Source: Botryllus schlosseri
Taxonomy: Eukaryota
Assembly (NCBI GenBank): GCA_051294905.1
Contig: CM119379.1
Location: 19,964,001 to 20,028,000 of the forward strand
Reading direction: 5' to 3'
Length of the DNA: 64,000 nt
Shown here: positions 1 to 64,000 of the stretch, one piece after another
How positions within the stretch are numbered: the first letter of the stretch is position 1
Layout: each line of letters opens with the position of its first letter
Notes under the pieces: model-generated
Seen by the model: only the letters and a program-made list of their open reading frames with translations
Told to the model about the DNA's origin: nothing
The model's database searches: none
Program-made: the position numbers and the translations under genes

Positions 1-272
1 TTTGCTATTTTCAGTTTGTCAAGTAGAAGTAGTTCAATCTTCCAATGAGGAAGATAGCCCGAGGAATTTCGGGGCTGTTTTCACGGAGTATCAACATTTA
101 ATTTTCATAAAAGTTTAGTAAAGTCCAGAATTTTCGTCACGCTTCGCGCGCAGTGTTGGTTGGATACGGAGTGACCAGACCATATGTATGATTTCCCGAA
201 AGTATAGGTGATGAATATAATTTAGGTAGAGGGTTGGAGTGGTTCCGTTCACAGCACATTGTCGCCCTTCGC

Positions 273-1578
273 TAGGGTTGCCATACGTCCGGAATTTCCC
301 GGACATGTCCGGAATTTCACTGTTCAACCTAGCGTCCGGGAGGAATTTTTAAAATATGCCAAATGTCCGGAATTTTGAAGACTTGTCGTAGGCTCATAAT
401 TTTTTCGTAAATTAACATGAAAACTTTATTTTTGGGAATATTTATGCCGATGCATGATATTTTTCTTCGTGCTGCGCGGGATTTACTACCACACATATTG
501 ATTTTCGTATGGGGACTACCACCCTCACAATAAGTGCAATAAAATATACATAAAAACAACCTTCATTTATTGGAATAAGCCTAATTGTAATCACAATTAT
601 GGGAGAACTGTATATTCCTAGATATCGTTAAGGCCGTTTATAAATGTTAAATATTTTATTCAATGATATATAGTCGTTCCAAACTTGGCGGTCGTTTGCC
701 TTCATTCTTGTGTTCGCGAATATGTTGAACGTAATCAGCTTCCAAAATAGCTCGTAAGTCTGGGCCAAAGGTCCAGTCAAATTTTGATCCGGGTCACGGA
801 ACATTTTCAAATTGGAAATGGAGTCGCTACCATGAAAGGTTGGAAAAACTGGACGTGGGGTGTTTATAACGCTCCGTGGTGTGCACCAGCATAAGGCTGA
901 TAAACAATCTTATCGGTGGGACGTGAACATGACTTACCGATGTACGATTACGCTCCCTGTATTTTCGGACTCATCATCCTCCAACATCTCTAGGCTACCG
1001 CTAACTCTGATCATGTGGGCGGAGAGTAGTAACTATATAGTAATATATGGAACAACCAATATTATTGATAGAGTTCATTCAAAAAATTTAACGACCAGAT
1101 GCATATGGAAAGCAGGTTCATCATCATCATCATTGGTTTATTAGCAATTTTATCAGTTCAATACACCACAAAAATGCGATACAATGAAAAGACAGGAAGA
1201 TGTCGAAGCGACAAGGAGTAGTCTATGGAATCTGACACCCACCTTGGCCTAGGCGATGTAAAGAGGAGGCATGCACAGTTGCACACTGAATGAAAGTAAA
1301 GAAGATAGTATAGAAAAAGAATGCGACAAGCCCCCCCACCCGATGTTGCATCGATTACCCTGCATGGTGGGCTCAAAATCATTGTTTATTTGGGTGGGAA
1401 GGGGCTGAAAATGTGGTTTCAGTTCCGGTTACACAGCCACATACTCCTGAACCGGATCGTGACCAGCTCTGGTCTATGAGCAAAGCTTTGCCAGTGTGAC
1501 GTCATAACTCATTTTGAAATGCTCTAGTGGGCGCTAAAGAGTGTCCGGAATTTGTGTCACAGAAATATGGTAACCCTA
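273..1578. mobile_element. hAT non-autonomous element nested in copy A
   Basis: Termini TAGGGTTGCCA / TGGTAACCCTA. Perfect 8-bp TSD cccttcgc at 265-272 and 1579-1586. The homologous segment at ~8470 lacks the insert. Confidence 0.85.
1118..1329 (-). mobile_element. 5'-truncated 3'UTR and (GAT)n tail of the LINE at 19193-19983
   Basis: Clearly similar to 19193-19395 (catcatcattggtttattagcaattttatcagttcaatacaccacaaaaatgcgatacaatgaa...). Confidence 0.8.
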
Positions 1579-3038
1579 CCCTTCGCCCATATCAAATAAT
1601 TCATCACAGTATATATGGCTCATCGTGACGTTTAAAACTGATGTTTCGTAATCTAGCATTTACTTGTCATATCGTAATCTAGCATGTCCAATTGTCCATG
1701 GCGTGTCCAAATCTGTAAAACTGGACTCTGAATTTTTTTTTAGTTTTAGAGCTGTTTTAGCGTACCACCTTTGAAACTTTCTGGACTAAAACATGAAATA
1801 CATGTTCTGCTTTTAGAAGTAGTATTTATATTTCACTTTCAATTCCCAGTATCATATACTTTTGAGTTATAATTATTATCAGTTCTTTTGTCTGGATAAC
1901 ATACATGTTGAAGTATAAAAGCAAGTGTAGTAATGCCTTTAATTTCTGGAAATAAAGCTACACAATATGTCATTTTAACGGTCCACCATATTATTTACGT
2001 TTACTAATCGTGCAGAGTGTTTACACCGTATCCTATACAACTTCTCCGAATTGCTCTTCGACTAAACTACGGGCCTTATAATATGGGGAATGGTGCCACA
2101 CCATGCTATTTTCTAAAACGTGCTGTTCGAGAAAACAGAGGATTAGCTTCGCATTTCCATCCCATGATGTGGACGAATACTTATGCTATCGAAATTCGTA
2201 TACATGCTGGTATGCAACAATATGAATCAAGCTCGTCACCAATCCCATAGCTCAATTTGCACCTTTTTACAATCCATGTGAACGAATTAGGATCTTTTTC
2301 ATAACTACTTACTTACGTACTTTTAAAGTCAGTCAATTATACTTCTACTTCAAGTAGTTTTAGGTTGCTTATGGAAGATGTACTTCTACTCGTACTTGAG
2401 TAGATTTTTTCGGTGCTAGTTCTACTTGAGTACATTTCTTGACTACTTTGACCACCTCTGATTTTTCAACTCACTTTTATGAGGTGATAGTACCATAACC
2501 ACGATCCTTTTTACCTAATACTCAATTCGGAATCACATGACTGAGGTACCCGAATGTGCCCAATTGCAGAGTCATAAAAACAACACAAGTCACAGTAAAA
2601 ATCTTTCGCGCACGCAGAGGTTTTCATTCAAAAGTGTCAAACATTGATTTCCAACTCTGACAAGCTTTCAAATCACAGGATTGTATCTTCAACCATACAT
2701 AGAAAATGGTAAAATAATTGCTCAATTTGTAAGTGAATAATCGAGACATCAGAAATAGACAAATGTTGTATTCTACGAACAGGCCCAATCATAGGGCAAA
2801 GTTGAGTTCAGAGCGGTTTGTGATATGACATTTTCTATTGAACCCCAACCTCTACAACTAGTAAAATATAAAATTGCATGAATGAAATGACCCACGATAC
2901 TTATCCAACGTGAGAAAGTGCAAAAAATTATACATTTGCTTACAACACAATAACTAATGAAAAATTTGACTTTCAGTCCCTTGCAATAAACTTTACGATA
3001 CTGTGAAACTGTAGAATATGTCTTTATAGAGCTATGTA

Positions 3039-4026
3039 CAGTAATTTTCCATGTATATTGCGCAAAATTTTACCGATTATTTGTCCTAAAATCAGGGGGT
3101 GCGAATTATGCATGGGTTCAACATGCATAATACCCTCGAAACATAACTTGAAATCACACCTTTTTTCATGTTTGTTTTAAACGCGCGTCACATTCAGCCA
3201 TTGTGCCCAGTAATTCGTATTATCAGTGTTACGCGATGGCGATTAGCGAGAAGCGTGTTGCCAATTAGGTCTCCACTCCTGCTGAGTTGCTTTGCCGTTT
3301 GTGCGCGATCGAAATGAGGTCATTGTTTTTTGCGCGTGCGACAATCCTCGCTAATTCATCACGTCAACGACAGGCCTGAACAATCGCATATTCAACACGC
3401 CATGTGCGCAACATGTAATCGCTGGCCAGTCCAGCCTAAACACTACATTCGCATCTCCAACAGGCCTGGTGCACAGGCATTGGCTGCTATCTACTATCGT
3501 TTAGAGCAGTGGTTCTCAACCTTTTTTTAGACACGCCCATCTTTATGATAGTGAAAAATTTCACGCCCCCTTATCGTCATATCATAAAATCCAACCGGGA
3601 TGCTAGCAACCCAAACAGATTGTTTGATGGCATGGAAGGTTATGACTGCTGATGAGAGAATTCAAAAATATGAAATTTGGTCTATAGAGAAACACGTGTG
3701 AATACGAGGTAAATCGCGCAGAGCGCAAAAAAAAATTTCAGTTGACCGCTTCTTCGCGCCCCCCCTTCAGATGTTTTCACGCGCCCCCAGGTGGAGAACC
3801 ACTGGTTTACTTGGGTTTAGAGACAATGTCGTTAAGTGAATAATGATTAGTGATCGTTACGTCATGATTTTTCAACAGTGACATTGCAGAACAGAATGAA
3901 ATCAAATACTAAAACATATCTATTCATGGCTGCGAATGCAGGGTGCGTACTATACATATGGGTACAGGCTTTCCCCACAAGTTACACGCCATTTTAAGGG
4001 TGCGTATTATACATGGAAAATTACAG
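3039..4026. mobile_element. Tc1/mariner-pogo-type MITE
   Basis: TIRs cagtaattttccatgtata / tatacatggaaaattacag with TA on both sides. An inverted second copy lies at 52242-53111. Confidence 0.8.
3507..3804. mobile_element. hAT (Charlie-like) MITE nested in the Tc1/pogo MITE
   Basis: TIRs CAGTGGTTCTC / GAGAACCACTG; related copy at 35925-36243. The uninterrupted site is seen in the 52.4-kb copy. Confidence 0.8.
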
Positions 4027-4112
4027 TACACATCAACGGGATGTAACAAGCAATAGCCAGGCCACATGTGAATCAAAATAATTTCCTAAAGCAACAGCAC
4101 GAACTCTGCATT

Positions 4113-7100
4113 TTAACCTACATAAGTTGCCTTTTCCATACCATCCACAATATCGTCTGGAGAATACTCCAAAGGCATCTGGTGATATTCCGTTGTGTAA
4201 TCTTTTGAATAACGGACCAACTTCAAGAATTCACCCTCCTCAAAATGAATGACCTTGTCAGCCAGGATCACAGTTTGTTGGGACTCAGAACCTTTGTGGT
4301 AGAGTTCGCTCTCTTCAAACTGCTTGAGAACTTTGTGATAATACGGCGCTTGAGGAGCAGTTGATGTCATGAAAATGAAATCAAGTTTCCTGATGTCGTA
4401 TTCTGCTTCAAGTTTCGGTATGATCTCTTCAGGATTCTTCTGTATAACTGTAACCTGCGAAATTATACTCAGTTAAATCCCACATGATTTACTACTTTAC
4501 GTTCAGTACACAAAAAGGCAAAAGGCATTAACATTATTTCACTTGTGGCAGAATGCAACGAATCTTGCATAAAGCTATTGATAGAATGTAACGCTAATGC
4601 AGTGTCAAATATTTTTGAAGGCTTTACACTGACCATTGTGCAATCTGACATTTAGGTTATATCGCAGTCCTCTACCTCTGTGCTGTGCAGGAATGTCTGA
4701 TCAATGTCTATTCCAGTTGTCGGAAAAATAGTTTGATGGAAGGGACTAACTGTCATCTAATCATGACTTCAACAAGAGTCAAGGTTCAGCCGTTCTTTGC
4801 GTTTGTTTCATTGCGATAAAATAACTCAGACTACTGCGTCACTACTAAGAAAAGACTTAAGTCTTGGTTAGCAAATATTATAGTAGTACTAAGTAACTGA
4901 AAAGATCACATGGCACACTAGAGTAAATAATTATGCTCTCTACCAGGAATCACAAGACACCAGAATTCCCCATCATTTCTCCTATTGAATAGAGGCTACT
5001 TTATGTCGAAATGTTTAGAGTTGTAGGTGCCATCAGGGTATGTTTTTGAAGTCATCATTTGTTTAAATTTGAATAGACTCCCAATTGAATCTCGCAGATT
5101 ATACTCTTGTAAGACCTCAAAAATGTGATGCAGTCTCTTTTTCAAACTCATTGCTCTCTCATCTGCAATGTGATACCTTTGATAGAAGTCTTAAAATTAA
5201 ATGGGTCTAACCAATCGTGAACAGTGAACATGCACCGAGGCACTATGACACCATTGGCAAGTTTATGGTGGCTGCGTGTCATACAATAGAGAAGAAAATG
5301 TAATTTCCATGAGACACAAAATATAAATCAAGCCGGAAGCCAGCGATGGATAGTGAGTAAGGAATGGGGAAGTTCTTTTAAAGGTACGGAGCACAAAATA
5401 CCAGGAATTTGAGATGTTGTCAAATCTGAAAAATCCGAGCCACTATACTTATCACCAGAGGTGGTCAAAGTAGTCAAGGAAGTTACTCAAGTAGAAGTAG
5501 CGATGCAAAAATCTACTAAAGTACAAGTAGTCCATTTAAAAGCAGCCTAAACTACTTCAAGTAGAAGCAGAATTGACCGACTTTAAATCTACAGAAGTAA
5601 GTAAGTAGTAGTGAAAACGACCGTAATTCGTTCGCATGGACTGTCAAAAGCTGCAAATTGAGCTCAGAGCTTAATTCATATTGATGAGGTATAGATTTTC
5701 GACAGCATAAGCATTCGTCCGCATCATGGGAAGAAAATGATAGTATTGAAATGGGAATGCGATACTTATACTTTGTTTAGTCGAACACCCCCGATTTAGA
5801 AATTATCATGGTATGCCCCCCCCCCGTAGTTTGGCTGAAGAGCAATACGAAGTTGTGTCGGATACGGTGTGAGCACTTTGCGCAATTAGTGAATGTTAAC
5901 CCATTATATCCGGCAGAATCATTAATGAGCCCTGAGCGTATTTTCACGAACACGCTTTACTTAATCCCTAATTTCCTGGGTTGTTCTGGTCGTAGACAAT
6001 TACAACTATTCCAGCTGGATAGCTTATATCAATACGCATACGTCGAGCCATAAATAACATATTATACTATCGAATAATCTGTTCAAAATACAGATTGAAT
6101 ACATGAAAACGTTTTGCGCAAAATACAATTCGCCAAGACGTTAGCGTGAATGTGCGCGCGTGAGATAAACCAGCGCCCGTGACCTAAATCAGCGCATCTC
6201 CGAGACATCAAATTCATTTGCAGATCTTTTCTCCTAACATGTGTTGGTTATGCCCATTGCCCATCTATTGGAATACTTATAATCAAAAATTAGTCGCACA
6301 GAAGATTCTTCGAGCTGGAAGTAAAAATATTTTATGAAATAACATGCGCGGGTTTTAGCAATGTATTTTCTGTTGCTGTTGAAGAATACGCATATTGAAT
6401 ATTTTTGCTTTTCATACTAATACACCAATACCACCATGATGTTGTTCAGCGAGCTACAAGATCTCCGCTATTGATATGACAGCAAATTTATGTCCGTAAA
6501 TGGCTGCACTTCTGGTGAAAATGTTTCACGTCTTTCCCATAGTAGCGAATAAAACGAAATGCACCCGGCACATCAAAGCTTCGGGTCGCGATTCTGGTAT
6601 TGAAAGGTATTTTCGTGTCTGCTCGAGATTTCCATCCACAACGAGCAGGTTATTTATGAAAATTTGACGACCAGCAAAGCCAATGGCATCAAATCCCGGT
6701 TCCATCTAATCAATGCACTTTCTTGATTCAAAGTATTTTATTGGTCCATGATTCACGAGGCAAGAAAATTCGGCGTAACTCTGTCAAAACAGTTGACCCA
6801 TTTTCATTGCAGTGTGGGCAAGGAATATATTTGCAATAACTTCAGTTGACAATGCTATAATGGTTTCTTACGTTTTTCCATGTGTTGGTGCTAGATGTGC
6901 TGGCTTTTTATTATTTCGATTTGCTGTTGTATTACACGTGTGATGCGATACTATGTTATTACCCAAACAATAACACGCGGTAATAGATTTGCTGTTGTGA
7001 TTAGCGCAGATTCGCTGTTGCAGATTACGCATATCGATTGCTGCTTTTCATGCTAATACAGCATTACCAACATGATGTTGCTCAGCGAGCTACAAGATCT

Positions 7101-9590
7101 TCAACGCGCAATCGATATGACAGCAAATTTATGTCCGTAAATGGCTTCACTTCTGGTGAAAATGTTTCAGATCTGGCCCATGGTAGCGAACAAAACCAAA
7201 ATATGGTTGAATGTCCAATGTCCATTGTCAAATTAGCGAATAAAATAGGTATGTAGAGTCAGCGGTCGAGTTGTGCACTTCGAAACTGATTGCTGCGATG
7301 CGCATTTCGTGATAGCTGGGTTTTCAAAATGCCTATTGGTTCAATAGACAGCCCTTGTCTCAAAGCGATTGTCTACATCACCATTATCGATAAAAGGCTT
7401 GCATAATATGACCTAATCTTTTTTCAAATGCCCAGTAAAATATCAGTGAAACACTGTATTTTATATTGCAGGTATGACTACCTGTCAATCCAACCACTAT
7501 ATATTCAGTTCTAGTTGTTGTACAAGAGCAAGGTGTGTTTCGACAAAGCACTATCTAGTACTTAGTAACTCGTACAAAGCGAATATATACACCGGCGTGG
7601 TGAAATGAATCATTGAACGTCGTCGATACTAGAATAACTCGCGGCGCGTGTATGTGCGGCGAATGCGAGACGCCTGGCATCAATCGCGTTATATCCAACT
7701 GTAGCCATCGCTATATCAGCGGTCGTTACACTCGATTGTATTATCGTAAGGACCTCACTCAGGTCATTTTAGAATCCTGATATCGATGTGAAATCAGTCA
7801 GGCGATGATTCCATCCCGAGAAGGTCTATGTATGACGTAGTCGCAAATTCAAAAATCAAATTCTCTTTTATTTTCAAAAAGTTGAGAACACTTCTTGGTA
7901 TAGGGGTATCACCTGTTTCTCTCTCGCTTTGAGAGTAGCTCAGTTGGTTAGGCGGCTGTTTCACGATTACAGCGATATATTGGGTGTCGGTTCAAGTCCC
8001 GTGGTTCAGATTTTATGAACATTTTACTAAATGCACTGAAATTTGGACTTGAGGCCGGCCGTTCGAGTAGGGTTAAAATATGGCTGATCGTAAAAATAAA
8101 ATGAGGAGTAGCTTTAGTTTCGGTAAATATAGGTATTGCTACACTTGCTTTAATACTTCAACATGTTAATTATCCAGACAAAAGAACTGAACCTAATTAG
8201 AACTTCAACGGATGATACTGGGAATTGAAAGAGAAATATAAATACTACTTCTAAAATGCAGAAAATATATTTCATGTCCTTTGACCAGAAAGTTTCAACA
8301 GTGGTCTGCTAAAACAGGTGTAAAGCTAAAAAAAGTCAGTGTCCAGTTTCCCAGATTAGGTCATGCCATGGGCTGCTAGATTACGATAACATAGGTAAAT
8401 GCTAGATTGCGAAACGGTAGTTTCAAACGCTATGATCGGCCATATTTACTGTGATGAAATATTTCAAATGGGTGACAATGCGGTGTGAACGGAACCACGC
8501 AACCTAAATTATATTCAGCGATACATTTGTGAAATCATATAGTCTACTGTGCGTGACAAAAATTCTGGGCTTCACTTAACTTTTATGAAAATTAAACTTT
8601 GATATTCCGTGAAAACAGCCATGAGATTCCTCAGGCAGTCTTTCGGATTGGAGGATCTAACTACTTCCACTTGACAAACTCAGAATAGCGAAAAGTAAGT
8701 AAATCACATAATATTAATAAGTAAAAGTAAAGTAGCGGGAAATTAAATCTACTTGAGTAAATATCCAAGTAGCAGAAAACTACTCGAGTACTTCAAAAAA
8801 GTAGCAGTACTTTGTTACTGACCACCTCTGCTTGTGACATGTAACCATTATCATATTTTACTGAGGCACAGTACCGCTCTTCAATAGAACAAAGAGTTGG
8901 GATTAGAATACACGTAGTTAATTCGTAATCATACAGGCCTACAACACCGCTGCAAGAGTAAAAGAGTCGATTCACCTGTGTCTGTTTTCCAACTAGTGCG
9001 ACAAGTTTTTGTGTGAATACAGATTTTTCCTCATCTGGCTCCACCACATAAACATGGCAATCAGGAGAGGACCTCAGAATGCGCAAGACCACATAGCCAC
9101 AAATTGAATGGAGAACTAAAGCATTCTTCGGCTTTCTCTCCGTGCATACATTTTCTAGTAAATCACCTGAGGTACATAAAAAGTAGATGCATTGAGAGCT
9201 TGAAGCACATTCACCTAGATTTAATTGAGATACCGTACCTTTTTTAGTGCCAATGGTAAGGGCAAACTCTTTATTTTCACAATATGCTTCAATAACGTTC
9301 AACGTCACAGAAACAATTTCGGAATCTCCCCGCGCATTCTTTGAAAATTCATATAATCTCTGAGGTAATGATTTGCCTGCAAATAAATGAATCCAGATGA
9401 ATATTGATGTAGCATAAATAACGAACTAAGCCATTAAACCTGTGAGAAGATTATTCAGCTTCATAGGAATGTACAGTCTTCCAGTGCGATACCACCAGTA
9501 GTAGATTGTGTGATAAATCAAATGTTTCACCATTACAATTATGATGAAGACTACGAGAGATGTGATGAAATATTCTTCAGCACCATACAT
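4113..9590 (-). CDS. COMT: Catechol O-methyltransferase (COMT/TOMT)-family protein with N-terminal membrane anchor; catalytically degenerate
   Basis: Exons 9590-9440, 9376-9239, 9166-8976 and 4454-4113, all GT-AG and phase-consistent. Protein MYGAEEYFITSLVVFIIIVMV...LNNLLTG|KSLPQRLYEF...IEAYCENKEFALTIGTKKG|DLLENV...CGY...VEPDE...|VTVIQKNPEEIIPKL...LADKV...LEY...VDGMEKATYVG parallels human COMT (IDTYCEQKEWAMNVGDKKG; DIIPQL; LADNV; LEY; VDGLEKAIYKG). The symbol is family-level; orthology is not established. Confidence 0.85.
5456..8830 (+). mobile_element. hAT-like non-autonomous element, copy B, filling most of the last COMT intron
   Basis: Left end cagaggtggtcaaagtag, right end gttactgaccacctctg. 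Flanks cttatcac / cttgtgac (6/8, an eroded TSD). Further ends of this family occur at ~24466, 35420-35581, 37390-37630, 41955-42354 and ~51032. Confidence 0.6.
7930..8008 (+). pseudogene. Degenerate tRNA-derived sequence (SINE head or tRNA pseudogene)
   Basis: A-box-like tagctcagttgg and B-box-like ggttcaagtccc; no paired acceptor stem. Confidence 0.45.
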
Positions 9591-10438
9591 CTTAGGATCT
9601 GACAATTTGCCCTGCAAATAAAATGAAGAGGTAACAATTTGAATTGATATAATATAGCCTTCGGCAATGGCATGAACTTGTCAAAGGAAATTGCCTGTCC
9701 CATGCGACTACAGCCATGATAATTATACGGGCAAAATGGAGTGAGTAGCCTACTGGACTGATTTGATTTTAGATAAAATATAAGGCGTCGAGTCAAGGAA
9801 CAGTCATGACACGATAGAGGGTGGATGATTTAGAAAAAATCAACATGCAACTTTTAACTATGCAACCATAAACAAAATAATGTCAGTTGCCATATCTTGA
9901 ACAGAATTTGGTATTTTCCGACTATTTCTATTTTATTGCACTTGTATGACAATGCTACTGGCCAATCACTATATATTTCACAGAAATGTTGGTTCAACAA
10001 ACTTGTGCATGTTTTGAATGCTGTGCTGGTTTCAAGGCTACCATGAGTAAAGAGCATTGAATTATCATATTTCTCGTTGATACAATAACACACTGTGACA
10101 AGGACCAAAGGGGATCACAGCCTCGGAAATCCAGCCTCGGAAAATGACGGGGGATCCGAGCCTCGAATCGGTGAATGCACGCGTACACACTCACGCGCAG
10201 GCTAGATGCCGGTTTACCGCGTCATTATTAGATACTCGATTTTGATAACGAATTACTACTCCGCTACTTGAGACCCAATCACGAAACTCATAACAGTGTT
10301 AGCCAACATCATTAAGGTGTAGCATACCAAATTTCGTCAACCATTTTAGGATGAAACGCCTTCAAAACCAACGCCGTCCAACATCGACTTTTCCGTTACA
10401 TCTGTTTGCGGTAGCGTAGGACGCACCTATACGTAATC

Positions 10439-11488
10439 AACTTTAATATCGAAATTTGCCATTTCCCCAACTCGAAATTTGGTACGCAGTTGTAGGACAT
10501 TATGACAATGCAGCATACCAAATTTCGTAACATATTTTATGTTGGAACACCTTGAAAACTAACGCAGTTATATACCGACTTTTGCGTTAATCTATTTTAC
10601 GGGAGCGTAGCACGCACATATACACAGTCAACTTTAATATCGTTACGGGACTGTAGCACGCACCTATACATAGTCAACTTTAAAATCGAAATTTGCCATT
10701 CCCCCAACTCGAAATTTGGTACGAAGTTGTAGGACATTATAACAATACAACATACCAAATTTCGTAACATATTTTATGTTGGAACATCTTTAAAACTAAC
10801 GCAGTTCCATATCGACTTTTGCGGTAATCTATTTTACGGGAGCGTAGCACGCACATATACACAGTCAACTTTAATATCGAAATTTCCCATTCCCCCAACT
10901 CGAAATTTGGTACGAAGTTGTAGGACATTATGACAATGCAACATACCAAATTTCGTAACATATTTTATGTTGGAACACCTTTAAAACTAACGCAGTTCCA
11001 TACCGACTTTTGCGTTAATCTATTTTACGGGAGCGTAGCACGCACATATACACAGTCAACTTTAATATCGTTACGGGACTGTAGCTCGCACCTATACATA
11101 GTCAACTTTAAAATCGAAATTTGCCATTCCCCCAACTCGAAATTTGGTACGAAGTTGTAGGACATTATGACAATGCAACATACCAAATTTCGTAACATAT
11201 TTTATGTTGGAACACCTTTAAAACTAACGCAGTTCCATACCGACTTTTGCGTTAATCTATTTTACGGGAGCGTAGCACGCACATATATACACAGTCAACT
11301 TTAATATCGAAATTTGCCATTCCCCCAACTCGAAATTTGGTACGCAGTTGTAGGACATTATGACAATGCAACATACCAAATTTCGTGACATATTTTATGT
11401 TGGAACACCTTGAAAACTAACGCAGTTCCATACCGACTTTTGCGTTAATCTATTTTACGGGAGCGTGGCACGCACATATACACAGTCA
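10439..11488 (+). repeat. Tandem array in the left foldback arm: 191-bp units with optional 46-bp subunits
   Basis: Units start aactttaa(t/a)atcg at 10439, 10676, 10867, ~11104 and ~11297; 46-bp subunits start at 10630 and ~11058. Confidence 0.9.
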
Positions 11489-11855
11489 CAATCGTATGTA
11501 CTTTTCCACAAGTCTCTACATTTTCTCTTGGCATTTCGTATTTTCTCTTTCGATTTGGAAAGAACCGACGGAAAAAGTTTACTGACAAGAAATAACCATA
11601 TTTCCGTCGGGGGATCTCGTGAGAAGTTGAGTTCATTTAATTTGAAAAATTCTTCAGCAGCCTGTTCAAATTTATTCCTATCAATCGTCACGACACTGCC
11701 AAATCTGCCTCCAGAGAAAATTTTTCCATCAGACAGCTTGACCTGACTGATACGACGGACATACGACGTTAACTGCCTCCTTCAAATGTACATATTACAA
11801 AATTGAAGAGCACGTGAGTCGGAATGGAATAGGGCCCATTATATACAGGCACGAG

Positions 11856-12034
11856 CAATGTTCCCTCTATTTTTTCACTAGTCTGCACGCCTGCGCGGCC
11901 CCTTGGACAACAGTGCGCAACGATTAAAAAAAAACATCACTTCGGATTTTTTGTGCGCAGCTTACATTTTCTGTGCGCAGAGACCGTTTCAGCACTGCGC
12001 ATTTGCGCACGTGCGCAGCTTAGAGGGAACATTG
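11856..12034. mobile_element. hAT MITE inserted in the foldback spacer
   Basis: TIRs CAATGTTCCCTCTA / TAGAGGGAACATTG; perfect 8-bp TSD ggcacgag (11848-11855, 12035-12042). Confidence 0.9.
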
Positions 12035-12429
12035 GGCACGAGTGCACATGCCAGCGGGGTGTCCGTTGTTTTGACGGAATATGACGCCATTCGAGGAATC
12101 GCGCAAAGCTTCCGCAAAACTGATTTCACGCAATGTCGATGTTTGTTTTAAATCACTGAGATATTTTGCAACATCTCTTCGTTCATATAATGGCACCCGT
12201 ATAATTACGAGACGTCTTCATTCGGTTACGCTATTGTTTTGTTTACCGCTAATTATGTTAAGTGGCCCCTTAAGAAAGCTGAGTATGTATCAGATTTGGA
12301 CAACTAGATAATTATAGTTGTCTAATTTCGCTAAAATCGAGCAAAATGCCAAGTAATCTGATTCCAATCTAATTTTTTAAATGTTGTTATGCTCTAATTC
12401 TAATTCTAATCTAATTGTGAAATGTTTTA

Positions 12430-13455
12430 AAGGTGTTCCATCATAAAATATGTTACGAAATTTGGTATGTTGCATTGTCATAATGTCCTACAACTGCGTA
12501 CCAAATTTCAAGTTGGGGGAATGGCAAATTTCGATATTAAAGTTGACTAGGTATAGGTGCGTGCTACAGTCCCGTAACGATATTAAAGTTGACTGTGTAT
12601 ATGTGCGTGCTACGCTCCCGTAAAATAGATTAACGCAAAAGTCGGTATGGAACTGCGTTAGTTTTAAAGGTGTTCCAACATAAAATATGTTACGAAATTT
12701 GGTATGTTGCACTGTCATAATGTCCTACAACTGCGTACCAAATTTCAAGTTGGGGTAATGGCAAATTTCGATATTAAAGTTGACTATGTATAGGTGCGTG
12801 CTACAGTCCGGTAACGATATTAAAGTTGACTGTGTATATGTGCGACTTGTGCGTGCTACGCTCCCGTAAAATAGATTAACGCAAAAGTCGGTATGGAACT
12901 GCGTTAGTTTTAAAGGTGTTCCAACATAAAATATGTTACGAAATTTGGTATGTTGCATTGTCATAATGTCCTACAACTGCGTACCAAATTTCGAGTTGGG
13001 GGAATGGCAAATTTCGATATTAAAGTTGACTGTGTATATGTGCGTGCCACGCTCCCGTAAAATAGATTAACGCAAAAGTCGGTATGGAACTGCGTTAGTT
13101 TTAAAGGTGTTCCAACATAAAATATGTTACGAAATTTGGTATGTTGCATTGTTATAATGTCCTACAACTTCGTACCAAATTTCGAGTTGGGGGAATGGCA
13201 AATTTCGATTTTAAAGTTGACTATGTATAGGTGCGTGCTACAGTCCCGTAACGATATTAAAGTTGACTGTGTATATGTGCGTGCTACGCTCCCGTAAAAT
13301 AGATTAACGCAAAAGTCGGTATTGAACTGCGTTAGTTTTAAAGGTGTTCCAACATAAAATATGTTACGAAATTTGGTATGTTGCATTGTCATAATGTCCT
13401 ACAACTTCGTACCAAATTTCGAGTTGGGGGAATGGCAAATTTCGATATTAAAGTT
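12430..13455 (-). repeat. Tandem array in the right foldback arm (inverted copy of the 191/46-bp units)
   Basis: Reverse complement of the 10439-11488 units; produces the repeated MTMQHTKF... ORFs. Confidence 0.9.
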
Positions 13456-13816
13456 GATTACGTATAGGTGCGTCCTACGCTACCGCAAACAGATGTAACG
13501 GAAAAGTCGATGTTGGACGGCGTTGGTTTTGAAGGCGTTTCATCCTAAAATGGTTGACGAAATTTGGTATGCTACACCTTAATGATGTTGGCTAACACTG
13601 TTATGAGTTTCGTGATTGGGTCTCAATTAGCGGAGTAGTAATTCGTTATCAAAATCGAGTATCTAATAATGACGCGGTAAACTGGCATCTAGCCTGCGCG
13701 TGGGTGTGTACGCGTGCATTCACCGATTCGAGGCTCGGATCCCCCGTCATTTTCCGAGGCTGGATTTCCGAGGCTGTGATCCCCTTTGGTGTGACAAGGG
13801 CCAGGGGCCTGATTGG

Positions 13817-14165
13817 AATCGCTGGCCTTTTTGCCTGATATATCAGGTGAGCAGCGATGATTTTCCAAGTTAAAGTAATTTAATAAAAAATAAAACATAG
13901 TGTGAGCACAGGACAACGATTCCATACAGGGCCAGGGGGTGTGTAATTCCAGTAGGCTACTCGAAAAATTGTCTCTCACTATTCAACTAGTTATAATTAA
14001 CACCCCTTTCGGATTATTGTGCCCAGGCCCAGCTTCCGACTCGAATCGCTGGCCGTTTTGCCTGATATATCAGGTGAGCAGTGATGATTCTTTAAGTTGA
14101 AGTAATTTAATATAAAATAAATAAAATATAAAACATGGTGTGATCATAGGACACCGATTCCATCA
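13817..14165 (+). repeat. Diverged direct duplication, ~226-bp period
   Basis: gaatcgctggcc..ttgcctgatatatcaggtgagcag..gatgatt..aagt occurs at ~13817 and ~14043. Confidence 0.7.
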
Positions 14166-14593
14166 CAGTTCATACATGGGCCAGCCCAAATGATATATAA
14201 TATATCTATATACGTACCCAAGACATCGTTCTTAAATCTTCTGCAATTACGATAGTTAATTATCATGAAAATTCTGTGATAAGAAAAGAATGAAAGTTCT
14301 AGCGGATATTTATGCAATCCACATTCAATCAATCTTGCGGTGTTTCCACACGTAGCGGCCCTAATGCCTTTTCCTACACGAACAAGCCGAACATGGCAAA
14401 AGGACGTAAATTGGGTGTGTACGACTAAGAAATGTTCACCAGGCGACCCAACTCAGTCAGCCAGTGCCAGTCTACGCAAGTCCTCCAAACTCCAATCCTC
14501 GATAAACCGCAAACCATAGTTATCCCGATATTTTGAATGACTCGCCATTATGCTTCGCTTGCGCAATCTTACTCTCGCTTTCTCATCACGTAG

Positions 14594-15010
14594 CAGAGAT
14601 GAGCATGGATTAGGATTAGGTTTTGAAAAAACAGGATTTGTGAAATTTTGTCGGATTTGGATTGGATTTGGATTAGACATTTTTTTCGGAACGGATTAGG
14701 ATTTGGATTGGATTGACCGATTTTCTGGGAGATTGAAATGTCGTGTGGCGAATGGTGACAAACTTTATTCAGATCAGTTATTAATGCACTTATGGTTACT
14801 AAGTTATCTTGAATCAAGTGAATCGTTGGTTGTGAAAGAAAATTTTCGAATCCCTCCATTGCATAAATTAGTATTTTTTCTGAATTTCCAGTTGGAATCG
14901 GATTAGGATTGGACATGGACTTGAATATGAAAAAGTTATGATTAGGACTTGGATTTGAAGGTTCGGATTTGGATTGGATTAGGACATAGAAATATCAAAT
15001 CCGCTCATCA
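14594..15010. mobile_element. MITE-like repeat with GGATTT/GGATTA subterminal units
   Basis: Ends agagatgagc / gctcatcac; internal ggattggatttggatt repeats; partial relative at ~37630-37670. No clear TSD. Confidence 0.45.
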
Positions 15011-15093
15011 CAACTCATTTGGCTGTTCCACTTCATTTTGAACACGCGGTGGCGACAAAGGTAACTCGACCCAAATCTGTTTTGTTGCTATAT

Positions 15094-17213
15094 CATAGTG
15101 TCCTATATGGTGTCGACACAAGCAAATCGCACGGTTCAATGAAATTGTATCACGTCACAGTTTCCATTTGGCTACAGGCAATTTGACCGTGATTTTTGAC
15201 CGACTTGCCGAGCATTAAATTTGATGAATCGGGTATCAATCGAAAGCTGACGCTGTACTGCTTGCGAAAATATAAATTTTATTCCACTCATGGCCCTGGA
15301 ACCCCCACAATCTGCCCCAAATTATTCATTGTCGAGTAGATTGGCAGTGTGACGCAACAAGGATGTCTGGCGAAACAAGAGACTAGCTCAAGAGCAAGGA
15401 TGCGGCCGAGCGGCGAGAGTGGGATCAGCTGACGTCGCGGCAATAGCAATGTGCAAACGCGCCACAGAGAAACGCTGCGCTGTTGACACTTTTTCTATGC
15501 GCTTCGGTACAAGCGAGCACACACCAGCCTTTCCTTGACTTGTAAGGGTAGAACTGGGTCCACGGAATGTCTTAGGGCCCTACCAATTTTCGCGCAATAT
15601 CCTTCAGCTGATAGAGATATGTAGGCTACGTCTAAGTAGTCTACATTGGATATGTCAGATTATTATGATATCGATTGCCTTAGCCCGCTTGTTGCGTAGG
15701 GCTCCAGAGACACGTTGCGCTGTTGATGGCGGGTGTCGATACTTTCTATAGTCGCTTTTATGGTTAAGTGTGAGCAAGGAGCATTGAGCATGAGCAATGA
15801 GCATACATTACAAGCTTTTATTTGAACCGTATGGGTAGGACTTGGTCCGCGAATGCAGCAGGTAAAATGTTGATTGTTGAATAAAGTTTATCAGCAGGAG
15901 TGTCGAATTAAACTGGTATCGCTGTCCGGATTCAACCCGTTACTAGAAAGCTTGCGGGCCATACCTGCCAAATGATTCCAAAATGTTACCACCAAATTCA
16001 TACCTTTGTTTTTCACTGGAATATATCTGATATCACTATAAACGTTGACGTTGGAATTTGGTTTAGCATTTTTCAATCACCAAATAGTATTTTTGAATGC
16101 CGGGGACCTTTTGCGTCAAAAGTAATACAGTGGTATCACAGATATTTGAATTATATTCATTCTGTAGCCTGTATATATATTCCTAATGTAACTTACGTAA
16201 AACGGATTTGCAGTATTTTTTTCGCATCTGTGAATAACTGAATGTCCATTGTCCATTCGGCCCAACAGAGTTTGCACTTTTTCGCCTTCTCGGAATTTGG
16301 CAAGGTCACCGCGACGTGGTGCTTATGGGGACTAGAGTGAAAACTCAACACTGTAGTTGTATTACTACAATATGATATATTTACATTATCTAAATTTGCT
16401 GTCTTGAGTGAATCTTATTACTTGAAAGTATATTTTTCTTACTAGAAATATCTCTAACAGCTGAAGGATTGCGCGAAAATTGGTAGGGACCAAATACATT
16501 CTGTGGACCCAGTTCTACCATTACAAGTCAAGGAAAGGCTGGTGTGTGCTCGCTTTAAGCGAAGCGCATAGAAAAAAGTATCAACAGCGCCACGCATCTC
16601 TGGAGCCCTACGCAACAAGCGGGCTAAGGCAATCGATATCATAATAATCTGACATATCCAATGTAGACTACTTAGACGTAGCCTACATATCTCTATCAGC
16701 TGAAGGATATTGCGCGAAAATTGGTAGGGCCCTAAGACATTCCGTGGACCCAGTTCTACCCTTACAAGTCAAGGAAAGGCTGGTGTGTGCTCGCTTGTAC
16801 CGAAGCGCATAGAAAAAGTGTCAACAGCGCAGCGTTTCTCTGTGGCGCGTTTGCACATTGCTATTGCCGCGACGTCAGCTGATCCCACTCTCGCCGCTCG
16901 GCCGCATCCTTGCTCTTGAGCTAGTCTCTTGTTTCGCCAGACATCATTGTTGCGTCACACTGCCAATCTACTCGACAATGAATAATTTGGGGCAGATTGT
17001 GGGGGTTCCAGGGCCATGAGTGGAATAAAATTTATATTTTCGCAAGCAGTACAGCGTCAGCTTTCGATTGATACCCGATTCATCAAATTTAATGCTCGGC
17101 AAGTCGGTCAAAAATCACGGTCAAATTGCCTGTAGCCAAATGGAAACTGTGACGTGATACAATTTCATTGAACCGTGCGATTTGCTTGTGTCGACACCAT
17201 ATAGGACACTATG
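15094..17213. mobile_element. Galileo/P-superfamily-like foldback element, 2120 bp
   Basis: Termini CATAGTGTCCTATATGG / CCATATAGGACACTATG. 7-bp TSD gctatat (15087-15093, 17214-17220), confirmed by the empty site in the opposite host TIR (~19150-19165). Arms are near-identical over ~630 bp; the right arm carries an extra partial ~240-bp repeat. Confidence 0.88.
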
Positions 17214-17620
17214 GCTATATACTTTACTATGGGACTGGACTAAACATCAACCTAATTTCGTGTCTTGACGTACAACGAGGATGGTGAAAGTATCCGTATC
17301 AACTTAAATCATCCATATGGATATCAAATAGCTGTTAGATGACGAAATGATGCTATTTCTTGGCGTCTTGTTCTCATGATGGAAGTGCTGAAATTATGAT
17401 TCTATCCTTATCACCAACTGCAATGATTCTATCATTATTATTTTCGCCATTTAGCGCCCAATACTACACCAGGTTGGTTGGACTGGGTTCAACACAAACT
17501 CTTTCTAGATATCTTATTACCTTAACCAAATAGCTGTCTGGTTGAAAGACTTCATGTCCTTCCAATACCTTCCTATTCTTCAACCTCATCACTATCTGTT
17601 GGTGTTTTTAAATGATAAAA

Positions 17621-17780
17621 TACTAATAATACCAACTAGATCTCATCCTTTCTGATGATTGACAATTAAACAGTGTACCAGTAGTATTGTAGCAGTTATA
17701 ATACTAATAATACCAACTATAGATCTCATCCTCTCTGATCATTGACAATTAAACGATGTACCAGTTGTATTGTTGCCGTT
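17621..17780 (+). repeat. Two-copy tandem repeat, ~82-bp unit
   Basis: tactaataataccaacta..gatctcatcct..ctgat.attgacaattaaac..tgtaccagt occurs twice. Confidence 0.7.
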
Positions 17781-19192
17781 ATTTTGTTGAATAAAATGGA
17801 ACGGTTATAAACTGAAGTCGCAAAGCGTATATAGTCTATAAAGCAAAGGTTCTCGAATATTTTTTTGCCAGACCCGAAAATAAATAGTATGGTAAGCACA
17901 TAAACATTGGATTATAACATTCTAAGCAACGGATTTATGCATGCTCATTATTACACATTAACATAATTCTTAGGAAAAAGGAATGTCAACCTGCTATTTG
18001 AGAAACCCATGTATGGGACTGAGACGTAAAGCAAAATACTATGGTGTAAACCAAATTGATACAAATAGCATTACTATATCCAAAAATTGTGAAACACAAA
18101 AATGAGCTTTTGAGCCTTGGTCATTTTTGATCATCGAGTTTGTACTTGAAAATCTGGAAGGTTGTAGCAAAGTTCGTTGTGCTACCAACATAATAGGTAT
18201 CAGATAATCAGATACGTATAATAAGAGTCCATGTAGTGAGCAACCGACAATAGTCCTGTTTTGTTGAAGTAATATGAGATAGTTGTCTTACAACTAAGCC
18301 TGATTGCTAAGTCTTTCAGTTGGAAGTACACAAATGACGCCATGCTTTCAATATCCGACAGTGCTGAGTGTTCAGGATTTATAATTGGAATGATGGTTGC
18401 TTTACACTATCAACTATAGAGTATGCTTCTTTCAATAACGGGGGAATCTCTGTAGATTCAGCTATCCCCTTTTCCGAATTGTTGAATTGTCAGAACAAGA
18501 TTCCGTGACTGCTGACTTGTACGGTTTATTCTTTTGCAACAGCTTTTGACACTGACGTCTCTTCTGCAACCTCTTTCATTGAAAACAGAATAGATGAGGG
18601 TGCCTTGACTGAAGTTTCATCAGCTTCATTGTAATTCAAACGCATGATTTTGTAGGACCTCACAGCAGCAAATGTACAATGTACATAGCATAATTTTCCA
18701 CAACACACAACACTCACGGGGGTACTGATTTACTGCAGCGGAAGCAGGATAAATCATGCTGGTGAAATGATATTCTGCAGACTACTTTTCCAGGACCAGG
18801 AGAGGACCAGGCATCCATACCTCTTCTTCGTAAACGGAACCCATCCTCCCTTTTTGTTTCTAATTGATGCATCTTCTGCGATCAAATGACCGTCATCCTT
18901 ACACAATGAGGCATATAACACTTGCCATATCAACGACTCTCGGAAAATTTACAGCAATGTACCGGTAAGCTGCAACCTGCCAGGGTGCCAATGTCCAGCA
19001 CGAGGACAAGACGCCAAGAAATAGCCTCATTTTCGTCGGCTAACAGTTATTCGATATCCATATGGATGATATATATTGATATGGATACTTTCACCATCAT
19101 CGTTGTACGCCAAGAGACGAAATTCGGTCCATATTTAGTCCATTCCCATAGTAAAGCATATAGCAACAAAACAGATTTGGGTCGAGTTACCT

Positions 19193-19983
19193 GCATCATC
19201 ATCATTGGTTTATTAGCAATTTTATCAGTTCAATACACCACAAAAATGCGATACAATGAATAGACAGGAAGATGTCGAAGCGACTTGGATTTGTCAATGG
19301 AATCGGACACCCACCTTGGCCTAGGCGTAGTAAAGAGGAGGCATGCACACTGAATGAAAGTAAAGAATACAGTATAGAAAAAGAAAGCGACAAGAAATAG
19401 GGCGGCATGTCATGGGAAGCGAGATCGATAGGTCAGTCGTGGTCCGGTAATCTTGAGGATGGACTGTATTTATTTAGTAGTAATTGCTTGTATCTCGACT
19501 TGAATGTGGACATGCTCGTCGACTGTCGGATGGCCGGCGGGATACTGTTCCACACATCAGGTCCGGCATATTTGATGGAGCGATGATCTTTTCGGTCGAT
19601 CATATGATATTTGGACGACGTGGACGCGCGTGTGTTGTACTTGTGCGCTTTTGATTCAGAGGTAAAGAAGTCATTGAAATATTCGGGGCAACGACCGCAG
19701 TGAAACTGATACATAAACTTGGCGATTTCTAGTTTCCGCATATCTTCTATGTTTAGGACGCCGAATCTCTTCAGCAGCGACTTATTGGATGGGCAGCCAG
19801 GCCCCTTTGGGGCCCTAGCTATGATTCGGAGCACTTTATGCTGTAGTTTCTGCAGTGGCTTGAGTGCAGTTTTACTGGCAGCCCCCAACAGAGGATGCCA
19901 TAATGTAACTTCGATTGGATTAAGGATTTAAAGAGTATCAGGAGAACCCATGCTGGCATGAAGCGCCCAAGGCTGTAGAACAG
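19193..19983 (-). mobile_element. 5'-truncated CR1/L2-group LINE (ORF2 C-terminus, 3'UTR, (GAT)n tail)
   Basis: Open frame 19983-19433: LFYSLGRFMPAWVLLILFKSLIQSKLHYGILCWG...LQKLQHKVLRII...YNTR...GPDVWNSIP...FKSRYK. A 4-bp duplication acct flanks it (19189-19192, 19984-19987). Confidence 0.88.
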
Positions 19984-20229
19984 ACCTTCGTCGCCACCGC
20001 GTGTTCAAAATGAAGTGGAACAGCCCCATTGAATTTTTTTTTAATAAAATGATCGATTGATTCATCGCTTTCAAGGCAATCGTTCTTTTGAATACATGCT
20101 AATTTAGAATGTATGGCTATTAATATTAATATGATACTCGCTGTTTTATACGAGGTTATTTTGATGTCAACATCAGATATTAGATTAGGAAAATGAAAAA
20201 ATGAATCATATGAAAAAACTTCAAACAAA

Positions 20230-20555
20230 AATAATGCATAATCGTCGGATTATATTTTTATCTGAACAAGACACACCCAATGTTCAATGCGAGGTAGTGA
20301 ACAGATAGGAGGATGCCGAACGACCAGTTGCGGTTGCACTGGCATCCACCTCGGCCTAGTTCCCGATTTCACAGTTCCTTTCCCTATTTCGCGGCTCTTT
20401 CTTGCGCTTTCCATTCCTTATGAGAGCGCTCTTTCATCTGGTCTTTTTTGGGGCATTCTTGTCACGGTAAGAACAGAGGCACGGGGGAAGAGGAGCCCAG
20501 AATAACCTCCGGCGGGGAATCGAACCCGGGCTGCCTTGGCTGTAGGCGCTTATCA
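20230..20555 (-). mobile_element. tRNA-derived SINE
   Basis: B-box ggttcgattcc near 20520; body and 3' end are shared with a diverged copy at ~35195-35392. Confidence 0.65.
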
Positions 20556-20944
20556 TCACCATCCTCCTGATTTCTGGCCAATTATAAAGCATGCGTATCA
20601 TATAGATAAAGCATAGATAAGTTAGTTATCTATAGATAGAGCCTATATAATTCGTATCGCGTTCCAAACAGCCCCACGAAAGACTAGAGTTATGTTCCGA
20701 ATAGTAGTCGATGATAATTCATTGGTCATAGTTGAGTGACTTTTGTGGATACACGCGTGCCGGAATTCATCTGGTCCGGTTTGGTGTCTGGCCGTATCAT
20801 TATACGGACGTAAAAGGAATGTCGTCTTGTTATTCCAATTTAATAACTCCGTCGAAACCTAAGTAGAACCCATAGCTTGTATAGCATAACTACTTAAGTC
20901 AACCAAAATGAAGTTCTAAACTTGAAATAAAAGCTTTGAGTCTA

Positions 20945-20966
20945 CCGTAGTCCGTACGGACTACGG
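20945..20966. promoter_or_regulatory. Perfect 22-bp palindrome upstream of UTP18
   Basis: ccgtagtccgtacggactacgg equals its own reverse complement and lies 130 bp before the ATG. Its function is inferred only. Confidence 0.35.
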
Positions 20967-21095
20967 AGTATAGGGAGTAATATCATCAAAGTATGGGATT
21001 ATTAATAAATATAAATAGTATATTACCAGTACCGATAGTTTGAAGTATATTTTAATGCGTTAAGTATTGTGATATAGGTGCTCCGTTTATCGAAT

Positions 21096-22730
21096 ATGTC
21101 GCGCAAGAGGAAACTTGACGATGCCAGTTCATCGGCAAACCCAACTGTGGAAACAGATCCTCCTGAGACTGAAATGACAAAGTGTACTTCAGATTTGGAT
21201 AGCGACAGTGACAACGAAGGGAAAGCTCCTTCTAAAAGTTCATTAGAAAACCAAACTGTGGAAACATATCCTCCTGAGACTGAAATAACAAAGTGTACGT
21301 CAGATTTGGATAGCGACAGTGACAGCGAAATGAAAGCTCCTTCTAAAAGTGCTTTTGCTTTTAACCATTTGAAATCGCGCCCGGAAACCGACAGCGATGA
21401 GGAACTATTGGAAGAAATTGTTTTTGGGAAATCTAATACGAAAGACAAAGAGGAGCCAGTTGATGATTTGTTTTTCATCGACAAAGGATCTGGAACGCCT
21501 GCAGAAGCAGTCAGCGCAGCATGGGTGGATGAAGACGATGATGACGGCACCCAAGGAACCTTCGACCAACCAGTTTGGTCAAGAGGAATGGGAAATATGA
21601 CTTATCAACGAATGCGTACAGGAGATAGAAAGACTGAATTCGAAAAAGTAATCGGGGAAGCGCCTTCGTGGACGAAAATTCCCGATGAAGGCGATGGAAT
21701 AGACCGTGACAGTGAGCTACTCACAACAAATTTCAACTATTGTACAAAGTCCGATCATTTGTCAAAAGGTATACTTGAGTTCGAGAGATGCACAGATGCC
21801 AATAAAGCTCAAACCTCTGGTAGGATGAGAACGTGCGAGTTCCATACAAAAGCTCAAATCGCGATAACTGCCGGAGAAGACTGCAGACTTGATCTATTCC
21901 AGATTGATGGTAAAGTCAATCCAAAGATTCACAGTTATTTTGTGGAAAAATTCCCAATACGTTGTGCGCACATGCTGCAGTCGGGCTCAGAGATTATCAT
22001 GACCTCACACTTCAGATATTTTTACGGGTATGATTTGATTCGTGACAAAGTCTGTCGATATCCCTTCAGCAAAAAGATCGGTAATACTGCCCTGAAAAAG
22101 TTTGCCGTTTCGCCTGATGGTAATTATCTTGTGTTCGTTTCCAAGTATGGTTACTTGCACCTGGTATCAGCTCACAACAAGGAACTGATCAAAACTGTAA
22201 AAGTGAATGGACATGTTACTGATGTTGCTTTTCGTAAAGATGGCCAACAGTTTTTAACGGCCGGCGAGGAAGGCGTTATCAGTATTTTCGACATTAGGAA
22301 CAAACGTTGTCTTCATTCATTCATGGATGAAGGATGTTCGCACGGTGATGCTTTGGCCGTGTCACCAAACAATCAATATATCGCCTGTGGGAGTCAAAGT
22401 GGTATTGTGAATGTATACGATGAGACTTGTATGAATTCCAGAAATCCTTCACCTGTCAAGGCTTTCAAAAACCTTCGGTATCCGTCTTATGGTTTGAAGT
22501 TTAATTCCACATCTGAGATGTTAGCCATGTGTTCGGCGGAATGTGAAAATGCTGTCAAGTTGGTGCACGTGCCTTCGATGAGTGTGTTTAGTAATTTTCC
22601 CAGCTTGGAGAATAGCCGTTTGAAACTGGTATTTTCCGTCGATTTCTCACCAAATAGTGGTTATCTCATGCTAGGCAATAGAGCTGGTAATGCAATGCTG
22701 TTTAGATTGCAGCATTACAAATCATATTGA
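21096..22730 (+). CDS. UTP18: U3 snoRNA-associated protein 18 (WD40), intronless
   Basis: Single ORF from the ATG at 21096. Motifs EFHTKAQIAITAG, LFQIDGKVNPKIHSYFVEKFPI, VKLVHVPSMSVFSNFP and VDFSPNSGYLMLGN...LFRLQHY match UTP18 orthologues. Confidence 0.93.
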   Translation: MSRKRKLDDASSSANPTVETDPPETEMTKCTSDLDSDSDNEGKAPSKSSLENQTVETYPPETEITKCTSDLDSDSDSEMKAPSKSAFAFNHLKSRPETDSDEELLEEIVFGKSNTKDKEEPVDDLFFIDKGSGTPAEAVSAAWVDEDDDDGTQGTFDQPVWSRGMGNMTYQRMRTGDRKTEFEKVIGEAPSWTKIPDEGDGIDRDSELLTTNFNYCTKSDHLSKGILEFERCTDANKAQTSGRMRTCEFHTKAQIAITAGEDCRLDLFQIDGKVNPKIHSYFVEKFPIRCAHMLQSGSEIIMTSHFRYFYGYDLIRDKVCRYPFSKKIGNTALKKFAVSPDGNYLVFVSKYGYLHLVSAHNKELIKTVKVNGHVTDVAFRKDGQQFLTAGEEGVISIFDIRNKRCLHSFMDEGCSHGDALAVSPNNQYIACGSQSGIVNVYDETCMNSRNPSPVKAFKNLRYPSYGLKFNSTSEMLAMCSAECENAVKLVHVPSMSVFSNFPSLENSRLKLVFSVDFSPNSGYLMLGNRAGNAMLFRLQHYKSY

Positions 22731-22827
22731 TTGCATTGGAATTTGGTGAATAATGTGTGGCTACACTTGCTGCTTTGAAAATAGGTTTATAGGCCATATT
22801 GCCAAGTAATAATATAGTAGGCCTATC

Positions 22828-23223
22828 ATGAAGAAAGGAACGCCATGCGAAATCTGTAAAGATTGCATTTCAAAGTACAAATGTCCTCGATGTGAAATTT
22901 TATATTGCTCTGTTAAATGCTTCAAGACTCATAAAGAACTCCCATGCGTCAAGATCATCAAAAATGTGACCGCACCTAAAACAGAACCGCTCAACATTTG
23001 CATGGAACTGCCGGGGAATGATGATACGATACCGCAGGAGAGACTTCAGCTACTTGAGAAGTCTGGTGCAATCGTGGCTCTACTGAAGAATCCGCATTTG
23101 CGGCAATTATTGACTGACCTGGATTGTTCAACTCAAAAAGAGAATCTCATTGGTAATCTGATGAAGGAGCCAATATTTGTTGAATTTGCGGACAAATGCC
23201 TTGAATCCGTGCAGAGCGAATGA
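22828..23223 (+). CDS. ZNHIT3: Zinc finger HIT domain-containing protein 3 (box C/D snoRNP assembly), intronless
   Basis: zf-HIT CEIC...KYKCPRCEILYCSVKCFKTHK; C-terminal LKNPHLRQLL...MKEPIFVEFADKCL is typical of ZNHIT3. Confidence 0.9.
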   Translation: MKKGTPCEICKDCISKYKCPRCEILYCSVKCFKTHKELPCVKIIKNVTAPKTEPLNICMELPGNDDTIPQERLQLLEKSGAIVALLKNPHLRQLLTDLDCSTQKENLIGNLMKEPIFVEFADKCLESVQSE

Positions 23224-23804
23224 ACCAACTAACTAAAAAGTCAGGTTTTCACAAGTGGATGATGGCTGCCAGTGTGAATTCAGCTGGATAACTCGTGTTT
23301 GTTCAGAGCTGCTGTGCCTTGAAGGGTAAAAATGGAGTAAAACCATAGAGCACACTACCGGCGAACCATGATTGGACGTATTATTGTTACACAATCAGGA
23401 AGATATTAGAAATCTCACACTCAATGAGGGACTATGAGAGGGGCCTGAATTAATTACTGGAATGCGTGTGTGCAATTTCAAGTAGGACACATGCCCCAAA
23501 TTGGCTCCTATTTTCCTGTCCGATGCATACCGTGCATATGGCTAAACTGTAATTAATGACTGCATGATGATACGAATTGACATGTACATCTCGCGCCGAT
23601 AATATATTACTTGTGATGATGCAATAGAAATGTTCACATGTGTTGTGAAAAGGCAGTATTCAATCTCGCCACACTTTCAGTGACGATATAGAAGACACTA
23701 TTATCATTGATAAGTGCATTAACACCAGACATGATATAGGCAGCTGGCAAGCAAAATCAGACTGACAAGATTAGTAAGAACAAAGGGCATCGGATGTAAA
23801 GACG

Positions 23805-26800
23805 TCAAAAGTCCTGAATATAATCGTCATCTATACTTCCTGCTTTACTGCCATTTTCAGGTGAGGTATCATTCAAGTACATCAGGTCGTAAGGGTTATA
23901 TTCCAGCCGTGATTCCTCAACCGCTTCTGTTCCCTTGGGAGCCCTTTGCTTCTCCAAGTTGCTTCGAGATCTTCTTGACGCTTCCGTGCGTAGAATATCC
24001 TGCATAGGTTTTGGAAGTACAGAACCGTCGCTATACGGGTTTTCCGCCCCGACACCCATTCCCCTTTCCGCCAGGGAGTCCAGTGCCAGTGAAGACCCCT
24101 CTCCGTCCCCGGATCTTCTGATTGTAGACAGAGCGTCCGAATATGTTTGTTTCGCTTCGAGCAGCTTCACCTCCAAGGAGTTGAGTCGCTTTGTGGTTGC
24201 CTATTTGTAAAACATGAACATGCTCATCGTACTTTTCTTTTTCCTACACAATCTCGTACCTCTAGCTTGATTTGGAAATCCTGCTGTACTTCAAAGTATG
24301 GTTTCGCTCGGATTATACTCCTCTGCAGTGTGGTCTGGAGCTGATTTTTCGTTTCTTCGGCATCTTCGAACTTTTTGGCCGCTTTCATATGCCTGCAGTG
24401 AATACGATCCTTCTCTCTCGATGCTTCATTGACCTGTTGTAGATAGAAGTAGCCAAACATTTCACCAGAGGTGGTTAGTGAGGAGAGTACTACTACTTCT
24501 TCAGAGCACTCAAGTAGGTTTCACCCACTTGCATTTGCACTTGCACCCCGTACTGAACTTTTAATGTTCTTTACTTTGACTCCTACTCGAACACTTGAAC
24601 AGTGTTATAGGCAAAACCACATACCTTTTAAAATTTGGATTTTGAAAGTGTTGATGTAAGTTTACTTGTGTAAAAACAGTGTTGGGATGACTCGAGTCAC
24701 TATTTTCGCGTGACGGGACTTGGCACTTCAGAAATGTGAATTGACTCGTGTCTTGCGTATGTTAGGATTATTCGCGAAACTCTGGTGTAAACTGTGAGAG
24801 CGACCAATCATTAAATGATCGTGCGTTTTACTGAGCCTCCATTGTTCTGTTACAAATAAATTGACCGCAATCGAAGCTTACAGCTTACGTTGTCGTAAAC
24901 CAGTAGTAAAGTAATTTAGTAGTAAAATATATATTTTTGTTCTCTGTTCTTAACTTAACCAAACATCTTGTTTTATTGAAATGGAATTCGAATATAGTTG
25001 ACATACTCCTCAACTATTGGCGCAGGCTCGAATTGTATCATATCAATATGTAAGTGGCTAATGTATTGCATCTTATCAATTTGTTTCTCTTTTATCAATG
25101 CTCTATTTTGGCTGCAACTATAAACTGAGGCTATGCAATTACTTACGTAGTATAACAGTTCTATGTATATTTGAGCAATACAGAGCCTTCTTGTGTGTAT
25201 ATTTAATTCTATATTCGTTTATCGATTTAAAATCAATGACCACTCAATCATGCCTCATACTTCAAAAAGTCGATTGACTTGACTTGACTCGAGTCAAAAT
25301 GTGCAATGACTCGAAATGACTTGTGACTCAAAGGTAGTGACTTGATCCCAATACTGGTAAAAAACTAGAGATATAGCCCCTGTTTCATGGTGACCGTCGG
25401 TAACTAAATATTTATCTATCATTGACAAAGATTCGTATCGCATTTTTAGAAGTAGCCACATCTGGTATACTGCAGTGAGTATGCGACCTTTGTGAACAAA
25501 TCTACGTTTAGAAGCTATTTACTAAACTACTTGCCAGAAGTATTCATTATTTACGTCCACTTGAAGTAGTTTTAACGTGTCTTGGAAATCGATGCTTTAT
25601 ATATATCTAATTCACTAGCAGCAATGAAGCTACTTCGACAACCTCTGTATTTTATCGACCGAGAAGAAGCATTTTCGAACCTTGGAAGTGGCCTGATTCA
25701 GCATCTCCTGCCACGTTGTATCAAACTTATCAGTCGACGTGGCCAGTCTCTCTTCCGCTACCTTGACCATGTCGCGTCCTGCTTTTTGAAGGTTGACGGC
25801 CCTCTTGTATTGTATGGTGGCTTGTTGAGTTTCGACTTGCGCTTTCCGCGATCTCATTACTGCGTCGAAGTACGGCCGCGCCCGGTCGACACACGAACCA
25901 AGGCTTTCTGAGATTTCTTTCAGTTTTCTTGAATATTCCGTCATCAGAGTTCTGTACTTGGCTCTTGTTGACTGTCAGTAAAAAATATTTCCTTTAGTAT
26001 GGTTCTCAACCTTTCTTCGGCCGTGGGCCATTTTCCGGTTTGAAAATGTTCTGTGGCCCACCTCTTATGCTAGAGTCATAGTCCTGTCCAATGGGTGGTA
26101 ATCGCCGGCACCGATAATGCCTACTTCTCTAAAATATGTGCACTTCTCTGTTACTAATGATAATATTTAAAAATAGACCACCATATCCCATTTTCGATTT
26201 GTACGTTGTGACTTCGTACGTTGGTGTAATGGTTATGCGTCCGGCTTCTCGAGCGGTAGGTCGTGGGTTCGATCCACGACCGGGTCATACCTAAGACTCG
26301 AAAAATGCTATCCGCAGCTATCCTGCTAGGCGCTCAGCAATCACGGATAGCATGGAGGAGAAAAAAAAAGGGGGCGCAGACTAGATGACCCCATGGGGCC
26401 GTATCGCAACTCCGTCGCCAAAGCATCTCGATGGTGCAGGCGAAAAAGAATATCATATCTCTCTCTCTCTCCACTACGACCCTTCTGAGTCTGATGAAAA
26501 GCTTTATGTAGCCCAGTGGTATAATTCGATAATATGAATATAATTATTTTTGAGCGAAGAACATAACAAATATAACTAAACTTTCACTAATTCTACAATT
26601 TTCCTAATAGCTCTGAAATCCACGTCAAAATGCTCCTGTGGCCCACCAGTGAGCCATGGCCCACAGTTTTAGAACCCCTGGTCTTGTCGCAATAAATAAT
26701 AATGGGGTTTCTGCAGCATTCATTTTGTCACCAGGCCTGCATCTACCATATTCATATCTCGGTGGTATCACATCGCTATCAAGTTAAGAACATGGACTAT

Positions 26801-29800
26801 TCGGTGTCAACGGAAATAGTATATAAACATTGACACATTAGTGTATTTTTGGAGAGATCTAGTGTTTGAAACTCATGGGTAGATACAGCATACAGACTAT
26901 AAACTATACATCTCAAAATTTAGTGCAAGTATGCATGACGTTTCCTAATCTAGCTATAAAGGCCATTTTCATGACGGTTCAAGCTGATTCATTGACCAGA
27001 CTCTCTCGTTTATGACGATGAGAATAACTGCTTTGAGTTGTTTTGAGCTCCAAGTTATTTTGTACAGCGGGTGACCAGCGGCTTGAGCGATGCGGCTGCT
27101 TGAATCAGGTATTCTAGTTAGCGTATATTGGCATACATTTGACGAAGACGTGTCAGCACAGGTTGAAAACCAAGTCCCACATGTACGATCTCTGGCTTTG
27201 TTCAAGAACCAGTCATACGCATTTCCGTAGAGTAATTATTCTAGAAATCAGCTTGAATGTTTTAGGCCAGTGGTTCCCAAATGGTGGGGAATTCAATGAT
27301 TTCTGGTGGGGAATAGACGCATTTGTTCGAAATTATATAAAGGACAGTCTTCATATTCACGGAGATACATGCTCAATTACTGTTACCAGTTAACTGCTCT
27401 GGAATGTATGTATCGAAAATTATATTGCATGTTGATCACAAAACTTCATTTCAACTCTGGATGGCCAATGATGGCGTCACAAACGCATCCAGCACTAGTT
27501 CGACGTGAAATGACTCTTTCGCGAAATTTTGAGCGTTACTGGTATCGGTTCACAATACGTTTTATGTTGCAATTAAAGGCGATTGTCTTGCGTACTGGTG
27601 TGGTTGTTTGTCTTATGTAGTCAAACCAGCAGATAGCTGCTCTTTGATGACCAAAGTGCTGGGTAGTGGGGCGCAGGACCGCAACTGTCGCACCCGTGGG
27701 GGAGCTCGAAGCGGCCCAAAATTGTTTCGTGAATAAATATAAATTAAAGTATTTTTTTGATATTTGTGCCACTTTATCAAAATATTTTCGCGCTGGGTGC
27801 TCGATTTAATATTGCCGAATATCTGATTATTCGGTACCCTTCCCCCACGAAAATACGTAGAATTTATAGAAATAGACACTTCGGCGTCGGCCATTACTGT
27901 GCCATGACGCACCAAGGCCATGTAACATGCAACTCAGAGAAGTGTGCCAGAACGATCAGCAGCGAGAAGACCTTGGCCGAGAAGGAATGGCCTTGTGGTG
28001 ACTGAAAACTTCGATATATAGACAATTTGCATACGTGTTTAATTGTCTATAGGCGGCTAAATGGCTGACGCCGAATGTTCCTGTCCTGGTGATCTGAACC
28101 CCTCAGGGCAAATGCCACCCCGTAGGGAAAAATTATTTGCCAGTAAAGTAATACCAATTTGAAATCGTGTGTACCTTTTAGTTTGGGCGATTTCCATATC
28201 ATTTGACATAGCAGATATAGGAGGCCACGAAATAGCATAATGTAATGAAGTCAATTTACCAACGGGTTCGCCCGAAGATGTTTACTTCTTATTTAGTGAT
28301 CCTACCTTTTCCAACACACCTCACTCGTCAGCTCTACCGGTAAATCTGATTACGTGAGCTGAGAGGGGATAAAAAATTGACAACGAAATATATGCAATTC
28401 CTGATCACATTTACCGATTCAAACAATAATTATATAAATTTTTCGCGCTTTGAGCGTTTAGTCAAAATATGGCGACGCACTAAACAGTATACCCAATGTA
28501 GCTGATAAGTAGCAGGGAAAAAGCGTACAGGCTCAGCGGGGCTTCGCCCCCCAGAAGTTGGGTTTATCACCCTGTGGGGGCCCAAGATCAACGTTTTTTG
28601 GTGGGGCTGACGAAGTGCTGTTACGGTCCTGGTGGGGAATGAAGGCTCGGAATAAATCTGAAGTGGGGAATGAAGACAAAAAGGTTGGGAACCACTGTTT
28701 TAGGCCTAATGCCAGTATTAGTAATTCCATGTCAAATCAACCACACTCTTCTCCACTAGGTCTCAGATTGCAATGAAAATGGAGGGGTAAATGTGGTATC
28801 CAGCCCTGACTGCAGCAAACTTGATTTTATCAAAATTGGTCCACTCATCAGAAAATTATAAAACGGTTGACTAGGTGAAGAGGACTGGCGAAATCATACA
28901 TACAAATGGATGCGTCAAAGGCTATTTGTTGAAATCAACCAATTGCTAAGGTTTTACTAATGCTAATCGCTTACATCCAACTGGACTTCTAATCTTGTGA
29001 TGCGTTCGTGAGCCCGCTGCAGTTTGTCAAGATCGGACTGTAGGTTTTTCGTAACGTTTGAGTATGATGTCAGAGTCGACTCTGGTATGCTCTGCAATTC
29101 TGTCAAGCTGTCCAGCGACCCAGCACGCTTCAAGCCGCCATAAACCCCATGGTTCTGATGCATGTCATCCATCTGAAATGGGATAGTAAAAGTGGTGCTA
29201 GTATCGTATTGGACAGAGTAGAAAACCAGCATGAAGCGAGAACAATGAAAGGTTTAGGAAGGCTCCAAGGATAAATTTAGCAAGCAAGGTCAAATGAGGA
29301 TCGGTATTTCCAAGAATCACCCGTAAATTGATCTGATTTGCCCTGGAGCCCATTTCCATGCATGGTATGCAATGAATTAGCCATCACTGGTAGACTGAAA
29401 TGCTATACCTTTACAATATTGAAACCAAAGTTGACCTTGGAACGTTACATGGATAAAGTAACCGAGTTTCCTCACGGCTTTACTCAAGCATGCATGTGAT
29501 GACGTATGAAAGAACAGTCACAACAAAGCACATCCTTCAGAAACAAATGCACAGACAAAATGAAAAAAAAAAACAGTCGGTTGAACTGAAAGGAACCCAG
29601 GCGTGAAACAAGGCGAATCATCCCATTCAGCAAATCAAATATGCTCATGATTGACAGAAATCCCACCATTTTCACCTGTCGCTTTCCATATGTTTTCCCC
29701 GACATATCAATGTTAAGATGGGATCCAACATTAAAAATCTATTGCAAATAAAAATTCACAAGGGTTAGTCATTGCTTCCCAGTACCAACATCAGCAGATG

Positions 29801-32800
29801 TAAAAAATAATGTATTCATTGCTCATCTGGGTTATTATGGATACCGGTAGCTGATTTGCTGCAAAATATTGCAGGTCAAGAAATCAACTTGATTTCATGA
29901 ACAGTAGAATTGTACACGTGCATATTAGAACGTTGCGTTTGAGTGCAATGTGAACATGAACATAATGTAAATGTTTTAATTCTTGTACCAGCAGATTGAT
30001 AAAACTAAGCTTGGTAAAACAAACATACCGTAACACGGGGTGACTTTAGCACTGCCGGGTGACTTTGGCCGAAAACCAATATTCGTTTCTATTGCACACA
30101 TCGAACAATATATCGATGTATGAGTACTTTGAGCAATTGTTTAGGAACAATCTGCATCAATAGAGTACTATTAATGCAAATTTCATGGTTGATACAACAC
30201 TTTTACATGTTCGCAGCCATTTTTATATTGACAGGTATGGTGAGAAATTTCACCACACTTTTTACGTACTCAAACTTTTGTTTGGTTTACATGCAAAGTA
30301 GGTGTTTGAGGCAATTTCCTTTGATTTGCAGACAAAGTCTATGTATCTGACAGCATTTCTGGGGTTTTATGGACGAAACTACAGTTCATTATTTCAAGAT
30401 TGTCAAAATCATGTGGCTGATCAATTTTTTAAATTTTTTGCAATTTATGGGGTGACTTTGGCCAGCTATTTAGAGTCAGCTAAAATGGGTATTTTTTGCA
30501 TCAAGATTAATCTGAGCATTTGTAGCTTCTAAACAATTAAAGGCCAAGGATATATAGAAGAAATCTTGGTGCCAGGAGTTGTAAAGACTACTCCGCAGAT
30601 GAGATCCAAGCGGCACTAAGAATGGTCGAGGAAGGAATGTCGGAAAGATCTGTGAGTGAAATAACTGGTATTCCGAGAGGGACTTTACAGAATAAAAGGA
30701 TAGGAAAGCATTCGAAATCACCAGGAGGCCAGCCTGTTTTATCGCCAGATATGGAAAAGAAAATAGCAGACCATTGTATGGCGCAGGCAGATTTTGGATT
30801 TCCTGTAGACGAATTTTGTCTTGGGAAAAGTATCTCGAGAGAGGAGGTTGCCAGGATAATTGCCATACAAGAGGAGAAGAAGGCTTCAAAAGGGAAGAAA
30901 AAATGGTGACCAAACATCAACATCCCAACAAAAATGAGTTGAATTAGTCACAAGCACTCAACATGAAAATCATGACGATTCTTCAGAAGCAGAAAATTTC
31001 CAAGAAGATTTCTGTAATGATGTATTTGAAGTGGGAGCATTAGAAAAGGAGTTGAGAGCAAAACTAAAAGCTGGCCAGTAGGCCTATGTAATAATTAAGT
31101 ATAAGGGAGAATTATTTCCAGGTGCTGTGGAGAGTACAGAACAGCATGGTGCAGAAGTCAGTGTTATGCAAAAATCAGGAAGCAATTGGAAATGGCCAAT
31201 TCAAAAAGATCAGATATTCTATTACTGGAAAGATATTAAACAGAATCTGCGACCCGGACTTACTGAATGCTCGTGGAATCTACAAAGTGAATGAACTTGA
31301 AGGGCATTGGCATTGAACTACTTTTTGTCATTGGTTTGTTAAATTTCGTTGTAATTTTGAAGATTTTTGTGGTTTTGCATTCAAATTAAAGTCTGAAAAA
31401 TCACCATTGGTTGGATACTTCTTTTTTAAAAGACTGTAGATGGCCAAAGTCAACTTCTCAGCTTGTGTCATTGACAAATATGACGGCTAGATGTCCTGGA
31501 AGTACAAAAAATGGTGCTCGGCCAAAGACACCCCATTGCCGGGTGACTTTGGCCACCACAGAAAAATTGAAAAAAATTATCAAAAACATGACAATAATTT
31601 TCTTTTCCTAGTTTAATCAATAGATCTAACCCTTCCGCCCATAACAAAGTTGAAGAAGGCAGAAAATAATAACATATCATAAAATAATTCAACGTTGAAT
31701 GTGAAAAGTGGTACAAAGTCACCCCGTGTTACGGTACCGTAGTTCTCTACCTGATTTTGAAGATGAACAAGCTTGTCCATACTGTCCAAGGCATTCGTGG
31801 AGCTGTTGCTTTGAAAACGATTTCGAAATAGCTGCAATTCTTCAGCAGAATCGTCAGGAGCAAGCATGCTCAGTGCATCGTTGAATTCGGAATTTCCATC
31901 CGTCTCCGCCAGGTCAAGAAACGATTTTCTCATCGATTCATAAGACTGAAATAATACGAATAAGTCGACTAGGACATTACCAGATAACCGTACTAGGATG
32001 CACGTGCCAAGAAAACAAATCCTCCTGGTCATGATCTATCATATTATCATGCAGAGACGACTGTAATAGTGTTACTTAATAACCTCACGTTTAGTTATTT
32101 TTCTCTGTTTTGTTAATATTAATATAAAGATTCATGGGAGTGCTTTTTAATAAGACAAAGATAGTTATATATGTATATGTTATAGTTCTACCATCAAAAT
32201 GAAGGGCGAACACATTCACACACATGACCATTGTCGTTAGTATCTTTTGAATCACCTAGTAGCACATAGGCCCGTACCGGTAATTATTATCATTAAATTT
32301 CTTGTGAAGAGTTTTAATGAAAGGAAATTTACAAAATCCCGCATGAAATCACTAGCCAACTAACTCTGTATGAATATAATGCAAGCTTTTGAAGTACCGC
32401 ATTTATAGTGCAGGCTACAAGAAAACACTAAAGGGACAGAGCAAGTTAAACATATCCATGTCATGACACCACAGTTCCATAGAACAATTTTAGGCAGCAT
32501 CACATCATGCCAATTCATCAAATAATGATTCATTACTTATTAATTAATACGTAAGTAAATCGGCATGAATCCAGCAGAGAAAGCAGAAACTGAGGTAACG
32601 GCATCAAAACATAACAAAATAGAAATTTAAGGGAAGATTACTACGTTCTAGGTCTTCTTAGAATGGCCAACATTCACGACTAGCTTTCAATATCAAACCA
32701 ATGTACAGTATTTAATACAGGCGAGTACTATTCGACCACTGACCAGAGTGCAGTTAAACAAAGATGAGTAGATAACAGAACACAGGAGATAGGTACGAAG

Positions 32801-33092
32801 CACAACACACAAGAGTTGAACGACACCAACATAAATGCATGAAGATACCTTATGAAAGTTCTTAATTCTCATACAAGTCAGTCAGAATAGCTATATGTGA
32901 TGTTCCACGTCTGTTGTGTTATTAACATTACCTGCAGGTCAAGCAATACTTTGGTATGATCATTGACGAGGTTTTTCTTCTCCGACAGGAGGCTGTTGAC
33001 TTCTTGCACAAGAAAAAGGCCAAGTTCACTGCATAGATATAGGGCCTTTTCATTCATGCTCAATTCAACTTCAAGTTGCAGCTGTTGGTCGA
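23805..33092 (-). CDS. SH3BP5: SH3BP5/SH3BP5L-family (Rab11 GEF, REI-1/parcas-like) protein with N-terminal extension; first exon not found
   Basis: Phase-consistent GT-AG exons 33092-32932, 31945-31751, 29172-28975, 25971-25681, 24433-24260 and 24200-23805. Family motifs LQSDLDKLQRAHERITRLEVQLD, VDRARPYF, FDTTWQEMLNQAT and IIRAKPYFEVQ. The link of the two upstream exons rests on splice phase only. Confidence 0.82.
24677..25356. mobile_element. hAT-like MITE in an SH3BP5 intron
   Basis: TIRs CAGTGTTGGGAT / ATCCCAATACTG; flanks gtaaaaa / gtaaaaaa; TGACTCGAGTC subterminal motifs. Confidence 0.7.
25997..26680. mobile_element. Degenerate hAT (Charlie-like) MITE hosting a SINE
   Basis: Ends tatggttctcaac / gttttagaacccctg with ggcccac subterminal motifs; no clear TSD. 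Confidence 0.55.
26214..26510 (+). mobile_element. tRNA-derived SINE with a Meta-domain-like core
   Basis: A-box tggtgtaatgg, B-box ggttcgatcc, then gggtcatacctaagactcgaaaaatgctatcc...cctgctaggcgctcagca, and a (CT)n near the 3' end. The Meta-domain resemblance is from memory. Confidence 0.7.
27268..28697. mobile_element. hAT non-autonomous element, 1430 bp
   Basis: TIRs CAGTGGTTCCCAA / TTGGGAACCACTG; perfect 8-bp TSD ttttaggc (27260-27267, 28698-28705). Confidence 0.88.
30028..31734 (+). mobile_element. Internally deleted pogo/Fot1-like transposon, 1707 bp
   Basis: TIRs CCGTAACACGGGGTGACTTT / AAAGTCACCCCGTGTTACGG with TA TSD. Remnant ORF (~30570-30909) encodes a psq/CENP-B-type HTH (YSADEIQAALRMVEEGMSERSVSEITGIPRGTLQNK...GGQPVLSPDMEKKI), followed by a C-terminal piece (YVIIKYKGELFPG...MQKSGSNWKWP). 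No DDD core is present. Confidence 0.88.
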
Positions 33093-33326
33093 CTAAAAAC
33101 AGATATCAAAGTTTCAACTTGTGTTCACAACATGCAGTAGTGTCAACAACCTGATGCTCGGTCCCGTAAACCGCCTATGATCGTATCTTGCGAAGATTCG
33201 TAGTTATTGTTCAGACCATCACAAATGTGATACGGTTCCGATTCGGTGACAAACAACTGAGGTTCTTCCATATTCTTTTTTATTCAAATCTATATGATTA
33301 GGCCTATATATAGATAGATTTACCTG

Positions 33327-33790
33327 TATAATAATAATAATAATAATATAACAATTTATAGAGCGCCGAATATAACAATATATCATTACTACACTAGGGC
33401 GCTGTACATAAAAGGCAATAAAATATAAAAGTAAACGATATGTATAAAAGACGAAGTGCATAGTTGTAGGGCGGAATGAACACTACTCTAGTTCGAACGC
33501 TCGTGTGAATAAAACGGTCTTGATTTTGCGTTTGAAAACATATAGCGAGTCACATAGTCTGATAGAAATTGGAAGATTGTTCCACAGAATGGCGGCCGAG
33601 GAAGAAAAGGTTCTCTCGCCGTAGGTCGATGTTCTGACTCTTGGAACGGACAAGAGCTTTTGCGACTGAGAACGTAGCGCTCTTCCGGGATTATACATTG
33701 ACACTAGCTCACGAAGATACGCTGGTGCACTTCCCTCCATGCATTTGAAGACGTACAGAAGAAGCTTGTATGTATGACATGTGATAGAAG
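33327..33790 (-). mobile_element. 5'-truncated L2-clade LINE
   Basis: YKLLLYVFKCMEGSAPAYLRELV...ALRS...YGERTFS...LWNNLP...FKRKIKT; 3' end ggcgctctataaat followed by (TAT)n. Confidence 0.85.
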
Positions 33791-35194
33791 ACGATCATGC
33801 CTATGTTATTCAAAAATGTCTGGCCCTGATATACCGTTACCGTACGCTTTATGTCCTCATCGGAAACGGCATAGCAGTATTTAGACATGCAAAAATTTAG
33901 CTAGATATCGAGGTTTATCATAACGTGTGATGAAATCAAAAGACTTTTTCCATAAATGTGAGCGATGGGGTTCATCGCTATGTCTGAGATTCAGTTTTGC
34001 AGCGTGACTAGATTTGAACGGGATTTCACTAAGCGAAGTTTGTCGTCAGAGACCAACTCTGGCTGGGTTTTAAAGGTAAAGGTGACATACTGATTCTGAC
34101 GCAGTGATAGGCAATAAAGGTTAAATATGCTATGGTATTAAAACAGTTCATGTTCTTCCGTAAAGTCTTTATGGTAAGCAGTTTATTTGTTTTGCATGAC
34201 AGCAGAATTTATAGTCTAACCGTAGGATTTTCAATTATATTATAGGCCTACATGGTATTACAATCTATTTCCGTTTTTCCATTATCTGTATTCGACTGAG
34301 AACAGTATATGCCTCTAAAATAGTAATGATATTCACTATCAATGATAGCTTTTTATAACTGATTGAAGAGCTTCTTAGAGGCATATAACTTCAACTTACA
34401 ATAGAATAATATATTCATGTTATTGATTGTCTGACCAGTCAACAGTCAACACAATGGTTCTTTGATCGCACCCAGCCTGTAGCAAAAACTATCTCTCTCT
34501 CGTATGATATGATCAGGTTTACCTGGTCACACCAAGCCTTCACGCCCAAACTATAGATTACTAATAAATATAGTATAATAATATATAGTAATCCAAAATA
34601 TTACGGACATTCCAAACCAAAGACAACCAATGTAACCGGTTTATCCAAGTAATCCATACTAAAAGTGAGAGTCTGAGAGATCTCACGACCACTGAGCTAT
34701 ATTAACGACGTGCACCTCTAACGCCACCTCACGAATAAGATGTAGCTACCTGGAGCTTACTGCAGACAACAGAGTGCAGATACGTTCTCGTTTATGACAT
34801 TTTTGAAAGGACGCCTAAATGTCCTATTTTTTGGAAATTTGTCCTCTTTTCTGAAAAAATTGGTTAAAGGTACGTGGAAATTGGACTGAGATAAAGTAAA
34901 TTAGCGGACAAGTAATGGACTGACGTGTTTTTCATGACTCCAGCCAGAGAAATGACCTTTTTTTGTGAACAGACCACGAAGTCGGTGAAAATTTACAATG
35001 TTTTCAGGATTTTATGCAGTATTGTAATTCTGACAATTTTTGAAAAAGTGTCCAACATATGGAACCCACTATACACTTGAATGAATTACGATTACGTCCT
35101 TTTAGGTTATCTTCTGTTACCTTTTGCAATGCCTCTTATTTAAATTTTCTACGCCAATTAACACTGGGATAATTTACGTATAGGCTGCCAATTT

Positions 35195-35392
35195 TATTCA
35201 ATAATCGTCAGATTATATTTTCATCTGATCAAGACACTGGTATCAACCTTGAACTAGTACCCGAAGTCACAGTTTTTTTCGATGGTATAATCTCTAATCC
35301 GCGGCCCTTTCCATTCCTTGTGAGTGCGTTCTTTCATCGGGTTTTTTAGTCGCCGTAAGAACACGGACGCGGGGAAAGAGGAGCCCAGATAA
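35195..35392 (-). mobile_element. Diverged copy of the 20.2-20.5 kb SINE
   Basis: Shares gaggagcccaga, ctttcatc, cacagtt and ataatcgtc.gattata with 20230-20505. Confidence 0.55.
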
Positions 35393-35924
35393 ACGCGGAA
35401 TTTATGTCATGACAAACAACTACTTATACTTACTCGAGTAGATTTAAAGTCAGTCAATTCTACTTCTACTTCAAGTAGTTTTAGATTGCTTACGTAAGAA
35501 GTACTTCTACTCGTACTTGAGTAGATTTTTTCGTCGCTACTTTTACTTGAGTAGCTTTCTTGACTACTTTCACCACCTCTGTGTATATTGCACTAAAGAC
35601 ATAAGTCCATCCTATTCGACACCAAAACAATTACCAAAAATATAAATATTAAGAGAAATATGCTGATGACTTCCCATATAAAAATCATGTATAATGTGCA
35701 TAATGCGCTATCTGTGTTCCACCCCTGCCTTTTCTTTAGTTTTTCCCTGCTCTTTTCATTAGCTTCTTTGTCGCCACCAGGAAGGATCTCAGATAAACCT
35801 CTGGCGTTTCGGAATACCCTATCACCGAAGCACAACCAGGTAGGCCTATCTAGATCGTCGATATAACCATGTACGTTAACTCAGCATCGTGGAAGATAAC
35901 TAGAAATGCATAGAAGGTATATAC

Positions 35925-36243
35925 CAGTGGTTCTCAAACTTTTTTAGACACGCCCCCCTTTATGATAATGAAATATTTCGCGCCCCCTTCATCGCGATAT
36001 CGCAACATATTAAAGTCTATAAAGAGAGCTATCAGAATGCTAGCAATCCTAACGGATAGTTTGATGACATCGAAGGTTATGGCTGTTGATGAGAGAATTC
36101 CCAAATACGATGTTCGGACAATAGAAAGACCAATAACCGTGAGCTGGAGATTAATCGCGCCGTGAGCGAAAAAAAATTTCAGTCAACTGCGACTTCACGC
36201 CCCACATCAGAAGCTTTCACGCCCTCCCGTTTGAGAACCACTG
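35925..36243. mobile_element. hAT (Charlie-like) MITE
   Basis: TIRs CAGTGGTTCTCAAAC / GTTTGAGAACCACTG; TSD gtatatac / gtctatac. Confidence 0.85.
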
Positions 36244-36750
36244 GTCTATACTATCACGATTGAACCCCCACATCGGCGAATTGACAGAGTGCAATCTTGA
36301 TTTTCCGGCCGTCTTCCCCTTGGCTTTTTTTGTACCCAAGTAACATGAGTGACTAGCCCTACCGCACTGTCAGACACCAATATCTATTACTTCTTCCCAT
36401 ACCCCTACAAACTGAAGAACCATCCCAGAGTGCTATGGAAGGCATGTGACATGACCCATTGAGTATTTGAAGATACAACCCACCAAGCATAAAGTTTCCA
36501 CTGCCCATTGCAATTTCAGACTCAAAATGATTTTCCAAAACAACATTTTTATCAAATTCAAAAACAATCCGACCAAACAACAATCATGATAATTAAATAT
36601 AGGCAAACATTGATTCAAAACTTTCCATGCTATGGCAGAGTTCAATCACATGACCTCGTCCGGTGACTATAAAATGAAAATAAGTGGTCCACGACTGTAA
36701 ATTTCACAAAAGCATAATTATGTCCGGGGGTCAGCAAATCGGTCGTAATC

Positions 36751-39736
36751 TTAGGTAAATCCACAGCACAAACCAACCAAGCAGGAAGCAACCGGTGATA
36801 TAAAAAGCAGGCATATCAAAAGAGTATAAGAAAAAAATGTAATCATCTCGACGCCAATACGTGACGATGAATAGGACCCGTCGTACGAAATCATCAAAGA
36901 CACAAACACCGAATATGTCAACGTAAAAAGTAAAACACAGAATCTTAATAGTATTGCCCGATATTCTAAGTACGACAGAGATATCTGGCCGTAAGGGTTA
37001 TAAGGCTGCGCCAATCTGTGAGTTATAATGGAAGACGACTTGCTGGTACTCAAAATCATACTTTGTACGTCCTCGGGTATGGTGATCCTGATTTTCTGTT
37101 TCGAAATGGGATCAACGCAATATCTTTGCAAACGCCTGGCCCCACTTTCCTCATCCACATTGCGACGAGAATTACTGTTGGCCGGAAAGTTTTGATAAAT
37201 AACGTTGACTTTTAGGTCGTCTCCGATAGCTTCCAGATTGGAGGACGGTCTTACAACTTTTCCTTCACTTTTCGATGGAGACAGGGAATGGAACACTCGG
37301 TTCTGAAAAAGATGAGGAAGGAATTTTGTAGGAAATCCGACATCATCGATTTTAAAGCGGAAAACACTGTATTCACGAGATATCAGCAAGGAATTAGCCC
37401 TCATTGGTACTATAGTAAAAGTAGAAGTAACGTTGTAAATTTCTACTCAAGTAGAAGTAGGGATTTCCGAGTAAATATAAAGTATTCTAGGCCCAGTTTT
37501 GCTTAAAAAACTGATAAATGTCAGTTGGAAGTAGCATAAAATCGTGATCATTTGGGTGAGTAGCACAAGTATGCAAAATCTACTTGGAGTACTTTCAATG
37601 GTACAAGTATTTCGTTACTGACCACCTTTGGATTTGGACGACAAAAACAGAATCCAAATCCATGCTAATATCAACCGTAGACAGCAATACGCCTATTTTT
37701 CAGCGGGGCTGACGGAATGCGTTGACTCCAAATCATCCCAACACTGAAGCACAGCGCACTGGTGATTACTGTTCTCCTCAAAATTTATTGTGCTCTCTTT
37801 AAATAGAATGGTTATCACAAGATACCTACAAGTCTGGCGACCAAACGCAACCTGTAACAACGCACTGCTACTCTTTCGAAGCGCCCAAGTAGATTTTCAT
37901 ACTTGATCATTGCACAACTTCCTCAAGTTGTGATTTTGAACATCTTCCACTTCTACTCGACAGTTTTCTAGACAAAACTAGGCCTAGAATAATTTTTCTC
38001 TACAAAATTGCTACTTCCACGTCTAGTTTAGTCCCAATCATGTCTAATTGTTCACCTCTGTTGGCTACTAACACCACTAGCTGAGCACCACGAATGTGTC
38101 AACATGACACTGCGATATTATATCCACAACGCATACCTTCTCATCAAATTCTTGCAAGAACAATGAAGATGGTATCCTCGTCACTGTGGTTTCCCTGATT
38201 ACGTGGGTGGGAAATATAGTGCTCTCTCCCAGCTCCCCGCGAAAGTGAATTTCATCGGTCCCAATAGCTTTATCTGATTTATTATCACGATTGGCATCGC
38301 CCGCGGGACCCCCCGGTTCCGGCATATCAGTCTTCCTCTGGTACGGCACCGTGTTTTTGACACAACGACAAACCGAGAGAAAAGCCATCAGCCACAGATG
38401 AAGAGCAACCAGCACGGGGTGAGTCCCTTGCCAGTAGCTGAAAGGATCTTCCATGACGCGTTTCCATTTTCCGGCCCACCGTTCCAAAAGCATTATTCCG
38501 ACCGCAGATATCAGCGTAGTGACGAGGAACATGATTGCTTTCGTCGCCGATATGTAGCTTCCTAATAAATTTCGTACAAGCCCCGTGTCTTCGGATACAA
38601 AATAAATATCGGGATCTTCCATGCCATGATACAGAACGTCGACGTAGAAGCTGTTGGCCACAACAAAGCAGAACACACACATTTTCTCAAACCGAGAGAA
38701 ATTAGAAGTGATAGGCTGAGTGACGTTGCTCTTCGAAAATAAGCACAGCCACGGTATGCGACTCATGAGCATCGCCAGTCTATCGCGATATTTCGAAAGC
38801 CTTTTCATCACGAAAGATTGCCTTCTCGGCTCCAGACACAAAGTTTTAGGCACCGCGTGCTGAAGTAACGCACCGCATGGCTTAAATCTCATCCATCTAT
38901 TTAGGACGGATTTTATGGAAGACGCACTTCTCCAACATAGCCTTTGACCCGTCGATGGATTTTTAACATCCACCTCACTGATGACCATAAGATCTCGAGC
39001 CGAATCCTGTCCAAAGGTAGAGTTACTCTGGCTTTTTTGCGTGGCAACATCATCCGTCCTTTGTGCATCTCCCGAACAATGATCGCAAGCTATCTCTTCA
39101 GCGTTTATGACATCATTGAAGTCTTTTTTCAGTGTGTTGCTAACAGCGACCATTTGAATTTTTGTTATGACGGCAGTGTTCATCGGTAAGTGTAATCCGA
39201 CCGTATCGGTGAAACCAGGCCTTAAAAACAAATGGAGATAATATAGTATACCATTCCCACCTGCAATGATGATGTACCTAAGCAGTCCTTTACAGGAATG
39301 GCGAACCCACACCCAAGGTTCGTCACTGTTATCATTTTCCGTGACGATATGAAACAGAAGGTCGACATCGGATAGCTTTCTTTTCCATGCAGTCTTAATG
39401 TTCACTTGCAAGGAGGACTTTTCACTCTCCTGCTTTTCATCAGAAGAAATGAATACAATGTATCTCTGAACACGCAAGATACATCATCAGTACTTGAAAA
39501 AGACAGTGCCACAATGTTATCATACTTTCCACCTGTCCTTCACGTCTAGAATATAAGCTTGATACAGCAAGCAACCCAAAACAGCATACAATGCGATAAT
39601 AAACCCTGGTATTTCAAACGATATCATATTGCTGCTTTGACTGTATACACACTGAATTGGTGCGCCGTATACGGAAAAGCGGTACACGATAGGCTGTATC
39701 TTGAGTATGGTTTGTGAGATACGCAATCGTATATAC
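36751..39736 (-). CDS. Polycystin-1-like TM1, divergent PLAT and TM2-5 region of the giant gene
   Basis: TM1 IPGFIIALYAVLGCLLYQAYILDVKD. PLAT begins RYIVFISS and includes VISEVDVKNPSTGQ. PWLCLFSKS...NFSRFEKMCVFCFVV...VLYHG corresponds to the PKD1L HLWxSVFxRP...FTRVQR motif. The last exon has two TM helices and then a stop. Confidence 0.78.
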
Positions 39737-42700
39737 CTGAACAGAACACATTTCAATATGACAGACCATTAAAATACAAAGACCGCATAAAAAATTGCCT
39801 CGTTTGAAAAGTCGCAAAGTTGTAGAACACGGGCGGATATTTGATTGATCCATTGTAAACGTGGAATGGTTCAAGCGCAACCCAACCATCACCGTTCAGT
39901 GACATGTCGATGGCAAAAGTCTGAAAAACAAAATCATTTTGCGCACAAGGCTTGCAGAAAAGTTGGTGCAGCGTGAAAGAATTCAGAAAGTAGAATTTCA
40001 TGAGCTGTATGACAATAAATCGATGCATCAAGTGAGGTTTGGCCACATTTTTTGCTTGCATTCTTTGCGTGAACAATCGTAAGGCATGAAGTAGGTTATC
40101 TTTTAACGTATTGCATAGTCACCTAAAATGTACAATGTAATGTTGATGAATTGTTTTGTTAGCAAGTTATTATAATTAAGTCATTATAATGGCAGTGAAT
40201 ATCTCCTGTGAATACTAGAATTCTAAAGCACACTCAAATCTTATAAGTTACTCAGGGCGTAAATGTTTACCCGCTGGAGCTCATAGACACCACGGCTGTA
40301 TTTCTGTAAAATACCAGAGTGAAAAATATCAAATGGGTCAGTCAGTATAGTTAGTTTCATGGGTTGCAGCTATGAGCATATGGCTGTACTGCTGTCAAAT
40401 AACCAGCAATGTGGTTAATTAATGGTGACAATTTTGTAAAGGGTTGCAGTTATATCATCTGATTTCAGCCAAAAGTAGTAGGATAGCATCTTATGAAATA
40501 CGTCAGAGTCGGGGCTGTTGTGCCCTTGTGGCAATTCATGTTTTCATTTTTTATATCTTTGTAATAAATATCGCATAATTTTCAAACAACTTGCTTCAAT
40601 TCCTGCTCTAAAGCCCATATTATAATTCTTCAGTAAAGTGATATTAGATAACACACCTACCTTGCTTCCCTGCTTCAAGGCTGGCAGTATCACTATATGT
40701 AATCGCTGATCAGTGATCATTATCAAAGCAATATCTTGATAAGTGATACCGAGTGTTTGCAATGCAATATTGAACGGAACTGTACCTTCACATCGTTTGC
40801 CAAATTATCAGACGTGTCAAGCCGTAAGCTGGCAACGGCATAATCATTATCGAGGTCCCACTCTACAGTCCACTCATCCTTATCGTTTAAAATCATCTGT
40901 GAAACATAAAAGTAATATAATCCGGGTTACGATGTTGACTTTCACAATTGCCCTACATCGGCCGGTCTCCAGTACGTGTAGGGATCTCCATCAAACATCT
41001 TCCATTCGTCGCAAATCACACCGGTGACCTCGTCAATATACGGCGCGTGCGGGCTTGTTATGTGGTCTCTGACAGCCGGAAGCAACCACTCTCCAGAGCC
41101 CGTCACAGTCAGATGCTGAAGCCAAAGAAAGTAGACCAGTGATTATAAACGGTTGCACTAAATTACCCTTTCAAAGCCAGTATTTACAATTTTTTTTATG
41201 GCACAGCGATCAATGCTACGATTTCGTTACCTGATCCGCAGCGCAATGAGAAGCAAGCATCGTTTGTGAATCAGCCGTGTAGGAATCCGAAATTGACGAC
41301 CTGATCTTCGAAAGAAGTCTCGATGCCACTAACAGTCGTGGCGTCGGCGTTAAGAAATTATTCGTCTCCTGCCGTATCCCAAGTATGAAATCTTCAATGC
41401 TCGAACCGACGGTGGGTTCTGGAATCGCGGAGTATGTAAAACTGCTTGTCAAAACATACAGTGATCTTACCGATACAGCGTACGGTAGCAAGCGATGGAT
41501 GCCAAGTTCCGTTAGATGTGCACGTCCCAATGACGGTCCTAACGCCACTAGTTGATATCCAAGCTCCCGTCAAATCTTGTTTGTCAGCCATGTAATATCC
41601 ATAATTGCATGTGATTTGGATTCGGGCGGTAACGGAATAATTCCCAACACCCGATAAGTCCGTTCGCGACGCGGAACTGATGACGCCCGGATCAGAACAC
41701 TTGATTTCTGCCGACAGAAATCTCAAGTCGATCAATCCCGATTTCACATGCAATATCAGCAATGAGTCGAGAGCAAAAATGAATGCATTATTGACAAGAA
41801 TTTTTTCTTTCGACAGAGTGCAAGTATCATGAAGTACAGTCATCGGTGACAAGGATATTGCCGCACAATGAAAGGATAAACTTTCTAATTACAGGCTAGA
41901 TTTGGGCACAATGACAGCATACGACATTTCGGCACCATGCTGTCTTAACATGAGTAGAGGTGGTCAGTAATGAAGTACTGACATTAATTACTAGAGTGGG
42001 TATGTTTTTTAGACCACTTCCAGTTTTCAAGGCAAAATTGCCTTCTTACACTTTCTCCAAATAGTTTGGGGTATATTTAAAGAGTTTTCAAGGCAAAACT
42101 GTTTACTTCTCACACTTTCGATTAAATGGTTTTGGGGTATAGTCATAACATTTGTGGGAAATAGCTCTGGTAACAGAATTTATTTATAAAATTACACATA
42201 TTTAGAGTATCACTGGTGCGTTAGTCGCTAAGGTGCAATTTCCAATTCGGGAAGTGGTCACCTCCGATTAACTGCTTAAAGTATGCAACCTATCGATCAA
42301 ACTTTTCTTCTACTTTTGCTTGAGTAACAATACTGATTACTTCAACCACTCCTGATCATATGGCTGTCGACTTGAAGCGATTTTTCTATTAACAATCGTC
42401 TTATGCCCCTTTCAAAATATTTCCAAATGACGTTCCCATAGAATAGTAGTTCGCAACAAAAACGTATGCAGTACTTGAACAAACGAAAGTTTGCTCCGGT
42501 TTCCAAGTGGCTTCATGCGAGCATGTCGTCGCGATCGACGTGACTCCGGGCCGGATAAAATAGCCGTAACGGCAAGTGTACTTTGCCACGGTCATGTAGG
42601 AATGCTTTCCGGACCAATATCGAACGGCGTCCTTCAATGCCACCGGATCTGGACAGGCAAGCCCTGAAGATAATAGTACAAAACCTCTCAGCACAAGGCA

Positions 42701-45700
42701 CAAGAAATAACCTGGAGCTGGTTGTGGTATAAAAATCGCTATAGGATCAGAAACTTCAAAAGCGAGTCTAGTTTGGTAGATGGATTTGGAGAAGTTCATT
42801 TAGCAGTTTGGGATGATAGGTTTAAACCAAAAATTCACAACTTTCGAAACTTCATCATTGACATGACTTGATGTACAATAGCTAATAATGCAACGGCCAT
42901 TTACTGATAAAAAGTCAATGCAAATCTCAAAACTAATAATGAAATTTTTATGTGTATACATGCAGCCAAATGGAGTACTGCTATTGGCATGTATTACTGG
43001 TATTGGCTGGTAGAACAATAACATAACAATTTTGATCACGGCTCATCTTACTTTCACATCTAGCGACCGAAATGTCATCACTCCACGTTCCGTTTTCCAA
43101 GCAAATAGCAGACATATATCCAACGTCAACATCCATCATCAGATAGCCGTGGGCGCAGAATGATTTCGCTTCATTCATGTAATAAAAATGTTGCGATGTT
43201 CCAATCCACACTCCACCGGTGATGTATCCATGGCTTGGAGGCAATGGCCGCATGCATTTGATCTCTATTTAAACATACCGGGATTCAATTCTCAGACAAC
43301 CTCAAGCCAGTTTGAAGTACCAACATTAAACTGTACAATCTCTCCTATTTGAAGAGACTATCAGAGGTAAAGAATTTCAATATGCAATTGAATAATATAT
43401 TCTTATATCTCTTATGCGGGGCGAGAACGGGCTTTGAGCACTGAGCAGTCACGGATAAAACATTTTATAAAGTGAGTGGAAAATTATGCGGGACAATCAA
43501 CGATTAAATATACCGGTGGATTGGACATTTCGATTGAACGTATTTTCCATGTTCTGAATTCACTCGATCTGCTAACCCCAATTTAACAAACCTGCGGAAA
43601 AGCGTCTTGTATGTTGACCAAAAGGACTCAAAACAAAACCAAAAGTAGGATTATTTCAGGCGACGTTCATTAAGCTGGCTAAGGCATTGCAGGATTATAA
43701 TATGATAATAGAACACAGAATTGGGATTCGATTCGCACCCACTGAACATACCCTATTGAAATTAATTTAAGATACCAGAATTAGATACTAATTATATAAT
43801 ACAATCAAGGGATTATTACTCCTGAGTCCTTGGAAATTATAATATTTGTCTACGGTTATGGAAATGAAGTATCCAATTTTGATGAATTTCCGCCCAGGGC
43901 AATTCCATCCTTCTTGGGAGCCACTACAAATATAGCTTCAACAGATACGGAAGTGTGCAATAGTAACAACGTAAAGACTAATGGCTAACAATGCCTACTA
44001 TCTCACTTTTACATTTGATATCGATCGGGTTCGGTTGCCAATTCACTCGGTCGACACATTTCGATTGTACGAACCGCATGAAACCGTTCAAAACCAAGCC
44101 TGCGTTACCTGTGTCGACCACGTAACCTAAAAAGACATTCTTTTAGAACAACGCCAACTGCCAACATAAAACAGCGCACCTTCAAGGCATGTGTAATTTG
44201 CTACCGCTCCAACAGTGTACTTCCCGACACTTTGTACGGCATTATCCACCAGCTGTGGCGGTCCACAATCATATACTGTCAATAAAAATCAGATAGTAAC
44301 ACGAGATAGAACAGAAAATTCTATATCATCTACGAACGTGAGCAAACCAAGTCTTTCGGGTCAGGGTGCCACTGTTGATCGTCCGAGCATTGAATTGTTT
44401 CCGTGTCCCACTCTGGATCCTTCTTTTGATCAAAATAATGACCGTCGATACAAGTCACGATCACCTCATCTTCATATTTATATTCAATTCCCGTAAGAGT
44501 GCTGTTATCTGGCTGATAAGGCTTGCGGCATTGTATTCCTGGAAGGGTAAAGGGCTTGTGTGAGCGATGCAGAGATGCAGAGCGGATTTGTGGTACGAGG
44601 AACTTGAATAACATATTTGTCGCAATAACATTTAGTCTTCGAAGCATTGATAGAAATATAGCAAATCAAGCAGATATAGAGTATGTAATTCAAAGATGCT
44701 GTGTGAATTAGGTCATGGCGAGAGCATTCAAATGTCTATACAACCCGAGCCTAGTGATGAAAGACACACAACAAATAGATATGGTCAGACCATTCATGGA
44801 ATATCTTTTACAATATTCAGATGGCACCAAACCTCCTTCTGGCGACATCAGCTGGGCTTAAGGCAAGATTTTGATGAATAAAAATAACAATTGATCCAAA
44901 AATATCGAGGTGAAAAAAAAAGAATGAGACTCGGAAAAAAACAATGAAATTGTTAGCTTATCAATATATTGTGTAGCACAATCTGGATTCCGTAACATGT
45001 GTTGACCAATTGATGAAACATATGAATGCATGAATGAGAAAGGGTTGACTTATTAAACCTTGACTATCCTGAGAAGGTTTGCAATAACTAAGAACAGAAA
45101 GAACTTTCCATATTGCAACTTTACTTACTTTGACAATTCAGAACCGAGACGCTCATATCCCATTCTTTATTGGCCTGGCATTTGGTAGATATCGACGTCG
45201 AAAATTCGCCAGAGTGCGGGTTTTGAAATATGAAGCCTTTGTCGCACGTGTAAGTGACAATGCTCTCGAACCGAAAATCATTTCCGTGCCTCACGCCGTT
45301 TGGTATGACGAGAGGCAACGAAGGGCAATGCATCACTGAGGAAATTAAAGAACATTTTTGAAGTTGACTCGACTTGAGCTTTACAAACATCTCGCAATCC
45401 AAGCCTTGGACATTGAAAAAATGCGCTATCAATGATACCATGATACATTTTCAGCAGGTCTGTATGAAAAAGACAATCCACACACTGCCAGTGGATAAAA
45501 CAACCGTTGTTGATTCGGGCCATGTAGGTAACATTGGGCCAGAGCCCTGTCGGAAACCGACATGTTTATTTCAGTCTGTATGAAAACCAGTACAAGTTAT
45601 ATATGTTTGCTTAATCGTGTGGTCAGTGCACCAGACATATTTTTCAAAATCTAAACCAACTAGCCAACCTGGATTTTGGTCTCGCAGCTATTCGGATAAG

Positions 45701-48700
45701 GCGATCTATCATTGGCATAAGAAGTTACAATTTTTTCGTTGAGGTGAATCTCCAAGTCCAGAATTGAGCCCGTGAATTGGTCACAATATGCACTTTGCGA
45801 TTTTGGAATAGGTATCGAGCCAATAACAGTAGCAAATTGGGAGGTAGTTGGTCAGATTAACTACCCACATCCCGAGCAATATGATGTATCCTAGTCCATT
45901 TGGACAATCTTAGCGAAAACTGAGAACAGCATATCATATACAAGATCTATGCAAGACCAATTAAACCTTATTCCTGCAAAATTTTAAGTGGGCACAAATC
46001 CAAAACGTAATTGAAAATATATATAAGCTATATGTCGTGATTGGTCCTCTACAGACAGCGCAAAGGAAAATTAGGCATTGGAGACGCATACCGACACAGG
46101 CGAATATCGTCGGGTTAGGTGTCCACGTTTTATATTTGTCACACTTCACTTGCAGCACACCGCTACCAAAGGAATAATGCGTGGGATGGATTCTGTATCC
46201 CGGCTTGCAAGTATAAGTGGCGACAGCATGTAGCGAGGTAGTGGCATTGACCAATTCCAAAGTAGTTCCCTCGATGTCGTCTGGTATGCCACAATCGACA
46301 CCTGTACCAAATATGATGGTATTTATTCAGAATAAGTTCCAGGGTTACGAGGGATACCTTCACAAAGTATCTGACTCGGGACAGTCGTCCAATCGCCATC
46401 TATTTTGCACGTAACCGAATAATATCCGTTGGATGGAGCGATGCTGAATTGATAGCCCATTTCACAGTCAAACATGGCTGTTTCACCAACTAAGTACTCT
46501 TTCTTGTTCGAAGGTGATGACGCAACTTTACTGTTGCGAGGTAATTCGGGATCAATGCAAGTCACGGCTAAATAGGAATACCAACAGCATCAGGTATGAG
46601 AAATATTTTGCATAAACTATCCATTCAATTACATAAAATATTAAAATTGTTAATCATATCCATTACAAAATAGTCGGATGATACCAGGTTAAACCAAATT
46701 CAGGCAAATTAATTTTCTCCCATAATTAATACTAGGCGTTGGAAAAATCTGAAAATCTAAGAGCAAATCCATCAACACTATTTAGTTGGATTGCAAACTC
46801 ACCAAAATGCCACCAACACAATGCGATGATTAATTTGATATTAAATTTTATAGTTGCAGCTTGTAGTGGTTTCATAGTTTGGAATGGAGTGTGAAAAATA
46901 GATAGCGGATTGATTAAAGACTCAATGACGCTTGAACGCTACGAGTTAGATGCTGATCTGTACCCTAATTACAATACCATACCGTTGATGACAAACAAAA
47001 TCATTACTGAACTTACGAACACAAGCGGGTACAGACGATGGGTCGGGATCCCAATTACCAGACTCGTCGCACACCGCTTCAACAAAATCAAGGTCTCTAC
47101 CCATCCAGTAACCTGCCAGAGACGCAACATACATGCGGACAAATCAAGGCATTTAGAAAATCAACCGCAGTACCGGCGGGGCATTTGAACTTGATCGTGC
47201 TTTTGTATTGGCTTCCCGCGCCGGCTTCGATCGAATGAGAAGACGTCGTTATAGCTTGCGGATCTTGGCAAGTCGCGACTTCATACAATGCATGTATAAA
47301 AATCAAAGACACAAAGTAATATCTCATTAAATTCATTACCTTGACAGTCCACGATAGCGTTATCGGAAACCCAGTATCCAGCTTCACCACATCTAGCGAC
47401 CTGCTCTTGTAGCTTCGAGGTTCCGTCGTATGCATAATGCCCAACGAGGCATCTGTACATCAGCACTGATGTATACACAGATCCGTTACCGTGCAATTTC
47501 GTATTTTCCGGCTGTCTGTCGAGTCCGCAGACTATTGCTACACGAATAAGTGAAAATTAGACGACGAAAACTTGTGAGAACCTACAATCCGCGGTCACAT
47601 ACGATTACACTGAATGGCTCGGGGATCTGGATTCCAAGTCGCGAGCTTTGTACACTGAATTGTGGTAGAGACAACTCCTTCTTTTATGACAAACCCTTTT
47701 TCGCATGTAATCATGACAATGGTGTCCAAGGTATAGTCGCTCGACACTTTGGAGAGAAATGCGTTTGCGGGAACAGAAGGAGGCTGACACAGAACAGCTG
47801 GAAAAGAGTTCACAATTATAAATAAAAGTGATGTCGTCTAGCTATAGAACATAGGCTACTATAAATCAATTTAGCTCACCGTATTGGCAAGAATACAGAT
47901 GTACATGAGCTCATGCTATGAGGCTTTACATGTATCAAACGTCGCTATGAATTTCAAAATTCAATTATTTACCAACATTTAATCAATTCTTCTTGCAATA
48001 CCCAAGAGTCGCATAGTTTAGGTTAACATGCGGTCCAGATCAATTTATGATAAGCAGTCAACATGGATATCGATAAGAAAAACCAAGGACAGATGGTACA
48101 ATATTTTTGATTTCTCAAACTTCAAATCTTTACTACATCTGCGTTTATAACAGGCTCACACCCAATAGCAGGATTAGCCTAGATAAGTTTTTTTATTTTT
48201 ATTCAGATCGACAGAACCGGGATTGTAGTTTCTGTGAAGTAGGAACGCAGTCTGACCTCACTGAATCCTCTCAGAATTCTATCGCAACCTTTTAATTAAG
48301 ATGGTAGGGATCATAGAGTAGCATATTCAATTCAGGGCTGTATTAGTATTAGAGTGGAACAGACCGTACCATTCACATTGCTTGACTCACTTTCACATTT
48401 GATGAGTTTCGGATCGGGACGCCACTGTGTATCCGCACTGCACACAATATCTGCACTAGTCTCACTAGCCGGTGAGTTTGATGTCTAGAAACACAGAGAA
48501 CGCTACAGATCAAGTTTCTGGAGATCGAGTCTTGTCACATTACCCGAAGCGTCGAGGGAAGCGATATCAAAAATGACGGGTCACACTGTACGACTTTGAG
48601 AGCGCCAAATAAATTGCTGTTCCCAACGGAATACGTTGCATTTGCGACATCCTCGGGTTCGCCACAATCCACTTCTGCAAAAAATGAGTTTAAATGATGG

Positions 48701-51700
48701 CTCATCGATCATATATACTTCTTCAATAGTATAGCTCTATTGAGACATGCATATTACGTGAGCTATATAAAGTTATTTAGAGGAACCAAGAAGAAATATT
48801 ATGGTACCAGAAAAAGTATATAATTCTCGAGCATATAAACTTCTTCTAGCCATGACTGACATCTCAACCTTTTCTCAAACAGTGAATTCATGCATCGAAA
48901 TGGAGTACGGAATCAAGGAAGTCTAGAATGTCATACTTTCGCATGAGAATGTCGCTGGGTCGGGTGACCATGACCCGTCAAACTGGCACTGAATTGGAAT
49001 TTTGTAGACACTCGGTGAAAACCAGTAGCCGTCATAACAGTGTATATCTATGACGGTGTTATAAACGAAAGTGTTACTGATATAGTAAGCCAGATCTGGT
49101 ACGTCCTGTGGCGGATCGCATGTGAACATCGATTTATCTGCAAATAAAGAGAACGTGTGTTGATATTCGATACATTCTTGAGAATAAGTGACATACAAAT
49201 TTGCGCAAGAATTGAAATTTAAAAAACTTGAAATTTTATTTTGAATTCAATAAAAATGGCCCTGCATTGGGACACGGATTTGAGCTCTACAATCTTAAAA
49301 CGTCGCTTCATTCTTTTTCCATATATATAGTTATGGACGAATAAATTCAAAATTCGAGTTATTGGATGTATCTTGCTTTGGCATCAATATTCCTCGAAAA
49401 TGAAAAGTTTCTCCTGAATCAACAAATAAATGATCATACCTTGGCACAGTATAGATTCAGGGTTAGGCATCCATAACGAAACATCGGTGCACACAATGTC
49501 AATAAAATTTTGCGTCCTGGATACATAATAGCCAGAGGAGCATTGATATCGGACTTTGGATTTGTAAGTGTAGTCGGTCCCGAGTAACTTTGCGTTGGGT
49601 ACGCTTGGTGGCACCCCACAACTCACACCTGTATCACGCAATCAGTCAATGTGTGAAACATAGCCATGTAAAAAGAAAAAGATTCACCTTTACAAGTAAA
49701 TTCTACGATTTCGAGATCCCAATTTCCGTCAGCCATGCATTTTATTGTAGTTTTCGATATGCCCAGTTTCATATGATAGCCGTGCCAGCAAGATATGAAA
49801 ACAAGACTTTGAAAAGAGAAGTTGTTCCCTTCGAAATCGGCATAGTGAACCCAAAGAGACGGGTCAAAGCATTGGATGTCTGAAAAAGACATTTTTGCAA
49901 GGTTGTAATGACTCGAGTCATTGTCTATGACTCCAACCAAGTCATATGACTTGAGACTAGGAGGGCCAAGACAGACATTTCATTGTAACTTCGAAGAATA
50001 GTAAAGTTATCATATTATTGGTATTTCGTCTATCAGTTCTAATACTTGGAAAATAGAGCCAGAAACTATTAAAACTTAAGAAAATTACTATACAATGAAG
50101 GCGAGCCAGTCTATATCACTCCATAAGAGGTGAAAAAAGTGGGTTGAAACGGATTGAACTGAAAACTGAACATAATGACTTGGACTCGACTCAAAACGCT
50201 ATAATCCGGACTCGAACCTCTATTAGCGGACTTGGACTTGACTCGGTGGTGAATTGAAAATGACTCAATTTGACTCAAAACTATAAGAGTGAGAGGGACT
50301 TGCGACTTGGTTACAACCCTGCGTTTTTGACTACTGGGTAATCAGTCTCGAATCTTGATGATGATGAAGAGTAGGGACAGACTCTTGCCGCAAAAGATTT
50401 ATTAGATTACAAGCCTGTAGTCCCAAGCATATCTGAAAAAATGTAGCAGCGAAAAAAGGTTAACTGCGACACTGAGCCTGTTTTGCCTTGGCAAGAATTG
50501 GGATAGAAGAGTTGGCATACGTCTACGATTTACATCGCTTGTCAACGGAGTCATATAGGCCAAGAATGAGGACACACAATTTCTCAAAACTTTAGTTTTC
50601 TTGCATTCGTCATTGAGACACATTTAGAAATCTGAATCTAGGTAAAGCTTTTGGAAAATCAAGTCTGGGATGTCTACATGTGAGTTATAAACTTGGCTAA
50701 GCTACCCTGCTAAAGTGAACTCACAACTATTCTGACCACGTCAGCTAGTTTATACTGAAACAATTTATCTCAGCACTCACCAAAACATTTCATCGGGATA
50801 TTGTTCCATTGCCCATCGGCTTTGCAGACAGCGGTCATTTCGAACACGCCTCTCTCAAACCACGTGCCGAGTCGGCAAATGTACTCCACGGTCTGGCCGT
50901 ACGTGTAGAGCTCGCCTAGTTTGACAGCGTTTTCAACCGGCCCAGGATCACCGCAATCGACCACTGAATTGTGAGGAACAACAAAACTTAAAACATAAAA
51001 AAAACACGAAAAGATACTGGTATAAACACCAGAGGCGGTCAGTAAAAAAGTACCTATACTTTTTACGAGTATTGTGCTACTCACTCAACGGTTATGTTTC
51101 TACTAGTTGCTGACGATTACCCCTGACGAGTGTTAGCCGAAAATATTTGGGTTCATTTCACTATGAATATACTACTCAATTATATATTGAAGTTCTGTAC
51201 CTACAAGAAGCTATTGAAAGTAGAATGTAGTTTCGGGATAAGTTTGCATCATAATTACGAGTGCAATCGTCTGAGGAAGCGAGTGAGATAGCCCCTGTAT
51301 CACGGTAACTAAGCATATTTTCGAAAATTACACCTATTCAAAGTGTGATTGGTCATTTTGCATCAATCGCGAAGCTACATCCTGCAATATTGAATGTGAT
51401 CACTTCCAATGAACTGCTGAAGTGCGTGGACCGTTCCACAAATCTACTTTTGAAACTATGTACTTGAGTACTCTCGGCACGTGTTTGAAATTGCAACTTG
51501 AGTAGCGACACTGACTAATTTCACCTCCTCTGATCAATGCCACAATAAAAGCTGAATTCTTACCGTCGCAATGGATGTCATCTGTCGCGACGCTCCACTT
51601 TCCGTTATCGCCACATTCCAACGTCCACTCATCGGTCATATCGCTGTCCGCATGACCGTGTATACACTTATACACAATCGTGCTTCCAAACGATAAAGAA

Positions 51701-54700
51701 GAAGCACTGGTCATGGCATTCCTCACCGGAGTAGGCACAGGGCATTCGACGGCTAAAATCGCCACAAGCTCAAAAGCAAATTCCCCTCAAACGCAAAATC
51801 GGCTTACCTGTGCAGAAAGTGAACTCGGGCTGCGGCATAAATTGGCCGGTCGCGTCGCAGGTGAACGTGACGCTTTTTCTTCGGGACTCTGTCTTAAACC
51901 AATATCCCTCGTCGCACATAGCGGTTATTGATTCGTTAAAGTGGAAGGATCCCTCCAAAGATCGACTGAGCTGTGCGTTGATGGAGGGCGCCTCGTGGAA
52001 AAAGCACGATTTTTCTGAACAATATTGCAGTATACAATTGAAGGAAACATTCATAATGAAATAAACACGAATATTAGATAAAGAAAGTTGATACACGAAG
52101 TTCCTTTGAATTCTACACCAGTTGACGTTTAACCCTGACGAGTGTCAGCCGATAATATTCGGGTATATTTCAATATGAATATATCATTCTATTGGATACT
52201 GAAGTTCTGTACCTCCAAGAGTGTCTTCAGATATTAAAGTACCGTAATTTTCCAAGTATAGTACGCACCCCTAAAATAGCATGTAAATTCTGGGAAATAG
52301 CCTGTACCCATGTATAGTACGCACCCTGCATTTCAGTACATGAATAGTTCCGATTTCGTATATGATGTCATTCTGTTTTGCGATGTCACTCTTGAACAAT
52401 CATTACACAAAGTTAGCTAATCATTATACAATTAGCGGGATTGTCTTTAAACGATAGTAGATAGCAGCCAAAGTCGCGACATCTTGAGCACGAGGAGACC
52501 TTTTACAGATGCGATTGCTAATCATTATACAATTAACGGTATTGTCTCTAAACTATAGTAGATAGCAGCCAAAGCCTGCGAGGCCGGCGGCGAGTTAGTT
52601 TAGGCCAACGAACCTACATCTTGCGCACGATGCCTATTACACATGCGATTGCGCCTAGGCTAACGGTTATGTCATGCGCAACATCTCTGTTGGAGATGCG
52701 ACTGATTACGCAAGCGATTATATCTTGCGCACATGGCCTCTTGTATATGTATAAATTGCATATGCGATTGTTCAGGCCTGTCGTTGACGCGATGAATTGG
52801 CGAGAATTGCCGCGCGCGAGTGTCTATTAGCGACCTAATTTTGCTCGCGTACAAACGGCAAACCAACTCAGCAGGAGATCGCGTGCTTTTGCACACGATT
52901 CTCGTTAATTGGCAATACGCTTCCCACTAATTACTACGCTCGATAAATGAAAGTGATACACGATTGGAAACAAACATGAAGATTGGTGTGATTTCAAGTT
53001 TTTTGTCGAGGGAGAATTTTTCAAGGCTTGTTGTACCCATGTATAATAAGCACCCCCCTATTTTAGGGCAAAAAATCGTGAATTTTGCGGATTATACATG
53101 TAAAATTACTGTATCACTTAGGAAAAGGATATACAAAACGAATACTTACGAGTGCAAGCGGATGCTGATTGATCGGGTATTGAAGTTCCGTCGCTTTGGC
53201 AGACTGTGGAGAAAGTAGTCACCGACCCGGAGCCATCGTTAAATTCGTGCCCCCGGTCGCATTCATAGACGATGGTTTGGTTTTCCGAATACACAGCGGG
53301 AGAAACCAGCTCATGCGCATTCAAGGGCAGGGTCGGCCGCTCGCATTGGGATACTGCCATAAGGTAAATCAACAAGATATCAGACACAAAATTAAAATTA
53401 GTCTGACTACAGTAGTCTTCTGTATCCGATAATCATCGATGCCGAATTGAATTGGTATGAAAAAGTTAGTAATCACAATATCCTACGATAATAGACAATA
53501 ACAAATGATGTGGTTTCATTACTGAAGTGCCATATTTTCAGTATGCGAAGCACACAACATACACAGCAGTGCTAAATGCATTATATTCAGGACTGGCCAA
53601 AATCACTCATTATGACATCACATGAGTTACGATAACATGGACAATTTAAATATGTACCTTTTTCACAAAATAAATACTGACATATATACTGCACATAAAG
53701 ATAATTTGGTATTTTTCGCCACCAAACCTACATCATAGCACTTGGTGACAATGCTGTTAGTTGATCACGAACTCACAGAAAAGTGAATAGATTTTTACTA
53801 CATGATTTTGATGCGGTTGAGGCTTCAACGCTTCCACGTCGGGAAAAAAAGCATTGCAACTATACTTTGCATTGATAAAATATCTATTAGTGCAAAGCGT
53901 TGAATAATTTCAGTACCCGAAAAAATCCACTCGAATCAAGAACGTTTTCAATGAATACAGCTTTACAAAGAGTTACCTTTGCATACAATTTTCTCCGGAG
54001 ACCATTGCGCATTGTTGACGCTGCAAATAATCACCCCGTTCTTGACGCCTCGACTTTGATCGATCCAGTGTCCGTCTTCACAAAACACTTTTCTGTGGGC
54101 CCCAATATAATTCGGACCATTCACAAGAACACCGTTGGGTACTGGATCAGGACTTGGACAGTACTCCACTGTGGAAATTCATAGTTTATTAAAGATATCA
54201 CATAGAAATATACAGGAATTCAATTCTATTCTATCATGTAAATTCGGTGATATTCTTACATTTGCAGATTATGCTTGCGGGTGATGGGCTCCACGTGCCG
54301 TCACCTTGACACGATACTACTTGCGATATTTTACCAGGACTGATCCACATGCCCGTGAAACACAGGTACGTTACCGTTTCACCTGCCACAAAAAGACGAA
54401 CCATTACTTCCAAGACTTGACGACAACCTAAACACCATCACTCACCAATCGCGTACTCATAACTTGCAGACTTTTTAGCCAGTTCATACGCCGAAGACAC
54501 AAATCCCGGAGCCGTGCAACTTACGGCTGCCAGTATGAAACATAAGAAAGTGAAATTATCGTAATGAATCGGATAACATTAGCCAACCGACCTTTGCACG
54601 AAATGCTATCCTTGCTAGGCCGGAACGTGCCGTCTGAATGACAGGTGATGGGTTTCTCCAGCTCAGCAGGGCCGAACCAATAGCCTTCATCGCATTTGTA

Positions 54701-57700
54701 GCTGTACACAAAGGACAGGGGCACTTTTTCAGTAAAATTATCACAGTTTGGATGAAATATGTATAAAATAATCAAGTTTTAATTCCATCGTGAATGAGCA
54801 GGCCAATTCTTATACATTTTAACAATATATTCATAATATTGTATTTGTTTCTAAGATGTCATAATTAGTAGCATGCAGTGTAATTATTAGAGCTTCTTGG
54901 AGGTACAGAATTCGATTACCCCCGACGAGTGTCAGTCGAAATATTCGGGTTCATTTCAATAGGAATATACTATCCAATTGCATATTGTAATTATAGTTGG
55001 ATTTTTGAAATTCCTCATATGCTGATGATTGCCAATAAAAAGTGTCCGGTTGAAAAGCTTCAGTTGTAATATATTTACATTATGAATACATTATGAAATG
55101 CATAGGGAAGTTCTGCACCCCCCTTAAAATTGCACCACACATAACTGATTTAAAAGACATCTGCTTCAACATGCCACAAGGTGATATACAGTGCAGGACA
55201 CGGACACATGTTAGAGAAATATGTCCGATATAAACAAGGTTACACTCAGAATCGGACGGTAAAAAGTCTCTAACATAAATGGATGAATAAACCCACCTGA
55301 CAATATCTTGATAGCCGATGAAACTCTCGGTACTGTAAGTGGCATGTTCCAAATCACCGGGATCTCCACATTCAACAGCTGGATTGATATGAACAAGTTA
55401 TAAAATCAGTAATCAGTAGGGCAATTTTTTGACATATCAAAAATTGTCAAAATTTTATCGAAATTGTATCGTTAGGTCAAAAAATTGTAAGAATCATTTA
55501 CAAAGTAATTTTTTTTGCAACCGGCATTTCGCTTGTATGATAGGTGTTTGCACTGTTGGTGAACTTATCATTTGACATTTTACAGATTGTAGCCTTCTTT
55601 ATAGGCCTACCGTTGTAGACGGCCAATTATACGCTCATTGCGAATCATATACGGCCAAAAGAAAGAAATAGGTTGACCCGGTGTTATGCTCAACATACCG
55701 CAACATCCAAACTGAGGCGAGACTGTGTGGGCATTGGTTGTTATATCAAGAAGCGCATGATGAAAAACTGTGATGTAGACAGCATTGTCAGAATGAAGCA
55801 ACACGTTGTGTCGCCAGCAGTGTACGCACAACTTCAGTGTCGCCAGCTAACAACTGCTGCTGTTGAACGTTCTTTCTCCATTCTTGGCAATCCACTTGGG
55901 TAAGGACAGACACTTTCTACCCGAGAATGTAGGAAAGTATCTTTTGTCGTACCGCAATAAATTTTAGTTATTTTTACCATAATGCGTGATGTAAATACTG
56001 GAATTTTTTATAGGTCCAGATTTCGTTAAAATAAAGTTTTTGGATGTAAAAACTTGTCAGATTTCAAGTCAAAAAAGTTTATTGAGGCCAAAATATTTCG
56101 TAAGGGCAGACAGCTCCAACCAGAAATGAGGATAAGTAGTACAATTCTAACATTATGTGCGAAAAACACCGAATTTATATAAATAGGGGAAAATTTTTGT
56201 CAAAATTAGCTTTTTAAGGCAAATTCAAAATTTTGATTTCTTAGGTCACAATTTTCCGTTTTTTAGGTAACAAAATATCGCCCTAGCAATCAGATATTTC
56301 TAAAATGCTCATAGACTCACGAAGACAGGTAAATTCAGAAGGATCCGGGTCCCAAATGGCTTCCGAGGTACAAGTAGACTTTGCCTCGTATTTGCCTTTC
56401 GAAATCCAGTGCCCTATAAAGAGATCAAAGTGATTGTGCGGAAATAAAAATTCAATTCCACTGATTTTGTATTCAATTTCCACACAACAGCAGAGGTTGT
56501 CATCGTTTCTACTCTAGGTAGAAGTAACACCGTGAAATTGTCTCAATTACAAGTAGAAGTAGCTATTTCAAAACATATCAAAAGTATTTCGAGTATACGT
56601 ATAAAAATGAAGATATGAAATATACTCAAGTCTTAAAAACGAAAAATGACACTAGAAATCGGTGCAATTTTAGAAAACACTCATGCACTGCGATAAATTG
56701 GCTCTTTGGTCTTGTTTCCATGGCAATTTCACCAATAAAAACGATGCAAGCATGTCTCAAAACGACTTTCCACAAAATTCACTGTGTAAAACTTAATTAA
56801 CTTTGCCTAAAAACGCCAAGTAGGAGTGGGGAATTCTACAAATTTACTCAAAAGAAATATAAATTTTGAATACCCCTAAAACAACTACAGCATACGTACC
56901 GAGGCTACACTTGTACGTAATGGTTTGCAAGTAAGTCCATATCAGTCCGATCGTCTCAGCGTATTGAACGGGCGGGGGCGGCGGACAAATGATACCTGAT
57001 GTAGGCAAATCATAAGTCAGATAGAACGTGGAATCGGTCAAAAAATCTTACTAACCGACGCATTCTATTGCATCTAGTGACGGGAACCAATTTCCAGTCT
57101 CGTCACAAGTCACTTGCAATTCCAGTTTGCCGGGAGACACTAATTTTCCTGGACCGCACGAGTATACGGCTTTTGCACCAAATTCCGTGTTTGGAGATAC
57201 TGCAATGGATCATATATTTCTAATATTTGTTGACTTTGATATGAATATATCCGCCTTACTTAACGTGTGCAGGGTATTTGGCAGGTCAGGCAGAGGCGGG
57301 CACATCTGCACCGTGCATTTTATATCTTGTGGCGGCGGGGACCAATACCCAAATTTTGTGCAGTACGAGGACACCGACAAGAAACCATCTGCGGGGAACA
57401 TTAAATATTATCCGCAGTTACTCAAGTTTTGAAAATATATCACCTTTAGCTGAGCAGATTGAGTTGGCGTCTATGCTCCCTTGTATGGTCCAGCTGCCAA
57501 GCACGTCTGTGTAGCTATCGCCTGCGGTTACGTGAACGTTATTGGTGTTCTGTTGTGTTCTGGAATTGTAAAACAGTTTACGGTAGATTGAAAACTGTAC
57601 TGTACATTAGGGGTCTTCAAAAAATGACTTTTTTTTTTCTCAAATGGTACTGGCTACATGATAAAATTGTTAGGTTACCTAATTTAAGCCTACACACCCA

Positions 57701-60700
57701 ATTTAGTTCAATTCCAGCCAGTAGCCGCATTGCTACAGGAGAACAAAATTTTCTGTTCACCCTATGAAAGTGTCAGGTTGTCTATAGAAACGATGTCCAC
57801 CAAATTTGGTTCGATTCCAACCAGTGGAAGAGGAGTTATTGCCGTCGAAAAATTTGGATTATCAATAAAATAGTATTTACGGTGACCAACTCTTTGATTA
57901 TTTATTATAGGTGTGCACACTGTAAATACTATTTTATTCAAATACAAATTTTTTGACGGCAATAACTCCGCTTCCACTGGTTGGAATTGAGCCAAATTTG
58001 GTGAACATCGTTTCTATAGACAACCTAACACTTTCATGGGGTGAACAGAAAATTTTCAAATTTTTGGTAATTTATTTTTAGATATTAAAAATTAAATAGA
58101 AACTTTTTCTCCTATAGCAATGTGGATACTGGTTAGAATTGAACCCAATTTGGTGTGTAGGCTTAAATTAGGTAACCTAACAATTTTATCAAGTAGCCAG
58201 TACAATTTGAGAAAAAAGTCATTTTCGAAAGCCACTACTGTATGACGTACGTACATGCTATGATTATACATAAATTTTATAAATTTCGTCATAAATCACA
58301 TTTTGCAATGGAAATATATCTTGATTTGGCTCGAATCTGGTGAATTTTGAAGTCGCCTGAATTGTAAGATATATGCTTTGCTTTTGGTCTTTATAAGTTT
58401 CTTCAATGAAAACATGACACGGGTATCAGCCAACGGAAAAGCCATTGTCGAATAACAGTTTGACTTGGAAGCAATGGAAGCTAGTTCCTAATTACACAGA
58501 CATACACCGCCACCACACACCAAAGCATAACAACACAATTGACAGATGAGATGAGCTAAAAATGTAAAGAAACAGTTCCAATATATAATACCTGATGTAG
58601 ATAGGTGGACTAGCATCTTTAATTGCCAGTAGCAGCTTGTTTCCAGACATAGTCGGACACGTCCACAATTGCCTATAAAATCCAGAATTAGTATATTCAG
58701 AGACAGCGCAATTAAAAGCAAACCTTTCATCGGTAATCTTGCAAGGCTTCAAATACGCGACCGCCGATTCACCATCACTCATTCGAGCATCTCTTCTATT
58801 GATCGCCAGACACATCTGACGTTAAAAACACTTTTTATAACAAGCACAAAGAGTAAGTAGCAGCGTAGGAACAAACCTGTGTTCCAACATTTCGTATTAG
58901 ATATTCATCTTCCCACATCCATGTATATTTCTGATCTCTCCACAAGCATTCCTCAACTAGAACGAGCTTATTGCCATCCGCAGCCAGACATCCTTCGTCG
59001 TTTGGATGGTAGATTTGAAAGCTATTGCGAATTTCATAACCTGAACGACAAAAACTTCTAGTCGGAAGAGAAACAGAAGATTGGAAGTACTCAATAAGCT
59101 CTAAACTGCAGTAGAAGATAAATCAAATTGAAAAATTCGTCTATCGAGTGTTGTTACGAATACGCGTAGTTTCTAAACAGATATTGTGTTTGTGATTCTA
59201 CCAAAATTGAAAACAATGATATTACCGGTTTCATGGCACATGTATTGTAATTCGTGCGCGAACAGGAAACTAGAGCTGTTGCCTGCATTCAGATAACTGC
59301 CGTCACCACTTGGCTCTGGATCAGGACAAGTTATGTCTGAAATAGAACATGCAACATTTGACGGCTATCAAACATCACCATTGACGTTAAATTTCCATAC
59401 TTTGACACCATGCAACAGTTGGATCTGGCGACCATTCGCCTTTATCGTTGCACTGAATCGGGGTTCGAAGTTCGACGAGAGAAAAGCCGAGGTCACAAAT
59501 TATCAGGATTTCCGCGAGATATCTGCAATATATCTCATAATCACTCGTATCAAATCAGTAGATACTCAGCTCACCTGTAACTCGTGACGACTATTCTGGC
59601 ATTTGGTTGCTCCGGTGGTTTTGGACAAATCAAAGCTGGGCAAAACACAATGTAATTGGTTGAGAATTCTCATGAAATAGGATTGACATAGTGCTGTGAT
59701 GGAATGATATAAAAACTTGAAGTCAGATTCAATATGACCCGGCTAGCAATAAACTAGGTACACTGCATATAACCAAGGCATGCTTAAACCAGGGTTGTAA
59801 TGACTCGACTCAAGATATTTTGTGACTCGGCATGACTCGAGTCAACTTATCAAATGTGTTAAATGACTCCACTCGAGTCATTGTGCATGACTCGAGACTA
59901 GGAAGGCCAAGACAGACATTTCAGTGTAATTTCGAAGAATAGCAAAGTCACCACATTATTTGTATTTCGTCTATCAGTCCTGATACTTGGAAAATAGGGC
60001 TGTGTTCGGACTGAGGAAAATAATGATGTTATGAATGCGAGACATTCTATGTCACTCGAGCAGAGTTGAAAAAGTGGGCTGAACCGCGTTGAACTCAAAA
60101 CTCAGCAGTGAACACAATGACTTGGACTCGAGTAACGAGTCTCTACTCACTGACTTGCTACTTGGTTACAACCCTGGTGTGATCTACCTCTAGAGATGGT
60201 CGAATTAGCCAACATTGCACTCATACAAGCGGAAGCAGCCGTTTCCAAAACATAGAAAACCATTTCCAGTAGAAGTAAAAAAGGTCTGAAACTATTCAAA
60301 GAAGCTTTATCAAGTAAATTTGGTTGAGGTGTCCAACACTTTTAGCAATACATCTGCGAAAAGCTACTTTTGAAATTACAAGATGCAGATTTTCAACGGC
60401 GCGAACTGACCGATCAAACTAGAAATCGATAAATTTTCAAAATTATGCTATGCTACCACGATTCAGCATCTATTTCGTGTGTTTGCTTTGATAATTTCCC
60501 TCAGAAAAGAGATGCAAACCAATCAAAAAACTAATTTTTACTTTACATAAATCATAGGTAAGTGGTGAATGTAGGTAAATCCCTCTCGAATACTCCAAAA
60601 AAGTAGTAATTCCTTAGTGACCACCCCTGCTTATGTACGTCCAATAATAATCTACTTTTCCAATCTAAAATTCGGCTCTGGCTAAAGTCATCACAAAACC

Positions 60701-63700
60701 TATAAATGCAAGATGACAAGCATGAGCTTACCTTCGCAAATGACATTCTCCAAAGGATCAGGCTCCCACGTTGCATTCACGCTGCATACAAATCCGGTCA
60801 CATTGCCACGACCCTTAGCCACCCAATACCCGGGCAAGCACTGATACATCACTTCCGAGAGATACGTGAAATTAGATCCGACATATTCGGCGTAAGGTAC
60901 CCGAGGAGGATAGGAACACGTGGTAGCTGGTCAAGACAGGCTAATTACAAGAAGTACCCGATGAAAAAGTTGATTTCAACTTACTTAGACACTCAAAATT
61001 ATTCGGGTCAGGACTCCACAGCTGACTCTCATTACAACGACTTTTACGGGTAAAGTCCATCGGCTGGCGATCCATTGACGTTCCTACATCGCATCTGTAT
61101 AATACCACATCTCCATACTTGAAACCTACTGGTGGTGTTGCAGTCAACATGGAACCAGACGCGATAGATGGCGGATTAGGACAGGAGAGTTCTAAAAACA
61201 ATGTTTTTAAGATGAGATGTGGCAAGATAAACACCTATCAATCATACAGGGCATGATAGCTCTAAAAGCAATGTGTTTATTGAGACGGTTTGCGACCAAT
61301 TTCAACACTCAAATCTAAACAATACAAAGGGAATTGACAAGCCTCATCAAAAACTTCACATATCGATTGTAGTTGGATTTATGATGTCATTTTGAAACTC
61401 AGAAGAAACAAATTTAACAGTGACTGAGAGAGAGAGGAAGAGTTTATCTATTTTTTAACCATGAGATACACAAGGTAATATTAATGACCATGCAAGTCAT
61501 GAAATGATAATTGACATTAGATAAGAGAGGCTACATGACTGAAGTCTCCCATCCATTTCTACCATCAGTTAATTGGGAAAATTAAACGATTAAGGAAAAT
61601 AATATACTGTACTTTCACAAAGCCATGAAGATGAATTTCTGTCCCAGGCGATTAAAGTATCATTTGCCGAGTTGACGCAGTTGATTTTATCTTCCAACAT
61701 ATCTGGATCGCCGTTTATTCCATATCCCGTGTCGCAATGAATGAGAACCCCACGTCCGTCTCTTCTCCAGTCCTCGTAGATTGTGTATGCGTTTGCGGGA
61801 ACCGGTGGTGGTGAACACGTGTCATTCAATTCTTAATATGATATTGTGCTTTCATAAAGTCAATGCTAATACGTTTCGAATGGTATCATACTTTGCTGAC
61901 ATGCATAGTAGTGAGGGGTTAAGCAGCTTCTTTCTTCGAGACCTATTTTATCGTCTCCCAATACAGAATATGTGGCACACCACGGAGCGTACTGGACGCT
62001 TTTGATGATATTTTTGTTGGCGTTGCCCCTGTTTCAGATGTGTTTCGTTACAGACTATGGGAACACAAAATACACAGTTCAAAATAACTGATGAAGATTG
62101 ACAATGTGCAATATAAGAAGGGTGAATACGTTAGGTGGATAATTATTGTCATGGTATTGTAAATGAAAAATCAAGGGCATCAGCCAGGGTTGTAATGACT
62201 CAAGTCACGACTTTCTAATGACTCAAGTCATCTTCTCGAAATATGGAAATGACTCTATTCACACAGATTGACTCGACTTGGACTCGAGTCATTGCGCATG
62301 ACTCGGACCAAGTCATATGACTAGAGTCTCAGACGGCCAAGACCGACTATGCATGGTTATTACGAAGAATAGTAAAGTAACCACACCGTTGGTATTTCGC
62401 CTATTGGTACTGGTACTTGAAAATGTGACCAGAAACCGTTGAAAGTGAGGAAATTAGTATATTTTAAATGAAAATCATTCGAGACTCAAGTCATAATACC
62501 ATGACTCGGACTCGACGCTCTGCAGTGAACTAAGATTGACTCGACTTGACTCGAGTCAAAACTTTAAAAGTAAGATTGACTTGTGACTCGGAGCCTTGCG
62601 ACTTGGTTACAACCCTGGCATCAGCTCTGTTCCACCAACTCATCGAGTCACACTTGCCTGAAGCACCACACTACTTTGGCATTAGCATTTGAAGTATTGC
62701 ATTGGAACATTCCATCCGCATTAATTGTTTGAGCACACGCGTCGTCTCGGAAATTCATAATTCCCATTTGGCCTCCGTCAAGAGTAGCTCCACAAAAACA
62801 ACCGTCCTGCATTCCGGTTTTTATCGCAGCTTTCAACTCGATTCCCCTCGCAATACGCCCGCCTGCAAGAGATGTCTTCTTCATAAAACACAGCCATCGA
62901 ACATAAAACCCAAACGCCTCACCGTGCAAGTGACACGCAGCTGCCATTTCCTCATTATCAGCAAACACCTGATCGTCGGGCAGTTCAAAGAACTCGCAGC
63001 TATCCCCGGTTGCGGACATTGGTCTGTACCCAGCTTTTACGACAGCAAATACGTTTTCTGAGATGTAAAATAAAGAAATGACTGCAGATTCCTTGAAATG
63101 GCGAATGGTCAACAAGTTAATGTATTAATATTAACGAAGCAGTTTCCAACAGAACGTAGGTATTGGCTCTGGATTAGCTTTAAATATCTTAACAAGTTCC
63201 ACACTAATGCATAAACAAATAAATGCTAACCTGATGGTCTGTGCCACTCATCACAAAGATACCTAGTAGTTGTAGTTTGGTACATGGACGAGCAATTGTA
63301 TTCATAGTATTTCCCGGCAAGATGTGAACGATCATAAGGTTCAATCTGCAGGCGGGCAGTATAAGGGTGATGATTTGGATTTGTACAACTGCTGAAAGCT
63401 ACATACCTTATCGAAAAGAATGCTATAGGAATATTTTCGAAGCTTGATATGATACGGGTTTTTGGAACGACACGTCCAATGCTGCAATTCATCGGTGTAG
63501 TTGCAATTAAGCACTCTTAATCCGGGTATGATATCTGAACAGACATACTGGTTTGGATACCTTTACGAAAAACAAAAATTAACCTATATGCACAGCAATA
63601 TCAATCACAGATTGGACAAGACCCTTAGATATCTACCTTGCAGAATAAAAATCTCATTTACCTGACTGTGTATCCCCTTCCACTTGGAACGGTGCGGTCA

Positions 63701-63959
63701 AGCACAGTCCGGTTTGCACATGCATGAGATGATAGGTCGAAACCCACACCCATTCTAACCCACCAAGATCATTATATTCACAAGATTTGCTGTGAAGCAA
63801 TTATTGAATTTGATGTCGAACGGTTGATATTTGAATGAGCATACCTTCTCGCATAGTGATGTTTAGCATATGCAGATCTTACGTTCCCGTACGAATGCTT
63901 TTCGGGATCACCATACAAGCATCGACGTTTGTACGGGAGTACACTCATTTCGTCATCAT
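36751..63959 (-). CDS. Giant lectin-sushi-discoidin polycystin-1-like membrane receptor (5' end beyond the window)
   Basis: 52 phase-consistent exons (9764 nt, ~3,250 aa): 63959-63845, 63789-63662, 63534-63407, 63345-63231, 63057-62658, 62028-61892, 61831-61613, 61191-60985, 60926-60732, 59635-59575, 59522-59401, 59336-59226, 59040-58877, 58815-58724, 58672-58592, 57559-57444, 57388-57260, 57199-57056, 56995-56900, 56413-56321, 55378-55297, 54701-54592, 54526-54446, 54382-54260, 54168-53977, 53353-53150, 52014-51808, 51752-51564, 50963-50781, 49879-49688, 49628-49440, 49137-48937, 48674-48544, 48484-48391, 47797-47603, 47537-47340, 47278-47174, 47112-47017, 46567-46358, 46301-46092, 45335-45129, 44538-44338, 43264-43052, 42663-42475, 41707-41471, 41418-41231, 41115-40957, 40896-40786, 39920-39799, 39736-39526, 39465-38137, 37302-36751. 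Two donors must be GC. The single-gene model is inferred without RNA data. Confidence 0.72.
39650..41115 (-). CDS. F5/8 type C (discoidin)-like domain of the giant gene
   Basis: MFDGDPYTYWRP...EWTVEWDLDNDYAVASLRL...TFAIDMSLNGDGW...TRYIRLRI...YRFSVYG across four exons. Confidence 0.75.
41471..61831 (-). CDS. Array of ~28 sushi/CCP domains of the giant gene
   Basis: Repeated CxxP...N...Y.C..G(Y/H)W...C...G.W.P.P...C modules, mostly one per phase-1/phase-1 exon of 183-237 nt. Confidence 0.92.
49898..50321. mobile_element. hAT MITE (CAGGGTTGTAA family)
   Basis: Ends caaggttgtaatgactc / ggttacaaccctg; TSD catttttg / cgtttttg. Confidence 0.8.
51115..51154 (+). ncRNA. Minimal hammerhead-ribozyme-like motif (Penelope/retrozyme type), copy 1
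   Basis: accc CTGACGA gtgttagcc GAAA atat tt gggt: core motifs, stem I accc/gggt and palindromic AAATATTT. Part of a ~100-200 bp repeat. Confidence 0.5.
52129..52166 (+). ncRNA. Hammerhead-like motif, copy 2 (GAAA mutated to GATA)
   Basis: taacc CTGACGA gtgtcagcc GATA atat tc gggta, with the same downstream repeat (gaagttctgtacct). Confidence 0.4.
52242..53111. mobile_element. Tc1/pogo-type MITE, inverted relative of 3039-4026
   Basis: TIRs ccgtaattttccaagtata / tatacatgtaaaattactg with TA flanks; internal ~100-bp duplication at 52417/52517. Confidence 0.8.
54914..54952 (+). ncRNA. Hammerhead-like motif, copy 3 (CTGA mutated to CCGA)
   Basis: gattaccc CCGACGA gtgtcagtc GAAA tat tc gggtt, preceded by an inverted copy of the repeat tail (cttcttggaggtacagaa). 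Confidence 0.4.
55417..56285 (+). mobile_element. hAT deletion derivative with a transposase C-terminal remnant
   Basis: Termini TAGGGC / GCCCTA; TSD gtaatcag / gcaatcag. Contains a frameshifted LTTAAVERSFSILG...KDRHFLPENVGKY, the hAT dimerisation-type ERxFS motif. Confidence 0.82.
57444..59040 (-). CDS. Mannose-receptor CysR-type ricin B domain inserted within sushi domain 5
   Basis: FQIYHPNDEGCLAADG...WMWEDEYLIRNVGTQMCLAI...YLKPCKITDERQLWTC...LLAIK...SWTIQGS...ICS parallels MRC1 FLIYNEDHKRC...RWVSESQIMSVAFKLCLGV...QKWECKNDTLLGIK...RWKIYGTTDNLCS. Confidence 0.78.
57609..58238. mobile_element. Palindromic MITE with ~220-bp inverted arms
   Basis: 57620-57830 is the reverse complement of 57965-58230 apart from one insert; no clear TSD. 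Confidence 0.7.
59790..60176. mobile_element. hAT MITE (CAGGGTTGTAA family)
   Basis: TIRs cagggttgtaa / ttacaaccctg; internal sequence shared with the 49.9 and 62.2 kb copies. Confidence 0.78.
62185..62617. mobile_element. hAT MITE (CAGGGTTGTAA family)
   Basis: TIRs as above; perfect 8-bp TSD gcatcagc (62177-62184, 62618-62625). Confidence 0.9.
62658..63057 (-). CDS. Cys-rich WSC-like domain exon of the giant gene
   Basis: SCEF...EMAAACHLHG...WLC...GCFCG...DDACAQ...FQC...VVWCFR resembles WSC cysteine spacing; divergent. Confidence 0.45.
63231..63959 (-). CDS. N-terminal mannose-receptor CysR-type ricin B domain of the giant gene
   Basis: KRRCLYG...KSCEYNDLGGLEWVWVSTYHLMHVQTGLCLTA...LRVLNCNYTDELQHWTC...HIKLR...RYLCDE across four exons. 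Confidence 0.7.
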
Positions 63960-64000
63960 CTGATTCCAAGTTAGCGATGAGTATTCCATCTAATTACAGA

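Follow-up and report, generated by a model that had tools for sequence, protein, structure and literature searches.

A giant tunicate lectin and sushi-repeat gene with a predicted polycystin-1-like membrane module

Introduction

A minus-strand locus in Botryllus schlosseri raises the question of whether lectin-type modules, a long rod of sushi (CCP) domains and a membrane module reminiscent of polycystin-1 belong to one gene product and, if they do, from what kind of receptor that membrane module derives. We address this in a window of 64,000 nucleotides, the whole stretch of DNA analysed here, by combining a curated gene model with comparison to Styela clava proteins, assembled RNA contigs, profile searches and structure prediction. 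The principal reference is the Styela protein XP_039270628.1, hereafter P0002.

Results

The window holds the C-terminal part of one very large gene

The curated minus-strand model comprises 55 exons running from 63993/63989 to 36751 (9,954 nt; 3,317 codons). The sole stop in the spliced chain is the TAA at 36753-36751, and no internal stop or frameshift occurs in the 9,954 nt. All introns are of the GT-AG type, save one GC-AG intron (39798-39737) seen in RNA contigs, and 27 of the 54 are 52-65 nt long. Two very short introns, of 57 nt (39277-39221) and 60 nt (62922-62863), are stop-free and in frame and can be read through as coding, which is the main reason why the initial annotation, with 52 exons and a minimum of 3,250 aa, differs from the present model; the exons do join in frame as it stated, but they number 55 and encode about 3,317 aa. 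For the 57-nt intron there is confirmation from RNA; the 60-nt intron was placed from splice scores together with a gap, about 21 aa long, against the Styela orthologue. Over 42.7-64 kb the model is built from homology and splice logic only, and automated models conflicted at about 12 exon boundaries before curation.

Position 63959, the upper limit of the initial annotation, falls within an internal exon. This exon 1 has its acceptor AG at 63991-63990 (phase 1) and splices in frame to a C-type-lectin (CTLD) exon at about 64.1 kb, beyond the window, and collinearity with Styela continues for at least 8 kb further upstream of the window. Hence, the gene extends upstream and its ricin domain is not N-terminal. 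What 63989-36751 encodes is the C-terminal end (~3,300 residues) of a single very large gene, which is transcribed and carries C-type lectin and EGF-like modules upstream of the window; farther upstream, a long array of four-cysteine repeats, each of ~80 aa, may belong to it as well. We note that this genome has two tandem genes of the giant multi-lectin receptor family, and Styela several.

The spliced product matches P0002 in one BLASTP alignment (query 2-3312, subject 1659-4973; 41.4% identity over 3,361 columns; 2,883 bits), and by tblastn the window is collinear with four Styela proteins. In S. clava, LOC120345301 yields P0002 (4,991 aa) and isoform X2, XP_077971250.1 (7,864 aa), and LOC120345303 and LOC120346535 are further relatives. 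A more distant assembly has sushi, discoidin, TM1 and the large exon in the same order at locus L049, and the TM1 exon is kept at L049 and L050, both in other assemblies. The architecture has so far been seen in S. clava, the present genome and two other assemblies. A literature search on the lectin-sushi-discoidin-polycystin-like architecture returned no paper describing it, in line with its proposal as a new receptor design; RefSeq does contain it as uncharacterized S. clava predictions, however, so that it is undescribed rather than unseen. Among the polymorphisms listed between individuals in the membrane module, 19 are synonymous and 11 non-synonymous, and this synonymous excess counts as a sign of constraint.

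Spliced transcripts join the last sushi domains to the membrane module

Nine junctions, from 42475 to 37302, are present in spliced contigs of RNA run X1, and most of them also in run X14 from a separate study. Between the discoidin exons and the stop codon, the junctions are covered by one X1 contig (2,626 nt) and one X14 contig (1,976 nt), while further short X1 contigs supply the joints into sushi 28 and 29, with a shorter side of only 30-32 letters each; the joints of 41707 to 42475 and of 41418 to 41471 are both seen in RNA. All five discoidin-exon junctions occur in X1 spliced contigs and part of them in X14, and the junction of 38137 to 37302 lies in X1 and X14 contigs that extend beyond the stop codon to 36725. 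Consequently, a single transcription unit runs from the final sushi exons via discoidin, TM1 and the PLAT-like exons to the stop codon. The proposal of a single unit from sushi array to membrane module is borne out by spliced contigs from two independent studies, and a separate start for the PLAT part is excluded as the only form. Direct junction coverage spans 36.7-42.7 kb only; on 54-64 kb, word shares of 0.15 for run X1 and 0.12 for run X2 are in keeping with the proportion of exon sequence, and the same holds for the 3' part. Exon reads were absent from the ~6% of reads sampled from the bulk RNA run X17. Taken together, the gene is real and transcribed and encodes a very large cell-surface protein.

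Lectin-type modules, 29 sushi domains and a discoidin domain build the ectodomain

Exons 1-4 (63231-63989) encode a candidate for a first ricin-type (CysR-like) beta-trefoil, collinear by tblastn with P0002 1659-1843 at 52-62% identity; exon 2 matches CysR_MRC2_N with E=0.061 and the orthologue region Ricin_B_lectin with E=1.3e-3, both below the Pfam threshold. Exons 5-7 (61892-63057), which contain the 60-nt in-frame intron, form a cysteine-rich, weakly Link/CTLD-like module. When searched singly, these exons match nothing in Pfam, and the corresponding P0002:1820-2070 gives a sub-threshold match to Xlink (PF00193; 21.1 bits against a cut-off of 27, E=3.8e-4, profile positions 13-92 of 92). 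The WSC label formerly attached to this module is not supported: WSC (PF01822) has no match at E<=1 in either exons 5-7 or P0002:1820-2070 and the weak Link-domain match is the only one there. In other respects the ectodomain is built as earlier proposed.

Using an HMM made from the gene's own single-exon sushi domains, we obtained 30 matches representing 29 sushi domains, one of them being split by a CysR/ricin insertion; the previously described rod is thereby upheld, with its count corrected from about 28. Sushi 1-4 (exons 8-12, 59401-61831; residues 338-602) are collinear with sushi repeats of P0002. Sushi 5 (57312-59336) is interrupted behind the second of its cysteines, where ~155 aa with the CysR/ricin domain are inserted: the N-terminal half (59336-59226) is followed by insertion exons 59040-58877, 58815-58592 and 57559-57444 and by the C-terminal half (57388-57312). 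In the HMM comparison, residues 604-649 of the first half correspond to model positions 1-37, and residues 805-833 of the second half to positions 43-64. P0002 2257-2570 has the same split-sushi layout. Exon 14 partially matches CysR_MRC2_N (PF24562) with E=5e-5, and the CysR of the orthologue scores 30.8 bits (cut-off 27). Of the ricin-type domains initially annotated, the internal one (exons 14-15) is accordingly supported, being above cut-off in the orthologue, and the sub-threshold copy in exons 1-4 stays a candidate. Sushi 6-29 (exons 17-47, 41471-57305) account for 24 domains with E-values from 1e-9 to 3e-23, mostly encoded by phase 1-1 single exons, with seven split over two exons. Pfam Sushi (PF00084) recognizes the ORF 41397-41852 above cut-off (E=4.2e-4) and the orthologue over 16 stretches (E=5e-104).

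The F5/8 type C (discoidin) domain with its N-terminal linker occupies 39640-41418, in exons 41418-41231, 41115-40957, 40896-40786, 39920-39799 and the start of 39736-39526. Single discoidin exons of the window are too short for profile scoring on their own, and the earlier assignment is supported through the Styela orthologue, where P0002:4090-4330 matches F5_F8_type_C (PF00754) with 31.4 bits, above its cut-off of 28.2; in addition, 41118-40771 aligns with P0002 4148-4251 by tblastn (E=5e-15, 37% identity), and the exons are joined by the RNA junctions given above. The last discoidin cysteine lies only ~12 residues before TM1, leaving no space for a GAIN/GPS region, and from the Link-like module to TM1 the window's ectodomain is fully filled by sushi, CysR and discoidin. 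In agreement, Pfam GPS is not found in the Styela orthologues, REJ not in P0002 or P0003, and PKD_channel not in the orthologues and family members. GPS, REJ and the channel half are absent from the protein.

TM1 is followed by a loop with a predicted PLAT fold and by two helix pairs

TM1 (EIPGFIIALYAVLGCLLYQAYIL; 39541-39615, hydropathy 2.08 over 19 residues) precedes a conserved DVKDRWK motif and is kept in P0002 and P0013. The PLAT/LH2-fold domain, predicted for the first cytosolic loop, begins 5 residues past this motif and covers 38794-39465 (exon 39465-39278 and the start of exon 39220-38137); a variable insertion of ~60 aa (about 39138-38959), probably disordered, interrupts it. In the adjoining stretch 38359-38691, hydropathy places TM2 at 38691-38623 and TM3 at 38550-38482, and a conserved cytosolic motif, GKWxRxxEDPxSYWQG, has family alignment columns that are invariant or nearly so. 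An extra hydrophobic segment at 38415-38359 reaches threshold in this species only, giving six such segments here as compared with five in Styela. The last exon (36751-37302; E=9e-12 by tblastn to P0002 4803-4973) encodes a low-complexity linker and a C-terminal TM pair at 36963-36895 and 36828-36760 (hydropathy 2.15 and 2.56), with the stop codon right after the last helix. Across the family, five hydrophobic segments are conserved, the four after TM1 forming two pairs with the long low-complexity linker between them.

The structure models represent the Styela orthologue; they were derived from 9-11 sequences and reach low to medium confidence. For the orthologous segment, AlphaFold2 gave a mean pLDDT of 58, with strand blocks at 62-83. 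When this segment model is compared with the PDB using VIA-align, the best nine matches all represent PLAT/LH2 domains (104-118 aligned residues; Z 9.2-6.8), and an unrelated match follows at 5.9. Foldseek against the PDB likewise returns PLAT/LH2 (probability 1.00, E=4.5e-3), as does the AFDB Swiss-Prot structure search (PLAT, E=3.4e-5), and with the ESM Atlas and AFDB clusters this makes five structure libraries with only PLAT/LH2 on top. In the AFDB and the ESM Atlas, too, the Foldseek probability is 1.00. Judged from these models, the loop after TM1 is predicted to adopt a PLAT fold. The model of the whole module (pLDDT 43.7) was too poor for comparison. In language-model space, the nearest named clusters to the whole module of the orthologue are PKD1L2/PLAT (score 0.86, 184 of 256 features shared), and the window's own ORF gave no match.

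Sequence-based searches gave a different picture. Pfam PLAT (PF01477) has no match at E<=10 across 11 family members, nor at E<=1 on P0002:4330-4470, and a genome-wide PF01477 HMM scan places none of its 44 sites at the present locus. A profile search of PDB sequences with the membrane module found nothing, and hhalign gives probabilities of 0.7% against PLATs and 0.3% against a canonical PC1-like TM2 exon, both of the same genome. For the half-polycystin membrane module of the initial annotation, TM1, the PLAT fold and four further helices hold, but kinship at the level of sequence fails by Pfam, by PDB profile search and by hhalign. The kinship suggested by the models is one of fold and arrangement only. 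PLAT domains are common to many unrelated proteins, and the fold by itself is no proof of polycystin ancestry. As a practical warning, Pfam fails to see this domain, which came to light through structure prediction only, in a family whose RefSeq orthologues are named "uncharacterized".

Discussion

We propose that the protein is a variant of a polycystin-1-like receptor, uncleaved and without the channel half, whose membrane module would go back to the N-terminal half, with its five helices, of a polycystin-1-type receptor, the 5-TM s-Themis-A of Ciona being a precedent; to this explanation as a whole we assign a probability of about 0.6. The receptor probably recognizes glycans or cell surfaces, and the roles initially suggested for it (mechanosensing, allorecognition and the recognition of gametes or of molecular patterns) may apply. 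The following mechanism is conceivable. Kept uncleaved at the cell surface, the protein would use its CCP rod to hold putative glycan-binding modules (CTLD, CysR, Link-like and discoidin) up to ~100 nm from the membrane. Binding or tension could then be relayed via the helix bundle to the PLAT domain, which may bind lipids or adaptors, and the protein would signal through this domain, making no contribution of its own to an ion channel.

Alternatively, the five-helix anchor may be lineage-specific and unrelated to polycystin-1, with a PLAT fold gained independently or a beta-sandwich that merely looks like PLAT, in which case we would be dealing with a tunicate adhesion protein of lectin/CCP type that has a novel anchor. 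Every sequence-based PLAT or polycystin test is negative, GPS, REJ and channel domain are missing and the homologues found are Styela proteins and fragments only, all as expected from an unrelated anchor. We nevertheless consider it possible rather than probable, as the best nine structural matches are all PLAT, the neighbours of the orthologue's module in language-model space are PKD1L2/PLAT clusters, and the number of conserved TM segments, five, equals that in the N-terminal half of polycystin-1 and in Ciona s-Themis-A. To our knowledge, a TM1 leading directly into a PLAT-fold domain and further helices is found, among giant type-I-like receptors, only in polycystin-1 relatives.

The proposed receptor might also be one product among several, with alternative starts, splicing or polyadenylation yielding secreted or shorter lectin-sushi forms next to a membrane form, and the chain of 3,300 aa or more being one isoform, perhaps a minor one. 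The two RefSeq isoforms from Styela, of 4,991 and 7,864 aa, and the end of direct RNA junctions at 42.7 kb are compatible with this arrangement, which we hold to be unlikely: spliced contigs contain every one of the junctions between sushi 28 and the stop, word shares in the 5' half of the window agree with its exon content, and 55 of 55 exons are in frame. The contigs listed also display no transcript start or end in the part from sushi 28 to the stop, though contigs cannot reveal such ends. The modelling of 42.7-64 kb from homology and splice logic, with conflicting automated models at about 12 boundaries, could moreover raise suspicion of a decaying pseudogene or of an artefact fusing neighbouring genes. 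This we regard as highly improbable in view of 55 exons lacking any stop or frameshift, the end-to-end match of 41% to a Styela protein, the spliced transcripts and the listed polymorphisms, which are more often synonymous than non-synonymous.

If the kinship to polycystin-1 is real, the TM1-PLAT-TM2-5 half can function without autoproteolysis, REJ or pairing into a TRPP channel pore, which would bear on the role of this poorly understood half in PKD1. A more far-reaching version, drawn by analogy with the 5-TM s-Themis-A, is that of a tunicate-specific polycystin-1 branch from which REJ, GAIN/GPS and the channel half disappeared and which, fused to a lectin/CCP rod, would serve as a polymorphic self/non-self receptor in colony, blood-cell or gamete recognition; we consider this quite doubtful. 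Were it true, the polycystin N-terminal bundle and PLAT would constitute a self-standing signalling cassette. Tunicates are the closest invertebrate relatives of vertebrates, and the conserved, expressed family described here joins their candidate recognition receptors.

Comparison to known systems places the proposed polycystin-1-like receptor as follows. With the polycystin-1 family (PKD1, PKD1L1-3, PKDREJ and the sea-urchin REJ proteins) it shares a huge modular ectodomain with lectin-type modules, TM1, a predicted cytosolic PLAT fold and more helices, whereas REJ, the GAIN/GPS cleavage site, the channel-like half of TM6-11 and the coiled-coil tail are missing, the PLAT domain is unrecognisable by sequence, and the ectodomain consists of CCPs instead of PKD repeats. 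The long CCP-array proteins CSMD1-3, SVEP1 and complement receptor 1, and vCRL1, a sushi receptor that is polymorphic in the tunicate Ciona, resemble it in their rods of tens of sushi domains at the cell surface; they are, however, single-pass or secreted, and are not known to have a PLAT or multi-pass anchor or a CysR inside a sushi. The mannose receptor family (MRC1, MRC2, PLA2R and DEC-205) similarly combines CysR-type ricin and C-type lectin domains, as reflected in the Pfam match to CysR_MRC2_N, while the present protein has no FNII, internal rather than N-terminal CysR domains and a multi-pass membrane module. Among tunicate proteins, Ciona s-Themis-A is a sperm self-sterility receptor of polycystin-1-like type with LH2/PLAT and five TM helices but without the channel half, and according to a review it possesses a hypervariable region, REJ and GPS (PMC9265791). 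The present protein likewise has a PLAT fold, as predicted, and five conserved TMs, and differs in having lectin, CCP and discoidin modules in place of these three; a library search detected no sequence similarity between the two. The Styela proteins of LOC120345301, LOC120345303 and LOC120346535, automatic predictions from another species labelled "uncharacterized", show CTLD, CysR-like and Link-like modules, a sushi array (one sushi containing a CysR), discoidin, TM1, a PLAT-like loop and TM segments, in identical order.

Gene structure and its extension upstream

On the minus strand, a dense run of short open segments extends from 64.0 to 36.7 kb of the window (G+C ~40%, no N), many of them showing the sushi-type C…C…W…C pattern; the longest, at 39477-38080, spans 466 aa. 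In tblastn searches, Styela proteins are strictly collinear with the window, residues 1659→4973 of the Styela clava protein XP_039270628.1 (4,991 aa, hereafter the orthologue) corresponding to 63990→36769. Automated exon chaining, performed in four runs from tblastn coverage and trained splice matrices, gave 52-55 exons, around a dozen of which were over-extended or split. These chains were replaced by a hand-curated one, guided by RNA junctions, by the rule that sushi exons are in phase 1 and by splice matrices trained on the window gene.

The curated chain comprises 55 minus-strand exons (9,954 nt, 3,317 codons) with a single stop, TAA, at 36753-36751. Exons 1-10 are located at 63993-63845, 63789-63662, 63534-63407, 63345-63231, 63057-62923, 62862-62652, 62028-61892, 61831-61613, 61191-60985 and 60926-60732; exons 11-20 at 59635-59575, 59522-59401, 59336-59226, 59040-58877, 58815-58592, 57559-57444, 57388-57260, 57199-57056, 56995-56900 and 56413-56321; exons 21-30 at 55378-55297, 54701-54592, 54526-54446, 54382-54260, 54168-53977, 53353-53150, 52014-51808, 51752-51564, 50963-50781 and 49879-49688; exons 31-40 at 49628-49440, 49137-48937, 48674-48544, 48484-48391, 47797-47603, 47537-47340, 47278-47174, 47112-47017, 46567-46358 and 46301-46092; exons 41-50 at 45335-45129, 44538-44338, 44275-44180, 44126-44007, 43264-43052, 42663-42475, 41707-41471, 41418-41231, 41115-40957 and 40896-40786; and exons 51-55 at 39920-39799, 39736-39526, 39465-39278, 39220-38137 and 37302-36751. 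Half of the introns (27/54) are 52-65 nt long. Two short ones, 39277-39221 (57 nt, confirmed by spliced RNA contigs) and 62922-62863 (60 nt), are in frame and stop-free and can be read through as coding, which mostly accounts for the 52 exons of the initial annotation, whose single in-frame chain is otherwise retained. The intron at 39798-39737 is of the GC-AG type (donor AG|GCAATT), with the same junction found in contigs of two runs. BLASTP of the spliced product against the orthologue returns one alignment (query 2-3312, subject 1659-4973, 41.4% identity, 2,883 bits).

At the window edge, the reading frame opens directly after a TAG, the AG of which is the acceptor of exon 1, and exon 1 splices in phase 1 to the donor ACTG|GTAATA at ~64.07 kb. 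The upstream exon ending there reads …RFWIGLEDRF…NWVWNVNGTD…NFIT, as compared to …RFWLPLIDHV…NWMWKTSNEE…EFIQ|DGILLGNL… in the Styela protein at the same junction. The gene start lies outside the window, further upstream. Collinearity with the 7,864-aa Styela isoform X2 (XP_077971250.1) extends ~8.1 kb past the window, to isoform residue 3312, taking in three C-type lectin domains plus an EGF-like region. Many minus-strand copies of an ~80-aa four-cysteine repeat (CFG.VYPE.C.KYYGPHP.EC…W…CL.EG…) follow 8-59 kb past the window end (loci L003-L012, G000:C9:20036100-20087000, where G000 is the genome under study and C9 its contig); isoform X2 likewise consists of this repeat over its first 3,300 residues, and the array may be part of the transcript of the window gene. 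Pfam gives no credible match to this repeat, the sole match, SAP18, being without an aligned stretch and seemingly spurious.

Joint transcription of the sushi array and membrane part

Four RNA runs (X1, X14, X10 and X17) were compared with 36701-42700. Contigs of X1 contain nine skipped intervals with ends CT..AC on the plus strand, i.e. GT..AG on the minus strand. A 2,626-nt X1 contig includes the junctions 37302|38137, 39220|39279, 39465|39526, 39736|39799 (GC-AG), 39920|40786, 40896|40957 and 41115|41231, and short X1 contigs add 41418|41471 and 41707|42475, with a shorter side of only 30-32 letters each. X14, from a different study, shows the first four X1 junctions in a contig of 1,976 nt and more junctions in shorter contigs. 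These junctions link sushi 28/29, the discoidin domain, TM1, the PLAT-like and TM exons and the stop codon in transcripts, so that the sushi array and the membrane part are jointly transcribed, as the initial annotation had it, and the PLAT part needs no separate start. A genomic retro-copy is an unlikely source of the spliced contigs: the module has just two matching loci in the genome, each with introns. The unspliced 2-kb contig of X10 looks like DNA or pre-mRNA, and raw reads of X17 (~6% of the run) give no exon coverage, with reads only on a repeat at ~37.42-37.46 kb and ~41.96 kb.

For the 5' half of the window, RNA support is indirect and comes from word shares: 0.15/0.12 of sampled words for runs X1/X2 on 54-64 kb (exon fraction 0.33) and 0.26/0.24 on 38.1-41.9 kb (exon fraction ~0.61), i.e. 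about the same ratio of word share to exon fraction in both regions. Separately, at 37419-37461 and 41958-41977, located in two introns, RNA reads and contigs run on into unrelated sequence, and the joint 37460/41977 between the two intronic stretches lies on opposite strands; the pattern resembles that of a dispersed or inverted repeat with expression from another site.

Ectodomain modules

Pfam and structure prediction were run on the Styela orthologue and on single window exons in place of the spliced window protein. A sushi HMM built from 18 single-exon copies of the window gene itself produces 30 matches on the spliced product, corresponding to 29 domains, in support of the long array proposed earlier with ~28 copies; independently of this in-house HMM, Pfam Sushi scores a window ORF and the orthologue (E=5e-104). 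Sushi 5 is split: residues 604-649 match model positions 1-37, and residues 805-833 match positions 43-64. A CysR-type ricin domain makes up the insertion (window exon 14, E=5e-5; orthologue, 30.8 bits vs a cut-off of 27), confirming one of the previously suggested ricin domains, while the other, a first trefoil in exons 1-4, has sub-threshold Pfam scores only and is kept as a candidate. The WSC label on exons 5-7 is abandoned, as Pfam detects no WSC match; the only match to this region in the orthologue is Xlink, at 21.1 bits and below cut-off. The F5/8C (discoidin) assignment is upheld by the orthologue segment (31.4 vs a threshold of 28.2), to which the window exons align. Its C-terminal end, …YIRLRI…VYGAPIQC, is situated ~12 residues before TM1, leaving no room for a GAIN/GPS domain.

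The loop following TM1 has a predicted PLAT fold

Across the membrane module, an alignment of 11 relatives places the invariant-like DVKDRW(K/R)RY motif after TM1, and then two conserved blocks, …T(S/A)WK…DVDLL…RPGFTDT… and …DP…W…HG.P..F.L, with a variable stretch between them. TM2 comes next and starts with N(L/F)(T/S)R.EK; TM3 precedes the GKW.R..ED..SYWQG motif, after which a long low-complexity linker leads to two terminal helices. Hydropathy identifies five conserved segments and a sixth only in the Botryllus schlosseri gene. This sixth segment, VLVALHLWLMAFLSVCRCV at 38415-38359, reaches the TM threshold in the window but stays below it in the orthologues from Styela; were it to cross the membrane, the C-terminal part would have its topology flipped. 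Of 30 membrane-module coding differences between individuals, 19 are synonymous and 11 are not (among the best-supported 40 of 187 differences), which fits purifying selection on the module.

By sequence, the module matches no Pfam family at E<=10 in any family member. Pfam gives no PLAT match for residues 4330-4470 of the orthologue, nor any PLAT or polycystin match for nine minus-strand ORFs including the large one; a PF01477 scan of the whole genome finds no PLAT at the window locus, and a profile search of PDB sequences with the module is empty. Comparison by hhalign with PLAT exons of the same genome is negative, using a poor reference alignment of ORF pieces with intron read-through, and that with a canonical PC1-like TM2 exon is not significant, for which reason the by-eye likeness of FSRFEK in the window to FTRVQR in that exon was discounted. 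Word-indexed protein searches recovered almost no further relatives, and the alignments are therefore shallow. A language-model search with the whole orthologue module ranks PKD1L2/PLAT clusters first (0.86, 184/256 features); with the window ORF, which lacks TM1, it gives no usable match.

Structure prediction gives a clear answer, namely that the loop is modelled as a PLAT fold. In an AlphaFold2 model of the whole orthologue module, which is poor (pLDDT 43.7), the beta part already drew PLAT domains; its weak TRPML matches (E about 3e-3, probability at most 0.3) and helical-hairpin matches, including a polycystin-1/2 entry at Z 7.1, were treated as noise. A second model, of the beta part alone, has pLDDT 58, with strand blocks at 62-83. 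VIA-align against 48,161 chains places PLAT/LH2 domains in all top nine positions with 103-118 residues aligned: lipoprotein lipase (Z 9.2), PLRP2 (8.9), 15-LOX (8.8), Rab6IP1 (7.9), 5-LOX (7.8), 8R-LOX (7.6), plant LOX1 (7.4), coral 8R-LOX (7.0) and the clostridial alpha-toxin C-domain (6.8), the next match being at Z 5.9. Foldseek similarly returns PLAT in the PDB (probability 1.00, E=4.5e-3) and AFDB Swiss-Prot (E=3.4e-5), and the top matches are PLAT-bearing clusters in the ESM Atlas and PLAT proteins, including a PKD1L2 fragment, among AFDB clusters. An unstructured insertion of ~60 residues divides the domain, which is probably why sequence profiles miss it.

Relatives and comparators

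Searching 1.84 billion cluster representatives with the 466-aa ORF yielded 11 matches, the informative ones being the orthologue and a second Styela clava protein, P0003 (1,805 aa), and the rest fragments from single contigs; no Ciona or non-tunicate protein is among them. The module occurs twice in the genome; its other copy is on the same (minus) strand, ~104-120 kb upstream of the window end. This tandem paralogue (L013-L014 and beyond; L016) has the sushi array, discoidin, TM1, PLAT-like and TM parts in the order of the window gene, with 33% identity in the membrane exon. At ext 134.8-165.8 kb (G000:C9:~20098800-20129800), plus-strand exons match Styela proteins in their CTLD, EGF and repeat parts, which suggests that additional lectin-type genes lie between the paralogues. 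At least three loci exist in Styela clava, and two other ENA assemblies contain more distant relatives, one of which keeps the order of sushi, discoidin, TM1 exon and large exon. No description came up in full-text literature searches, whether by Styela locus name or by domain combination. Thus, the architecture, initially proposed as new, is a gene family already predicted in databases (Styela) but with no description in the literature searched.

For comparison within the genome, L019 (G000:C11:27088216-27091614) is useful: a canonical polycystin-1-like gene with a Pfam-recognised PLAT exon and a TM2 exon with HLWLSVVERPTRSRFTRVQR. Another PLAT-matching candidate, on contig C14, was rejected as a DENND5/Rab6IP1 orthologue: an uninterrupted 1,276-aa ORF (L048:1914-5744, G000:C14) with DENN, RUN and PLAT domains and a match to PDB 3CWZ at E=1.5e-91, its intronless state being unusual in this intron-rich genome.

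Proposed function and comparison with known systems

We infer function from the constituent domains. Several lectin-type modules would be carried on a rod of CCP domains with a length of roughly 100 nm (29 domains at about 3.5 nm each), with the discoidin domain as a putative phospholipid or glycan binder at the membrane and a cytosolic PLAT domain that could bind acidic lipids or adaptors. Lacking TM6-11, the protein cannot occupy the pore position beside a TRPP channel.

Polycystin-1 relatives are, to our knowledge, the only giant multi-domain receptors with a PLAT fold in their first loop on the cytosolic side. The half-polycystin membrane module of the initial annotation is consistent with the modelled PLAT fold and the five segments; sequence homology could not be demonstrated, and the family hallmarks REJ, GPS and the channel half, all three tested, are absent. 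We therefore do not call the protein a proven polycystin-1 family member, and propose instead that it may work like the N-terminal half of polycystin-1. That half has five helices, the same number as the conserved segments of the window protein. A five-pass membrane domain is likewise attributed to Ciona s-Themis-A in a review, there together with REJ, GPS and LH2 (PMC9265791).

What the first reader, a model, noticed from the sequence alone, without database searches (positions are those of the whole stretch)
36751..41418. Polycystin module lacks both GAIN/GPS and the six-TM channel half
After the last sushi come a 62-aa linker and a discoidin domain, then directly TM1. The ORF stops after TM5 (…VGLCCGFT*), and no TOP/TM6-11 exons are visible in the ~3.6 kb before the next gene. 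This corresponds to the PC1 N-terminal 5-TM plus PLAT domain alone. It could not form a PC1:PC2 pore in the known way and may signal through PLAT or act as a decoy (inference).
Basis: partly seen in the sequence, partly recalled or inferred. Interest (0 to 1): 0.7.

Follow-up and report, generated by a model that had tools for sequence, protein, structure and literature searches.

The report
Polycystin-like PLAT anchor without channel
The tail of a giant sushi-repeat surface protein is a five-helix membrane anchor with a PLAT domain, laid out like the first half of polycystin-1. It ends naturally before the ion-channel half, as its Styela clava relatives do, so it is a real and apparently undescribed variant, not a cut-off gene.

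Summary
On the minus strand, nine GT-AG exons (41707 to 36751) give an open 954-aa tail. In order it has the last sushi, a 62-aa linker, a discoidin-type domain, TM1, a cytoplasmic beta-sandwich, TM2, TM3, a long disordered loop, TM4 and TM5. The TAA stop follows 4 residues after TM5.

The tail is colinear to its C-terminus with Styela clava LOC120345301 (E 2e-150). A paralogue 106 kb away, a second Styela gene and an unidentified ENA contig also end right after TM5.

No GPS, REJ, TOP or channel sequence is in the window, although the same genome has canonical polycystins that the same searches find.

Channel-less polycystin-1 relatives are already known (Ciona s-Themis-A, 5 TM; sea urchin SpREJ7, 6 TM). 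Those keep REJ and GPS; this family has neither.

Verdict: a new variant of a known kind. Function is untested.

The parts
41471..41707 (-). Last sushi (CCP) exon, phase 1-1.
   Evidence: Pfam Sushi 21.1 bits against a cut-off of 20.7. Splice sites read; model.
41231..41418 (-). Linker exon, about 62 aa, with no recognised domain.
   Evidence: Aligns with the Styela linker.
39703..41115 (-). Discoidin-type (F5/8 type C-like) domain. It is spread over exons 41115-40957, 40896-40786 and 39920-39784 and the start of exon 39736-39526.
   Evidence: Tail residues 177-288 align with the Styela region that passes Pfam F5_F8_type_C. The window's single exons give no Pfam hit on their own.
39526..39736 (-). 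Exon holding the end of the discoidin-type domain, a stalk of about 30 aa with no GPS motif, TM1 (39609-39544) and the conserved DVKDRWK motif.
   Evidence: Hydropathy 2.08. Motif conserved in Styela and L009. No GPS hit in the window.
38812..39417 (-). PLAT-fold beta-sandwich in the first cytoplasmic loop. It has an insertion of about 47 aa (39141-39001) and is interrupted by the 57-nt intron.
39221..39277 (-). In-frame 57-nt GT-AG mini-intron inside the long ORF. Read through, it would add 19 aa.
   Evidence: The homologues lack these residues, and fragment P0009 runs into unrelated sequence at the same point. Sequence. No RNA joint was seen.
38137..39220 (-). Large exon. It holds the second part of PLAT, the NFSRFEK motif plus TM2 (38706-38620), TM3 (38544-38479), the conserved VEDPxSYWQG motif (38457-38425), a hydrophobic helix specific to this species (38421-38353), and the start of the long loop.
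   Evidence: TM2-3 against PC1-like TM2-3: hhalign P 0.015, reached by 2 of 200 column shuffles.
36751..37302 (-). Terminal coding exon. It holds the rest of the disordered loop, TM4 (36963-36892), TM5 (36840-36766) and the TAA stop at 36753-36751.
   Evidence: Colinear with the Styela C-terminus. RNA reads of run X21 run unbroken across the stop.
36388..36750 (-). Probable 3' UTR.
   Evidence: X21 read depth continues from the last exon and fades between 36584 and 36388. No AATAAA-type signal was found.

Best explanation
This is the membrane-anchoring tail of a giant lectin/sushi/discoidin surface receptor. The receptor belongs to a small family that, among named proteins, appears only in the ascidian Styela clava.

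The anchor has the topology of the N-terminal membrane half of polycystin-1:
- ectodomain outside;
- TM1;
- a PLAT beta-sandwich in the first cytoplasmic loop;
- a TM2/TM3 hairpin;
- a long disordered cytoplasmic loop;
- a TM4/TM5 hairpin;
- a cytoplasmic C-terminus.

The protein ends there by design. It has no GAIN/GPS autoproteolysis unit, no REJ, no TOP domain and no S1-S6 channel half. Most likely it derives from a polycystin-1-type gene that kept only the PLAT/5-TM unit and acquired a new ectodomain.

Shown: the gene structure, the conserved end, the PLAT fold, and the absence of GPS and channel sequence.

Inferred: it cannot be a pore subunit. It would act as an adhesion or recognition receptor. 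Its cytoplasmic PLAT domain and loop would couple ligand binding to membrane lipids or adaptors, for trafficking or signalling, possibly alongside channel-bearing polycystins. Ciona's 5-pass s-Themis-A works in this way beside the 11-pass s-Themis-B.
For: - Gene model: open, all GT-AG, colinear with Styela to the C-terminus.
- Conserved end: the same end after TM5 is seen in Styela P0012 and P0013, the own-genome paralogue L008 and the ENA contig L009.
- Five TM: five hydrophobic segments are conserved. By my reading of the flanking charges in the sequences, the positive-inside rule fits N-terminus out, C-terminus in.
- Whole-module matches: PKD1L2 E 7.3e-8 (query 17-552), PKDREJ 1.3e-6, PKD1L1 1.4e-5. 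All start in TM1 and run through PLAT into the later helices. An Atlas cluster of PLAT+GPS fragments gives the best TM-score by the query of the ten rows shown (0.30; 0.40 by the hit).
- Sequence hints: PLAT profile P 7e-5. TM2-3 P 0.015, with the N(F/L)(S/T)R.EK motif aligned to PC1's FTR.(Q/R)R motif.
- Absences: GPS, REJ, TOP and channel are absent here but are detected in this genome's canonical polycystins.
- Expression: the terminal exon and UTR are transcribed.
- Precedent: a 5-pass channel-less PKD1 homologue exists in ascidians (PMC9265791).
Against: - Pfam PLAT does not reach its threshold on the window or on the Styela proteins.
- The family profile finds no polycystin in PDB sequences.
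- The family HMM does not find this genome's own PC1-like exons.
- Whole-module hhalign gives P 0.11, and TM4-5 is not significant, reached by 24 of 200 shuffles.
- The AF2 models are of modest quality (mean pLDDT 56 and 53, from 11 and 15 sequences). TM-scores to polycystins are only about 0.2, so the helical part of the match is weak.
- The solved PC1 structure did not appear among PDB matches.
- The window protein has a sixth hydrophobic helix that could change its topology.
- RNA support is a handful of reads from one run, with no splice joints.
- Function is entirely inferred.
Confidence: 0.7

Rival explanations
1. Convergent architecture. A PLAT domain was inserted independently into the first loop of an unrelated multi-pass protein. 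On this view the likeness to polycystin-1 is one of layout, not of descent.
For: Outside the first half of PLAT and a marginal TM2-3 signal, no sequence test links the family to polycystins. The Foldseek hits to PKD1L2 and PKDREJ could be driven by PLAT plus generic helices, since TM-score is about 0.2.
Against: From general knowledge, PLAT directly after the first TM helix of a multi-pass protein is known only in the PKD1 family. The polycystin matches begin in TM1 and rank above the isolated PLAT domains of lipases. The motif after PLAT and the charged motif after TM1 resemble those of this genome's PKD1 orthologue, by eye and. The TM2/3 and TM4/5 hairpins with a long loop between them follow PC1's spacing.
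Confidence: 0.17
2. Artefact or decay. The channel half was lost recently, lies in an assembly gap, or the gene is a pseudogene, so the short end has no meaning.
For: Expression is very low in the four RNA runs sampled, and no splice joints were recovered.
Against: The window has no N. The frame is open through nine exons. The same end is found in the paralogue, in two Styela genes with RefSeq models, and in an independent contig. Strongly conserved motifs argue for purifying selection. Reads cross the stop codon into the UTR.
Confidence: 0.03
3. Six-pass topology in this species. The extra hydrophobic helix after the WQG motif spans the membrane, which would put the long loop and the C-terminus outside. 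The module would then not be a PC1-type five-pass unit.
For: Hydropathy of 2.09 for tail residues 679-697, as high as the accepted TM segments. SpREJ7 is predicted to have six TM (PMC1934368).
Against: The segment is not hydrophobic in either Styela protein. It is followed by basic residues. The loop is low-complexity and predicted disordered, as is usual for cytoplasmic loops.
Confidence: 0.1

Closest known systems
Ciona s-Themis-A (sperm self-sterility receptor, a PKD1/PKDREJ homologue)
   Same: An ascidian protein with a large variable ectodomain, an LH2/PLAT domain and a 5-pass membrane region, and no PKD channel domain (PMC9265791).
   Different: s-Themis-A has REJ and GPS domains before TM1. 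The window protein has sushi repeats, a linker and a discoidin-type domain there, with no REJ or GPS. No sequence comparison with s-Themis-A could be run here.
Sea urchin SpREJ7 (PKD1 family, six predicted TM)
   Same: A PKD1-family member that stops well short of 11 TM, so it lacks the cation-channel half. SpREJ3-6 have 11 TM and channel homology; SpREJ7 has six TM (PMC1934368).
   Different: [quoted passage not shown] The window protein ends 4 residues after TM5 and has none of REJ, GPS or coiled coil.
N-terminal membrane half of polycystin-1, PKD1L1-3 and PKDREJ (TM1, PLAT, TM2-TM5)
   Same: The order and sidedness of the elements match. The best whole-module structural matches are these proteins. 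There are weak motif and profile similarities in PLAT and in TM2-3.
   Different: In those proteins the unit is always preceded by GAIN/GPS and followed by TM6-11 with the TOP domain. Both are absent here. Here PLAT also carries an insertion of about 47 aa and falls below Pfam's threshold.
Large sushi-repeat surface proteins in general
   Same: A long array of CCP modules with lectin-type domains forms the ectodomain (sushi exons through 42-62 kb).
   Different: Such proteins, as far as I know, are secreted or single-pass. None is known to me with a PLAT-bearing multi-pass anchor. This statement is from general knowledge and was not tested.

Membership tests
PKD1 (polycystin-1/REJ) family | GAIN/GPS autoproteolysis unit directly before TM1 | tested here: not met
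   Pfam GPS gives 86 matches in the genome, including the PKD1 orthologue at C11:27085870, but none in the window. Only about 30 residues separate the discoidin-type domain from TM1, and there is no HL(T/S) motif.
PKD1 (polycystin-1/REJ) family | PLAT/LH2 domain in the cytoplasmic loop right after TM1 | tested here: met
PKD1 (polycystin-1/REJ) family | Eleven TM helices, the last six forming a TRP-like channel fold with a TOP/polycystin domain | tested here: not met
   Stop 4 residues after TM5. No PKD_channel, Polycystin_dom, tblastn or custom-HMM signal in the window. The end is conserved in relatives.
PKD1 (polycystin-1/REJ) family | REJ domain in the ectodomain (absent in PKD1L3) | tested here: not met
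   Pfam REJ gives 12 matches in the genome, none in the window. The search works exon by exon, so a very divergent REJ could be missed.
PKD1 (polycystin-1/REJ) family | Detectable sequence homology of TM2-TM5 to family members | tested here: inconclusive
   TM2-3: hhalign P 0.015, reached by 2 of 200 shuffles. TM4-5: reached by 24 of 200. Whole module: P 0.11. The PC1 profiles held only 2-3 tunicate sequences.
PKD1 (polycystin-1/REJ) family | C-terminal cytoplasmic coiled coil that binds polycystin-2 | tested here: not met
   Only GFT and the stop follow the last helix.
PLAT/LH2 domain (PF01477) | Eight-stranded beta-sandwich of about 110-120 residues | tested here: met
   42 of the 50 best PDB second-look rows are PLAT domains covered end to end. 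The Styela model gives the same result.
PLAT/LH2 domain (PF01477) | Score above Pfam's gathering threshold (23 bits) | tested here: not met
   No hit at E up to 1 on the window ORFs, and none at E up to 0.1 on the Styela tails. No hit in the six-frame genome search.
F5/8 type C (discoidin) domain (PF00754) | Match to the Pfam model | tested here: inconclusive
   The Styela homologues score 34.3 and 28.1 bits against a cut-off of 28.2, so the second is just under it. The window region aligns to them. The window's own exons, tested singly, do not hit.

The most novel reading that the evidence does not exclude
The PLAT/five-helix half of polycystin-1 is a self-sufficient receptor module. Evolution has detached it from both the GAIN/GPS switch and the channel and re-used it under a new sushi/lectin/discoidin ectodomain. 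In ascidians it would serve as a recognition receptor (self/non-self or gamete/cell adhesion). It would signal through its cytoplasmic PLAT domain and loop, or recruit channel-bearing polycystins in trans. That would give a natural system for studying what the poorly understood N-terminal membrane half of polycystin-1 does by itself.
Probability: 0.25. Interest if true: 0.75.

Novelty: new variant of a known kind. Interest (0 to 1): 0.55.

Why it matters
What the first five helices and the PLAT domain of polycystin-1 do is one of the less understood parts of a major human disease protein. Most structural and functional work concerns the GPS cleavage and the channel half.

A conserved natural protein that keeps only this unit, without GPS and without the channel, argues that the unit folds and works independently. 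It offers a simple system for studying PLAT-dependent trafficking or signalling.

It also extends the ascidian repertoire of channel-less polycystin-type receptors, one of which (s-Themis-A) takes part in self-sterility. And it gives a first structural annotation to giant 'uncharacterized' Styela proteins of up to 7,864 residues.

Tried and rejected
- Pfam on the single ORFs gave only Sushi, with no PLAT and no discoidin.
- The family profile against PDB sequences gave only a chance hit at E 1.5.
- A profile search of the 5.8-billion-protein set added one new member, P0015.
- A search with the own-genome PC1-like ORF, meant to collect PKD1-family sequences for a deep profile, returned only two close channel-half fragments. 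No deep PC1 N-terminal profile could therefore be built.
- ESM Atlas search by language-model features gave no usable hit.
- The family HMM against six-frame translations of this genome's PC1-like, PKD2, TRPML and PLAT loci found nothing.
- Whole-module hhalign gave a colinear alignment, but P was 0.11.
- The locus with a 1299-aa PLAT-bearing open frame proved to be an intronless DENND5-type gene, not a polycystin.
- RNA reads of three of the four runs gave essentially no coverage of the gene. No joints were found, so splicing is supported by homology only.
- The solved PC1 chain never appeared in the PDB fold searches.
- The 'decoy for polycystin-2' idea was considered and set aside. The protein lacks every element known to contact polycystin-2, so there is nothing for a decoy to present.
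Full report
WHAT IS THERE

The window is C9:19964001-20028000 of a 495-Mb animal assembly. It contains no N. The minus strand from about 62 kb down to 36.75 kb carries a long series of sushi exons.

I read the sequence of 36600-41900 and built the tail of the gene. The exons, on the minus strand, are:
- last sushi, 41707-41471;
- linker, 41418-41231;
- three discoidin-type exons, 41115-40957, 40896-40786 and 39920-39784;
- TM1 exon, 39736-39526;
- first PLAT exon, 39465-39278;
- large exon, 39220-38137;
- terminal exon, 37302-36751, with TAA at 36753-36751.

All eight introns are GT-AG: 52, 115, 60, 865, 47, 60, 57 and 834 nt. The frame stays open for 954 residues.

One correction to a plain ORF reading. 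The 466-aa ORF contains an in-frame 57-nt intron (39277-39221). The homologues lack those 19 residues, and one fragment (P0009) runs off into unrelated sequence at exactly that point.

IS THE END REAL?

An exhaustive HMMER search of 1.84 billion representative proteins with the large ORF found only 11 proteins. The only named ones are Styela clava 'uncharacterized' proteins LOC120345301, LOC120345303 and LOC120346535, of up to 7,864 residues.

- The spliced tail aligns with the last 1,100 residues of XP_077971250 from the last sushi to within a few residues of both C-termini (E 2e-150, 30% identity).
- The second Styela gene ends the same way.
- So does an unidentified ENA contig, L009, which also has sushi and discoidin exons upstream.
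- So does a paralogue in this genome at C9:20133886-20134893, about 106 kb beyond the window.
- In RNA run X21, reads cover 36388-37372 without a break across the stop codon and fade out in the following 200-350 nt.
- The other three RNA runs hardly cover the gene, and no splice joint was recovered. Splicing therefore rests on homology.

WHAT IS MISSING

- Pfam PKD_channel, Polycystin_dom (TOP), REJ and GPS all find their targets elsewhere in this genome, and none lies in the window.
- Those targets include a PKD2 gene at C12:18.707-18.709 Mb, whose coding matches lie in a single 902-aa open frame. They also include a PKD1 orthologue at C11:27.07-27.10 Mb with an HLTSFG cleavage site, and a tandem pair of REJ-type 11-TM genes at C11:19.24 and 19.26 Mb. 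describe these loci.
- tblastn with the genome's own PKD2, PC1-like and TRPML proteins gives nothing better than E 0.3 in the window.
- A channel-domain HMM built from them scores at most 1.8 bits between 25000 and 38200. The same HMM detects the distant TRPML control at 4.6e-9.
- Between the end of the discoidin-type domain and TM1 there are only about 30 residues, so a GAIN domain cannot fit.

THE PLAT QUESTION

Pfam's PLAT model does not hit the window or the Styela tails. I therefore predicted structures.
- Window ORF 38137-39465, with the 19 intron-coded residues included: mean pLDDT 56.
- Styela P0012:7185-7864, the whole module: mean pLDDT 53.

Both models give a beta-sandwich that matches complete PLAT domains.

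A profile of the family's PLAT region, compared with a profile of PLAT domains taken from this genome's Pfam hits, gives P 7e-5 and 63% probability over the first 64-68 columns. The domain carries a low-complexity insertion of about 47 aa (39141-39001), which probably explains the Pfam miss.

IS IT A POLYCYSTIN MODULE?

For this reading:
- For the whole Styela module the best AlphaFold DB/Swiss-Prot matches are PKD1L2 (E 7.3e-8, query 17-552), PKDREJ, and PKD1L1. All start in TM1 and run through PLAT into the later helices. They rank ahead of the isolated lipase PLAT domains.
- The window model also picks PKDREJ and PKD1L3 across PLAT plus helices.
- An Atlas cluster of PLAT+GPS fragments has the highest TM-score by the query of the ten rows shown.
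- Hydropathy gives exactly five conserved hydrophobic segments in the Styela proteins.
- By my reading of the flanking charges in the sequences, the topology is N-out, PLAT-in, C-in. That is the accepted topology of PC1's first five helices.
- The TM2-3 region aligns colinearly with that of this genome's PKD1 and REJ-type genes. The N(F/L)(S/T)R.EK motif lies on their FTR.(Q/R)R motif (hhalign P 0.015; reached by 2 of 200 column shuffles).

Against this reading:
- The family profile finds no polycystin among PDB sequences.
- The family HMM does not find the genome's own PC1-like exons.
- The whole-module comparison gives P 0.11.
- TM4-5 is not significant.
- TM-scores to polycystins are only about 0.2.

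My PC1 profiles were shallow (2-3 tunicate sequences), because a search meant to collect more returned only two fragments. I conclude that descent from a PKD1-type gene is likely but not proven.

HOW NEW IS IT?

Channel-less members of the PKD1 family exist.
- Ciona s-Themis-A has a hypervariable region, REJ, GPS, LH2 and a 5-pass membrane domain. s-Themis-B and B2 have 11 passes and a PKD channel domain (PMC9265791).
- Sea urchin SpREJ7 is predicted to have six TM, while SpREJ3-6 have eleven with channel homology (PMC1934368).
- All of these keep REJ and GPS.

I found no paper describing a sushi/discoidin ectodomain on such an anchor. RefSeq calls the Styela proteins uncharacterized. Hence: a new variant of a known kind.

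MECHANISM (INFERRED)

- The protein lacks S1-S6, the TOP domain and any C-terminal tail. It therefore cannot occupy polycystin-1's position in the PC1:PC2 pore, nor bind polycystin-2 through a coiled coil.
- The likeliest role is an adhesion or recognition receptor. Its PLAT domain and long cytoplasmic loop would couple to membrane lipids or adaptors.
- The most conserved cytoplasmic elements are the motif after TM1 (DVKDRWKRY), RPGFTDT inside PLAT, VEDPxSYWQG after TM3, and a (V/I)THR...P..(N/D)P(F/Y) stretch before TM4.
- The last of these resembles endocytic NPF/DPF motifs. That is a guess.

CAVEATS

- The models are of modest confidence.
- The discoidin call for the window is by homology.
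- The window protein's extra hydrophobic helix (38421-38353) might alter its topology.
- Expression evidence is minimal.
- The organisms behind the unnamed family members are unknown.

Noticed in passing
window 36703-36712: Reads of RNA run X21 show a 'goes back 10' joint, with loose ends on both sides, in the 3' UTR. This pattern fits an insertion flanked by a 10-bp duplication in the sequenced animal, or reads from another copy.
   Followed up: no
window 35927-35964: A stretch of about 38 nt has much higher RNA depth than its surroundings (about 10-fold in X17), and the reads run on into unrelated sequence on both sides. It is probably a fragment shared with an abundant transcript or repeat elsewhere.
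   Followed up: no
window 33483-33740 (-): An 85-aa ORF whose sequence recalls, from memory, the conserved C-terminal tail of a retroelement protein. Pfam gives no hit. It lies in the gene-poor 3.6 kb downstream of the stop.
   Followed up: partly
G000:C9:20133886-20134893 (locus L008): A paralogue of the PLAT/5-TM module lies about 106 kb beyond the window's end on the same strand. It also ends just after TM5. It is closer to the divergent fragments P0005 and P0006 than to the window copy.
   Followed up: partly
G000:C11:19243000-19265900 (L005, L006); C11:27075412-27099364 (part in L003); C12:18707790-18709052 (L004): This genome's canonical polycystin set. It comprises a tandem pair of REJ-type 11-TM genes whose channel halves are single exons of 895 and 830 aa, a PKD1 orthologue with an HLTSFG GPS site, and a PKD2 gene whose coding matches lie in one 902-aa open frame. 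More REJ/TOP hits lie at C15:16.08-16.10 Mb and C16:5.97-6.00 Mb.
   Followed up: partly
G000:C14:10773914-10777744 (L001:1915-5745): A single 1276-aa ORF with the DENND5/Rab6IP1 domain set (uDENN, DENN, dDENN, RUN, PLAT).
   Followed up: no
window 39737-39783, 41419-41470, 39221-39277: Very short GT-AG introns of 47, 52 and 57 nt. Two of them are easy to read through as coding sequence, which matters for any ORF-based annotation of this genome.
   Followed up: yes
locus L009 (ENA ERZ21736675 contig ctg14312l): An unidentified eukaryotic contig encodes the same sushi - discoidin - TM1 - PLAT - 5-TM layout. Its PLAT N-terminus looks more canonical and its last loop is much longer, in a 565-aa open frame.
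   Followed up: partly

Follow-up and report, generated by a model that had tools for sequence, protein, structure and literature searches.

Evidence for a CysR-type beta-trefoil nested within a sushi module of a very large ascidian surface protein

A sushi (CCP) module encoded in the window (the whole stretch of Botryllus schlosseri DNA analysed, 64,000 nucleotides) contains, between its second and third cysteines, a whole domain that its sequence marks as a CysR-type beta-trefoil, an arrangement proposed in the initial annotation and borne out by exon structure, Pfam matches and cysteine pattern. We think it likely that the two domains are truly nested, within a cell-surface mosaic protein of ascidian type and very large size. 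When spliced, six minus-strand GT-AG exons spanning 59336-57260, all with canonical AG/GT borders, give one open frame of 230 aa, in which the first half of a sushi (C1..C2-x-x-G) leads into a 151-aa phase 1-1 block and then into the second half (C3..W..C4). The ortholog in Styela clava has a Pfam architecture of N-terminal Cys repeats, C-type lectin domains, a Link-like region, about 30 sushi/CCP modules and a discoidin domain; a transmembrane segment and a cytoplasmic part are predicted for the protein.

The host begins in E1 (59336-59226, phase 1-1; all exons and introns described are on the minus strand), which encodes C1 through Y-M-C2-H-E-T-G, breaks off one base into the Gly codon and matches, in an alignment, the corresponding halves of 36 ordinary sushi units. 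The phase-1 intron that follows (59041..59225) lies within the Gly codon of C2-x-x-G, a recurrent intra-sushi position. E2 (59040-58877, phase 1-0) opens with YEIRN, five residues of a sushi strand, and continues into CysR lobe I, with two Cys and a Q-K-Y-T-W motif. E3 (58815-58724, phase 0-2), marked by its open frame and splice sites, encodes the first part of lobe II with two Cys, both kept in the window, a paralogue (L002) and Styela; E4 (58672-58592, phase 2-2) encodes the end of lobe II and the start of lobe III, including a Q-L-W-T-C motif. Beyond an intron of 1032 nt (57560..58591), E5 (57559-57444, phase 2-1) contributes to lobe III a conserved Trp and, 12 residues past it, the sixth Cys. 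A 55-nt phase-1 intron (57389..57443) marks the CysR-to-sushi junction, after which E6 (57388-57260, phase 1-1) resumes the host with G-F-L-S-V-S-S-Y-C3 and runs through the Trp and C4 to the first 18 residues of the next sushi, its C1 included, a stretch that the initial annotation had left unmentioned. E2 to E5 sum to 453 nt (151 aa), a symmetric phase 1-1 block. The initial annotation had given the coordinates of both end exons exactly, and its statement that the block is bounded by phase-1 introns is true on both sides, also in L002. As a separate observation, the E4/E5 intron carries a high-copy element of nested inverted repeats (57633-58217), with arms of 116 nt (93%) and 114 nt (90%) and a summed contig depth in the thousands.

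Features of the host occur at the spacing of the family in the window, L002 and Styela alike: four Cys, Trp between C3 and C4, Pro after C1, Tyr/Phe-x-C2 and Gly after C2. In a MAFFT alignment the 36 ordinary sushi units divide cleanly across the insert. A PF00084 search found no match for either half alone, a result of little weight since each falls short of 40 aa and a gap of 150 residues is more than the model can span. An AF2 model was made for the Styela ortholog, rather than for the protein of the window, with the 36 ordinary sushi units in the alignment; it gave pLDDT values of 93/85/90/82 over residues 1-40 and 84/94 over residues 190-210 (82-93 for the E1 part, 84-94 for the E6 part), and an earlier model without sushi rows was poor throughout (pLDDT 41). 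In a search of representative chains, the 50 best solved matches included 49 single CCP modules, whose alignments ran across model residues 1..221 with Z 5.1-8.0. Individual superpositions include CD46 (Z 7.9, rmsd 1.9 A, 58 residues), DAF SCR4 (62 of 65 residues) and factor H 1hcc (59 of 59); against CCP modules of CD46, DAF, factor H, C1s and MASP the rmsd is 1.7-3.2 A over 55-70 residues. In the model the two halves close into one CCP fold, a point on which the initial annotation had called for an AlphaFold model, and together they superpose on solved CCPs, with the closure partly built in by an input alignment that already paired them with ordinary sushi units. Steering of this kind gives some footing to a different reading, in which the flanks are two degenerate, unpaired half-modules and the order is linear (half-sushi, lectin, half-sushi) rather than nested. 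We judge this quite improbable: each half has exactly what the other needs (two Cys, Pro, Tyr-x-Cys, Gly, Trp), the C2-C3 spacing is a normal 17 with the insert removed, three sequences with an overall identity of 41-52% all retain the pairing features, and nowhere is the unit better conserved than in its two sushi halves (62% and 71% between window and Styela).

The guest is, by its sequence features, a mannose-receptor-type CysR beta-trefoil. E2 of the window alone matches PF24562 (CysR_MRC2_N) at 23.5 bits (E 5e-5) over profile positions 3-39, the match starting at the N of YEIRN. The Styela cut-out scores 27.7 bits, and in the full Styela protein residues 2299-2386 are the sole stretch to match, at 29.0 bits, only just above the gathering cut-off of 27, and over profile positions 3-87 of 133 only. 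Ricin_B_lectin falls just under its cut-off (27.8 vs 29). PDB sequence matches are to the N-terminal CysR domains of MRC2 and MRC1 (E 0.03-0.04), the ten named ESM-Atlas clusters closest to it all represent beta-trefoil families (top score 0.96), and an internal repeat is evident from the alignment of the E3 and E5 peptides with the E2 region. The six conserved Cys have intervals of 14/25/23/11/57 (14/25/17/11/47 in the solved Cys-MR), a pattern that would fit the Cys-MR disulfides C16-C30, C55-C72 and C83-C130, including the third, which is particular to the type. In the AF2 model, pLDDT of the insert is 54-75 in lobe I and 27-47 in the remainder (residues 90-189), a poor prediction with values too low to show its fold.

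The sulfated-sugar pocket of Cys-MR is formed by Asn99, Asn102, the loop 111-116 (through its backbone) and Trp117. A Trp matching the sugar-stacking Trp117 is conserved, 12-13 residues ahead of the last Cys; the interval with the sulfate-pocket loop is 10 residues longer than in Cys-MR, and the Asn positions are not reliably alignable. Because of the longer loops, one of which precedes the conserved Trp in an alignment by eye, binding of sulfated GalNAc cannot be assumed. The domain may bind glycan, and we treat it as a candidate glycan-binding site.

In the nested arrangement that we favour, the host CCP chain would leave its fold after the strand past C2 (C2-x-x-G-Y-E-I-R-N), pass through a complete CysR beta-trefoil, roughly 146 residues long and having three disulfides, and re-enter at G-F-...-C3...W...C4. 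The ends of a beta-trefoil lie together, and in the CysR type the third disulfide pins the C-terminal tail, so that the C1-C3 and C2-C4 bonds of the host framework could still be made. The CCP rod would run on uninterrupted, bearing an extra lectin-like knob. Presentation of the lectin sideways from the stalk, which the initial annotation inferred, is a conjecture, the lectin part of the model being of low confidence.

The unit is found twice more. About 125 kb away, L002 has six exons with phases as in the window copy (111/167/95/81/116/129 nt, the counterpart of E3 at 1439-1345). In Styela clava, LOC120345301 (XP_039270628.1 / XP_077971250.1) contains the unit at residues 2257-2472 of a protein colinear with the window gene over residues 1659-4973. 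Pairwise identities of the unit are 52% (window and Styela), 41% (window and L002) and 43%, and all three sequences keep the four sushi Cys, the Trp and all six CysR Cys. E4 is 58% identical to Styela and 46% to L002, and the lengths of E4 (81 nt) and E5 (116 nt) are the same in both gene copies. Between window and Styela the insert is 45% identical, compared with 35-60% gene-wide, and is thus conserved about like the whole gene. A homologue search returned Styela clava as the sole full-length homologue, together with two short Logan fragments. Recurrence in the paralogue and in Styela makes the exon arrangement more than chance.

Transcript evidence comes from run X1, a transcriptome, in which CT..AC joints occur at 56993/57054, 59336/59401 and 59522/59575, a contig connects E1 to the upstream exon at 59401, and the intron 56414-56899 is skipped in contig sequence. 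A 259-nt X1 contig covers E2 exactly, 58877 to 59038, and has 47 and 50 further letters; the bin depths of 3.02, 2.45 and 3.95 match to three digits only if the 50 letters lie in E3 and the 47 in E1. By this depth arithmetic, rather than from listed joints, a low-depth contig appears to join E1, E2 and E3 by splicing. E4 and E5 have no RNA coverage, and two bulk RNA-seq runs placed zero reads on any exon. The idea in the initial annotation that the lectin exons belong to the same mRNA as the sushi exons is thus upheld, in appearance, as far as E3, with E4 and E5 uncovered.

Two other accounts of the lectin exons turn on these data. They might be an artefact of the gene model, namely a separate small gene within a long intron of the sushi gene, or a dead insertion; E1-E2 is not directly displayed among the joints listed, and the Styela models are automatic predictions. 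We find this exceedingly unlikely, given that E2, which begins in phase at its acceptor, lacks a start codon, E5 runs up to a donor without a stop, every frame stays open in both gene copies despite an identity of only 41%, depth arithmetic assigns the termini of the E2 contig to E1 and E3, and the host sushi is incomplete without the first five residues of E2. Alternatively, the lectin exons could form an optional cassette, since skipping of E2-E5 keeps the frame and would yield plain-sushi and lectin-bearing forms. The phase symmetry of the block and the thin RNA coverage are in keeping with this, as is the X1 contig over E6, which has only 9 letters, unlike and unassigned, upstream of the acceptor, too few to point to a partner exon. 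A skipped form, however, would have 12 residues between C2 and C3 (14-26 in ordinary units, n=36) and lack the G-Y-x-L-type strand, the apparent E1-E2-E3 contig includes lectin exons, and both RefSeq isoforms of the Styela gene contain the unit; on balance an optional cassette seems unlikely.

The boundaries of the nested unit bear on its origin. YEIRN (YELRN in Styela) aligns with the sushi strand after C2-x-x-G in the 36 ordinary units and lies outside the Pfam CysR match except for its N, where the match begins. With E1 and E6 alone the C2-C3 spacing is less than in any ordinary unit (mode 16), so the host exons by themselves do not rebuild a full sushi; YEIRN being sushi residues, the protein-level insertion point lies five residues downstream of the old intron. 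That intron position is shared: at least three ordinary sushi units of the gene have a phase-1 intron after the first base of the same Gly codon. Two of these (56414..56899 and 47113..47173), cited for comparison in the initial annotation, are real and agree with the 5' boundary in position and phase, and a third (44127..44179), absent from it, does likewise. For the 3' intron there was no counterpart in the three ordinary split units examined. Exon shuffling into an intra-domain intron is accordingly not supported in the form first proposed: it has the symmetric phase 1-1 block and the recurrent 5' intron in its favour, and against it the incomplete sushi left by E1 and E6 and the unmatched 3' intron. 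A simple drop of a cassette into an intron is insufficient, because YEIRN, which completes the host, is encoded in E2. Either the DNA landed inside an exon for the second half, or the boundaries shifted later. We infer that the unit originated once, at a pre-existing phase-1 intra-sushi intron or beside it, and that this preceded both the gene duplication and the divergence of the Styela lineage. It is a speculative and rather doubtful extension that the Gly-codon phase-1 intron of C2-x-x-G is a reusable docking point for grafting whole lectin modules onto the sides of CCP rods in ascidian genomes; if true, it would offer a general route to multivalent glycan receptors with CCP modules as hosts, and the nested unit would be its first documented case.

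Enzymes often contain inserted domains, and a few extracellular proteins are known to have them too, for example in the laminin L4-in-LE arrangement; small disulfide-held modules such as CCPs are usually regarded as indivisible beads, combined end to end only. A conserved CCP hosting a complete lectin domain implies that the bead can also serve as a socket, and it offers a natural way to attach a binding domain laterally to a rigid CCP stalk whose length stays the same. The exon record of this origin is unusually readable in its recurrent phase-1 intron, symmetric 1-1 block and five-residue offset, the last of which is at odds with the textbook cassette model. As regards ascidians, a giant, lineage-restricted protein of the cell surface would gain a candidate site for glycan binding.

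Each component has relatives in known systems. Like the insert, the CysR domains of the mannose receptor family (MRC1, MRC2/Endo180, PLA2R1, LY75; PF24562; 1DQG/1DQO, 1FWU, 5AO5, 5E4K) have three W-centred lobes in a beta-trefoil-type sequence. Cys spacing equals that of Cys-MR in three of five intervals (14, 25 and 11), including the tail-pinning third disulfide, and two of the loops exceed those of Cys-MR by 6 and 10 residues. Pfam and PDB matches of the insert begin at the very N-terminus of those domains. In the family, CysR stands at the N-terminus, ahead of FNII and C-type lectin domains, whereas here it is internal, within another domain, and spread over four exons. In the same genome, L004 (G000:C15:7392868-7396089) also combines CysR and sushi in one extracellular protein (PF24562 at 31.5 and 29.5 bits), but there CysR stands between complete sushi units, not nested, in an intron-free open frame of at least 3085 aa, and it is not closely similar, the E2 search having missed it. 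The sushi/CCP/SCR modules of complement regulators have the four-Cys, one-Trp framework of the host, and some, as here, are intron-split, SCR2 of human C4BP alpha being reported as a split SCR encoded by two exons (PMC2118859). Our full-text literature searches found no CCP module described as host of another domain, and sushi, CCP, ricin and trefoil go unmentioned in the main text of a 2026 survey on inserted domains. A parallel is the laminin L4 domain, which lies between Cys3 and Cys4 of an 8-Cys LE domain in an array thought to be undisturbed (PMC5338690). As in the unit described here, a globular, carbohydrate-binding-module-like domain sits between two Cys of a small, disulfide-held module within a rod-like tandem array; the host, in contrast, is LE rather than CCP, and the guest a CBM35-like sandwich rather than a beta-trefoil. 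To our knowledge the laminin inserts are ancient and universal in animals, whereas the nested sushi-CysR unit has so far been seen only in stolidobranch-type ascidian sequences.

Six minus-strand exons, all bounded by canonical AG/GT, join to give a single 230-aa open reading frame: E1 (59336-59226, 111 nt, phase 1-1), E2 (59040-58877, 164 nt, phase 1-0), E3 (58815-58724, 92 nt, phase 0-2), E4 (58672-58592, 81 nt, phase 2-2), E5 (57559-57444, 116 nt, phase 2-1) and E6 (57388-57260, 129 nt, phase 1-1). E1 supplies the first half of a sushi module (I-T-C1-P ... Y-M-C2-H-E-T-G, where C1-C4 are the four sushi cysteines), E2-E5 together encode a six-cysteine block (453 nt, 151 aa, phase 1-1), and E6 opens with the second half (G-F-L-S-V-S-S-Y-C3 ... 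G-Y-W ... C4) and then runs on through 18 residues of the sushi that follows, making it a hybrid exon. Since the following 60-nt intron (57259-57200) falls between C1 and C2 of that next unit, exon borders here (57200-57388) are displaced from module borders. This nested unit is part of a long minus-strand sushi array that spans the window between about 63 kb and 41 kb. Its E4-E5 intron contains nested inverted repeats (57633-58217), with inner arms at 57745-57860 and 57941-58056 (116 nt, 93% identical) and outer arms at 57633-57746 and 58104-58217 (114 nt, 90%), whose contig depths sum to thousands in sequencing runs X1 and X2, indicating a high-copy, MITE-like foldback element. Two other intronic stretches (59864-60231 and 56000-56183), with contig depths of hundreds to thousands in the same runs and with bulk RNA-seq reads, are probably other dispersed repeats.

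When the 54-aa E2 peptide was searched exhaustively, a single full-length relative emerged, the product of Styela clava LOC120345301 (isoform X1, XP_039270628.1, 4991 aa; isoform X2, XP_077971250.1, 7864 aa). Residues 1659-4973 of this protein are colinear with window 63990-36769 at 35-60% identity, so that an ascidian ortholog or co-ortholog lies largely within the window. Pfam assigns to the Styela protein Lectin_C, a weak Xlink match (19.8 bits at 1864-1943 of isoform X1), many Sushi repeats, F5/8 type C and a single CysR_MRC2_N stretch, which is the nested one (2299-2386; 29.0 bits, cut-off 27). The two RefSeq isoforms differ by approximately 2900 residues of an N-terminal array, which in isoform X2 occupies residues 1 to about 3500 as cysteine repeats of roughly 90 aa (C-F-G-x-x-Y-P ... 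Y-Y-G-P-H ... C-L-E-T-I-W); Pfam analysis of isoform X1 returned no family for this repeat type. The remaining E2 matches comprised two short Logan fragments from sample SRR25569784 and three proteins (P0001, P0002 and P0006) treated as spurious, the first two of which lack sushi and CysR/ricin domains by Pfam. The Logan contigs (6311 and 3255 nt) carry two different ORFs resembling the first CysR exon, both closest to E2 of the paralogue described below and one with a Sushi ORF upstream; the sample may come from a further related organism that has two or more such copies. Searches for homologous proteins over three length ranges retrieved nothing beyond the Styela protein.

The six-cysteine block had been identified in the initial annotation as a CysR domain of mannose-receptor type, and the comparisons bear this out. 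E2 of the window alone matches PF24562 (E 5e-5, profile positions 3-39); in Pfam analysis and structure prediction the Styela ortholog stood in for the spliced window protein, and its domain scores above the PF24562 gathering threshold, with Ricin_B_lectin just below its own cut-off (27.8 vs 29). A PDB sequence search returned the N-terminal CysR domains of MRC2 (5AO5, 5E4K) and MRC1 (1DQG, 1FWU) at E 0.03-0.04, aligned from the first strands. [quoted passage not shown] An ESM-Atlas feature search placed the insert among beta-trefoil families only (top score 0.96). MAFFT repeatedly aligned the E3 and E5 peptides onto the E2 region, as expected from the internal repeat of a three-lobed trefoil, and owing to this misplacement both peptides were excluded from structure alignments. 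The AlphaFold2 (AF2) model of the insert (pLDDT 54-75 in lobe I, 27-47 in the remainder) leaves the trefoil fold without confirmation. An upstream CysR-like region of the same gene (window 62648-63959) was weighed as a potential donor but set aside, since it has different exon breaks and the corresponding region of Styela isoform X1 (approximately residues 1702-1826) contains no CysR by Pfam at E <= 0.001.

The intron preceding E2 interrupts C2-x-x-G between the first and second bases of its Gly codon, and an intron of identical position and phase occurs in three ordinary units of the gene (56414-56899, 47113-47173 and 44127-44179). The point that the insert is bounded by an intron where other sushi units also have one thus stands on the 5' side. 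On the 3' side, the intron (57443-57389) has no counterpart among the three ordinary split units examined. However, the first five residues of E2 (YEIRN in the window, YELRN in Styela, HELRR in the paralogue) align with the post-Gly strand of ordinary units, the G-F opening E6 aligns with their next conserved Gly, the Pfam CysR match does not begin before the N of YEIRN, and Y-E-L forms a strand of the sushi in the AF2 model; with YEIRN included, C2 and C3 are separated by 17 residues, as against 12 for E1 and E6 alone, in comparison with 14-26 (mode 16) in ordinary units. The break at the protein level therefore lies five residues downstream of the old intron. We favor, as the rather more probable origin, the landing of a genomic piece bearing CysR exons about 15 nt inside the second-half exon, its own downstream intron included. 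The alternative is landing of a cassette in the intron itself, with boundaries that shifted later; we consider this appreciably less probable than entry into the exon.

Whether the split sushi closes was addressed by modeling the Styela unit (residues 2256-2476) with an alignment containing 36 ordinary sushi units (20 of Styela and 16 of the window), which MAFFT split cleanly across the insert; distant CysR sequences of three other loci in the Botryllus genome (L004, L006 and L007), together with Styela's upstream CysR-like region, misaligned onto the sushi halves and were left out. AF2 gave pLDDT values of 93/85/90/82 at positions 1-40 and 84/94 at 190-210. When the model was compared by VIA-align with 48,161 representative chains, single CCP modules occupied 49 of the 50 best rows, all across model residues 1..221, including CD46 SCR4 (Z 7.9, rmsd 1.9 A, 58 residues aligned), DAF SCR4 (62 of 65 residues) and factor H 1hcc (59 of 59); Z values of 7-8 are common with this method, and the weight lies in the consistency of the list and the coverage of full modules. 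In the model, then, a single complete CCP module is built from two halves that lie 150 residues apart, with the qualification that the input alignment already paired the halves and that the modeled protein is the ortholog. A shallow alignment (ortholog and exon fragments only) gave pLDDT 41, too low for the model to be used. Foldseek, a sequential local aligner and so unable to span the insert, returned no PDB match at E <= 0.001, although nearly all of its weak top rows were CCP proteins. The halves folded as two separate chains without alignments scored 0.11 against a mark of 0.34, which is not evidence either way.

Transcript evidence comes from run X1, a low-depth transcriptome with contigs that splice out CT..AC-bounded introns at 56993/57054, 59336/59401 and 59522/59575. 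One contig of 259 nt (depth 4.75) covers E2 exactly (58877-59038) and continues for 50 and 47 letters on either side. Bin depths are 3.02 (58760-58943), 2.45 (58944-59127) and 3.95 (59128-59311, with a second contig of depth 7.2), and only one placement reproduces them: 50 letters within 58760-58876, where E3 starts, and 47 within 59128-59311, where E1 ends. From this depth arithmetic we read E1, E2 and E3 as joined in one RNA. A contig over E6 has nine unlike letters upstream of the acceptor, and is thus spliced there to another exon; it also enters the next 60-nt intron, which has an in-frame stop, representing either a retained intron or pre-mRNA. E4 and E5 had no RNA coverage, and bulk RNA-seq runs X7 and X11 had no reads on any exon, indicating low or restricted expression. 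Contigs of run X2, catalogued as 'RNA?', pass straight through small introns (57097-57378 and 59213-59364, within 56000-61500), and probably derive from DNA or heavily unspliced RNA, unfit as evidence of expression. At the 56414-56899 intron, four letters (ATAC, plus strand) of an X1 contig at 56408-56413/56899 fit neither side and could reflect a polymorphism of the sequenced individual at the junction or use of a slightly shifted acceptor.

The genome of the window (495 Mb; window at C9:19964001-20028000) carries a further copy of the nested unit, L002 (C9:20152048-20155212), on the same strand at a distance of about 125 kb. Its six exons (111/167/95/81/116/129 nt) have the phases of the window copy and GT-AG at all borders, one acceptor being set 24 nt inside the apparent exon, and the order of neighboring sushi units is preserved. 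The four cysteines and the Trp of the sushi, together with the six cysteines of the insert, are all conserved in both copies and in Styela. Identity across the unit is 52% between window and Styela (first half 62%, YEIRN 4 of 5, insert core 45%, second half 71%), 41% between window and L002, and 43% between L002 and Styela. With L002 farther from the window copy and Styela than these are from each other, the nested unit most likely arose before both the gene duplication and the split of the Styela lineage.

The nested architecture is real and conserved, with an informative exon structure; any function is putative. Located in mid-rod, the insert is, on the analogy of mannose receptor family members, a candidate glycan-binding site, and sideways presentation of the lectin, as first proposed, would be a reasonable geometry where an elongated module is interrupted at a turn. 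Relative to Cys-MR, the insert has 10 more residues in the interval that holds the sulfate-pocket loop, so an MRC1-like specificity should not be assumed. Both domain types also combine in the ordinary way in this genome: L004 (G000:C15:7392868-7396089), a tandem, intron-free counterpart, encodes sushi units in a single unbroken open frame of at least 3085 aa, and its two complete CysR/ricin-type domains (PF24562, 31.5 and 29.5 bits) stand between complete units rather than inside one. Domain insertion as such is common: a 2026 survey reports it in 20% of multidomain proteins, its main text making no mention of sushi, CCP, ricin or trefoil (PMC13114784). Full-text literature searches turned up neither a CCP module described as host to another domain nor any account of this Styela gene. 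The closest published analogue that we could document comes from laminin, in which an L4 domain interrupts an LE module between its Cys3 and Cys4 (PMC5338690).
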